From the NCBI GenBank assembly GCA_965655095.1, contig OZ296648.1:22940001-23004000 (forward strand): DNA of 64,000 nucleotides, in the 5' to 3' direction. A model generated the notes under the pieces. That model made no database searches. It was not told the DNA's origin and saw only the letters and a program-made list of their open reading frames with translations. Below, piece by piece: positions 1 through 64,000 of the stretch (position 1 is its first letter; each line of letters starts with the position of its first letter). The DNA comes from Haplodiscus bocki. Lineage: Eukaryota. The position numbers and the translations under genes were made by a program.

Positions 1-650
1 TGTGATTTTTTGCTGGACGCATACGGTAGGTTCAAAAATTTGAGAATATTGAGCTCAGAAACTTGTGTTGCGGTTAAGCAAGCACTTCAACATGCATCAA
101 TTGTACGACACTGCAAACAAATGAAAATGGCTGATATGACCTCTAGCAGTCACACTTCCAACCTTTGACATCGTTGTCAACTGGTTTCGCGATGAAAGTT
201 GGAGAGTTAGAAGTGTGGTTCTTCGACAAACACCTCCCCGAGCGCGTGAGTAAGCAGACGCATGAAGCAGTAGTTGAAATGAAACGAACTGAACTAATGG
301 GAAACAGCCTACTTGTAAAGAAAATTCATAAACGGTATTTAATGTTTTTTGCTCTGAAAAGTGCTTTCAACAGGCTGCTAAATTATTTTTCATTTATAGA
401 TGAAGCTATGATTGATTAACACGGTCACTATGCAAAACACTATGTTTGGGAAAGGGGCTACAAAAACCGAGAATGATACCATACGATGAATCTTCCCAAA
501 TGCCTGCCCGAAACTGTGGTAGACCACAACCACTTTGCAGCACTCGACGCTACAACCAAATATGTCTGCCACCAGTTACTTTCTCATGCAACCAAAAGAA
601 TTAACCAAGGACAAGAAGTTTTCCTTGAGTACGGCAGCGAAATCTGGAAG
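1..650 (+). pseudogene. Partial divergent B-type monomer (pre-SET/SET N-terminus plus NHS-deleted SET C-terminus)
   Basis: ORF 165-419 VVEMKRTELMGNSLLVKK matches B. ORF 486-668 LDATTKYVCHQLLSHATK...QEVFLEYGSEIW matches the A-type deleted core. Confidence 0.8.
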
Positions 651-789
651 GTTAGTTCATACGCTTAGTTCACAAATGTCATACGCTTAGCATAGCCAAA
701 AAATACGTAGCACCAAAACTCTGGCAAAAGCCATTGAATTTTGGAGCCATGCATTTTTTTCAGTCTCCTCATACGCAAGCTAAAAAATT

Positions 790-872
790 TCTATACGCTT
801 CGAATTCAATTTTTATACGCTTAGATTCCAATTCCATACGCTTAGCCTCAAATTGCATACGTTTAGCCTCAA
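790..872 (+). repeat. CATACGCTTAG-core minisatellite, 21-22-bp period (representative A linker copy)
   Basis: tatacgcttcgaattcaatttt / tatacgcttagattccaattc / catacgcttagcctcaaattg / catacgtttagcctc. Confidence 0.9.
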
Positions 873-1400
873 CCAATCCGAACTTTTTCAGATTGACTGG
901 ATTTGCAATTATGAAGCGAAACTCTAAAGCTTCTATTCAACGTCAAGAGAGACAGGCAGCTCTCGATGCCAAGAGGCTGAGGCAAGATGCAAGCGATGAA
1001 AGTGTGAGTACAAGGGCGGATGGAAACGCTGAGAGCTGATGAATTGAAAAATCGCATTATTGAGGATGAGGTATTCTTGAGCAAACAAAATGGGTGGAGT
1101 CGTCTTACACTGGTTGACAAATTTTTGACATCACCAACAAGACCCCAGCGAATCCCACTGTACTTGGTTTTTGACATCAAATCAAGCCGTAAGAAAACTG
1201 CTAGGGCACCCATTGGCAGAGTCAAAGGAATGCCGGTAGCGCAGCAAGTGGTACCGATAACTCAGTTTATCAAGTCGAGTGTTTACCAAGTTCCTCTAAC
1301 CATACAGTCAACATCTAAACTCCCCCTGGAATATTTTTCTCAGAGTCGCCGTCACTGGTGATGGATGGCCAGCGGTTCACATCGGCACATTTTGAGGAAG

Positions 1401-1459
1401 GTTAGCCTAATTCAAAAATCTCAAGCTTAGTTGAAAATGCTCCAACACAAATTCTTCAG
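1401..1459 (+). other. Putative 59-nt spliceosomal intron of the A monomer (representative copy)
   Basis: GAGGAAG|GTTAGC...ATTCTTCAG|GTCTCGACATC. Removal gives E-E-G-L-D-I-S-V just upstream of MGNGLNAKKSFRK, comparable to SETD8 EEGMKIDLIDGKGRG. Confidence 0.6.
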
Positions 1460-1937
1460 GTCTCGACATCTCAGTTGCTCGCGTGTTCGCAACTAATGGG
1501 AAACGGCCTAAATGCAAAGAAGAGCTTCAGAAAAATTAAGTACTGTTTTTTTGATCTGATAAGTGCTTTCAACAGGCTGCTAAATTAACTTTCATTTATA
1601 GATGAATCAATGATTGACTAACACGGTCACTATGCAAAACACCATGTTTGAGAAAGGGGACACAAAAACCAACAAACAGACCAACCGATGACTCTTCCCA
1701 AAGGCCTGCCCGGCACAGTGGTAGAGGACAACCACTTTGCAGCAGTCGACGCCACGTCCAAATATGTCTGCCACGTTATTCCCCGTTGGCAGATACATCA
1801 ATCACAACAGCCAGCTTAACTTTATACACGTAGCATACCGGACACCAGTTGGGTTTGACCTCATTGTCTTTCATGCAACCAAGAGAAATAACCACGGACA
1901 AGAACTTTTCTTTGAATACGGCAGCGAGTTTTGGAAT

Positions 1938-2818
1938 GTTAGTTCATACGTTTACTTCAAAAATCTCATACGCTCAGCATACCCAAAAAAGCTTAGCACC
2001 AAGACTCAATGGCAGACACTATTGAGTTTAAGCGTTTGCTGATTTTTTCACTCTCAAACAATCAGCCAAAAAGTTTCCATACGCTTCGACTTCAACTTCA
2101 TACGCTCAGCCTTATATTGCATACACTTAGGTTTTTCGCTGGACGCATACGGTTAGTTCAAGAAACTTATACGCTTACTTGTTCCAGAGAAGTGAGCAAT
2201 TATGAGAATAATGAGCTCCAGAAACATGTTCTGCGGTTAAGCAAGCGTTTCAATCTGCATCAATCGTAGGACACCGACAAACGATTGAAATTGGCTGATA
2301 GGACATCTAGCAATCTCACTTCCAACCTTTGACACCGTTGTCAACTGGTTTCGCGATGAAAGTTGGGAGTTAGAAGCGCGTTTCTTCGACAAAAGCCTTT
2401 CCCAACCGCGTGAGCAAGAAGATGCATGATGCACTAGTTGAAAGAAAACGAACAGAACTAAAGGGAAACAGCCTATTTTCGAAGAAGAGTTTTAGAAAGG
2501 GTAATTACTGTTTTTTTTTGCTCTGATAATTGCTTTCAACAGGCTGCTAAATTAACTTTCATTTATAGATGAAGCAATGATTGACTAACACGGTCACTGT
2601 GCAAAAACCATGTATGGGAAAGGGGCCAAAAAAGCCGAGAAACAGACCATACGATGAAGCTTCCCAAATGGCTGCCCGGCACTGTGGTAGACCACAACCA
2701 CTTTGAAGCACTCGACGCTACAACCAAATATGTCTGCCACCAGTTACTTTCTCATGCAACCAAAAGAATTAACCAAGGACAAGAACTTTTCCTTGAGTAT
2801 GGCAATGAATTCTGGAAG
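1938..2818 (+). pseudogene. Most divergent B-like monomer; keeps candidate splice sites lost elsewhere, but has the NHS deletion
   Basis: Acceptor TTGTTCCAG ends at 2187. Frameshifted exon reads EVSNYENNELQKHVLRLSKRF...LPTFDTVVNWFRDESWELEARFFDK...KRTELKGNSLFSKKSFRK. Donor G|GTAATT at 2501. Confidence 0.75.
2501..2568 (+). other. Putative 68-nt phase-1 intron splitting the SET domain
   Basis: AGAAAGG|GTAATT...TTTCATTTATAG|ATGAAGCAATGATTGACTAACACGGT splices to R-K-D-E-A-M-I-D-*-H-G, aligning with SETD8 RGDFVVEYHG. Confidence 0.7.
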
Positions 2819-5800
2819 GTTAGTTCATACGCTTAGTTCAAGAATGTCATACGCTTAGCATAGCCAAAAAATACGTAGCACCAAAACTCTGGCTAAAGCA
2901 ATTGAATTTTGGAGCCATGCATTTTTTTCAGTCTCCTCATACGCAAGCTAAAAAAGTTCTATACGCTTCGAATGCAATTTTCATACGCTTAGATTCCAAT
3001 TCCATACGCTTAGCCTCAAATTGCATACGTTTAGCCTCAACCAATCCGAGCGTTTTCAGATTGACTGGATTTGCAATTATGAAGCGAAACTCTAAAGCTT
3101 CTATTCAACGTCAAGAGAGACAGGCAGCTCTCGATGCCAAGAGGCTGAGGCAAGATGCAAGCGATGAAAGTGTGAGTACAAGGGCGGATGGAAACGCTGA
3201 GAGCTTATGAATTGAAAAATCGCATTATTGAGGATGAGGTATTCTTGAGCAAACAAAATTGGTGGAGTCGTCTTACACTGGTTGACAAATTTTTGACATC
3301 ACCAACAAGACCCCAGCGAATCCCACTGTACTTGGTTTTTGACATCAAATCAAGCCGGAAGAAAACTGCTAGGGCACCAGGGCACCCATTGGCACAGTCA
3401 AAGGAATGGCGGTAGCGCAGCAAGTGGTACCGATAACTCAGTTTATCAAGTCGAGTATTTACCAAGTTCCTCTAACCATACAGTCAACATCTAAACTCCC
3501 CCTGGAATATTTTTTTCAGAGTCGCCGTCACTGGTGATGGATGGCCAGCGGTTCACATCGGCACATTTTGAGGAAGGTTAGCATAATTCAAAAATCTCAT
3601 AAGCTTAGTTGAAAATGCTCCAACAAAAATTTTTCAGGTCTCGATATCTCAGTTGCTCGCTTGTTCGCAACTAATGGGAAACGGCCTAAATGCAAAGAAG
3701 AGCTTCAGAAAATATAAGTGCTGTTTTTTTGCTCTGATAAGTGCTTTCAACAGGCTGCTAAATTACCTTTCATTTATAGATGAAGCAATGATTGACTAAC
3801 ACGGTCACTATGCAAAACACCATGTTTGAGAAAGGGGCCACAAAAACCAACAAGCAGACCATACGATGAAGCTTCCCAAATGCCTGCCCGGCACTGTGGT
3901 AGACCACAACCACTTTGCAGCACTCGACGCTACAACCAAATATGTCTGCCACCAGTTACTTTCTCATGCAACCAAAAGAATTACCCAAGGAAAAGACCTT
4001 TTCCTTGAGTACGGCAGCGAATTCTGGAAGGTTAGTTCATACGCTTAGTTCAAGAATGTCATACGCTTAGCATAGCCAAAAAATACGTAACACCAAAACT
4101 CTGGCTAAAGCCATTGAATTTTGGAGCCATGCATTTTTTTCAGTCTCCTCATACGCAAGCTAAAAAATTTCTATACGCTTCGAATTCAATTTTTATACGC
4201 TTAGATTCCAATTCCATACGCTTAGCCTCAAATTGCATACATTTAGCCTCAACCAATCCAAACTTTTTCAGATTGACTGGATTTGCAATTATGAAGCGAA
4301 ACTCTAAAGCTTCTATTCAACTTCAAGAGAGACAGGCAGCTCTCGATGCCAAGAGGCTGAGGCAAGATGCAAGCGATGAAAGTGTGAGTACAAGGGCGGA
4401 TGGAAACGCTGAGAGCTGATGAATTGAAAAATCGCATTACTGAGGATGAGGTATTCTTGAGCAAACAAAATGGGTGGAGTCGTCTTACACTGGTTGACAA
4501 CTTTTTGACATCACCAACAAGACCCCAGCGAATCCCACTGTACTTGGTTTTTGACATCAAATCAAGCCGGAAGAAAACTGCTAGGGCACCAGGGCACCCA
4601 TTGGCACAGTCAAAGGAATGGCGGTAGCGCAGCAAGTGGTACCGATAACTCAGTTTATCAAGTCGAGTATTTACCAAGTTCCTCTAACCATACAGTCAAC
4701 ATCTAAACTCCCCCTGGAATATTTTTTTCAGAGTCGCCGTCACTGGTGATGGATGGCCAGCGGTTCACATCGGCACATTTTGAGGAAGGTTAGCATAATT
4801 CAAAAATCTCATAAGCTTAGTTGAAAATGCTCCAACAAAAATTTTTCAGGTCTCGATATCTCAGTTGCTCGCTTGTTCGCAACTAATGGGAAACGGCCTA
4901 AAAGCAAAGAAGAGCTTCAGAAAATATAAGTGCTGTTTTTTTGCTCTGATAAGTGCTTTCAACAGGCTGCTAAATTACCTTTCATTTATAGATGAAGCAA
5001 TGATTGACTAACACGGTCACTATGCAAAACACCATGTTTGAGAAAGGGGCCACAAAAACCAACAAGCAGACCATACGATGAAGCTTCCCAAATGCCTGCC
5101 CGGCACTGTGGTAGACCACAACCACTTTGCAGCACTCGACGCTACAACCAAATATGTCTGCCACCAGTTACTTTCTCATGCAACCAAAAGAATTACCCAA
5201 GGAAAAGACCTTTTCCTTGAGTACGGCAGCGAATTCTGGAAGGTTAGTTCATACGCTTAGTTCAAGAATGTCATACGCTTAGCATAGCCAAAAAATACGT
5301 AACACCAAAACTCTGGCTAAAGCCATTGAATTTTGGAGCCATGCATTTTTTTCAGTCTCCTCATACGCAAGCTAAAAAATTTCTATACGCTTCGAATTCA
5401 ATTTTTATACGCTTAGATTCCAATTCCATACGCTTAGCCTCAAATTGCATACATTTAGCCTCAACCAATCCAAACTTTTTCAGATTGACTGGATTTGCAA
5501 TTATGAAGCGAAACTCTAAAGCTTCTATTCAACTTCAAGAGAGACAGGCAGCTCTCGATGCCAAGAGGCTGAGGCAAGATGCAAGCGATGAAAGTGTGAG
5601 TACAAGGGCGGATGGAAACGCTGAGAGCTGATGAATTGAAAAATCGCATTACTGAGGATGAGGTATTCTTGAGCAAACAAAATGGGTGGAGTCGTCTTAC
5701 ACTGGTTGACAACTTTTTGACATCACCAACAAGACCCCAGCGAATCCCACTGTACTTGGTTTTTGACATCAAATCAAGCCGGAAGAAAACTGCTAGGGCA

Positions 5801-8800
5801 CCAGGGCACCCATTGGCACAGTCAAAGGAATGGCGGTAGCGCAGCAAGTGGTACCGATAACTCAGTTTATCAAGTCGAGTATTTACCAAGTTCCTCTAAC
5901 CATACAGTCAACATCTAAACTCCCCCTGGAATATTTTTTTCAGAGTCGCCGTCACTGGTGATGGATGGCCAGCGGTTCACATCGGCACATTTTGAGGAAG
6001 GTTAGCCTAATTCAAAAATCTCAAATCTTAGTTGAAAATGCTCCCACACAAATTTTTCAGGTCTCGACATCTCAGTTGCTCGCTTGTTCACAACTAATGG
6101 GAAACGGCCTAAATGCAAAGAAGAGCTTCAGAAAAATTAAGTACTGTTTTTTTGATCTGATAAGTGCTTTCAACAGGCTGCTAAATTACCTTTTATTTAT
6201 AGATGAAGCAATGATTGACTAACACGGTCACTATGCAAAACACCATGTTTGAGAAAGGGGCCACAAAAACCAACAAACAGACCATCCGATCACTCTTCCC
6301 AAAGGCCTGCCCGGCAAAGTGGTAGAGGACAACCACTTTGCAGCAGTCGACGCCACGTCCAAATATGTCTGCCACCAGTTACTTTCTCATTCAACCAGAA
6401 GAATTAACCAAGGACAAGAACTTTTCCTTGAGTATGGCAGCGAATTCTGGAAGGTTAGTTCATACGCTTAGTTCACAAATGTAATACGCTTAGCATAGCC
6501 AAAAAAAAGTAGCACCAAAACTCTGGCTAAAGCCATTGCATCTTGGAGCCATGCATTTTTTTCAGTCTCCTCATACGCAAGCTAAAAAATTTCTATACGC
6601 TTCGAATTCAATTTTTATACGCTTAGATTCCAATTCCATACGCTTAGCCTCAAATTGCATACATTTAGCCTCAACCAATCCAAACTTTTTCAGATTGACT
6701 GGATTTGCAATTATGAAGCGAAACTCTAAAGCTTCTATTCAACTTCAAGAGAGACAGGCAGCTCTCGATGCCAAGAGGCTGAGGCAAGATGCAAGCGATG
6801 AAAGTGTGAGTACAAGGGCGGATGGAAACGCTGAGAGCTGATGAATTGAAAAATCGCATTACTGAGGATGAGGTATTCTTGAGCAAACAAAATGGGTGGA
6901 GTCGTCTTACACTGGTTGACAACTTTTTGACATCACCAACAAGACCCCAGCGAATCCCACTGTACTTGGTTTTTGACATCAAATCAAGCCGGAAGAAAAC
7001 TGCTAGGGCACCAGGGCACCCATTGGCACAGTCAAAGGAATGGCGGTAGCGCAGCAAGTGGTACCGATAACTCAGTTTATCAAGTCGAGTATTTACCAAG
7101 TTCCTCTAACCATACAGTCAACATCTAAACTCCCCCTGGAATATTTTTTTCAGAGTCGCCGTCACTGGTGATGGATGGCCAGCGGTTCACATCGGCACAT
7201 TTTGAGGAAGGTTAGCCTAATTCAAAAATCTCAAATCTTAGTTGAAAATGCTCCCACACAAATTTTTCAGGTCTCGACATCTCAGTTGCTCGCTTGTTCA
7301 CAACTAATGGGAAACGGCCTAAATGCAAAGAAGAGCTTCAGAAAAATTAAGTACTGTTTTTTTGATCTGATAAGTGCTTTCAACAGGCTGCTAAATTACC
7401 TTTTATTTATAGATGAAGCAATGATTGACTAACACGGTCACTATGCAAAACACCATGTTTGAGAAAGGGGCCACAAAAACCAACAAACAGACCATCCGAT
7501 CACTCTTCCCAAAGGCCTGCCCGGCAAAGTGGTAGAGGACAACCACTTTGCAGCAGTCGACGCCACGTCCAAATATGTCTGCCACCAGTTACTTTCTCAT
7601 TCAACCAGAAGAATTAACCAAGGACAAGAACTTTTCCTTGAGTATGGCAGCGAATTCTGGAAGGTTAGTTCATACGCTTAGTTCACAAATGTAATACGCT
7701 TAGCATAGCCAAAAAAAAGTAGCACCAAAACTCTGGCTAAAGCCATTGCATCTTGGAGCCATGCATTTTTTTCAGTCTCCTCATACGCAAGCTAAAAAAC
7801 TTCTATACGCTTCGAATGCAATTTTCATACGCTTAGATTCCAATTCCATACGCTTAGCCTCAAATTGCATACGTTTAGCCTCAACCAATCCGAGCGTTTT
7901 CAGATTGACTGGATTTGCAATTATGAAGCGAAACTCTAAAGCTTCTATTCAACGTCAAGAGAGACAGGCAGCTCTCGATGCCAAGAGGCTGAGGCAAGAT
8001 GCAAGCGATGAAAGTGTGAGTACAAGGGCGGATGGAAACGCTGACAGCTGATGAATTGAAAAATCGCATTATTGAGGATGAGGTATTCTTGAGCAAACAA
8101 AATGGGTGGAGTCGTCTTACACTGGTTGACAAAATTTTGACATCACCAACAAGACCCCAGCGAATCCCACTGTACTTGGTTTTTGACATCAAATCAAGCC
8201 GGAAGAAAACTGCTAGGGCACCAGGGCACCCATTGGCACAGTCAAAGGAATGGCGGTAGCGCAGCAAGTGGTACCGATAACTCAGTTTATCAAGTCGAGT
8301 ATTTACCAAGTTCCTCTAACCATACAGTCAACATCTAAACTCCCCCTGGAATATTTTTTTCAGAGTCGCCGTCACTGGTGATGGATGGCCAGCGGTTCAC
8401 ATCGGCTCATTTTGAGGAAGGTTAGCCTAATTCAAAAATCTCATAAGCTTAGTTGAAAAAGCTCCAACACAAATTTTTCAGGTCTCGACATCTCAGTTGC
8501 TCGCTTGTTCGCAACTAATGGGAAACGGCCTAAATGCAAAGAAGAGCTTCAGAAAATATAAGTACTGTTTTTTTGCTCTGATAAGTGCTTTCAACAGGCT
8601 GCTAAATTAACTTTCATTTATAGATGAAGCAATGATTGACTAACACGGTCACTATGCAAAACACCATGTTTGAGAAAGGGGCCACAAAAACCAAAAAACA
8701 GACCATACGATGAAGCTTCCCAAATGCCTGCCCGGCACTGTGGTAGACCACAATCACTTTGCAGCACTCGACGCTACAACCAAACATGTCTGCCACCAGT

Positions 8801-8915
8801 TACTTTCTCATTCAACCAAAAGAATTAACCAAGAACTTTTCCTTCAGTACGGCAGCGAATTCTGGAAGGTTAGTTCATACGCTTAGTTCACAAATGTCAT
8901 ACGCTTAGCATAGCC

Positions 8916-8977
8916 AAAAAATACGTAGCACCAAAACTCTGGCTAAAGCCATTGAATTTTGGAGCCATGCATTTTTT
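8916..8977. repeat. Imperfect palindrome in the A linker (representative copy; present in each A monomer)
   Basis: AAAAAATACGTAGCACCAAAACTC vs reverse complement of GAATTTTGGAGCCATGCATTTTTT: 19/24 match, around an inner TGGCT-AA-AGCCA stem. Confidence 0.8.
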
Positions 8978-11900
8978 TCAGTCTCCTCATACGCAAGCTA
9001 AAAAAATTCTATACGCTTCGAATTCAAGTTTTATACGCTTAGATTCCAATTCCATACGCTTAGCCTCAAATTGCATACGTTTAGCCTCAACCAATCCGAA
9101 CTTTTTCAGATTGACTGGATTTGCAATTATGAAGCGAAACTCTAAAGCTTCTATTCAACGTCAAGAGAGACAGGCAGCTCTCGATGCCAAGAGGCTGAGG
9201 CAAGATGCAAGCGATGAAAGTGTGGGGACAAGGGCGGATGGAAACGCTGAGAGCTGATAAATTGAAAAATCGCATTATTGAGGATGAGGTATTCTTGAGC
9301 AAACAAAATGGGTGGAGTCGTCTTACACTGGTTGACAAATTTTTGACATCACAAACAAGACCCCAGCGAATCCCACTGTACTTGGTTTTTGACATCAAAT
9401 CAAGCCGGAAGAAAACTGCTAGGGCACCCATTGGCACAGTCAAAGGAATGCCGGTAGCGCAGCAAGTGGTACCGATAACTCAGTTTATCAAGTCGAGTGT
9501 TTACCAAGTTCCTCTAACCATACAGTCAACATCTAAACTCCCCCTGGAATATTTTTCTCAGAGTCGCCGTCACTGGTGATGGATGGCCAGCGGTTCACAT
9601 CGGCACATTTTGAGGAAGGTTAGCCTAATTCAAAAATCTCAAGCTTAGTTGAAAATGCTCCAACAAAAATTTTTCAGGTCTCGATATCTCAGTTGCTCGC
9701 TTGTTCGCAACTAATGGGAAACGGCCTAAATGCAAAGAAGAGATTCAGAAAATATAAGTGCTGTTTTTTTGCTCTGATAAGTGCTTTCAACAGGCTGCTA
9801 AATTACCTTTCATTTATAGATGAAGCAATGATTGACTAACACGGTCACTATGCAAAACACCATGTTTGAGAAAGGGGCCACAAAAACCAACAAGCAGACC
9901 ATACGATGAAGCTTCCCAAATGCCTGCCCGGCACTGTGGTAGACCACAACCACTTTGCAGCACTCGACGCTACAACCAAATACGTCTGCCACCAGTTACT
10001 TTCTCATGCAACCAAAAGAATTACCCAAGGAAAAGACCTTTTCCTTGAGTACGGCAGCGAATTCTGGAAGGTTAGTTCATACGCTTAGTTCAAGAATGTC
10101 ATACGCTTAGCATAGCCAAAAAATACGTAACACCAAAACTCTGGCTAAAGCCATTGAATTTTGGAGCCATGCATTTTTTTCAGTCTCCTCATACGCAAGC
10201 TAAAAAATTTCTATACGCTTCGAATTCAATTTTTATACTCTTAGATTCCAATTCCATACGCTTAGCCTCAAATTGCATACATTTAGCCTCAACCAATCCA
10301 AACTTTTTCAGATTGACTGGATTTGCAATTATGAAGCGAAACTCTAAAGCTTCTATTCAACGTCAAGAGAGACAGGCAGCTCTCGATGCCAAGAGGCTGA
10401 GGCAAGATGCAAGCGATGAAAGTGTGAGTACAAGGGCGGATGGAAACGCTGAGAGCTGATGAATTGAAAAATCGCATTACTGAGGATGAGGTATTCTTGA
10501 GCAAACAAAATGGGTGGAGTCGTCTTACACTGGTTGACAACTTTTTGACATCACCAACAAGACCCCAGCGAATCCCACTGTACTTGGTTTTTGACATCAA
10601 ATCAAGCCGGAAGAAAACTGCTAGGGCACCAGGGCACCCATTGGCACAGTCAAAGGAATGGCGGTAGCGCAGCAAGTGGTACCGATAACTCAGTTTATCA
10701 AGTCGAGTATTTACCAAGTTCCTCTAACCATACAGTCAACATCTAAACTCCCCCTGGAATATTTTTTTCAGAGTCGCCGTCACTGGTGATGGATGGCCAG
10801 CTGCTCACATCGGCACATTTTGAGGAAGGTTAGCCTAATTCAAAAATCTCAAGCTTAGTTGAAAATGCTCCAACACAAATTTTTCAGGTCTCGACATCTC
10901 AGTTGCTCGCTTGTTCACAACTAATGGGAAACGGCCTAAATGCAAAGAAGAGCTTCAGAAAAATTAAGTACTGTTTTTTTTGATCTGATAAGTGCTTTCA
11001 ACAGGCTGCTAAATTACCTTTTATTTATAGATGAAGCAATGATTGACTAACACGGTAACTATGCAAAACACCATGTTTGAGAAAGGGGCCACAAAAACCA
11101 ACAAACAGACCATCCGATCACTCTTCCCAAAGGCCTGCCCGGCAAAGTGGTAGAGGACAACCACTTTGCAGCAGTCGACGCCACGTCCAAATATGTCTGC
11201 CACCAGTTACTTTCTCATTCAACCAGAAGAATTAACCAAGGACAAGAACTTTTCCTTGAGTATGGCAGCGAATTCTGGAAGGTTAGTTCATACGCTTAGT
11301 TCACAAATGTAATACGCTTAGCATAGCCAAAAAAAGTAGCACCAAAACTCTGGCTAAAGCCATTGCATCTTGGAGCCATGCATTTTTTTCAGTCTCCTCA
11401 TACGCAAGCTAAAAAACTTCTATACGCTTCGAATGCAATTTTCATACGCTTAGATTCCAATTCCATACGCTTAGCCTCAAATTGCATACGTTTAGCCTCA
11501 ACCAATCCGAGCGTTTTCAGATTGACTGGATTTGCAATTATGAAGCGAAACTCTAAAGCTTCTATTCAACGTCAAGAGAGACAGGCAGCTCTCGATGCCA
11601 AGAGGCTGAGGCAAGATGCAAGCGATGAAAGTGTGAGTACAAGGGCGGATGGAAACGCTGACAGCTGATGAATTGAAAAATCGCATTATTGAGGATGAGG
11701 TATTCTTGAGCAAACAAAATGGGTGGAGTCGTCTGACACTGGTTGACAACTTTTTGACATTACCAACAAGACCCCAGCGAATCCCACTGTACTTGGTTTT
11801 TGACATCAAATCAAGCCGGAAGAAAACTGCTAGGGCACCAGGGCACCCATTGGCACAGTCAAAGGAATGGCGGTAGCGCAGCAAGTGGTACCGATAACTC

Positions 11901-14900
11901 AGTTTATCAAGTCGAGTATTTACCAAGTTCCTCTAACCATACAGTCAACATCTAAACTCCCCCTGGAATATTTTTTTCAGAGTCGCCGTCACTGGTGATG
12001 GATGGCCAGCGGTTCACATCGGCACATTTTGAGGAAGGTTAGCCTAATTCAAAAATCTCATAAGCTTAGTTGAAAAAGCTCCAACACAAATTTTTCAGGT
12101 CTCGACATCTCAGTTGCTCGCTTGTTCGCAACTAATGGGAAACGGCCTAAATGCAAAGAAGAGCTTCAGAAAATATAAGTACTGTTTTTTTGCTCTGATA
12201 AGTGCTTTCAACAGGCTGCTAAATTAACTTTCATTTATAGATGAAGCAATGATTGACTAACACGGTCACTATGCAAAACACCATGTTTGAGAAAGGGGCC
12301 ACAAAAACCAAAAAACAGACCATACGATGAAGCTTCCCAAATGCCTGCCCGGCACTGTGGTAGACCACAATCACTTTGCAGCACTCGACGCTACAACCAA
12401 ACATGTCTGCCACCAGTTACTTTCTCATTCAACCAAAAGAATTAACCAAGAACTTTTCCTTCAGTACGGCAGCGAATTCTGGAAGGTTAGTTCATACGCT
12501 TAGTTCACAAATGTCATACGCTTAGCATAGCCAAAAAATACGTAGCACCAAAACTCTGGCAAAAGCCATTGAATTTTGGAGCCATGCATTTTTTTCAGTC
12601 TCCTCATACGCAAGCTAAAAAATTTCTATACGCTTCGAATTCAATTTTTATACGCTTAGATTCCAATTCCATACGCTTAGCCTCAAATTGCATACGTTTA
12701 GCCTCAACCAATCCGAACTTTTTCAGATTGACTGGATTTGCAATTATGAAGCGAAACTCTAAAGCTTCTATTCAACGTCAAGAGAGACAGGCAGCTCTCG
12801 ATGCCAAGAGGCTGAGGCAAGATGCAAGCGATGAAAGTGTGAGTACAAGGGCGGATGGAAACGCTGAGAGCTGATGAATTGAAAAATCGCATTATTGAGG
12901 ATGAGGTATTCTTGAGCAAACAAAATGGGTGGAGTCGTCTGACACTGGTTGACAACTTTTTGACATTACCAACAAGACCCCAGCGAATCCCACTGTACTT
13001 GGTTTTTGACATCAAATCAAGCCGGAAGAAAACTGCTAGGGCACCAGGGCACCCATTGGCACAGTCAAAGGAATGGCGGTAGCGCAGCAAGTGGTACCGA
13101 TAACTCAGTTTATCAAGTCGAGTATTTACCAAGTTCCTCTAACCATACAGTCAACATCTAAACTCCCCCTGGAATATTTTTTTCAGAGTCGCCGTCACTG
13201 GTGATGGATGGCCAGCGGTTCACATCGGCACATTTTGAGGAAGGTTAGCCTAATTCAAAAATCTCATAAGCTTAGTTGAAAAAGCTCCAACACAAATTTT
13301 TCAGGTCTCGACATCTCAGTTGCTCGCTTGTTCGCAACTAATGGGAAACGGCCTAAATGCAAAGAAGAGCTTCAGAAAATATAAGTACTGTTTTTTTGCT
13401 CTGATAAGTGCTTTCAACAGGCTGCTAAATTAACTTTCATTTATAGATGAAGCAATGATTGACTAACACGGTCACTATGCAAAACACCATGTTTGAGAAA
13501 GGGGCCACAAAAACCAAAAAACAGACCATACGATGAAGCTTCCCAAATGCCTGCCCGGCACTGTGGTAGACCACAATCACTTTGCAGCACTCGACGCTAC
13601 AACCAAACATGTCTGCCACCAGTTACTTTCTCATTCAACCAAAAGAATTAACCAAGAACTTTTCCTTCAGTACGGCAGCGAATTCTGGAAGGTTAGTTCA
13701 TACGCTTAGTTCACAAATGTCATACGCTTAGCATAGCCAAAAAATACGTAGCACCAAAACTCTGGCTAAAGCCATTGAATTTTGGAGCCATGCATTTTTT
13801 TCAGTCTCCTCATACGCAAGCTAAAAAAATTCTATACGCTTCGAATTCAAGTTTTATACGCTTAGATTCCAATTCCATACGCTTAGCCTCAAATTGCATA
13901 CGTTTAGCCTCAACCAATCCGAACTTTTTCAGATTGACTGGATTTGCAATTATGAAGCGAAACTCTAAAGCTTCTATTCAACGTCAAGAGAGACAGGCAG
14001 CTCTCGATGCCAAGAGGCTGAGGCAAGATGCAAGCGATGAAAGTGTGGGTACAAGGGCGGATGGAAACGCTGAGAGCTGATGAATTGAAAAATCGCATTA
14101 TTGAGGATGAGGTATTCTTGAGCAAACAAAATGGGTGGAGTCGTCTTACACTGGTTGACAAATTTTTGACATCACCAACAAGACCCCAGCGAATCCCACT
14201 GTACTTGGTTTTTGACATCAAATCAAGCCGGAAGAAAACTGCTAGGGCACCCATTGGCACAGTCAAAGGAATGCCGGTAGCGCAGCAAGTGGTACCGATA
14301 ACTCAGTTTATCAAGTCGAGTGTTTACCAAGTTCCTCTAACCATACAGTCAACATCTAAACTCCCCCTGGAATATTTTTCTCAGAGTCGCCGTCACTGGT
14401 GATGGATGGCCAGCGGTTCACATCGGCACATTTTGAGGAAGGTTAGCCTAATTCAAAAATCTCAAGCTTAGTTGAAAATGCTCCAACACAAATTCTTCAG
14501 GTCTCGACATCTCAGTTGCTCGCTTGTTCGCAACTAATGGGAAACGGCCTAAATGCAAAGAAGAGCTTCAGAAAAATTAAGTACTGTTTTTTTGATCTGA
14601 TAAGTGCTTTCAACAGGCTGCTAAATTAACTTTCATTTATAGATGAAGCAATGATTGACTAACACGGTCACTATGCAAAACACCATGTTTGAGAAAGGGG
14701 CAACAAAAACCAACAAACAGACCATTTGATGCCTCTTACCAAAGGCCTGCCCGGCAAAGTGGTAGAGGACAACCACTTTGCAGCAGTCGACGCCACGTCC
14801 AAATATGTCTGCCACCAGTTACTTTCTCATTCAACCAAAAGAATTAACCAAGGACAAGAACTTTTCCTTGAGTATGGCAGCGAATTCTGGAAGGTTAGTT

Positions 14901-17900
14901 CATACGCTTAGTTCACAAATGTCATACGCTTAGCATAGCCAAAAAATACGTAGCACCAAAACTCTGGCTAAAGCCATTGAATTTTATAGCCATGCATTTT
15001 TTTCAGTCTCCTCATACGCAAGCTAAAAAATTTCTATACGCTTCGAATGCAATTTTCATACGCTTAGATTCCAATTCCATACGCTTAGCCTCAAATTGCA
15101 TACGTTTAGCCTCAACCAATCCGAACGTTTTCAGATTGACTGGATTTGCAATTATGAAGCGAATCTCTAAAGCTTCTATTCAACGTCAAGAGAGACAGGC
15201 AGCTCTCGATGCCAAGAGGCTGAGGCAAGATGCAAGCGATGAAAGTGTGAGTACAAGGGCGGATGGAAACGCTGAGAGCTGATGAATTGAAAAATCGCAT
15301 TATTGAGGATGAGGTATTCTTGAGCAAACAAAATGGGTGGAGTCGTCTTACACTGGTTGACAAATTTTTGACATCACCAACAAGACCCCAGCGAATCCCA
15401 CTGTACTTGGTTTTTGACATCAAATCAAGCCGGAAGAAAACTGCTAGGGCACCAGGGCACCCATTGGCACAGTCAAAGGAATAGCGGTAGCTCAGCAAGT
15501 GGTACCGACAACTAAGTTTATCAAGTCGAGTGTTTACCAAGTTCCTCTAACCAGACAGTCAACATCTAAACTCCCCCTGGAATATTTTTCTCAGAGTCGC
15601 CGTCACTGGTGATGGATGGCCAGCGGTTCACATCGGCACATTTTGAGGAAGGTTAGCCTAATTCAAAAATCTCAAGCTTAGTTGAAAATGCTCCAACACA
15701 AATTCTTCAGGTCTCGACATCTCAGTTGCTCGCTTGTTCGCAACTAATGGGAAACGGCCTAAATGCAAAGAAGAGCTTCAGAAAAATTAAGTACTGTTTT
15801 TCTGATCTGATAAGTGCTTTCAACAGGCTGCTAAATTAACTTTCATTTATAGATGAAGCAATGATTGACTAACACGGTCACTATGCAAAACACCATGTTT
15901 GAGAAAGGGGCAACAAAAACCAACAAACAGACCATTTGATGCCTCTTACCAAAGGCCTGCCCGGCAAAGTGGTAGAGGACAACCACTTTGCAGCAGTCGA
16001 CGCCACGTCCAAATATGTCTGCCACCAGTTACTTTCTCATTCAACCAAAAGAATTAACCAAGGACAAGAACTTTTCCTTGAGTATGGCAGCGAATTCTGG
16101 AAGGTTAGTTCATACGCTTAGTTCACAAATGTCATACGCTTAGCATAGCCAAAAAATACGTAGCACCAAAACTCTGGCTAAAGCCATTGAATTTTATAGC
16201 CATGCATTTTTTTCAGTCTCCTCATACGCAAGCTAAAAAATTTCTATACGCTTCGAATGCAATTTTCATACGCTTAGATTCCAATTAAATACGCTTAGCC
16301 TCAAATTGCATACGTTTAGCCTCAACCAATCCGAACGTTTTCAGATTGACTGGATTTGCAATTATGAAGCGAATCTCTAAAGCTTCTATTCAACGTCAAG
16401 AGAGACAGGCAGCTCTCGATGCCAAGAGGCTGAGGCAAGATGCAAGCGATGAAAGTGTGAGTACAAGGGCGGATGGAAACGCTGAGAGCTGATGAATTGA
16501 AAAATCGCATTATTGAGGATGAGGTATTCTTGAGCAAACAAAATGGGTGGAGTCGTCTTACACTGGTTGACAAATTTTTGACATCAGCAACAAGACCCCA
16601 GCGAATCCCACTGTACTTGGTTTTTGACATCAAATCAAGCCGGAAGAAAACTGCTAGGGCACCAGGGCACCCATTGGCACAGTCAAAGGAATGGCGGTAG
16701 CGCAGCAAGTGGTACCGATAACTAAGTTTATCAAGTCGAGTGTTTACCAAGTTCCTCTAACCAGACAGTCAACATCTAAACTCCCCCTGGAATATTTTTC
16801 TCAGAGTCGCCGTCACTGGTGATGGATGGCCAGCGGTTCACATCGGCACATTTTGAGGAAGGTTAGCCTAATTCAAAAATCTCAAGCTTAGTTGAAAATG
16901 CTCCAACACAAATTCTTCAGGTCTCGACATCTCAGTTGCTCGCTTGTTCGCAACTAATGGGAAACGGCCTAAATGCAAAGAAGAGCTTCAGAAAAATTAA
17001 GTACTGTTTTTTTGATCTGATAAGTGCTTTCAACAGGCTGCTAAATTAACTTTCACTTATAGATGAAGCAAGGATTGACTAACACGGTCACTATGCAAAA
17101 CACCATGTTTGAGAAAGGGGCCACAAAAACCAACAAACAGACCATTTGATGCCTCTTACCAAAGGCCTGCCCGGCAAAGTGGTAGAGGACAACCACTTTG
17201 CAGCAGTCGACGCCACGTCCAAATATGTCTGCCACCAGTTACCTTCTCATTCAACCAAAAGAATTAACCAAGGACAAGAACTTTTCCTTGAGTATGGCAG
17301 CGAATTCTGGAAGGTTAGTTCATACGCTTAGTTCACAAATGTCATACGCTTAGCATAGCCAAAAAATACGTAGCACCAAAACTCTGGCTAAAGCCATTGA
17401 ATTTTATAGCCATGCATTTTTTTCAGTCTCCTCATACGCAAGCTAAAAAATTTCTATACGCTTCGAATGCAATTTTCATACGCTTAGATTCCAATTCCAT
17501 ACGCTTAGCCTCAAATTGCATACGTTTAGCCTCAACCAATCCGAACGTTTTCAGATTGACTGGATTTGCAATTATGAAGCGAATCTCTAAAGCTTCTATT
17601 CAACGTCAAGAGAGACAGGCAGCTCTCGATGCCAAGAGGCTGAGGCAAGATGCAAGCGATGAAAGTGTGAGTACAAGGGCGGATGGAAACGCTGAGAGCT
17701 GATGAATTGAAAAATCGCATTATTGAGGATGAGGTATTCTTGAGCAAACAAAATGGGTGGAGTCGTCTTACACTGGTTGACAAATTTTTGACACCAGCAA
17801 CAAGACCCCAGCGAATCCCACTGTACTTGGTTTTTGACATCAAATCAAGCCGGAAGAAAACTGCTAGGGCACCCATTGGCACAGTCAAAGGAATGCCGGT

Positions 17901-20900
17901 AGCGCAGCAAGTGGTACCGATAACTCAGTTTATCAAGTCGAGTGTTTACCAAGTTCCTCTAACCAGACAGTCAACATCTAAACTCCCCCTGGAATATTTT
18001 TCTCAGAGTCGCCGTCACTGGTGATGGATGGCCAGCGGTTCACATCGGCACATTTTGAGGAAGGTTAGCCTAATTCAAAAATCTCAAGCTTAGTTGAAAA
18101 TGCTCCAACACAAATTCTTCAGGTCTCGACATCTCAGTTGCTCGCTTGTTCGCAACTAATGGGAAACGGCCTAAATGCAAAGAAGAGCTTCAGAAAAATT
18201 AAGTACTGTTTTTTTGATCTGATAAGTGCTTTCAACAGGCTGCTAAATTAACTTTCACTTATAGATGAAGCAAGGATTGACTAACACGGTCACTATGCAA
18301 AACACCATGTTTGAGAAAGGGGCCACAAAAACCAACAAACAGACCATTTGATGCCTCTTACCAAAGGCCTGCCCGGCAAAGTGGTAGAGGACAACCACTT
18401 TGCAGCAGTCGACGCCACGTCCAAATATGTCTGCCACCAGTTACTTTCTCATTCAACCAAAAGAATTAACCAAGGACAAGAACTTTTCCTTGAGTATGGC
18501 AGCGAATTCTGGAAGGTTAGTTCATACGCTCAGTTCACAAATGTCATACGCTTAGCATAGCCAAAAAATACGTAGCACCAAAACTCTGGCTAAAGCCATT
18601 GAATTTTATAGCCATGCATTTTTTTCAGTCTCCTCATACGCAAGCTAAAAAATTTCTATACGCTTCGAATGCAATTTTCATACGCTTAGATTCCAATTCC
18701 ATACGCTTAGCCTCAAATTGCATACGTTTAGCCTCAACCAATCCGAACGTTTTCAGATTGACTGGATTTGCAATTATGAAGCGAATCTCTAAAGCTTCTA
18801 TTCAACGTCAAGAGAGACAGGCAGCTCTCGATGCCAAGAGGCTGAGGCAAGATGCAAGCGATGAAAGTGTGAGTACAAGGGCGGATGGAAACGCTGAGAG
18901 CTGATGAATTGAAAAATCGCATTATTGAGGATGAGGTATTCTTGAGCAAACAAAATGGGTGGAGTCGTCTTACACTGGTTGACAACTTTTTGACATCAGC
19001 AACAAGACCCCAGCGAATCCCACTGTACTTGGTTTTTGACATCAAATCAAGCCGGAAGAAAACTGCTAGGGCACCAGGGCACCCATTGGCACAGTCAAAG
19101 GAATGGCGGTAGCGCAGCAAGTGGTACCGATAACTCAGTTTATCAAGTCGAGTGTTTACCAAGTTCCTCTAACCAGACAGTCAACATCTAAACTCCCCCT
19201 GGAATATTTTTCTCAGAGTCGCCGTCACTGGTGATGGATGGCCAGCGGTTCACATCGGCACATTTTGAGGAAGTTTAGCCTAATTCAAAAATCTCAAGCT
19301 TAGTTGAAAATGCTCCAACACAAATTCTTCAGGTCTCGACATCTCAGTTGCTCGCTTGTTCGCAACTAATGGGAAACGGCCTAAATGCAAAGAAGAGCTT
19401 CAGAAAAATTAAGTACTGTTTTTTTGATCTGATAAGTGCTTTCAACAGGCTGCTAAATTAACTTTCACTTATAGATGAAGCAAGGATTGACTAACACGGT
19501 CACTATGCAAAACACCATGTTTGAGAAAGGGGCCACAAAAACCAACAAACAGACCATTTGATGCCTCTTACCAAAGGCCTGCCCGGCAAAGTGGTAGAGG
19601 ACAACCACTTTGCAGCAGTCGACGCCACGTCCAAATATGTCTGCCACCAGTTACCTTCTCATTCAACCAAAAGAATTAACCAAGGACAAGAACTTTTCCT
19701 TGAGTATGGCAGCGAATTCTGGAAGGTTAGTTCATACGCTTAGTTCACAAATGTCATACGCTTAGCATAGCCAAAAAATACGTAGCACCAAAACTCTGGC
19801 TAAAGCCATTGAATTTTATAGCCATGCATTTTTTTCAGTCTCCTCATACGCAAGCTAAAAAATTTCTATACGCTTCGAATGCAATTTTCATACGCTTAGA
19901 TTCCAATTCCATACGCTTAGCCTCAAATTGCATACGTTTAGCCTCAACCAATCCGAACGTTTTCAGATTGACTGGATTTGCAATTATGAAGCGAATCTCT
20001 AAAGCTTCTATTCAACGTCAAGAGAGACAGGCAGCTCTCGATGCCAAGAGGCTGAGGCAAGATGCAAGCGATGAAAGTGTGAGTACAAGGGCGGATGGAA
20101 ACGCTGAGAGCTGATGAATTGAAAAATCGCATTATTGAGGATGAGGTATTCTTGAGCAAACAAAATGGGTGGAGTCGTCTTACACTGGTTGACAAATTTT
20201 TGACACCAGCAACAAGACCCCAGCGAATCCCACTGTACTTGGTTTTTGACATCAAATCAAGCCGGAAGAAAACTGCTAGGGCACCCATTGGCACAGTCAA
20301 AGGAATGCCGGTAGCGCAGCAAGTGGTACCGATAACTCAGTTTATCAAGTCGAGTGTTTACCAAGTTCCTCTAACCAGACAGTCAACATCTAAACTCCCC
20401 CTGGAATATTTTTCTCAGAGTCGCCGTCACTGGTGATGGATGGCCAGCGGTTCACATCGGCACATTTTGAGGAAGGTTAGCCTAATTCAAAAATCTCAAG
20501 CTTAGTTGAAAATGCTCCAACACAAATTCTTCAGGTCTCGACATCTCAGTTGCTCGCTTGTTCGCAACTAATGGGAAACGGCCTAAATGCAAAGAAGAGC
20601 TTCAGAAAAATTAAGTACTGTTTTTTTGATCTGATAAGTGCTTTCAACAGGCTGCTAAATTAACTTTCACTTATAGATGAAGCAAGGATTGACTAACACG
20701 GTCACTATGCAAAACACCATGTTTGAGAAAGGGGCCACAAAAACCAACAAACAGACCATTTGATGCCTCTTACCAAAGGCCTGCCCGGCAAAGTGGTAGA
20801 GGACAACCACTTTGCAGCAGTCGACGCCACGTCCAAATATGTCTGCCACCAGTTACTTTCTCATTCAACCAAAAGAATTAACCAAGGACAAGAACTTTTC

Positions 20901-23900
20901 CTTGAGTATGGCAGCGAATTCTGGAAGGTTAGTTCATACGCTCAGTTCACAAATGTCATACGCTTAGCATAGCCAAAAAATACGTAGCACCAAAACTCTG
21001 GCTAAAGCCATTGAATTTTATAGCCATGCATTTTTTTCAGTCTCCTCATACGCAAGCTAAAAAATTTCTATACGCTTCGAATGCAATTTTCATACGCTTA
21101 GATTCCAATTCCATACGCTTAGCCTCAAATTGCATACGTTTAGCCTCAACCAATCCGAACGTTTTCAGATTGACTGGATTTGCAATTATGAAGCGAATCT
21201 CTAAAGCTTCTATTCAACGTCAAGAGAGACAGGCAGCTCTCGATGCCAAGAGGCTGAGGCAAGATGCAAGCGATGAAAGTGTGAGTACAAGGGCGGATGG
21301 AAACGCTGAGAGCTGATGAATTGAAAAATCGCATTATTGAGGATGAGGTATTCTTGAGCAAACAAAATGGGTGGAGTCGTCTTACACTGGTTGACAACTT
21401 TTTGACATCAGCAACAAGACCCCAGCGAATCCCACTGTACTTGGTTTTTGACATCAAATCAAGCCGGAAGAAAACTGCTAGGGCACCAGGGCACCCATTG
21501 GCACAGTCAAAGGAATGGCGGTAGCGCAGCAAGTGGTACCGATAACTCAGTTTATCAAGTCGAGTGTTTACCAAGTTCCTCTAACCAGACAGTCAACATC
21601 TAAACTCCCCCTGGAATATTTTTCTCAGAGTCGCCGTCACTGGTGATGGATGGCCAGCGGTTCACATCGGCACATTTTGAGGAAGTTTAGCCTAATTCAA
21701 AAATCTCAAGCTTAGTTGAAAATGCTCCAACACAAATTCTTCAGGTCTCGACATCTCAGTTGCTCGCTTGTTCGCAACTAATGGGAAACGGCCTAAATGC
21801 AAAGAAGAGCTTCAGAAAAATTAAGTACTGTTTTTTTGATCTGATAAGTGCTTTCAACAGGCTGCTAAATTAACTTTCACTTATAGATGAAGCAAGGATT
21901 GACTAACACGGTCACTATGCAAAACACCATGTTTGAGAAAGGGGCCACAAAAACCAACAAACAGACCATCCGATGACTCTTACCAAAGGCCTGCCCGGCA
22001 AAGTGGTAGAGGACAACCACTTTGCAGCAGTCGACGCCACGTCCAAATATGTCTGCCACCAGTTACCTTCTCATTCAACCAAAAGAATTAACCAAGGACA
22101 AGAACTTTTCCTTGAGTATGGCAGCGAATTCTGGAAGGTTAGTTCATACGCTTAGTTCACAAATGTCATACGCTTAGCATAGCCAAAAAATACGTAGCAC
22201 CAAAATTCTGGCTAAAGCCATTGAATTTTATAGCCATGCATTTTTTTCAGTCTCCTCATACGCAAGCTAAAAAATTTCTATACGCTTCGAATGCAATTTT
22301 CATACGCTTAGATTCCAATTCCATACGCTTAGCCTCAAATTGCATACGTTTAGCCTCAACCAATCCGAACTTTTTCAGATTGACTGGATTTGCAATTATG
22401 AAGCGAAACTCTAAAGCTTCTATTCAACGTCAAGAGAGACAGGCAGCTCTCGATGCCAAGAGGCTGAGGCAAGATGCAAGCGATGAAAGTGTGAGTACAA
22501 GGGCGGATGGAAACGCTGAGAGCTGATGAATTGAAAAATCGCATTATTGAGGATGAGGTATTCTTGAGCAAACAAAATGGGTGGAGTCGTCTTACACTGG
22601 TTGACAAATTTTTGACATCACAAACAAGACCCCAGCGAATCCCACTGTACTTGGTTTTTGACATCAAATCAAGCCGGAAGAAAACTGCTAGGGCACCAGG
22701 GCACCCATTGGCACAGTCAAAGGAATGGCGGTAGCGCAGCAAGTGGTACCGATAACTCAGTTTATCAAGTCGAGTGTTTACCAAGTTCCTCTAACCAGAC
22801 AGTCAACATCTAAACTCCCCCTGGAATATTTTTCTCAGAGTCGCCGTCACTGGTGATGGATGGCCAGCGGTTCACATCGGCACATTTTGAGGAAGTTTAG
22901 CCTAATTCAAAAATCTCAAGCTTAGTTGAAAATGCTCCAACACAAATTCTTCAGGTCTCGACATCTCAGTTGCTCGCTTGTTCGCAACTAATGGGAAACG
23001 GCCTAAATGCAAAGAAGAGCTTCAGAAAAATTAAGTACTGTTTTTTTGATCTGATAAGTGCTTTCAACAGGCTGCTAAATTAACTTTCACTTATAGATGA
23101 AGCAAGGATTGACTAACACGGTCACTATGCAAAACACCATGTTTGAGAAAGGGGCCACAAAAACCAACAAACAGACCATCCGATGACTCTTACCAAAGGC
23201 CTGCCCGGCAAAGTGGTAGAGGACAACCACTTTGCAGCAGTCGACGCCACGTCCAAATATGTCTGCCACCAGTTACCTTCTCATTCAACCAAAAGAATTA
23301 ACCAAGGACAAGAACTTTTCCTTGAGTATGGCAGCGAATTCTGGAAGGTTAGTTCATACGCTTAGTTCACAAATGTCATACGCTTAGCATAGCCAAAAAA
23401 TACGTAGCACCAAAACTCTGGCTAAAGCCATTGAATTTTATAGCCATGCATTTTTTTCAGTCTCCTCATACGCAAGCTAAAAAATTTCTATACGCTTCGA
23501 ATGCAATTTTCATACGCTTAGATTCCAATTCCATACGCTTAGCCTCAAATTGCATACGTTTAGCCTCAACCAATCCGAACGTTTTCAGATTGACTGGATT
23601 TGCAATTATGAAGCGAATCTCTAAAGCTTCTATTCAACGTCAAGAGAGACAGGCAGCTCTCGATGCCAAGAGGCTGAGGCAAGATGCAAGCGATGAAAGT
23701 GTGAGTACAAGGGCGGATGGAAACGCTGAGAGCTGATGAATTGAAAAATCGCATTATTGAGGATGAGGTATTCTTGAGCAAACAAAATGGGTGGAGTCGT
23801 CTTACACTGGTTGACAAATTTTTGACATCAGCAACAAGACCCCAGCGAATCCCACTGTACTTGGTTTTTGACATCAAATCAAGCCGGAAGAAAACTGCTA

Positions 23901-26900
23901 GGGCACCCATTGGCACAGTCAAAGGAATGCCGGTAGCGCAGCAAGTGGTACCGATAACTCAGTTTATCAAGTCGAGTGTTTACCAAGTTCCTCTAACCAG
24001 ACAGTCAACATCTAAACTCCCCCTGGAATATTTTTCTCAGAGTCGCCGTCACTGGTGATGGATGGCCAGCGGTTCACATCGGCACATTTTGAGGAAGGTT
24101 AGCCTAATTCAAAAATCTCAAGCTTAGTTGAAAATGCTCCAACACAAATTCTTCAGGTCTCGACATCTCAGTTGCTCGCTTGTTCGCAACTAATGGGAAA
24201 CGGCCTAAATGCAAAGAAGAGCTTCAGAAAAATTAAGTACTGTTTTTTTGATCTGATAAGTGCTTTCAACAGGCTGCTAAATTAACTTTCACTTATAGAT
24301 GAAGCAAGGATTGACTAACACGGTCACTATGCAAAACACCATGTTTGAGAAAGGGGCCACAAAAACCAACAAACAGACCATTTGATGCCTCTTACCAAAG
24401 GCCTGCCCGGCAAAGTGGTAGAGGACAACCACTTTGCAGCAGTCGACGCCACGTCCAAATATGTCTGCCACCAGTTACTTTCTCATTCAACCAAAAGAAT
24501 TAACCAAGGACAAGAACTTTTCCTTGAGTATGGCAGCGAATTCTGGAAGGTTAGTTCATACGCTCAGTTCACAAATGTCATACGCTTAGCATAGCCAAAA
24601 AATACGTAGCACCAAAACTCTGGCTAAAGCCATTGAATTTTATAGCCATGCATTTTTTTCAGTCTCCTCATACGCAAGCTAAAAAATTTCTATACGCTTC
24701 GAATGCAATTTTCATACGCTTAGATTCCAATTCCATACGCTTAGCCTCAAATTGCATACGTTTAGCCTCAACCAATCCGAACGTTTTCAGATTGACTGGA
24801 TTTGCAATTATGAAGCGAATCTCTAAAGCTTCTATTCAACGTCAAGAGAGACAGGCAGCTCTCGATGCCAAGAGGCTGAGGCAAGATGCAAGCGATGAAA
24901 GTGTGAGTACAAGGGCGGATGGAAACGCTGAGAGCTGATGAATTGAAAAATCGCATTATTGAGGATGAGGTATTCTTGAGCAAACAAAATGGGTGGAGTC
25001 GTCTTACACTGGTTGACAAATTTTTGACATCACCAACAAGACCCCAGCGAATCCCACTGTACTTGGTTTTTGACATCAAATCAAGCCGGAAGAAAACTGC
25101 TAGGGCACCAGGGCACCCATTGGCACAGTCAAAGGAATGGCGGTAGTGCAGCAAGTGGTACCGATAACTCAGTTTATCAAGTCGAGTGTTTACCAAGTTC
25201 CTCTAACCATACAGTCAACATCTAAACTCCCCCTGGAATATTTTTTTCAGAGTCGCCGTCACTGGTGATGGATGGCCAGCGGTTCACATCGGCACATTTT
25301 GAGGAAGGTTAGCCTAATTCAAAAATCTCATAAGCTTAGTTGAAAATGCTCCAACACAAATTTTTCAGGTCTCGACATCTAAGTTGCTCGCTTGTTCGCA
25401 ACTAATGGGAAACGGCCTAAATGCAAAGAAGAGCTTCAGAAAAATTAAGTACTGTTTTTTTGATCTGATAAGTGCTTTCAACAGGCTGCTAAATTAACTT
25501 TCATTTTTAGATGAAGCAATGATTGACTAACACGGTCACTATGCAAAACACCATGTTTGAGAAAGGGGCCACAAAAACCAACAAACAGACCATACGATGA
25601 AGCTTCCCAAATGCCTGCCCGGCACTGTGGTAGACCACAACCACTTTGCAGCAGTCGACGCCACGTCCAAATATGTCTGCCACCAGTTACTTTCTCATTC
25701 AACCAAAAGAATTAACCAAGGACAAGAACTTTTCCTTGAGTATGGCAACGAATTCTGGAAGGTTAGTTCATACGCTTAGTTCACAAATGTCATACGCTTA
25801 GCATAGCCAAAAAAAAGTAGCACCAAAACTCTGGCTAAAGCCATTGCATCTTGGAGCCATGCATTTTTTTCAGTCTCCTCATACGCAAGCTAAAAAACTT
25901 CTATACGCTTCGAATTCAATTTTCATACGCTTAGATTCCAATTCAATACGCTTAGCCTCAAATTGCATACGTTTAGCCTCAACCAATCCGAACTTTTTCA
26001 GATTGACTGGATTTGCAATTATGAAGCGAAACTCTAAAGCTTCTATTCAACGTCAAGAGAGACAGGCAGCACTCGATGCCAAGAGGCTGAGGCAAGATGC
26101 AAGCGATGAAAGTGTGAGTACAAGGGCGGATGGAAACGCTGAGAGCTGATGAATTGAAAAATCGCATTATTGAGGATGAGGTATTCTTGAGCAAACAAAA
26201 TGGGTGGAGTCGTCTTACACTGGTTGACAAATTTTTGACATCACCAACAACACCCCAGCGAATCCCACTGTACTTGGTTTTTGACATCAAATCAAGCCGG
26301 AAGAAAACTGCTAGGGCACCAGGGCACCCATTGGCACAGTCAAAGGAATGGCGGTAGCGCAGCAAGTGGTACCGATAACTCAGTTTATCAAGTCGAGTGT
26401 TTACCAAGTTCCTCTAACCATACAGTCAACATCTAAACTCCCCCTGGAATATTTTTTTCAGAGTCGCCGTCACTGGTGATGGATGGCCAGCGGTTCACAT
26501 CGGCACATTTTGAGGAAGGTTAGCCTAATTCAAAAATCTCATAAGCTTAGTTGAAAAAGCTCCAACACAAATTTTTCAGGTCTCGACATCTCAGTTGCTC
26601 GCTTGTTCGCAACTAATGGGAAACGGCCTAAATGCAAAGAAGAGCTGCAGAAAATATAAGTACTGTTTTTTTGATCTGATAAGTGCTTTCAACAGGCTGC
26701 TAAATTAACTTTCATTTTTAGATGAAGCAATGATTGACTAACACGGTCACTATGCAAAACACCATGTTTGAGAAAGGGGCCACAAAAACCAACAAACAGA
26801 CCATACGATGAAGCTTCCCAAATGCCTGCCCGGCACTGTGGTAGACCACAACCACTTTGCAGCAGTCGACGCCACGTCCAAATATGTCTGCCACCAGTTA

Positions 26901-29900
26901 CTTTCTCATTCAACCAAAAGAATTAACCAAGGACAAGAACTTTTCCTTGAGTATGGCAACGAATTCTGGAAGGTTAGTTCATACGCTTAGTTCACAAATG
27001 TCATACGCTTAGCATAGCCAAAAAAAAGTAGCACCAAAACTCTGGCTAAAGCCATTGCATCTTGGAGCCATGCATTTTTTTCAGTCTCCTCATACGCAAG
27101 CTAAAAAACTTCTATACGCTTCGAATTCAATTTTCATACGCTTAGATTCCAATTCAATACGCTTAGCCTCAAATTGCATACGTTTAGCCTCAACCAATCC
27201 GAACTTTTTCAGATTGACTGGATTTGCAATTATGAAGCGAAACTCTAAAGCTTCTATTCAACGTCAAGAGAGACAGGCAGCACTCGATGCCAAGAGGCTG
27301 AGGCAAGATGCAAGCGATGAAAGTGTGAGTACAAGGGCGGATGGAAACGCTGAGAGCTGATGAATTGAAAAATCGCATTATTGAGGATGAGGTATTCTTG
27401 AGCAAACAAAATGGGTGGAGTCGTCTTACACTGGTTGACAAATTTTTGACATCACCAACAACACCCCAGCGAATCCCACTGTACTTGGTTTTTGACATCA
27501 AATCAAGCCGGAAGAAAACTGCTAGGGCACCAGGGCACCCATTGGCACAGTCAAAGGAATGGCGGTAGCGCAGCAAGTGGTACCGATAACTCAGTTTATC
27601 AAGTCGAGTGTTTACCAAGTTCCTCTAACCATACAGTCAACATCTAAACTCCCCCTGGAATATTTTTTTCAGAGTCGCCGTCACTGGTGATGGATGGCCA
27701 GCGGTTCACATCGGCACATTTTGAGGAAGGTTAGCCTAATTCAAAAATCTCATAAGCTTAGTTGAAAAAGCTCCAACACAAATTTTTCAGGTCTCGACAT
27801 CTCAGTTGCTCGCTTGTTCGCAACTAATGGGAAACGGCCTAAATGCAAAGAAGAGCTGCAGAAAATATAAGTACTGTTTTTTTGATCTGATAAGTGCTTT
27901 CAACAGGCTGCTAAATTAACTTTCATTTATAGATGAAGCAATGATTGACTAACACGGTCACTATGCAAAACACCATGTTTGAGAAAGGGGCCACAAAAAC
28001 CAAAAAACAGACCATACGATGAAGCTTCCCAAATGCCTGCCCGGCACTGTGGTAGACCACAATCACTTTGCAGCACTCGACGCTACAACCAAACATGTCT
28101 GCCACCAGTTACTTTCTCATTCAACCAAAAGAATTAACCAAGGACAAGAACTTTTCCTTGAGTATGGCAACGAATTCTGGAAGGTTAGTTCATACGCTTA
28201 GTTCACAAATGTCATACGCTTAGCATAGCCAAAAAAAGTAGCACCAAAACTCTGGCTAAAGCCATTGCATCTTGGAGCCATGCATTTTTTTCAGTCTCCT
28301 CATACGCAAGCTAAAAAACTTCTATACGCTTCGAATTCAATTTTCATACGCTTAGATTCCAATTCAATACGCTTAGCCTCAAATTGCATACGTTTAGCCT
28401 CAACCAATCCGAACTTTTTCAGATTGACTGGATTTGCAATTATGAAGCGAAACTCTAAAGCTTCTATTCAACGTCAAGAGAGACAGGCAGCACTCGATGC
28501 CAAGAGGCTGAGGCAAGATGCAAGCGATGAAAGTGTGAGTACAAGGGCGGATGGAAACGCTGAGAGCTGATGAATTGAAAAATCGCATTATTGAGGATGA
28601 GGTATTCTTGAGCAAACAAAATGGGTGGAGTCGTCTTACACTGGTTGACAAATTTTTGACATCACCAACAACACCCCAGCGAATCCCACTGTACTTGGTT
28701 TTTGACATCAAATCAAGCCGGAAGAAAACTGCTAGGGCACCAGGGCACCCATTGGCACAGTCAAAGGAATGGCGGTAGCGCAGCAAGTGGTACCGATAAC
28801 TCAGTTTATCAAGTCGAGTGTTTACCAAGTTCCTCTAACCATACAGTCAACATCTAAACTCCCCCTGGAATATTTTTTTCAGAGTCGCCGTCACTGGTGA
28901 TGGATGGCCAGCGGTTCACATCGGCACATTTTGAGGAAGGTTAGCCTAATTCAAAAATCTCATAAGCTTAGTTGAAAAAGCTCCAACACAAATTTTTCAG
29001 GTCTCGACATCTCAGTTGCTCGCTTGTTCGCAACTAATGGGAAACGGCCTAAATGCAAAGAAGAGCTGCAGAAAATATAAGTACTGTTTTTTTGATCTGA
29101 TAAGTGCTTTCAACAGGCTGCTAAATTAACTTTCATTTATAGATGAAGCAATGATTGACTAACACGGTCACTATGCAAAACACCATGTTTGAGAAAGGGG
29201 CCACAAAAACCAGAAAACAGACCATACGATGAAGCTTCCCAAATGCCTGCCCGGCACTGTGGTAGACCACAATCACTTTGCAGCACTCGACGCTACAACC
29301 AAACATGTCTGCCACCAGTTACTTTCTCATTCAACCAAAAGAATTAACCAAGAACTTTTCCTTCAGTACGGCAGCGAATTCTGGAAGGTTAGTTCATACG
29401 CTTAGTTCACAAATGTCATACGCTTAGCATAGCCAAAAAATACGTAGCACCAAAACTCTGGCTAAAGCCATTGAATTTTGGAGCCATGCATTTTTTTCAG
29501 TCTCCTCATACGCAAGCTAAAAAAATTCTATACGCTTCGAATTCAAGTTTTATACGCTTAGATTCCAATTCCATACGCTTAGCCTCAAATTGCATACGTT
29601 TAGCCTCAACCAATCCGAACTTTTTCAGATTGACTGGATTTGCAATTATGAAGCGAAACTCTAAAGCTTCTATTCAACGTCAAGAGAGACAGGCAGCTCT
29701 CGATGCCAAGAGGCTGAGGCAAGATGCAAGCGATGAAAGTGTGAGTACAAGGGCGGATGGAAACGCTGAGAGCTGATGAATTGAAAAATCGCATTAATGA
29801 GGATGAGGTATTCTTGAGCAAACAAAATGGGTGGAGTCGTCTTACACTGGTTGACAAATTTTTGACATCACCAACAACACCCCAGCGAATCCCACTGTAC

Positions 29901-32900
29901 TTGGTTTTTGACATCAAATCAAGCCGGAAGAAAACTGCTAGGGCACCAGGGCACCCATTGGCACAGTCAAAGGAATGGCGGTAGCGCAGCAAGTGGTACC
30001 GATAACTCAGTTTATCAAGTCGAGTGTTTACCAAGTTCCTCTAACCATACAGTCAACATCTAAACTCCCCCTGGAATATTTTTTTCAGAGTCGCCGTCAC
30101 TGGTGATGGATGGCCAGCGGTTCACATCGGCACATTTTGAGGAAGGTTAGCCTAATTCAAAAATCTCATAAGCTTAGTTGAAAAAGCTCCAACACAAATT
30201 TTTCAGGTCTCGACATCTCAGTTGCTCGCTTGTTCGCAACTAATGGGAAACGGCCTAAATGCAAAGAAGAGCTGCAGAAAATATAAGTACTGTTTTTTTG
30301 ATCTGATAAGTGCTTTCAACAGGCTGCTAAATTAACTTTCATTTATAGATGAAGCAATGATTGACTAACACGGTCACTATGCAAAACACCATGTTTGAGA
30401 AAGGGGCCACAAAAACCAAAAAACAGACCATACGATGAAGCTTCCCAAATGCCTGCCCGGCACTGTGGTAGACCACAATCACTTTGCAGCACTCGACGCT
30501 ACAACCAAACATGTCTGCCACCAGTTACTTTCTCATTCAACCAAAAGAATTAACCAAGAACTTTTCCTTCAGTACGGCAGCGAATTCTGGAAGGTTAGTT
30601 CATACGCTTAGTTCACAAATGTCATACGCTTAGCATAGCCAAAAAATACGTAGCACCAAAACTCTGGCTAAAGCCATTGAATTTTGGAGCCATGCATTTT
30701 TTTCAGTCTCCTCATACGCAAGCTAAAAAATTTCTATACGCTTCGAATGCAATTTTCATACGCTTAGATTCCAATTCCATACGCTTAGCCTCAAATTGCA
30801 TACGTTTAGCCTCAACCAATCCGAACGTTTTCAGATTGACTGGATTTGCAATTATGAAGCGAATCTCTAAAGCTTCTATTCAACGTCAAGAGAGACAGGC
30901 AGCTCTCGATGCCAAGAGGCTGAGGCAAGATGCAAGCGATGAAAGTGTGAGTACAAGGGCGGATGGAAACGCTGAGAGCTGATGAATTGAAAAATCGCAT
31001 TATTGAGGATGAGGTATTCTTGAGCAAACAAAATGGGTGGAGTCGTCTTACACTGGTTGACAACTTTTTGACATCAGCAACAAGACCCCAGCGAATCCCA
31101 CTGTACTTGGTTTTTGACATCAAATCAAGCCGGAAGAAAACTGCTAGGGCACCAGGGCACCCATTGGCACAGTCAAAGGAATGGCGGTAGCGCAGCAAGT
31201 GGTACCGATAACTCAGTTTATCAAGTCGAGTGTTTACCAAGTTCCTCTAACCAGACAGTCAACATCTAAACTCCCCCTGGAATATTTTTCTCAGAGTCGC
31301 CGTCACTGGTGATGGATGGCCAGCGGTTCACATCGGCACATTTTGAGGAAGGTTAGCCTAATTCAAAAATCTCAAGCTTAGTTGAAAATGCTCCAACACA
31401 AATTCTTCGGGTCTCGACATCTCAGTTGCTCGCTTGTTCGCAACTAATGGGAAACGGCCTAAATGCAAAGAAGAGCTTCAGAAAAATTAAGTACTGTTTT
31501 TTTGATCTGATAAGTGCTTTCAACAGGCTGCTAAATTAACTTTCACTTATAGATGAAGCAAGGATTGACTAACACGGTCACTATGCAAAACACCATGTTT
31601 GAGAAAGGGGCCACAAAAACCAACAAACAGACCATCCGATGACTCTTACCAAAGGCCTGCCCGGCAAAGTGGTAGAGGACAACCACTTTGCAGCAGTCGA
31701 CGCCACGTCCAAATATGTCTGCCACCAGTTACTTTCTCATTCAACCAAAAGAATTAACCAAGGACAAGAACTTTTCCTTGAGTATGGCAACGAATTCTGG
31801 AAGGTTAGTTCATACGCTTAGTTCACAAATGTCATACGCTTAGCATAGCCAAAAAAAAAGTAGCACCAAAACTCTGGCTAAAGCCATTGAATTTTATAGC
31901 CATGCATTTTTTTCAGTCTCCTCATACGCAAGCTAAAAAATTTCTATACGCTTCGAATGCAATTTTCATACGCTTAGATTCCAATTCCATACGCTTAGCC
32001 TCAAATTGCATACGTTTAGCCTCAACCAATCCGAACGTTTTCAGATTGACTGGATTTGCAATTATGAAGCGAATCTCTAAAGCTTCTATTCAACGTCAAG
32101 AGAGACAGGCAGCTCTCGATGCCAAGAGGCTGAGGCAAGATGCAAGCGATGAAAGTGTGAGTACAAGGGCGGATGGAAACGCTGAGAGCTGATGAATTGA
32201 AAAATCGCATTATTGAGGATGAGGTATTCTTGAGCAAACAAAATGGGTGGAGTCGTCTTACACTGGTTGACAAATTTTTGACATCAGCAACAAGACCCCA
32301 GCGAATCCCACTGTACTTGGTTTTTGACATCAAATCAAGCCGGAAGAAAACTGCTAGGGCACCAGGGCACCCATTGGCACAGTCAAAGGAATGGCGGTAG
32401 CGCAGCAAGTGGTACCGATAACTCAGTTTATCAAGTCGAGTGTTTACCAAGTTCCTCTAACCAGACAGTCAACATCTAAACTCCCCCTGGAATATTTTTC
32501 TCAGAGTCGCCGTCACTGGTGATGGATGGCCAGCGGTTCACATCGGCACATTTTGAGGAAGGTTAGCCTAATTCAAAAATCTCAAGCTTAGTTGAAAATG
32601 CTCCAACACAAATTCTTCAGGTCTCGACATCTCAGTTGCTCGCTTGTTCGCAACTAATGGGAAACGGCCTAAATGCAAAGAAGAGCTTCAGAAAAATTAA
32701 GTACTGTTTTTTTGATCTGATAAGTGCTTTCAACAGGCTGCTAAATTAACTTTCACTTATAGATGAAGCAAGGATTGACTAACACGGTCACTATGCAAAA
32801 CACCATGTTTGAGAAAGGGGCCACAAAAACCAACAAACAGACCATTTGATGCCTCTTACCAAAGGCCTGCCCGGCAAAGTGGTAGAGGACAACCACTTTG

Positions 32901-35900
32901 CAGCAGTCGACGCCACGTCCAAATATGTCTGCCACCAGTTACTTTCTCATTCAACCAAAAGAATTAACCAAGGACAAGAACTTTTCCTTGAGTATGGCAG
33001 CGAATTCTGGAAGGTTAGTTCATACGCTTAGTTCACAAATGTCATACGCTTAGCATAGCCAAAAAATACGTAGCACCAAAACTCTGGCTAAAGCCATTGA
33101 ATTTTGGAGCCATGCATTTTTTTCAGTCTCCTCATACGCAAGCTAAAAAATTTCTATACGCTTCGAATGCAATTTTCATACGCTTAGATTCCAATTCCAT
33201 ACGCTTAGCCTCAAATTGCATACGTTTAGCCTCAACCAATCCGAACGTTTTCAGATTGACTGGATTTGCAATTATGAAGCGAATCTCTAAAGCTTCTATT
33301 CAACGTCAAGAGAGACAGGCAGCTCTCGATGCCAAGAGGCTGAGGCAAGATGCAAGCGATGAAAGTGTGAGTACAAGGGCGGATGGAAACGCTGAGAGCT
33401 GATGAATTGAAAAATCGCATTATTGAGGATGAGGTATTCTTGAGCAAACAAAATGGGTGGAGTCGTCTTACACTGGTTGACAACTTTTTGACATCAGCAA
33501 CAAGACCCCAGCGAATCCCACTGTACTTGGTTTTTGACATCAAATCAAGCCGGAAGAAAACTGCTAGGGCACCAGGGCACCCATTGGCACAGTCAAAGGA
33601 ATGGCGGTAGCGCAGCAAGTGGTACCGATAACTCAGTTTATCAAGTCGAGTGTTTACCAAGTTCCTCTAACCAGACAGTCAACATCTAAACTCCCCCTGG
33701 AATATTTTTCTCAGAGTCGCCGTCACTGGTGATGGATGGCCAGCGGTTCACATCGGCACATTTTGAGGAAGTTTAGCCTAATTCAAAAATCTCAAGCTTA
33801 GTTGAAAATGCTCCAACACAAATTCTTCAGGTCTCGACATCTCAGTTGCTCGCTTGTTCGCAACTAATGGGAAACGGCCTAAATGCAAAGAAGAGCTTCA
33901 GAAAAATTAAGTACTGTTTTTTTGATCTGATAAGTGCTTTCAACAGGCTGCTAAATTAACTTTCACTTATAGATGAAGCAAGGATTGACTAACACGGTCA
34001 CTATGCAAAACACCATGTTTGAGAAAGGGGCCACAAAAACCAACAAACAGACCATCCGATGACTCTTACCAAAGGCCTGCCCGGCAAAGTGGTAGAGGAC
34101 AACCACTTTGCAGCAGTCGACGCCACGTCCAAATATGTCTGCCACCAGTTACTTTCTCATTCAACCAAAAGAATTAACCAAGGACAAGAACTTTTCCTTG
34201 AGTATGGCAGCGAATTCTGGAAGGTTAGTTCATACGCTTAGTTCACAAATGTCATACGCTTAGCATAGCCAAAAAATACGTAGCACCAAAACTCTGCTAA
34301 AGCCATTGAATTTTGGAGCCATGCATTTTTTTCAGTCTCCTCATACGCAAGCTAAAAAATTTCTATACGCTTCGAATGCAATTTTCATACGCTTAGATTC
34401 CAATTCCATACGCTTAGCCTCAAATTGCATACGTTTAGCCTCAACCAATCCGAACGTTTTCAGATTGACTGGATTTGCAATTATGAAGCGAATCTCTAAA
34501 GCTTCTATTCAACGTCAAGAGAGACAGGCAGCTCTCGATGCCAAGAGGCTGAGGCAAGATGCAAGCGATGAAAGTGTGAGTACAAGGGCGGATGGAAACG
34601 CTGAGAGCTGATGAATTGAAAAATCGCATTATTGAGGATGAGGTATTCTTGAGCAAACAAAATGGGTGGAGTCGTCTTACACTGGTTGACAAATTTTTGA
34701 CATCAGCAACAAGACCCCAGCGAATCCCACTGTACTTGGTTTTTGACATCAAATCAAGCCGGAAGAAAACTGCTAGGGCACCAGGGCACCCATTGGCACA
34801 GTCAAAGGAATGGCGGTAGCGCAGCAAGTGGTACCGATAACTCAGTTTATCAAGTCGAGTGTTTACCAAGTTCCTCTAACCAGACAGTCAACATCTAAAC
34901 TCCCCCTGGAATATTTTTCTCAGAGTCGCCGTAACTGGTGATGGATGGCCAGCGGTTCACATCGGCACATTTTGAGGAAGGTTAGCCTAATTCAAAAATC
35001 TCAAGCTTAGTTGAAAATGCTCCAACACAAATTCTTCAGGTCTCGACATCTCAGTTGCTCGCTTGTTCGCAACTAATGGGAAACGGCCTAAATGCAAAGA
35101 AGAGCTTCAGAAAAATTAAGTACTGTTTTTTTGATCTGATAAGTGCTTTCAACAGGCTGCTAAATTAACTTTCACTTATAGATGAAGCAAGGATTGACTA
35201 ACACGGTCACTATGCAAAACACCATGTTTGAGAAAGGGGCCACAAAAACCAACAAACAGACCATCCGATGACTCTTACCAAAGGCCTGCCCGGCAAAGTG
35301 GTAGAGGACAACCACTTTGCAGCAGTCGACGCCACGTCCAAATATGTCTGCCACCAGTTACTTTCTCATTCAACCAAAAGAATTAACCAAGGACAAGAAC
35401 TTTTCCTTGAGTATGGCAGCGAATTCTGGAAGGTTAGTTCATACGCTTAGTTCACAAATGTCATACGCTTAGCATAGCCAAAAAATACGTAGCACCAAAA
35501 CTCTGCTAAAGCCATTGAATTTTGGAGCCATGCATTTTTTTCAGTCTCCTCATACGCAAGCTAAAAAATTTCTATACGCTTCGAATGCAATTTTCATACG
35601 CTTAGATTCCAATTCCATACGCTTAGCCTCAAATTGCATACGTTTAGCCTCAACCAATCCGAACTTTTTCAGATTGACTGGATTTGCAGTTATGAAGCGA
35701 AACTCTAAAGCTTCTATTCAACGTCAAGAGAGACAGGCAGCTCTCGATGCCAAGAGGCTGAGGCAAGATGCAAGCGATGAAAGTGTGAGTACAAGGGCGG
35801 ATGGAAACGCTGAGAGCTGATGAATTGAAAAATCGCATTAATGAGGATGAGGTATTCTTGAGCAAACAAAATGGGTGGAGTCGTCTTACACTGGTTGACA

Positions 35901-37857
35901 AATTTTTGACATCACCAACAACACCCCAGCGAATCCCACTGTACTTGGTTTTTGACATCAAATCAAGCCGGAAGAAAACTGCTAGGGCACCAGGGCACCC
36001 ATTGGCACAGTCAAAGGAATGGCGGTAGCGCAGCAAGTGGTACCGATAACTCAGTTTATCAAGTCGAGTGTTTACCAAGTTCCTCTAACCATACAGTCAA
36101 CACCTAAACTCCCCCTGGAATATTTTTTTCAGAGTCGCCGTCACTGGTGATGGATGGCCAGCGATTCACATCGGCACATTTTGAGGAAGGTTAGCCTAAT
36201 TCAAAAAAATCTCATAAGCTTAGTTGAAAATGCTCCAACACAAATTTTTCAGGTCTCGACATCTCAGTTGCTCGCTTGTTCGCAACTAATGGGAAACGGC
36301 CTAAATGCAAAGAAGAGCTTCAGAAAAATTAAGTACTGTTTTTTTGATCTGATAAGTGCTTTCAACAGGCTGCTAAATTAACTTTCATTTTTAGATGAAG
36401 CAATGATTGACTAACACGGTCACTATGCAAAACACCATGTTTGAGAAAGGGGCCACAAAAACCAACAAACAGACCATACGATGAAGCTTCCCAAATGCCT
36501 GCCCGGCACTGTGGTAGACCACAACCACTTTGCAGCAGTCGACGCCACGTCCAAATATGTCTGCCACCAGTTACTTTCTCATTCAACCAAAAGAATTAAC
36601 CAAGGACAAGAACTTTTCCTTGAGTATGGCAACGAATTCTGGAAGGTTAGTTCATACGCTTAGTTCACAAATGTCATACGCTTAGCATAGCCAAAAAAAA
36701 GTAGCACCAAAACTCTGGCTAAAGCCATTGAATTTTGGAGCCATGCATTTTTTTCAGTCTCCTCATACGCAAGCTAAAAACTTCTATACGCTTCGAATTC
36801 AATTTTCATACACTTAGATTCCAATTCAATACGCTTAGCCTCAAATTGCATTCGTTTAGCCTCAACCAATCCGAACTTTTTCAGATTGACTGGATTTGCA
36901 ATTATGAAGCGAAACTCTAAAGCTTCTATTCAACGTCAAGAGAGACAGGCAGCTCTCGATGCCAAGAGGCTGAGGCAAGATGCAAGCGATGAAAGTGTGA
37001 ATACAAGGGCGGATGGAAACGCTGAGAGCTGATGAATTGGAAAATCGCATTATTGAGGATGAGGTATTCTTGAGCAAACAAAATGGGTGGAGTCGTCTTA
37101 CACAGGTTGACAAATTTTTGACATCACCAACAAGACAACAGCGAATCCCACTGTACTTGGTTTTTGACATCAAATCAAGCCGGAAGAAAACTGCTAGGGC
37201 ACCAGGGCACCCATTGGCACAGTCAAAGGAATGGCGGTAGCGCAGCAAGTGGTACCGATAACTCAGTTTATCAAGTCGAGTGCTTACCAAGTTCCTCTAA
37301 CCATACAGTCAACACCTAAACTCCCCCTGGAATATTTTTTTCAGAGTCGCCGTCACTGGTGATGGATGGCCAGCGGTTCACATCGGCACATTTTGAGGAA
37401 GGTTAGCCTAATTCAAAAAAATCTCATAAGCTTAGTTGAAAATGCTCCAACACAAATTTTTCATGTCTCGACATCTCAGTTGCTCGCTTGTTCGCAACTA
37501 ATGGGAAACGGCCTAAATGCAAAGAAGAGCTTCAGAAAATATAAGTGCTGTTTTTTTGCTCTGATAAGTGCTTTCAACAGGCTGCTAAATTAACTTTCAT
37601 TTATAGATGAAGCAATGATTGACTAACACGGTCACTATGCAAAACACCATGTTTGAGAAAGGGGCCACAAAAACCAACAAACAGACCATACGATGAAGCT
37701 TCCCAAATGCCTGCCCGGCACTGTGGTAGACCACAACCACTTTGCAGCACTCGACGCTACAACCAAATATGTCTGCCACCAGTTACTTTCTCATTCAACC
37801 AAAAGAATTAACCAAGGACAAGAACTTTTCCTTCAGTATGGCAGCGAATTCTGGAAG

Positions 37858-40800
37858 GTTAGTTCATACGCTTAGTTCACAAATGTCATACGCTTAGCAT
37901 AGCCAAAAAATACGTAGCACCAAAACTCTGGCTAAAGCCATTGAATTTTGGAGCCATGCATTTTTTTCAGTCTCCTCATACGCAAGCTAAAAAATTTCTA
38001 TATGCTTCGAATGCAATTTTCATACGCTTAGATTCCATTTCCATACGCTTAGCCTCAAATTGCATACATTTAGCCTCAACCAATCCGAACTTTTGCAGAT
38101 TGACTGGATTTGCAATTATGAAGCGAAACTCTAAAGCTTCTATTCAACGTCAAGAGAGACAGGCAGCTCTCGATGCCAAGAGGCTGAGGCAAGATGCAAG
38201 CGATGAAAGTGTGAGTACAAGGGCGGATGGAAACGCTGAGAGCTGATGAATTGAAAAATCGCATTATTGAGGATGAGGTATTCTTGAGCAAACAAAATGG
38301 ATGGAGTCGTCTTACACTGGTTGACAAATTTTTGACATCAGCAACAAGACCCCAGCGAATCCCACTGTACTTGGTTTTTGACATCAAATCAAGCCGTAAG
38401 AAAACTGCTAGGGCACCCATTGGCACAGTCAAACGAATGGCGGTAGCGCAGCAAGTGGTACCCATAACTCAGTTTATCAAGTCGAGTGTTTACCAAGTTC
38501 CTCTAACCAGACAGTCAACATCTAAACTCCCCCTGGAATATTTTTTCAAGAGTCGCCGTCACTGGTGATGGATGGCCAGCGGTTCACATCGGCATATTTT
38601 GAGGAAGGTTAGCCTAATTCAAAAATCTCAAGCTGAGTTGAAAATGCTCCAACACAATATCTTCAGGTCTCGACATCTCAGTTGCTCGCTTGTTCGCAAC
38701 TAATGGGAAACGGCCTAAATGCAAAGAAGAGCTTCAGAAAAATTAAGTACTGTTTTTTTGATCTGATAAGTGCTTTCAACAGGCTGCTAAATTAACTTTC
38801 ATTTATAGATGAAGCAATGATTGACTAACACGGTCACTATGCAAAACACCATGTTTGAGAAAGGGCCCACAAAAACCAACAAACAGACCATCCGATGACT
38901 CTTCCCAAAGGTTTGCCCGGCAAAGTGGTAGAGGACAACGCCACGTCCAAATATGTCAGCCACCAGTTACTTTCTCATTCAACCAAAAGAATTAACCAAG
39001 GACAAGAACTTTTCCTTGAGTATGGCAGCGAATTCTGGAAGGTAAGTTCATACGCTTAGTTCACAAATGTCATACGCTTAGCATAGCCAAAAAATACGTA
39101 GCACCAAAACTCTGGCTAAAGCCATTGAATTTTGGAGCCATGCATTTTTTTCAGTCTCCTCATACGCAAGCTAAAAAATTTCTATACGTTTCGAATTCAA
39201 TTTTCATACGCTTAGATTCCAATTCCATACGCTTAGCGTCAAATTGCATACGTTTAGCCTCAACTAATCCGAACTTTTTCAGATTGACTGGATTTGCAAT
39301 TATGAAGCGAAACTCTAAAGCTTCTATTCAACGTCAAGAGAGACAGGCAGCTCTCGATGCCAAGAGGCTGAGGCAAGATGCAAGCGATGAAAGTGTGAGT
39401 ACAAGGGCGGATGGAAACGCTGAGAGCTGATGAATTGAAAAATCGCATTATTGAGGATGAGGTATTCTTGAGCAAACAAAATGGGTGGAGTCGTCTTACA
39501 CTGGTTGACAAATTTTTGACATCACCAACAAGACCCCAGCGAATCCCACTGTACTTGGTTTTTGACATCAAATCAAGCCGTAAGAAAACTGCTAGGGCAC
39601 CCATTGGCACAGTCAAACGAATGGCGGTAGCGCAGCAAGTGGTACCCATAACTCAGTTTATCAAGTCGAGTGTTTACCAAGTTCCTCTAACCAGACAGTC
39701 AACATCTAAACTCCCCCTGGAATATTTTTTCAAGAGTCGCCGTCACTGGTGATGGATGGCCAGCGGTTCACATCGGCATATTTTGAGGAAGGTTAGCCTA
39801 ATTCAAAAATCTCAAGCTGAGTTGAAAATGCTCCAACACAATATCTTCAGGTCTCGACATCTCAGTTGCTCGCTTGTTCGCAACTAATGGGAAACGGCCT
39901 AAATGCAAAGAAGAGCTTCAGAAAAATTAAGTACTGTTTTTTTGATCTGATAAGTGCTTTCAACAGGCTGCTAAATTAACTTTCATTTATAGATGAAGCA
40001 ATGATTGACTAACACGGTCACTATGCAAAAAACCGTGTTTGAGAAAGGGGCCACAAAAACCAACAAACAGACCATCCGATGACTCTTCCCAAAGGTTTGC
40101 CCGGCAAAGTGGTAGAGGACAACGCCACGTCCAAATATGTCAGCCACCAGTTACTTTCTCATTCAACCAAAAGAATTAACCAAGGACAAGAACTTTTCCT
40201 TGAGTATGGCAGCGAATTCTGGAAGGTAAGTTCATACGCTTAGTTCACAAATGTCATACGCTTAGCATAGCCAAAAAATACGTAGCACCAAAACTCTGGC
40301 TAAAGCCATTGAATTTTGGAGCCATGCATTTTTTTCAGTCTCCTCATACGCAAGCTAAAAAATTTCTATACGTTTCGAATTCAATTTTCATACGCTTAGA
40401 TTCCAATTCCATACGCTTAGCGTCAAATTGCATACGTTTAGCCTCAACTAATCCGAACTTTTGCCGATTGACTGGATTTGCAATTATGAAGCGAAACTCT
40501 AAAGCTTCTATTCAACGTCAAGAGAGACAGGCAGCTCTCGATGCCAAGAGGCTGAGGCAAGATGCAAGCGATGAAAGTGTGAGTACAAGGGCGGATGGAA
40601 ACGCTGAGAGCTGATGAATTGAAAAATCGCATTATTGAGGATGAGGTATTCTTGAGCAAACAAAATGGGTGGAGTCGTCTTACACTGGTTGACAAATTTT
40701 TGACATCACCAACAAGACCCCAGAGAATCCCACTGTACTTGGTTTTTGACATCAAATCAAGCCGTAAGAAAACTGCTAGGGCACCCATTGGCACAGTCAA

Positions 40801-43800
40801 ACGAATGGCGGTAGCGCAGCAAGTGGTACCCATAACTCAGTTTATCAAGTCGAGTGTTTACCAAGTTCCTCTAACCAGACAGTCAACATCTAAACTCCCC
40901 CTGGAATATTTTTTCAAGAGTCGCCGTCACTGGTGATGGATGGCCAGCGGTTCACATCGGCATATTTTGAGGAAGGTTAGCCTAATTCAAAAATCTCAAG
41001 CTGAGTTGAAAATGCTCCAACACAATATCTTCAGGTCTCGACATCTCAGTTGCTCGCTTGTTCGCAACTAATGGGAAACGGCCTAAATGCAAAGAAGAGC
41101 TTCAGAAAAATTAAGTACTGTTTTTTTGATCTGATAAGTGCTTTCAACAGGCTGCTAAATTAACTTTCATTTATAGATGAAGCAATGATTGACTAACACG
41201 GTCACTATGCAAAACACCATGTTTGAGAAAGGGCCCACAAAAACCAACAAACAGACCATCCGATGACTCTTCCCAAAGGTTTGCCCGGCAAAGTGGTAGA
41301 GGACAACGCCACGTCCAAATATGTCAGCCACCAGTTACTTTCTCATTCAACCAAAAGAATTAACCAAGGACAAGAACTTTTCCTTGAGTATGGCAGCGAA
41401 TTCTGGAAGGTAAGTTCATACGCTTAGTTCACAAATGTCATACGCTTAGCATAGCCAAAAAATACGTAGCACCAAAACTCTGGCTAAAGCCATTGAATTT
41501 TGGAGCCATGCATTTTTTTCAGTCTCCTCATACGCAAGCTAAAAAATTTCTATACGTTTCGAATTCAATTTTCATACGCTTAGATTCCAATTCCATACGC
41601 TTAGCGTCAAATTGCATACGTTTAGCCTCAACTAATCCGAACTTTTGCAGATTGACTGGATTTGCAATTATGAAGCGAAACTCTAAAGCTTCTATTCAAC
41701 GTCAAGAGAGACAGGCAGCTCTCGATGCCAAGAGGCTGAGGCAAGATGCAAGCGATGAAAGTGTGAGTACAAGGGCGGATGGAAACGCTGAGAGCTGATG
41801 AATTGAAAAATCGCATTATTGAGGATGAGGTATTCTTGAGCAAACAAAATGGATGGAGTCGTCTTACACTGGTTGACAAATTTTTGACATCAGCAACAAG
41901 ACCCCAGCGAATCCCACTGTACTTGGTTTTTGACATCAAATCAAGCCGTAAGAAAACTGCTAGGGCACCCATTGGCACAGTCAAACGAATGGCGGTAGCG
42001 CAGCAAGTGGTACCCATAACTCAGTTTATCAAGTCGAGTGTTTACCAAGTTCCTCTAACCAGACAGTCAACATCTAAACTCCCCCTGGAATATTTTTTCA
42101 AGAGTCGCCGTCACTGGTGATGGATGGCCAGCGGTTCACATCGGCATATTTTGAGGAAGGTTAGCCTAATTCAAAAATCTCAAGCTGAGTTGAAAATGCT
42201 CCAACACAATATCTTCAGGTCTCGACATCTCAGTTGCTCGCTTGTTCGCAACTAATGGGAAACGGCCTAAATGCAAAGAAGAGCTTCAGAAAAATTAGGT
42301 AGTTTTTTTGATCTGATAAGTGCTTTCAACAGGCTGCTAAATTAACTTTCATTTATAGATGAAGCAATGATTGACTGACACGGTCACTATGCAAAACACC
42401 ATGTTTGAGAAAGGGGCCACAAAAACCAACAAACAGACCATCCGATGACTCTTCCCAAAGGTTTGCCCGGCAAAGTGGTAGAGGACAACGCCACGTCCAA
42501 ATATGTCAGCCACCAGTTACTTTCTCATTCAACCAAAAGAATTAACCAAGGACAAGAACTTTTCTTTGAGTATGGCAGCGAATTCTGGAAGGTAAGTTCA
42601 TACGCTTAGTTCACAAATGTCATACGCTTAGCATAGCCAAAAAATACGTAGCACCAAAACTCTGGCTAAAGCCATTGAATTTTGGAGCCATGCATTTTTT
42701 TAAGTCTCCTCATACGCAAGCTAAAAAATTTCTACACGTTTCGAATTCAATTTTCATACGCTTAGATTCCAATTCCATACGCTTAGCCTCAAATTGCATA
42801 CGTTTAGCCTCAACTAATCCGAACTTTTTCAGATTGACTGGATTTGCAATTATGAAGCGAAACTCTAAAGCTTCTATTCAACGTCAAGAGAGACAGGCAG
42901 CTCTCGATGCCAAGAGGCTGAGGCAAGATGCAAGCGATGAAAGTGTGAGTACAAGGGCGGATGGAAACGCTGAGAGCTGATGAATTGAAAAATCGCATTA
43001 TTGAGGATGAGGTACTCTTGAGCAAACAAAATGGGTGGAGTCGTCTTACACTGGTTGACAAATTTTTGACATCACCAACAAGACCCCAGCGAATCCCACT
43101 GTACTTGGTTTTTGACATCAAATCAAGCCGTAAGAAAACTGCTAGGGCACCCATTGGCACAGTCAAACGAATGGCGGTAGCGCAGCAAGTGGTACCCATA
43201 ACTCAGTTTATCAAGTCGAGTGTTTACCAAGTTCCTCTAACCAGACAGTCAACATCTAAACTCCCCCTGGAATATTTTTTCAAGAGTCGCCGTCACTGGT
43301 GATGGATGGCCAGCGGTTCACATCGGCATATTTTGAGGAAGGTTAGCCTAATTCAAAAATCTCAAGCTGAGTTGAAAATGCTCCAACACAATATCTTCAG
43401 GTCTCGACATCTCAGTTGCTCGCTTGTTCGCAACTAATGGGAAACGGCCTAAATGCAAAGAAGAGCTTCAGAAAAATTAAGTACTGTTTTTTTGATCTGA
43501 TAAGTGCTTTCAACAGGCTGCTAAATTAACTTTCATTTATAGATGAAGCAATGATTGACTAACACGGTCACTATGCAAAACACCATGTTTGAGAAAGGGG
43601 CCACAAAAACCAACAAACAGACCATCCGATGACTCTTCCCAAAGGTTTGCCCGGCAAAGTGGTAGAGGACAACGCCACGTCCAAATATGTCAGCCACCAG
43701 TTACTTTCTCATTCAACCAAAAGAATTAACCAAGGACAAGAACTTTTCCTTGAGTATGGCAGCGAATTCTGGAAGGTAAGTTCATACGCTTAGTTCACAA

Positions 43801-46139
43801 ATGTCATACGCTTAGCATAGCCAAAAAATACGTAGCACCAAAACTCTGGCTAAAGCCATTGAATTTTGGAGCCATGCATTTTTTTAAGTCTCCTCATACG
43901 CAAGCTAAAAAATTTCTACACGTTTCGAATTCAATTTTCATACGCTTAGATTCCAATTCCATACGCTTAGCCTCAAATTGCATACGTTTAGCCTCAACTA
44001 ATCCGAACTTTTTCAGATTGACTGGATTTGCAATTATGAAGCGAAACTCTAAAGCTTCTATTCAACGTCAAGAGAGACAGGCAGCTCTCGATGCCAAGAG
44101 GCTGAGGCAAGATGCAAGCGATGAAAGTGTGAGTACAAGGGCGGATGGAAACGCTGAGAGCTGATGAATTGAAAAATCGCATTATTGAGGATGAGGTATT
44201 CTTGAGCAAACAAAATGGATGGAGTCGTCTTACACTGGTTGACAAATTTTTGACATCAGCAACAAGACCCCAGCGAATCCCACTGTACTTGGTTTTTGAC
44301 ATCAAATCAAGCCGTAAGAAAACTGCTAGGGCACCCATTGGCACAGTCAAACGAATGGCGGTAGCGCAGCAAGTGGTACCCATAACTCAGTTTATCAAGT
44401 CGAGTGTTTACCAAGTTCCTCTAACCAGACAGTCAACATCTAAACTCCCCCTGGAATATTTTTTCCAGAGTCGCCGTCACTGGTGATGGATGGCCAGCGG
44501 TTCACATCGGCATATTTTGAGGAAGGTTAGCCTAATTCAAAAATCTCAAGCTGAGTTGAAAATGCTCCAACACAATATCTTCAGGTCTCGACATCTCAGT
44601 TGCTCGCTTGTTCGCAACTAATGGGAAACGGCCTAAATGCAAAGAAGAGCTTCAGAAAAATTAGGTAGTTTTTTTGATCTGATAAGTGCTTTCAACAGGC
44701 TGCTAAATTAACTTTCATTTATAGATGAAGCAATGATTGACTAACACGGTCACTATGCAAAACACCATGTTTGAGAAAGGGGCCACAAAAACCAACAAAC
44801 AGACCATCCGATGACTCTTCCCAAAGGTTTGACCGGCAAAGTGGTAGAGGACAACGCCACGTCCAAATATGTCAGCCACCAGTTACTTTCTCATTCAACC
44901 AAAAGAATTAACCAAGGACAAGAACTTTTCTTTGAGTATGGCAGCGAATTCTGGAAGGTAAGTTCATACGCTTAGTTCACAAATGTCATACGCTTAGCAT
45001 AGCCAAAAAATACGTAGCACCAAAACTCTGGCTAAAGCCATTGAATTTTGGAGCCATGCATTTTTTTAAGTCTCCTCATACGCAAGCTAAAAAATTTCTA
45101 CACGTTTCGAATTCAATTTTCATACGCTTAGATTCCAATTCCATACGCTTAGCCTCAAATTGCATACGTTTAGCCTCAACTAATCCGAACTTTTTCAGAT
45201 TGACTGGATTTGCAATTATGAAGCGAAACTCTAAAGCTTCTATTCAACGTCAAGAGAGACAGGCAGCTCTCGATGCCAAGAGGCTGAGGCAAGATGCAAG
45301 CGATGAAAGTGTGAGTACAAGGGCGGATGGAAACGCTGAGAGCTGATGAATTGAAAAATCGCATTATTGAGGATGAGGTATTCTTGAGCAAACAAAATGG
45401 GTGGAGTCGTCTTACACTGGTTGACAAATTTTTGACATCACCAACAAGACCCCAGCGAATCCCACTGTACTTGGTTTTTGACATCAAATCAAGCCGTAAG
45501 AAAACTGCTAGGGCACCCATTGGCACAGTCAAACGAATGGCGGTAGCGCAGCAAGTGGTACCCATAACTCAGTTTATCAAGTCGAGTGTTTACCAAGTTC
45601 CTCTAACCAGACAGTCAACATCTAAACTCCCCCTGGAATATTTTTTCAAGAGTCGCCGTCACTGGTGATGGATGGCCAGCGGTTCACATCGGCATATTTT
45701 GAGGAAGGTTAGCCTAATTCAAAAATCTCAAGCTGAGTTGAAAATGCTCCAACACAATATCTTCAGGTCTCGACATCTCAGTTGCTCGCTTGTTCGCAAC
45801 TAATGGGAAACGGCCTAAATGCAAAGAAGAGCTTCAGAAAAATTAGGTAGTTTTTTTGATCTGATAAGTGCTTTCAACAGGCTGCTAAATTAACTTTCAT
45901 TTATAGATGAAGCAATGATTGACTAACACGGTCACTATGCAAAACACCATGTTTGAGAAAGGGGCCACAAAAACCAACAAACAGACCATCCGATGACTCT
46001 TCCCAAAGGTTTGCCCGGCAAAGTGGTAGAGGACAACGCCACGTCCAAATATGTCAGCCACCAGTTACTTTCTCATTCAACCAAAAGAATTAACCAAGGA
46101 CAAGAACTTTTCCTTGAGTATGGCAGCGAATTCTGGAAG
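37858..46139 (+). repeat. A' subfamily: 7 monomers of 1182-1184 bp with an extra 18-bp deletion
   Basis: GAGGACAAC^GCCACGTCC lacks CACTTTGCAGCAGTCGAC. Shared variants include GTAAGTT donor, AAACGAATGG and AAGGTTTG. Spacing 39125-40309 is 1184. Confidence 0.92.
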
Positions 46140-47743
46140 GTAAGTTCATACGCTTAGTTCACAAATGTCATACGCTTAGCATAGCCAAAAAATACGTAGC
46201 ACCAAAACTCTGGCTAAAGCCATTGAATTTTGGAGCCATGCATTTTTTTCAGTCTCCTCATACGCAAGCTAAAAAATTTCTATACGTTTCGAATTCAATT
46301 TTCATACGCTTAGATTCCAATTCCATACGCTTAGCGTCAAATTGCATACGTTTAGCCTCAACTAATCCGAACTTTTTCAGATTGACTGGATTTGCAATTA
46401 TGAAGCGAAACTCTAAAGCTTCTATTCAACGTCAGAGACAGGCAGCTCTCGATGCCAAGAGGCTGAGAAAAGATGCAGAAGATGCAAGTGATGAAAATGT
46501 GAGTACAAGGGCGAAGGGAAGGCCCCTCCGAAAGTTGATGAACTGAGAAAACGAATATTGAGGACGAGTTAATCTTGAACCATCGAAATGGGTGGAGTCG
46601 TCATACACTAGTTGACAACTTTTTTACGCCACCCAACAAGTCCCACGCTAGCTCCAAAAGACTCGGTTTTTCACATCAACCCAAGCCAGAAGCGAAAACT
46701 GCTAGAAGCACCAATTGGAACGGTCAAACGGCTGGGGGAGAGCAGCAAGTGGTAACGATACCTCCGTTTATCACGAAGAGTGTTTACCAAGTTCCTCAAA
46801 CCAAACAGTCAATATCGAAGCTCCCCCTGGAAAATTTTTTTTTCAAAGTCCTCGTCACTGATGATGGATGGCCAGCGGTTACGTCGGCACACATGGAGGA
46901 AGGTAAGCTTAGCTCAACAACCTCAAACGCTCAGTTCGAAAATCTCATACGCTGAGTTCAAAAATATCATACTCTTAGTTCAAAAATCTCATACGCTTAG
47001 TTCAAAAATCTCCTACGCGCAGCATACCCAAAAACGCTTAGCACCAAAACTCATTGGTTAATGACACAAGCTTCGGTTTCAATTTCATACGCTTAGCCTC
47101 AAATTGTATACTCTGATTTTTTGCTGGACGCAAACGGTAGGTTCAAAAATTTGAGAATAATGAGCTCAGAAACATGTGTTGCGGTTAAGCAAGCACTTCA
47201 ACCTGCATCAATTGTACGACACTGCAAACAAATGAAAAAGGCTGATAAGACCTCTAGCAGTCCCACTTCCAACCTTTGACACCGTTGTCAACTGGTTTCG
47301 CGATGAAATTTGGAGAGTTAGAAGTGTGTTTCTTCGACAAAAACCTCCCCGAGCGCGTGAGTAAGCAGACGCATGGAGCAGTAGTTGAAATGAAACGAAC
47401 AGAACTAATGGGAAACTGCCTATTTGCAGAGAAGAGTTTAAGAAAGGTTAATTACTGTTTTTTTTGCTCTGATAAGTGCTTTCAAGCTGCTAAAGTAACT
47501 TTCATTTATAGAAGAAGCTATGATTGACTAACACGGTCACTGTGCAAAAACTATGTTTGGGAAAGGGGCCAAAGAAGCCGAGAAACAGACCATCCGATGA
47601 CTCTTCCCAAAGGTTTGCCCGGCAAAGTGGTAGAGGACAACGCCACGTCCAAATATGTCAGCCACCAGTTACTTTCTCATTCAACCAAAAGAATTAACCA
47701 AGGACAAGAACTTTTCTTTGAGTATGGCAGCGAATTCTGGAAG
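46140..47743 (+). repeat. Class C composite monomer 1 (1604 bp)
   Basis: A' linker and 5' end, then divergent exon (NHRNGWSRHTLVDNF...VLVTDDGWPAVTSAHMEEG), minisatellite intron, B-type pre-SET exon, and A'-type deleted SET core. Confidence 0.9.
46925..47042 (+). repeat. 22-bp minisatellite (CATACGCTTAGTTCAAAAATCT) in the C-monomer intron
   Basis: About 4-5 tandem degenerate copies following the GAAG|GTAAGC donor; repeated in all four C monomers. Confidence 0.9.
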
Positions 47744-49185
47744 GTAAGTTCATACGCTTAGTTCACAAATGTCATACGCTTAGCATAGCCAAAAAATACG
47801 TAGCACCAAAACTCTGGCTAAAGCCATTGAATTTTGGAGCCATGCATTTTTTTAAGTCTCCTCATACGCAAGCTAAAAAATTTCTACACGTTTCGAATTC
47901 AATTTTCATACGCTTAGATTCCAATTCCATACGCTTAGCCTCAAATTGCATACGTTTAGCCTCAACTAATCCGAACTTTTTCAGATTGACTGGATTTGCA
48001 ATTATGAAGCGAAACTCTAAAGCTTCTATTCAACGTCAAGAGAGACAGGCAGCTCTCGATGCCAAGAGGCTGAGGCAAGATGCAAGCGATGAAAGTGTGA
48101 GTACAAGGGCGGATGGAAACGCTGAGAGCTGATGAATTGAAAAATCGCATTATTGAGGATGAGGTACTCTTGAGCAAACAAAATGGGTGGAGTCGTCTTA
48201 CACTGGTTGACAAATTTTTGACATCACCAACAAGACCCCAGCGAATCCCACTGTACTTGGTTTTTGACATCAAATCAAGCCGTAAGAAAACTGCTAGGGC
48301 ACCCATTGGCACAGTCAAACGAATGGCGGTAGCGCAGCAAGTGGTACCCATAACTCAGTTTATCAAGTCGAGTGTTTACCAAGTTCCTCTAACCAGACAG
48401 TCAACATCTAAACTCCCCCTGGAATATTTTTTCAAGAGTCGCCGTCACTGGTGATGGATGGCCAGCGGTTCACATCGGCATATTTTGAGGAAGGTTAGCC
48501 TAATTCAAAAATCTCAAGCTGAGTTGAAAATGCTCCAACACAATATCTTCAGGTCTCGACATCTCAGTTGCTCGCTTGTTCGCAACTAATGGGAAACGGC
48601 CTAAATGCAAAGAAGAGCTTCAGAAAAATTAGGTAGTTTTTTTGATCTGATAAGTGCTTTCAACAGGCTGCTAAATTAACTTTCATTTATAGATGAAGCA
48701 ATGATTGACTAACACGGTCACTATGCAAAACACCATGTTTGAGAAAGGGGCCACAAAAACCAACAAACAGACCATCCGATGACTCTTCCCAAAGGTTTGC
48801 CCGGCAAAGTGGTAGAGGACAACGCCACGTCCAAATATGTCAGCCACCAGTTACTTTCTCATTCAACCAAAAGAATTAACCAAGGACAAGAACTTTTCCT
48901 TGAGTATGGCAGCGAATTCTGGAAGGTAAGTTCATACGCTTAGTTCACAAATGTCATACGCTTAGCATAGCCAAAAAATACGTAGCACCAAAACTCTGGC
49001 TAAAGCCATTGAATTTTGGAGCCATGCATTTTTTTCAGTCTCCTCATACGCAAGCTAAAAAATTTCTATACGTTTCGAATTCAATTTTCATACGCTTAGA
49101 TTCCAATTCCATACGCTTAGCGTCAAATTGCATACGTTTAGCCTCAACTAATCCGAACTTTTTCAGATTGACTGGATTTGCAATT

Positions 49186-50633
49186 ATGAAGCGAAACTCT
49201 AAAGCTTCTATTCAACGTCAGAGACAGGCAGCTCTCGATGCCAAGAGGCTGAGAAAAGATGCAGAAGATGCAAGTGATGAAAATGTGAGTACAAGGGCGA
49301 AGGGAAGGCCCCTCCGAAAGTTGATGAACTGAGAAAACGAATATTGAGGACGAGTTAATCTTGAACCATCGAAATGGGTGGAGTCGTCATACACTAGTTG
49401 ACAACTTTTTTACGCCACCCAACAAGTCCCACGCTAGCTCCAAAAGACTCGGTTTTTCACATCAACCCAAGCCAGAAGCGAAAACTGCTAGAAGCACCAA
49501 TTGGAACGGTCAAACGGCTGGGGGAGAGCAGCAAGTGGTAACGATACCTCCGTTTATCACGAAGAGTGTTTACCAAGTTCCTCAAACCAAACAGTCAATA
49601 TCGAAGCTCCCCCTGGAAAATTTTTTTTTCAAAGTCCTCGTCACTGATGATGGATGGCCAGCGGTTACGTCGGCACACATGGAGGAAGGTAAGCTTAGCT
49701 CAACAACCTCAAACGCTCAGTTCGAAAATCTCATACGCTGAGTTCAAAAATATCATACTCTTAGTTCAAAAATCTCATACGCTTAGTTCAAAAATCTCCT
49801 ACGCGCAGCATACCCAAAAACGCTTAGCACCAAAACTCATTGGTTAATGCCACAAGCTTCGGTTTCAATTTCATACGCTTAGCCTCAAATTGTATACTCT
49901 GATTTTTTGCTGGACGCAAACGGTAGGTTCAAAAATTTGAGAATAATGAGCTCAGAAACATGTGTTGCGGTTAAGCAAGCACTTCAACCTGCATCAATTG
50001 TACGACACTGCAAACAAATGAAAAAGGCTGATAAGACCTCTAGCAGTCCCACTTCCAACCTTTGACACCGTTGTCAACTGGTTTCGCGATGAAATTTGGA
50101 GAGTTAGAAGTGTGTTTCTTCGACAAAAACCTCCCCGAGCGCGTGAGTAAGCAGACGCATGGAGCAGTAGTTGAAATGAAACGAACAGAACTAATGGGAA
50201 ACTGCCTATTTGCAGAGAAGAGTTTAAGAAAGGTTAATTACTGTTTTTTTTGCTCTGATAAGTGCTTTCAAGCTGCTAAAGTAACTTTCATTTATAGAAG
50301 AAGCTATGATTGACTAACACGGTCACTGTGCAAAAACTATGTTTGGGAAAGGGGCCAAAGAAGCCGAGAAACAGACCATCCGATGACTCTTCCCAAAGGC
50401 CTGCCCGGGGCCGTGGTAGAGGGCAACCACTTCGCATCAGTCGACGCCACGTCCAAATGTGTCTGCCATCAGTTACTCCCCTTGGCAGATACATCAATCA
50501 CAGCAGCCAGCCTAACTTAATACACGTAGCTTACCACACAGAAGCTGGGTTTGACTTCACTGCCTTTCATGCAACCAAGAGAAATAACCACGGACAAGAA
50601 CTTTTCTTTGCATACGGCAGCGAGTTTTGGAAA
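49186..50633 (+). pseudogene. Longest colinear SET methyltransferase pseudogene copy (C monomer 2, 48926-50633)
   Basis: ATG at 49186 follows TTTTTCAG (ending 49166); donor at 49689. Then VVEMKRTELMGNCLFAEKSLRK and PLGRYINHSSQPNLIHVAYHTEAGFDFTAFHATKRNNHGQELFFAYGSEFW. Multiple frameshifts and an in-frame TAA. Confidence 0.8.
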
Positions 50634-52479
50634 GTTAGTTCATACGTTTAGTTCAAAAATCTCATACGCTTAGCATACCCAAAAAATGCTTAGCACCAAA
50701 ACTCAATGGCAGACACTATCGAGTTTACGCGCTAGGTGTTTTTTCCACTCGCAAACGCTTACCCAAAAAGTTTCCACACGCGTCGGTTGCAACTTAATAC
50801 GCTTAGCCTCAAACTTCATACTCTGATTTCTTGCTGGACGCAAACGGTAGGTTCAAAAATTTGAGAATAATGAGCTCAGAAATATGTGTTGCGGTTAAGC
50901 AAGCACTTCAACCTGCATCAATTGTACGACACTGCAAACAATTGAAAAAGGCTGATAAGACCTCTAGCAGTCCCACTTCCAACCTTCGACACCGTTGTCA
51001 ACTGGTTTCGCGATGAAATTTGGAGAGTTAGAAGTGTGTTTCTTCGACAAAAACCTCCCCGAGCGCGTGAGTAAGCAGACGCATGAAGCAGTAGTTGAAA
51101 TGAAACGAACAAAACTAATGGGAAACTGCTTATTTGCAGAGAAGAGTTTAAGAAAGGTTAATTACGGTTTTTTTTTTGCTCTGATAAGTGCTTTCAAGCT
51201 GCTAAAGTAACTTTCATTTATAGAAGAAGCTATGATTGACTAACACGGTCACTGTGCAAAAACTATGTTTGGGAAAGGGGCCAAAGAAGCCGAGAAACAG
51301 ACCATCCGATGACTCTTCCCAAAGGCCTGCCCGGGACCGTGGTAGAGGGTAACCACTTCGCATCAGTCGACGCCACGTCCAAATGTGTCTGCCATCAGTT
51401 ACTCCCCTTGGCAGATACATCAATCACAGCAGCCAGCCTAACTTAATACACGTAGCTTACCACACACAAGCTGGGTTTGACTTCACTGCCTTTCATGCAA
51501 CCAAGAGAAATAACCACGGACAAGAACTTTTTGAATACGGCAGCGAGTTTTGGAATGTTAGTTCATACGTTTAGTTCAAAAATTTCATACGCTTAGCAAA
51601 CCCAAAAAATGCTTAGCACCAAAACTCAATGGCAGACACTATGGAGTTTAAGCGCTAGGTGTTTTTTCCACTCGCAAACGCTTACCCAAAAAGTTTCCAC
51701 ACGCGTCGGTTGCAACTTCATACGCTTAGCCTCAAATTGCATACTCTGAATTTTTGCTGGACGCATACGGTAGGTTCAAAAATGTGAGAATATTGAGCTC
51801 AGAAACTTGTGTTGCGGTTGAGCAAGCACTTCAACCTGCATCAATTGTATGACACTGCAAACAATTGAAAATGGCTGATACAACCTCTAGCAGTCACACT
51901 TCCAACCTTTGACATCGTTGTCAACTGGTTTCGCGATGAAAGTTGGAGAGTTAGAAGTGTGTTTCTTCGACAAAAACCTCCCCGAGCGCGTGAGTAAGCA
52001 GACGCATGAAGCAGTAGTTGAAATGAAACGAACAGAACTAATGGGAAACTTCCTATTTGCAGAGAAGAGTTTAAGAAAGGTTAATTACGGTTTTTTTGCT
52101 CTGATAAGTGCTTTCAAGCTGCTAAAGTAACTTTCATTTATAGAAGAAGCTATGATTGACTAACACGGTCACTGTGCAAAAACTATGTTTGGGAAAGGGG
52201 CCAAAGAAGCCGAGAAACAGACCATCCGATGACTCTTCCCAAAGACCTGCCCGGGACCGTGGTAGAGGGCAACCACTTCGCATCAGTCGACGCCACGTCC
52301 AAATGTGTCTGCCATCAGTTACTCCCCTTGGCAGATACATCAATCACAGCAGCCAGCCTAACTTAATACACGTAGCTTACCACACAGAAGCTGGGTTTGA
52401 CTTCACTGCCTTTCATGCAACCAAGAGAAATAACCACGGACAAGAACTTTTCCTTGAGTACGGCAGCGAATTCTGGAAG
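50634..52479 (+). repeat. Two class B monomers (923 bp each)
   Basis: B-type ORFs at 50995/51383 and 51909/52156, both with RYINHSSQPN. Confidence 0.92.
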
Positions 52480-53661
52480 GTTAGTTCATACGCTTAGTTC
52501 AAGAATGTCATACGCTTAGCATAGCCAAAAAATACGTAACACCAAAACTCTGGCTAAAGCCATTGAATTTTGGAGCCATGCATTTTTTTCAGTCTCCTCA
52601 TACGCAAGCTAAAAAATTTCTATACGTTTCGAATTCAATTTTCATACGCTTAGATTCCAATTCCATACGCTTAGCCTCAAATTGCATACGTTTAGCCTCA
52701 ACTAATCCGAACTTTTTCAGATTGACTGGATTTGCAATTATGAAGCGAAACTCTAAAGCTTCTATTCAACGTCAAGAGAGACAGGCAGCTCTCGATGCCA
52801 AGAGGCTGAGGCAAGATGCAAGCGATGAAAGTGTGAGTACAAGGGCGGATGGAAACGCTGAGAGCTGATGAATTGAAAAATCGCATTATTGAGGATGAGG
52901 TATTCTTGAGCAAACAAAATGGGTGGAGTCGTCTTACACTGGTTGACAAATTTTTGACATCACCAACAAGACCCCAGCGAATCCCACTGTACTTGGTTTT
53001 TGACATCAAATCAAGCCGTAAGAAAACTGCTAGGGCACCCATTGGCACAGTCAAACGAATGGCGGTAGCGCAGCAAGTGGTACCCATAACTCAGTTTATC
53101 AAGTCGAGTGTTTACCAAGTTCCTCTAACCAGACAGTCAACATCTAAACTCCCCCTGGAATATTTTTTCAAGAGTCGCCGTCACTGGTGATGGATGGCCA
53201 GCGGTTCACATCGGCATATTTTGAGGAAGGTTAGCCTAATTCAAAAATCTCAAGCTGAGTTGAAAATGCTCCAACACAATATCTTCAGGTCTCGACATCT
53301 CAGTTGCTCGCTTGTTCGCAACTAATGGGAAACGGCCTAAATGCAAAGAAGAGCTTCAGAAAAATTAGGTAGTTTTTTTGATCTGATAAGTGCTTTCAAC
53401 AGGCTGCTAAATTAACTTTCATTTATAGATGAAGCAATGATTGACTAACACGGTCACTATGCAAAACACCATGTTTGAGAAAGGGGCCACAAAAACCAAC
53501 AAACAGACCATCCGATGACTCTTCCCAAAGGTTTGCCCGGCAAAGTGGTAGAGGACAACGCCACGTCCAAATATGTCAGCCACCAGTTACTTTCTCATTC
53601 AACCAAAAGAATTAACCAAGGACAAGAACTTTTCCTTGAGTATGGCAGCGAATTCTGGAAG

Positions 53662-55265
53662 GTAAGTTCATACGCTTAGTTCACAAATGTCATACGCTTA
53701 GCATAGCCAAAAAATACGTAGCACCAAAACTCTGGCTAAAGCCATTGAATTTTGGAGCCATGCATTTTTTTCAGTCTCCTCATACGCAAGCTAAAAAATT
53801 TCTATACGTTTCGAATTCAATTTTCATACGCTTAGATTCCAATTCCATACGCTTAGCGTCAAATTGCATACGTTTAGCCTCAACTAATCCGAACTTTTTC
53901 AGATTGACTGGATTTGCAATTATGAAGCGAAACTCTAAAGCTTCTATTCAACGTCAGAGACAGGCAGCTCTCGATGCCAAGAGGCTGAGAAAAGATGCAG
54001 AAGATGCAAGTGATGAAAATGTGAGTACAAGGGCGAAGGGAAGGCCCCTCCGAAAGTTGATGAACTGAGAAAACGAATATTGAGGACGAGTTAATCTTGA
54101 ACCATCGAAATGGGTGGAGTCGTCATACACTAGTTGACAACTTTTTTACGCCACCCAACAAGTCCCACGCTAGCTCCAAAAGACTCGGTTTTTCACATCA
54201 ACCCAAGCCAGAAGCGAAAACTGCTAGAAGCACCAATTGGAACGGTCAAACGGCTGGGGGAGAGCAGCAAGTGGTAACGATACCTCCGTTTATCACGAAG
54301 AGTGTTTACCAAGTTCCTCAAACCAAACAGTCAATATCGAAGCTCCCCCTGGAAAATTTTTTTTTCAAAGTCCTCGTCACTGATGATGGATGGCCAGCGG
54401 TTACGTCGGCACACATGGAGGAAGGTAAGCTTAGCTCAACAACCTCAAACGCTCAGTTCGAAAATCTCATACGCTGAGTTCAAAAATATCATACTCTTAG
54501 TTCAAAAATCTCATACGCTTAGTTCAAAAATCTCCTACGCGCAGCATACCCAAAAACGCTTAGCACCAAAACTCATTGGTTAATGACACAAGCTTCGGTT
54601 TCAATTTCATACGCTTAGCCTCAAATTGTATACTCTGATTTTTTGCTGGACGCAAACGGTAGGTTCAAAAATTTGAGAATAATGAGCTCAGAAACATGTG
54701 TTGCGGTTAAGCAAGCACTTCAACCTGCATCAATTGTACGACACTGCAAACAAATGAAAAAGGCTGATAAGACCTCTAGCAGTCCCACTTCCAACCTTTG
54801 ACACCGTTGTCAACTGGTTTCGCGATGAAATTTGGAGAGTTAGAAGTGTGTTTCTTCGACAAAAACCTCCCCGAGCGCGTGAGTAAGCAGACGCATGGAG
54901 CAGTAGTTGAAATGAAACGAACAGAACTAATGGGAAACTGCCTATTTGCAGAGAAGAGTTTAAGAAAGGTTAATTACTGTTTTTTTTGCTCTGATAAGTG
55001 CTTTCAAGCTGCTAAAGTAACTTTCATTTATAGAAGAAGCTATGATTGACTAACACGGTCACTGTGCAAAAACTATGTTTGGGAAAGGGGCCAAAGAAGC
55101 CGAGAAACAGACCATCCGATGACTCTTCCCAAAGGTTTGCCCGGCAAAGTGGTAGAGGACAACGCCACGTCCAAATATGTCAGCCACCAGTTACTTTCTC
55201 ATTCAACCAAAAGAATTAACCAAGGACAAGAACTTTTCTTTGAGTATGGCAGCGAATTCTGGAAG
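53662..55265 (+). repeat. Class C composite monomer 3 (copy of monomer 1)
   Basis: ORFs 53745, 54097, 54302 and 54798 are identical in translation to 46223, 46575, 46780 and 47276. Confidence 0.9.
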
Positions 55266-56707
55266 GTAAGTTCATACGCTTAGTTCACAAATGTCATACG
55301 CTTAGCATAGCCAAAAAATACGTAGCACCAAAACTCTGGCTAAAGCCATTGAATTTTGGAGCCATGCATTTTTTTAAGTCTCCTCATACGCAAGCTAAAA
55401 AATTTCTACACGTTTCGAATTCAATTTTCATACGCTTAGATTCCAATTCCATACGCTTAGCCTCAAATTGCATACGTTTAGCCTCAACTAATCCGAACTT
55501 TTTCAGATTGACTGGATTTGCAATTATGAAGCGAAACTCTAAAGCTTCTATTCAACGTCAAGAGAGACAGGCAGCTCTCGATGCCAAGAGGCTGAGGCAA
55601 GATGCAAGCGATGAAAGTGTGAGTACAAGGGCGGATGGAAACGCTGAGAGCTGATGAATTGAAAAATCGCATTATTGAGGATGAGGTACTCTTGAGCAAA
55701 CAAAATGGGTGGAGTCGTCTTACACTGGTTGACAAATTTTTGACATCACCAACAAGACCCCAGCGAATCCCACTGTACTTGGTTTTTGACATCAAATCAA
55801 GCCGTAAGAAAACTGCTAGGGCACCCATTGGCACAGTCAAACGAATGGCGGTAGCGCAGCAAGTGGTACCCATAACTCAGTTTATCAAGTCGAGTGTTTA
55901 CCAAGTTCCTCTAACCAGACAGTCAACATCTAAACTCCCCCTGGAATATTTTTTCAAGAGTCGCCGTCACTGGTGATGGATGGCCAGCGGTTCACATCGG
56001 CATATTTTGAGGAAGGTTAGCCTAATTCAAAAATCTCAAGCTGAGTTGAAAATGCTCCAACACAATATCTTCAGGTCTCGACATCTCAGTTGCTCGCTTG
56101 TTCGCAACTAATGGGAAACGGCCTAAATGCAAAGAAGAGCTTCAGAAAAATTAGGTAGTTTTTTTGATCTGATAAGTGCTTTCAACAGGCTGCTAAATTA
56201 ACTTTCATTTATAGATGAAGCAATGATTGACTAACACGGTCACTATGCAAAACACCATGTTTGAGAAAGGGGCCACAAAAACCAACAAACAGACCATCCG
56301 ATGACTCTTCCCAAAGGTTTGCCCGGCAAAGTGGTAGAGGACAACGCCACGTCCAAATATGTCAGCCACCAGTTACTTTCTCATTCAACCAAAAGAATTA
56401 ACCAAGGACAAGAACTTTTCCTTGAGTATGGCAGCGAATTCTGGAAGGTAAGTTCATACGCTTAGTTCACAAATGTCATACGCTTAGCATAGCCAAAAAA
56501 TACGTAGCACCAAAACTCTGGCTAAAGCCATTGAATTTTGGAGCCATGCATTTTTTTCAGTCTCCTCATACGCAAGCTAAAAAATTTCTATACGTTTCGA
56601 ATTCAATTTTCATACGCTTAGATTCCAATTCCATACGCTTAGCGTCAAATTGCATACGTTTAGCCTCAACTAATCCGAACTTTTTCAGATTGACTGGATT
56701 TGCAATT

Positions 56708-58155
56708 ATGAAGCGAAACTCTAAAGCTTCTATTCAACGTCAGAGACAGGCAGCTCTCGATGCCAAGAGGCTGAGAAAAGATGCAGAAGATGCAAGTGAT
56801 GAAAATGTGAGTACAAGGGCGAAGGGAAGGCCCCTCCGAAAGTTGATGAACTGAGAAAACGAATATTGAGGACGAGTTAATCTTGAACCATCGAAATGGG
56901 TGGAGTCGTCATACACTAGTTGACAACTTTTTTACGCCACCCAACAAGTCCCACGCTAGCTCCAAAAGACTCGGTTTTTCACATCAACCCAAGCCAGAAG
57001 CGAAAACTGCTAGAAGCACCAATTGGAACGGTCAAACGGCTGGGGGAGAGCAGCAAGTGGTAACGATACCTCCGTTTATCACGAAGAGTGTTTACCAAGT
57101 TCCTCAAACCAAACAGTCAATATCGAAGCTCCCCCTGGAAAATTTTTTTTTCAAAGTCCTCGTCACTGATGATGGATGGCCAGCGGTTACGTCGGCACAC
57201 ATGGAGGAAGGTAAGCTTAGCTCAACAACCTCAAACGCTCAGTTCGAAAATCTCATACGCTGAGTTCAAAAATATCATACTCTTAGTTCAAAAATCTCAT
57301 ACGCTTAGTTCAAAAATCTCCTACGCGCAGCATACCCAAAAACGCTTAGCACCAAAACTCATTGGTTAATGCCACAAGCTTCGGTTTCAATTTCATACGC
57401 TTAGCCTCAAATTGTATACTCTGATTTTTTGCTGGACGCAAACGGTAGGTTCAAAAATTTGAGAATAATGAGCTCAGAAACATGTGTTGCGGTTAAGCAA
57501 GCACTTCAACCTGCATCAATTGTACGACACTGCAAACAAATGAAAAAGGCTGATAAGACCTCTAGCAGTCCCACTTCCAACCTTTGACACCGTTGTCAAC
57601 TGGTTTCGCGATGAAATTTGGAGAGTTAGAAGTGTGTTTCTTCGACAAAAACCTCCCCGAGCGCGTGAGTAAGCAGACGCATGGAGCAGTAGTTGAAATG
57701 AAACGAACAGAACTAATGGGAAACTGCCTATTTGCAGAGAAGAGTTTAAGAAAGGTTAATTACTGTTTTTTTTGCTCTGATAAGTGCTTTCAAGCTGCTA
57801 AAGTAACTTTCATTTATAGAAGAAGCTATGATTGACTAACACGGTCACTGTGCAAAAACTATGTTTGGGAAAGGGGCCAAAGAAGCCGAGAAACAGACCA
57901 TCCGATGACTCTTCCCAAAGGCCTGCCCGGGGCCGTGGTAGAGGGCAACCACTTCGCATCAGTCGACGCCACGTCCAAATGTGTCTGCCATCAGTTACTC
58001 CCCTTGGCAGATACATCAATCACAGCAGCCAGCCTAACTTAATACACGTAGCTTACCACACAGAAGCTGGGTTTGACTTCACTGCCTTTCATGCAACCAA
58101 GAGAAATAACCACGGACAAGAACTTTTCTTTGCATACGGCAGCGAGTTTTGGAAA
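56708..58155 (+). pseudogene. Second copy of the longest SET pseudogene (C monomer 4, 56448-58155)
   Basis: Same translations as 49009-50651, offset by 7522. Confidence 0.8.
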
Positions 58156-61100
58156 GTTAGTTCATACGTTTAGTTCAAAAATCTCATACGCTTAGCATAC
58201 CCAAAAAATGCTTAGCACCAAAACTCAATGGCAGACACTATCGAGTTTACGCGCTAGGTGTTTTTTCCACTCGCAAACGCTTACCCAAAAAGTTTCCACA
58301 CGCGTCGGTTGCAACTTCATACGCTTAGCCTCAAATTGCATACTCTGAATTTTTGCTGGACGCATACGGTAGGTTCAAAAATGTGAGAATATTGAGCTCA
58401 GAAACTTGTGTTGCGGTTGAGCAAGCACTTCAACCTGCATCAATTGTATGACACTGCAAACAATTGAAAATGGCTGATACAACCTCTAGCAGTCACACTT
58501 CCAACCTTTGACATCGTTGTCAACTGGTTTCGCGATGAAAGTTGGAGAGTTAGAAGTGTGTTTCTTCGACAAAAACCTCCCCGAGCGCGTGAGTAAGCAG
58601 ACGCATGAAGCAGTAGTTGAAATGAAACGAACAGAACTAATGGGAAACTTCCTATTTGCAGAGAAGAGTTTAAGAAAGGTTAATTACGGTTTTTTTTTGT
58701 TCTGATAAGTGCTTTCAAGCTGCTAAAGTAACTTTCATTTATAGAAGAAGCTATGATTGACTAACACGGTCACTGTGCAAAAACTATGTTTGGGAAAGGG
58801 GCCAAAGAAGCCGAGAAACAGACCATCCGATGACTCTTCCCAAAGGCCTGCCCGGGACCGTGGTAGAGGGCAACCACTTCGCATCAGTCGACGCCACGTC
58901 CAAATGTGTCTGCCATCAGTTACTCCCCTTGGCAGATACATCAATCACAGCAGCCAGCCTAACTTAATACACGTAGCTTACCACACAGAAGCTGGGTTTG
59001 ACTTCACTGCCTTTCATGCAACCAAGAGAAATAACCACGGACAAGAACTTTTCTTTGAATACGGCAGCGAGTTTTGGAATGTTAGTTCATACGTTTAGTT
59101 CAAAAATTTCATACGCTTAGCATACCCAAAAAATGCTTAGCACCAAAACTCAATGGCAGACACTATGGAGTTTAAGCGCTAGGTGTTTTTTCCACTCGCA
59201 AACGCTTACCCAAAAAGTTTCCACACGCGTCGGTTGCAACTTCATACGCTTAGCCTCAAATTGCATACTCTGAATTTTTGCTGGACGCATACGGTAGGTT
59301 CGAAAATTTGAGAATATTGAGCTCAGAAACTTGTCTTGCGGTTGAGCAAGCACTTCAACCTGCATCAATTGTACGACACTGCAAACAATTGAAAATGGCT
59401 GATACGACCTCTAGCAGTCACACTTCCAACCTTTGACATCGTTGTCAACTGGTTTCGCGATGAAAGTTGGAGAGTTAGAAGTGTGGTTCTTCGACAAAAA
59501 CCTCACCGAGCGCGTGAGTAAGCAGACCCATGGAGCAGTAGTTGAAATGAAACGAACAGAACTAATGGGAAACTGCCTCTTTGCAGAGAAGAGTTTAAGA
59601 AAGGTTAATTACGGTTTTTTTGCTCTGATAAGTGCTTTCAAGCTGCTAAAGTAACTTTCATTTATAGAAGAAGCTATGATTGACTAACACGGTCACTGTG
59701 CAAAAACTATGTTTGGGAAAGGGGCCAAAGAAGCCGAGAAACAGACCATCCGATGACTCTTCCCAAAGGCCTACCCGGGACCGTGGTAGAGGGCAACCAC
59801 TTCGCATCAGTCGACGCCACGTCCAAATGTGTCTGCCATCAGTTACTCCCCTTGGCAGATACATCAATCACAGCAGCCAGCCTAACTTAATACACGTAGC
59901 TTACCACACAGAAGCTGGGTTTTGACTTCACTGCCTTTCATGCAACCAAGAGAAATAACCACGGACAAGAACTTTTCTTTGAATACGGCAGCGAGTTTTG
60001 GAATGTTAGTTCATACGTTTAGTTCAAAAATTTCATACGCTTAGCATACCCAAAAAATGCTTAGCACCAAAACTCAATGGCAGACACTATCGAGTTTAAG
60101 CGCTAGGTGTTTTTTCCACTCGCAAACGCTTACCCAAAAAGTTTCCACACGCGTCGGTTGCAACTTCATACGCTTAGCCTCAAATTGCATACTCTGATTT
60201 TTTGCTGGACGCATACGGTAGGTTCAAAAATTTGAGAATATTGAGCTCAGAAACTTGTGTTGCGGTTAAGCAAGCACTCCAACCTGCATCAATTGTACGA
60301 CACTGCAAACAATTGAAAATGGCTGATACGACCTCTAGCAGTCACACTTCCAACCTTTGACATCGTTGTCAACTGGTTTCGCGATGAAAGTTGGAGAGTT
60401 AGAAGTGTGTTTCTTCGACAAAAACCTCCCCGAGCGCGTGAGTAAGCAGACGCATGAAGCAGTAGTTGAAATGAAACAAACAGATTTAATGGGAAACTGC
60501 CTATTTGCAGAGAAGAGTTTAAGAAAGGTAAATTACTGTTTTTTTTTGCTCTGATAAGTGCTTTCAAGCTGCTAAAGTAACTTTCATTTATAGAAGAAGC
60601 TATGATTGACTAACACGGTCACTGTGCAAAAACCATGTTTGGGAAAGGGGCCACAGAAGCCGAGAAACAGACCATCCGATGACTCTTCCCAAAGGCCTGC
60701 CCGGGACCGTGGTAGAGGGCAACCACTTCGCATCAGTCGACGCCACGTCCAAATGTGTCTGCCATCAGTTACTCCCCTTGGCAGATACATCAATCACAGC
60801 AGCCAGCCTAACTTATTACACGTAGCTTACCACACAGAAGCTGGGTTTGACTTCACTGCCTTTCATGCAACCAAGAGAAATAACCACGGACAAGAACTTT
60901 TCTTTGCATACGGCAGCGAGTTTTGGAATGTTAGTTCATACGTTAAGTTCAAAATCTCATACGCTTAGCATACCCAAAAAATGCTTAGCACCAAAACTCA
61001 ATGGCAGACACTATCGAGTTTACGCGCTAGGTGTTTTTTCCACTCGCAAACGCTTACCCAAAAAGTTTCCACACGCGTCGGTTGCAACTTCATACGCTTA

Positions 61101-62822
61101 GCCTCAAATTGCATACTCTGATTTTTTGCTGGACGCATACGGTAGGTTCAAAAATTTGAGAAGATTGAGCTCAGAAACTTGTGTTGCGGTTAAGCAAGCA
61201 CTCCAACCTGCATCAATTGTACGACACTGCAAACAATTGAAAATGGCTGATACGACCTCTAGCAGTCACACTTCCAACCTTTGACATCGTTGTCAACTGG
61301 TTTCGCGATGAAAGTTGGAGAGTTAGAAGTGTGTTTCTTCGACAAAAACCTCCCCGAGCGCGTGAGTAAGCAGACGCATGAAGCAGTAGTTGAAATGAAA
61401 CGAACAGATTTAATGGGAAACTGCCTATTTGCAGAGAAGAGTTTAAGAAAAGTAAATTACTGTTTTTTTTGCTCTGATAAGTGCTTTAAAGCTGCTAAAG
61501 TAACTTTCATTTATAGAAGAAGCTATGATTGACTAACACGGTCACTGTGCAAAAACCATGTTTGGGAAAGGGGCCACAGAAGCCGAGAAACAGACCATCC
61601 GATGACTCTTCCCAAAGGCCTGCCCGGGACCGTGGTAGAGGGCAACCACTTCGCATCAGTCGACGCCACGTCCAAATGTGTCTTCCATCAGTTACTCCCC
61701 TTGGCAGATACATCAATCACAGCAGCCAGCCTAACTTAATACACGTAGCTTACCACACAGAAGCTGGGTTTGACTTCACTGCCTTTCATGCAACCAAGAG
61801 AAATAACCACGGACAAGAACTTTTCTTTGCATACGGCAGCGAGTTTTGGAATGTTAGTTCATACGTTTAGTTCAAAAATTTCATACGCTTAGCATACCCA
61901 AAAAATGCTTAGCACCAAAACTCAATGGCAGACACTATGGAGTTTAAGCGCTAGGTGTTTTTTCCACTCGCAAACGCTTACCCAAAAAGTTTCCACACGC
62001 GTCGGTTGCAACTTCATACGCTTAGCCTCAAATTGCATACTCTGAATTTTTGCTGGACGCATACGGTAGGTTCGAAAATTTGAGAATATTGAGCTCAGAA
62101 ACTTGTGTTGCGGTTGAGCAAGCACTTCAACCTGCATCAATTGTACGACACTGCAAACAATTGAAAATGGCTGATACGACCTCTAGCAGTCACACTTCCA
62201 ACCTTTGACATCGTTGTCAACTGGTTTCGCGATGAAAGTTGGAGAGTTAGAAGTGTGGTTCTTCGACAAAAACCTCACCGAGCGCGTGAGTAAGCAGACC
62301 CATGGAGCAGTAGTTGAAATGAAACGAACAGAACTAATGGGAAACTGCCTCTTTGCAGAGAAGAGTTTAAGAAAGGTTAATTACGGTTTTTTTGCTCTGA
62401 TAAGTGCTTTCAAGCTGCTAAAGTAACTTTCATTTATAGAAGAAGCTATGATTGACTAACACGGTCACTGTGCAAAAACTATGTTTGGGAAAGGGGCCAA
62501 AGAAGCCGAGAAACAGACCATCCGATGACTCTTCCCAAAGGCCTACCCGGGACCGTGGTAGAGGGCAACCACTTCGCATCAGTCGACGCCACGTCCAAAT
62601 GTGTCTGCCATCAGTTACTCCCCTTGGCAGATACATCAATCACAGCAGCCAGCCTAACTTAATACACGTAGCTTACCACACAGAAGCTGGGTTTGACTTC
62701 ACTGCCTTTCATGCAACCAAGAGAAATAACCACGGACAAGAACTTTTCTTTGAATACGGCAGCGAGTTTTGGAATGTTAGTTCATACGTTTAGTTCAAAA
62801 ATTTCATACGCTTAGCATACCC

Positions 62823-62886
62823 AAAAAATGCTTAGCACCAAAACTCAATGGCAGACACTATCGAGTTTAAGCGCTAGGTGTTTTTT
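62823..62886. repeat. Imperfect palindrome in the B linker (representative copy)
   Basis: AAAAAATGCTTAGCACCAAAACTCAATGG vs reverse complement of CTATCGAGTTTAAGCGCTAGGTGTTTTTT: 21/29 match; 7 of the 8 mismatches are transitions. Confidence 0.7.
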
Positions 62887-63226
62887 CCACTCGCAAACGC
62901 TTACCCAAAAAGTTTCCACACGCGTCGGTTGCAACTTCATACGCTTAGCCTCAAATTGCATACTCTGAATTTTTGCTGGACGCATACGGTAGGTTCGAAA
63001 ATTTGAGAATATTGAGCTCAGAAACTTGTGTTGCGGTTGAGCAAGCACTTCAACCTGCATCAATTGTACGACACTGCAAACAATTGAAAATGGCTGATAC
63101 GACCTCTAGCAGTCACACTTCCAACCTTTGACATCGTTGTCAACTGGTTTCGCGATGAAATTTGGAGAGTTAGAAGTGTGGTTCTTCGACAAAAACCTCA
63201 CCGAGCGCGTGAGTAAGCAGACGCAT

Positions 63227-63699
63227 GAAGCAGTAGTTGAAATGAAACGAACAGAACTAATGGGAAACTGCCTATTTGCAGAGAAGAGTTTTAGAAAGGT
63301 TAATTACGGTTTTTTTTGCCCTGATAAGTGCTTTCAAGCTGCTAAAGTAACTTTCATTTATAGAAGAAGCTATGATTGACTAACACGGTCACTGTGCAAA
63401 AACTATGTTTGGGAAAGGGGCCAAGGAAGCCGAGAAACAGACCATCCGATGACTCTTCCAAAAGGCCTGCCCGGGACCGTGGTAGAGGGCAACCACTTCG
63501 CATCAGTCGACGCCACGTCCAAATGTGTCTGCCATCAGTTACTCCCCTTGGCAGATACATCAATCACAGCAGCCAGCCTAACTTAATACACGTAGCTTAC
63601 CACACAGAAGCTGGGTTTGACTTCACTGCCTTTCATGCAACCAAGAGAAATAACCACGGACAAGAACTTTTCTTTGAATACGGCAGCGAGTTTTGGAAT
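63227..63699 (+). pseudogene. SET domain remnant (SET8/KMT5A-like), representative B copy with all motifs present but disrupted
   Basis: EAVVEMKRTELMGNCLFAEKSFRK, intron remnant, EAMID*HG, frameshift, FASVDATSKCVCHQ, frameshift, LGRYINHSSQPN...GQELFFEYGSEFW. Matches SET motifs GxG, YxG, RxINHS and ELxxDY. Confidence 0.88.
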
Positions 63700-64000
63700 G
63701 TTAGTTCATACGTTTAGTTCAAAAATTTCATACGCTTAGCATACCCAAAAAATGCTTAGCACCAAAACTCAATGTCAGACACTATGGAGTTTAAGCGCTA
63801 GGTGTTTTTTCCACTCGCAAACGCTTACCCAAAAAGTTTCCACACGCGTCGGTTGCAACTTAATACGCTTAGCCTCAAGCTTCATACTCTGATTTTTTGC
63901 TGGACGCATACGGTAGGTTCAAAAATTTGAGAATATTGAGCTCAGAAACTTGTGTTGCGGTTAAGCAAGCACTTCAAAATGCACCAATTGTACGGCACTG

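What the first reader, a model, noticed from the sequence alone, without database searches (positions are those of the whole stretch)
1..64000. A >=64-kb macrosatellite built from a dead SET-domain histone methyltransferase gene
Seen: all ~55 monomers carry ordered SET motif remnants separated by intron-like segments. Known: GxG, YxG, RxINHS and ELxxDY define SET domains. EEG before the domain, YHG and VDAT...LGRxINHS are SETD8/PR-Set7 (H4K20me1)-like. Inference: a chromatin-modifier pseudogene has become a satellite. By analogy to Su(Ste)/Stellate or D4Z4, it might yield small RNAs against a live paralog, or act as a structural chromatin domain. No function is shown by the sequence.
Basis: partly seen in the sequence, partly recalled or inferred. 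Interest (0 to 1): 0.85.

Follow-up and report, generated by a model that had tools for sequence, protein, structure and literature searches.

The report
Tandem array of dead SET-gene copies
The whole window is part of a 92-kb head-to-tail array of about 80 broken copies of a SET-domain (lysine-methyltransferase-like) gene; one intact relative survives elsewhere in the genome, and nothing shows that the array does anything.

Summary
The window is one uninterrupted + strand tandem array of 54 units. With its flanks it spans about 92.5 kb and 80 units (C1:22.938-23.031 Mb). The units are copies of a spliced four-exon gene, with introns kept.

An intact paralog lies on unplaced contig C604: 516+ aa, GT-AG introns, complete SET domain, about 80% nucleotide identity to the array.

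Every unit is dead. All 80 have a stop where the paralog has the Tyr codon of DYHG. Each other exon remnant carries a frameshift or stop fixed in all units that hold it. Differences between units fall evenly on the three codon positions.

There are three unit classes:
- A, about 1.2 kb, lacks the GRYINHS segment.
- B is about 0.92 kb.
- C, 1.6 kb, is an A x B recombinant joined in a family-specific 22-bp minisatellite.

No RNA data exist, so the small-RNA idea is untested. The array has one orientation only and shares at most 38 exact bases with the paralog's coding sequence.

The scan noted a similar SET-derived dead satellite elsewhere in this genome before (s1-359280).

Verdict: a new member of a known kind, most likely neutral.

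The parts
1..64000 (+). Part of a ~92.5-kb head-to-tail array (whole array about window -2092 to +90574 = C1:22,937,909-23,030,574); 54 units here, 80 in all
2569..45906 (+). Nearly pure run of 36 class A units (1182-1213 bp): exon-4 remnant with 87-bp deletion, spacer, exon-1 remnant, short intron, exon-2 stub fused to exon-3 tail, intron. Neighbour identity is 98.5% and falls to 95.7% at lag 30; dimeric higher-order stretches lie around 14643-24299
15853..17062 (+). Reference class A unit. Exon-4 remnant 15853-16102 (lacks the GRYINHS segment); exon-1 remnant 16364-16861; exon-2 stub 16921-16951 joined directly to exon-3 tail 16957-16996
15870..15872 (+). TAA where the intact paralog has TAC (Tyr of DYHG). 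The same position is a stop in 54/54 window units and 80/80 array units
58747..59669 (+). Reference class B unit (923 bp). Full-length exon-4 remnant 58747-59080 (stop at 58762-58764; 1-bp deletions at exon positions 39 and 186); spacer; exon-3 remnant 59310-59602
58916..59065 (+). Stretch whose translation matches Pfam SET PF00856 positions 62-105 (27 bits, above the cut-off); holds GRYINHS and ELFFEYG
56215..57821 (+). Reference class C unit (1607 bp): left part like class A (exon 4 with deletion, exon 1), right part like class B (full exon 3)
57215..57330 (+). 22-bp minisatellite (5.3 copies, GCTCAGTTCAAAAATCTCATAC) at the A/B joint of the class C unit. Also at 46907-47022, 49693-49808 and 54429-54544
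1602..2568 (+). Divergent 967-bp B-like unit (B'). It has the TGA of class A and one frameshift of class B, and sits basal in the exon-4 tree; similar units lie at the right end of the array
45907..59669 (+). Two copies of a 7.5-kb higher-order block (C-A-C-B-B-...), offset 7522 bp, 99.4% identical over 6.2 kb
52146..53428 (+). Single recombinant unit: full-length exon 4 of class B followed by the exon 1 / stub part of class A

Best explanation
This is a decaying macrosatellite made of tandem copies of a whole, intron-bearing pseudogene, and it most likely has no function.

Shown:
- The source is a member of a small lineage-specific gene family: exon 1, a middle exon 2 that may be cupin-like, and a SET domain split over exons 3 and 4. 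One intact member survives on contig C604.
- The leftmost unit of the array still carries homology to the 5' flank of that gene.
- All units share a nonsense codon at the Tyr of the DYHG motif, plus fixed frameshifts in the remnants of exons 1 and 3.

Inferred order of events:
1. A dispersed duplicate of the gene was inactivated.
2. The dead gene plus its spacer was duplicated in tandem.
3. Two deletion derivatives arose. Class A lost most of exons 2-3 and 87 bp of exon 4. Class B lost exons 1-2.
4. Blocks were amplified and locally homogenised by unequal crossing-over and gene conversion.
5. Class A and class B units recombined within the 22-bp minisatellite that builds this family's introns and spacers, giving class C and the larger 2.8-kb and 7.5-kb repeats.

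Since amplification the units have drifted without coding constraint.
For: Intact paralog: four in-frame exons with GT-AG introns. Its spliced SET domain scores 106 bits against a profile built without it.

Lesions: stop at exon-4 position 18 in 80/80 units. 1-bp deletion at exon-1 position 431 in 52/52 units. 2-bp deletion and a TAG in exon 3 in 36/36 units. No open frame longer than 144 aa in the window.

No coding constraint: variable sites are even over codon positions (chi-square p 0.66 for class A, 0.50 for class B). Diversity is similar in exon-derived and other columns.

Tandem-repeat dynamics: identity falls with distance (98.5% to 95.7%), and some stretches are 100% identical at lag 2. 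A 7.5-kb block is repeated at 99.4%.

Phylogeny: the array units lie on one side of a 100/97 branch from C604. The 87-bp deletion defines one clade, A plus C (100/99).

Recombination: the class C joint lies in the 22-bp minisatellite. That motif is confined to this family.

Founder copy: the left edge is homologous to the 5' flank of the C604 gene.

Reality of the array: contigs from four runs of two samples cover it at high depth, over introns and exons alike, with no splice joints.
Against: Neutrality is inferred from sequence only. No RNA, small-RNA or chromatin data exist for this organism in the tools, so a non-coding role cannot be excluded.

The exon-1-derived part of class A has the lowest diversity (pi 0.008-0.025, against 0.03-0.12 elsewhere). 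Exon-derived columns are slightly less diverse than the rest in class A (0.033 against 0.040, p 0.005). I cannot explain this. It could reflect a non-coding constraint or uneven homogenisation.

The shared stop could in principle have spread by gene conversion after amplification rather than before it.
Confidence: 0.75

Rival explanations
1. Su(Ste)-like regulator: the array is transcribed and processed into small RNAs (piRNA or siRNA) that silence the intact paralog on C604 or other family members.
For: A live-looking homologous target exists. The array and the target's coding sequence share exact runs of up to 38 nt, and 66 of 1528 21-mers. Class A and C units keep the region upstream of exon 1. 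In Drosophila, Su(Ste) repeats silence the homologous Stellate genes through antisense piRNAs (PMC2691822).
Against: All 80 units face the same way and the window shares no 20-mer with its reverse complement, so there is no built-in source of double-stranded or antisense RNA. Identity to the target is only about 80%. No RNA run is on record. Units drift like neutral DNA.
Confidence: 0.08
2. Structural chromatin element: the array acts as a heterochromatin block, boundary or anchor (as DXZ4 or D4Z4 do), or as (peri)centromeric DNA, independent of its coding origin.
For: Size (92 kb), regular 0.9-1.6-kb units and higher-order repeats are typical of macrosatellites. High copy depth in two samples.
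Against: There is a single array at 22.9 Mb of a 198-Mb contig and no other copies of this satellite in the genome. No conserved short motif stood out. CpG is not depleted and CpG sites are no more variable than other sites, so there is no sign of heavy germline methylation. No chromatin data.
Confidence: 0.07
3. Still-coding multicopy gene family, read with another genetic code, programmed frameshifting or unusual splicing.
For: Splice-site positions are conserved with the intact paralog. Some open frames of 113-144 aa recur in many units.
Against: All three stop codons occur in frame (TAA, TGA, TAG). There are -1, -2 and -5 frameshifts in every exon remnant. Class A lacks the cofactor-binding NHS segment. 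There is no third-position excess of variation. The intact paralog in the same genome uses the standard code.
Confidence: 0.02
4. Assembly artefact: a few copies were inflated into a long array by the assembler.
For: Long near-identical repeats are hard to assemble. The only second assembly found (L069) comes from the same genome at 99.995% identity and is not independent.
Against: Units differ by 1-5% in an ordered, distance-dependent pattern, with several structural classes. Short-read contigs of four runs from two samples match at word depths of about 30-800.
Confidence: 0.03

Closest known systems
Gene-bearing macrosatellites (for example human D4Z4 with DUX4; reviewed in PMC12376486)
   Same: Kilobase-sized unit derived from a protein-coding gene, repeated head to tail over tens of kilobases, with higher-order structure and local homogenisation.
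   Different: D4Z4 units are copies of an intronless retrogene and keep an open reading frame. Here the units keep introns, so they are genomic rather than retro copies. All are broken, and three deletion or recombinant classes coexist.
Drosophila Suppressor of Stellate / Stellate (PMC2691822, PMC7874207)
   Same: Tandem repeats homologous to a protein-coding gene family in the same genome. The repeats need not code to act.
   Different: Su(Ste) gives antisense piRNAs. Here no RNA data exist, orientation is uniform, identity to the intact paralog is about 80%, and the source is a SET-domain gene. Function is unproven.
Satellite DNA evolving by unequal crossing-over and concerted evolution (review PMC5615363)
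   Same: Identity falls with distance. There are higher-order repeats, subfamilies and block amplification.
   Different: The unit is much longer than in classical satellites, and its origin from a spliced gene can still be read exon by exon.
KMT5A/SETD8 (PR-Set7) SET domains
   Same: The family profile's best solved match is KMT5A (72 bits). It shares DYHG and GR-INHS motifs and a SET domain at the C-terminal end, with no recognisable pre-SET region.
   Different: The parent has an added N-terminal exon and a middle exon that may be cupin-like. Its exon 4 alone matches EHMT1 better. It is not an orthologue, and its substrate is unknown.
Second SET-family satellite in the same genome (C5:88.91-88.96 Mb; probably earlier finding s1-359280)
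   Same: Tandem array of broken pieces of a gene with the same middle-exon-plus-SET build.
   Different: Period about 788 bp. Copies are only 62-79% alike, so it is older. It is only about 35% identical in protein to the C604 gene.

Membership tests
SET domain (Pfam PF00856) | Profile match above the curated cut-off | tested here: met
   Class B open frame 27.0 bits against a cut-off of 22.4. Paralog exon 4 scores 42 bits. Class A pieces give no hit on their own.
SET domain (Pfam PF00856) | Ordered GxG, YxG, NHS and ELxxDY-type motifs | tested here: inconclusive
   All four are present in the intact paralog. In the array, the Y of YxG is a stop in all units, and NHS is kept in only 11 of 54 window units.
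Functional SET methyltransferase gene | Open spliced reading frame | tested here: not met
   0 of 80 units. There are fixed stops and frameshifts in the remnants of exons 1, 3 and 4.
KMT5A/SETD8 (PR-Set7) subfamily | Closest solved relatives are KMT5A | tested here: inconclusive
   The family profile ranks KMT5A first (5e-19, against 5e-13 for KMT2A). The single sequence ranks EHMT1 first (4e-7) and KMT5A at E 0.15.
KMT5A/SETD8 (PR-Set7) subfamily | Orthology and H4K20 monomethylation activity | not testable with these tools
   The parent has extra exons 1 and 2 that SETD8 lacks. There is no biochemical evidence.
Macrosatellite | Unit of about 1 kb or more, repeated head to tail over tens of kilobases | tested here: met
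   80 units of 0.92-1.65 kb over about 92.5 kb.
Macrosatellite | Copy-number polymorphism between individuals | not testable with these tools
   Only contigs of two samples were available, and depth is not a copy number.
Su(Ste)-like small-RNA source | Homologous intact target gene in the genome | tested here: met
   C604 gene, about 80% nucleotide identity, exact runs of up to 38 nt.
Su(Ste)-like small-RNA source | Antisense or small RNAs from the repeats | not testable with these tools
   No RNA run on record for the organism.
Su(Ste)-like small-RNA source | Inverted copies or another built-in antisense source | tested here: not met
   No 20-mer is shared with the reverse complement, and all units are on the + strand.
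D4Z4-type retrogene array | Intronless unit with an intact ORF | tested here: not met
   Units keep introns at the parent's positions and have no intact ORF.
JmjC/cupin domain (parent exon 2; absent from the array except a 31-nt stub) | Profile or fold match | tested here: inconclusive
   ESM features point to JmjC/Cupin_8 clusters at 0.92. Cupin hits in the PDB are weak (E 0.03). Pfam JmjC does not hit the locus. The AlphaFold model has pLDDT 55 and is unusable.

The most novel reading that the evidence does not exclude
The array is not inert. It would be one arm of a recurrent conflict or regulation system in which dead tandem copies of this SET gene family yield small RNAs that hold the surviving intact member in check, as Su(Ste) does for Stellate. 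That could explain why the same family gave rise to at least two separate satellites in one genome.
Probability: 0.07. Interest if true: 0.7.

Novelty: new member of a known kind. Interest (0 to 1): 0.33.

Why it matters
As it stands this is a clean, datable example of how a spliced gene turns into a satellite. The founder copy still has its 5' flank. The killing mutation is shared by all units. Two deletion derivatives and their recombinants can be traced, and the joints lie in an intron and spacer minisatellite. That is useful for repeat annotation, because these units should be masked as pseudogene satellite and not called as about 80 SET genes. It also illustrates how intronic minisatellites can drive exon loss and reshuffling. 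It would matter more if the array proved to regulate the intact paralog, which encodes a SET domain joined to a further, possibly cupin-like, domain.

Tried and rejected
- Pfam on class A pieces: no hits. Their SET origin rests on homology to class B and to the C604 gene.
- Search for an intact unit: none among 80.
- RNA evidence: two run searches found only four runs of one study, none on record as RNA. The laid contigs look like genomic DNA, with no splice joints. Expression is therefore untested, not absent.
- P0003, an 80-aa library protein that seemed to show an 'open' class A exon 4, is an ORF of this same array read with TGA as Trp. Its contig, L069, is the same genome at 99.995% identity.
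- Exon 2 of the parent as JmjC: Pfam JmjC does not hit the locus. Exon 1 gives nothing in the PDB or the Atlas. The AlphaFold2 model of exon 2 has pLDDT 55, so no fold search was run.
I used the 3-kb loci already held.
- Literature: three full-text searches found no description of a SET-gene-derived satellite. The organism's name is hidden, so a species-specific paper could exist.
- Limits of the tools: the spliced parent protein could not be sent to reference-only tools, so exons were searched apart and the spliced protein was analysed only in local scripts.
Full report
1. What is in the window

The 64,000 bases contain no N and share no 20-mers with their own reverse complement. The commonest spacings between repeated 20-mers are 1210, 1202, 1184, 2786, 1182, 1206 and 924 bp. 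BLAST of two reference units tiles the window completely, head to tail, on the + strand. Tandem Repeats Finder reports only an inner 21-22-bp minisatellite, because its longest period is 500 bp.

The window is G000:C1:22,940,001-23,004,000 of a 1.5-Gb eukaryotic assembly. With 20 kb of flank on the left and 40 kb on the right, the array runs from about window -2092 to +90574. That is about 92.5 kb, and the neighbouring DNA is unrelated. So '>=64 kb' is correct, and the array is bounded.

2. What the unit is

An unplaced 44.8-kb contig, C604, holds one related gene. Its four exons are L050:5365-5869, 6092-6479, 6673-6989 and 7058-7395. They have GT-AG borders and join in frame to 516 aa, with a short fifth exon adding 7 aa before the stop.

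- Exon 4 hits Pfam SET at 42 bits.
- The spliced protein matches a profile built only from other organisms' relatives over residues 389-513, across the exon 3/4 junction, at 106 bits. The motifs MGNGLFA, DYHG, VDATSKCVCH, GRYINHS and FFDYG are all present.

Mapping these exons on the array gives three unit classes and one single recombinant unit.

- Class A: 39 units in the window, 43 in all, 1.18-1.21 kb. It holds exon 4 with an 87-bp in-frame deletion, a spacer, exon 1, intron 1, and the first 31 nt of exon 2 fused directly to the last 40 nt of exon 3, followed by intron 3.
- Class B: 10 in the window, 28 in all, 0.92-0.97 kb. It holds full-length exon 4, a spacer and exon 3.
- Class C: 4 in the window, 7 in all, 1.6 kb. 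It holds exon 4 with the deletion, exon 1, a 22-bp minisatellite and exon 3.
- One unit (52146-53428) joins a class B exon 4 to the class A remainder.

The gene order e1-e2-e3-e4 read cyclically is what tandem duplication of a whole gene gives. The introns are kept, so these are genomic copies and not retrocopies.

The open frame of a class B unit passes the Pfam SET cut-off on its own (27.0 against 22.4 bits, E 6.3e-6). Class A pieces do not.

3. Are the units dead?

Yes, all of them.

- At exon-4 position 18 the intact gene has TAC (the Tyr of DYHG). All 80 units have a stop there: 78 TAA, 1 TGA, 1 TAG. In the window it is 54 of 54.
- Class A also has a TGA at position 48. The 87-bp deletion, shared by class C, removes the residues VGRYINHS...IIVF.
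- Class B has 1-bp deletions at positions 39 and 186.
- The exon-1 remnant has a 1-bp deletion at position 431 in 52 of 52 units, and 5-bp and 2-bp deletions in most.
- The exon-3 remnant has a 2-bp deletion and a TAG in 36 of 36 units.
- No stop-free frame in the window exceeds 144 aa.
- The GRYINH-coding 18-mer occurs 11 times in the window, with 0.03 expected by chance.

4. Constraint

Among class A units, variable sites number 57, 52 and 48 at codon positions 1, 2 and 3 (chi-square p 0.66). Among class B they number 59, 55 and 65 (p 0.50).

Diversity in exon-derived and other columns is similar. In class A it is 0.033 against 0.040, p 0.005. In class B it is 0.051 against 0.058, not significant.

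By contrast, differences between the C604 gene and the array consensus are enriched at third positions: exon 1 0.28 against 0.17-0.19 (p 0.027), and exon 4 0.27 against 0.11-0.13 (p 0.009). This fits purifying selection on at least the C604 lineage.

One oddity remains. The exon-1-derived part of class A has the lowest diversity, and I cannot explain it.

5. How the array grew

Neighbouring class A units are 98.5% identical, falling to 95.7% at 30 units apart. Some stretches are 100% identical at lag 2, which marks 2.4-kb dimers. A 7.5-kb block occurs twice at 99.4% identity.

In a maximum-likelihood tree of exon 4:
- C604 and a metagenome copy (L070) sit together on one side of a 100/97 branch.
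- Units with the 87-bp deletion (A plus C) form one clade (100/99).
- Main class B forms another clade (98/96).
- Four divergent B' units are basal and unresolved.

Class C equals class A positions 1-1084 followed by class B positions 511-923. The joint lies in a 5.3-copy 22-bp minisatellite. Class C exon 4 sequences fall inside two different class A subclades, so such recombinants arose more than once.

The 22-bp motif builds all introns and spacers of this family. Genome-wide it is found only in this array, in C604 and on C11 (96 matches, none for the reversed control). The class A joint, by contrast, is a plain exon-to-exon deletion.

The leftmost unit keeps about 500 bp of homology to the 5' flank of the C604 gene. 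I take it for the founder copy. The right end stops inside exon 4.

Divergences give the order of events:
- array against C604: about 18-20%;
- class A against class B: about 12-18%;
- within classes: 1-5%.

6. Is the array real?

Contigs of four public runs from two samples of one study match the stretch 55036-59669 at word depths of roughly 30-800. They cover introns and exons alike, and no joint removes an intron. This looks like high-copy genomic DNA.

The one other assembly found (L069) is the same genome at 99.995% identity and is not independent.

7. Which SET family?

- Exon 4 alone finds EHMT1/2 best in the PDB (4e-7), through the C-terminal 50 residues. KMT5A/SETD8 comes only at E 0.15.
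- Against 1.84 billion representative proteins, exon 4 gives only 31 hits at E <= 0.001. The full-length ones include fish proteins, one named 'set-1-like'.
- A profile of exon 4 with these relatives ranks KMT5A/SETD8 first (about 5e-19, 72 bits). KMT2A follows at 5e-13 and EHMT2 at 3e-12.

It is not shown for this sequence alone, and the parent is not a SETD8 orthologue because it has two further exons.

Exon 2 resembles JmjC/Cupin_8 fragments by language-model features (0.92, a lead only), and weakly resembles cupins in the PDB. Pfam JmjC does not hit the locus. The AlphaFold2 model was too poor to use. Only 31 nt of exon 2 survive in the array.

8. Function

Nothing in the sequence shows a function.

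For the Su(Ste)-like idea, the needed intact paralog exists. However:
- the array has one orientation only;
- identity to the paralog is about 80%;
- only 66 of 1528 21-mers of the paralog's coding sequence occur in the array, and the longest exact run is 38 nt;
- no RNA run is on record.

CpG observed/expected is 0.78 in the array, and CpG sites are no more variable than other sites. So there is no sign of heavy germline methylation.

I therefore rate 'neutral, decaying pseudogene macrosatellite' at about 0.75, a small-RNA source at about 0.08 and a structural chromatin role at about 0.07.

9. Context and novelty

- The family has other dead members. Dispersed copies lie on C11:32.9-34.4 Mb and at C1:127.3 Mb.
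- A second, older tandem array of about 788-bp units lies on C5:88.91-88.96 Mb.
- The scan had already described a dead SET-fragment satellite on another piece of this genome (s1-359280). It is probably the C5 array, but I could not verify that.
- Two notes on this window agree with what I found: s1-352220 (lesions fixed before amplification) and s1-352218 (linker module as recombination joint).
- Gene-derived macrosatellites and homologous repeat-gene pairs are known (D4Z4/DUX4, PMC12376486; Su(Ste)/Stellate, PMC2691822), as is satellite growth by unequal crossing-over (PMC5615363).
- I found no paper on a SET-gene-derived satellite.

Verdict: a new member of a known kind, of modest interest.

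Noticed in passing
L050:5365-7395 (G000:C604:33365-35395): The only intact family member found: four in-frame exons plus a short fifth, about 523 aa, with a complete SET domain across exons 3 and 4. Its middle exon resembles JmjC/cupin by language-model features only. A cupin-like plus SET build would be unusual.
   Followed up: partly
L049:1841-6454 (G000:C604:15841-20454): An intronless 1537-aa ORF about 13 kb upstream of the intact gene. It ends in a SET domain with the same DYHG / KC-CH / G-INH signature (29% identity, E 7e-11). Pfam recognises no other domain. It may be a mobile-element protein.
   Followed up: partly
L063:1-3195 and L062, L064 (G000:C5:88.91-88.96 Mb): A second, older tandem array (period about 788 bp, copies 62-79% alike) built from pieces of a distant member of the same middle-exon-plus-SET family. 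It is probably the satellite of earlier finding s1-359280.
   Followed up: partly
L058-L061 (G000:C11:32.9-34.4 Mb): Dispersed pseudogene copies of the family with stops. In L058 and L060 an exon 3/4 remnant lies just upstream of exons 1-2, so these are also adjacent duplicates.
   Followed up: no
L070:1-1455 (ENA metagenome scaffold): Another broken copy, 80-82% identical to both C604 and the array, in the order exon 3, exon 4, spacer, exon 2. It keeps the Tyr codon of DYHG but has other stops. Its source organism is unknown.
   Followed up: partly
window 789-872, 46907-47022 and every unit; L050 introns: All introns and spacers of this family are built from one 21-22-bp motif (GCTTAGTTCAAAAATCTCATAC). 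Most exons are followed by GTTAGTTCA. The motif occurs nowhere else in the genome except C604 and C11.
   Followed up: yes
window 16364-16861 and the same part of all class A units: The exon-1-derived segment is the least variable part of class A units (pi 0.008-0.025, against 0.03-0.12 elsewhere), although it is frameshifted in every unit. Unexplained.
   Followed up: partly
window 42359-42601 (L069:10001-10243): The public protein library holds an 80-aa 'protein' (P0003) that is an ORF of this array called with TGA read as Trp. Such calls could inflate SET-gene counts.
   Followed up: yes
window 1-64000 and flanks L043-L048: CpG observed/expected is 0.78 in the array and 0.95 in the AT-rich flanks (33-37% GC). 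CpG sites are no more variable than other sites, which suggests little germline CpG methylation here.
   Followed up: partly
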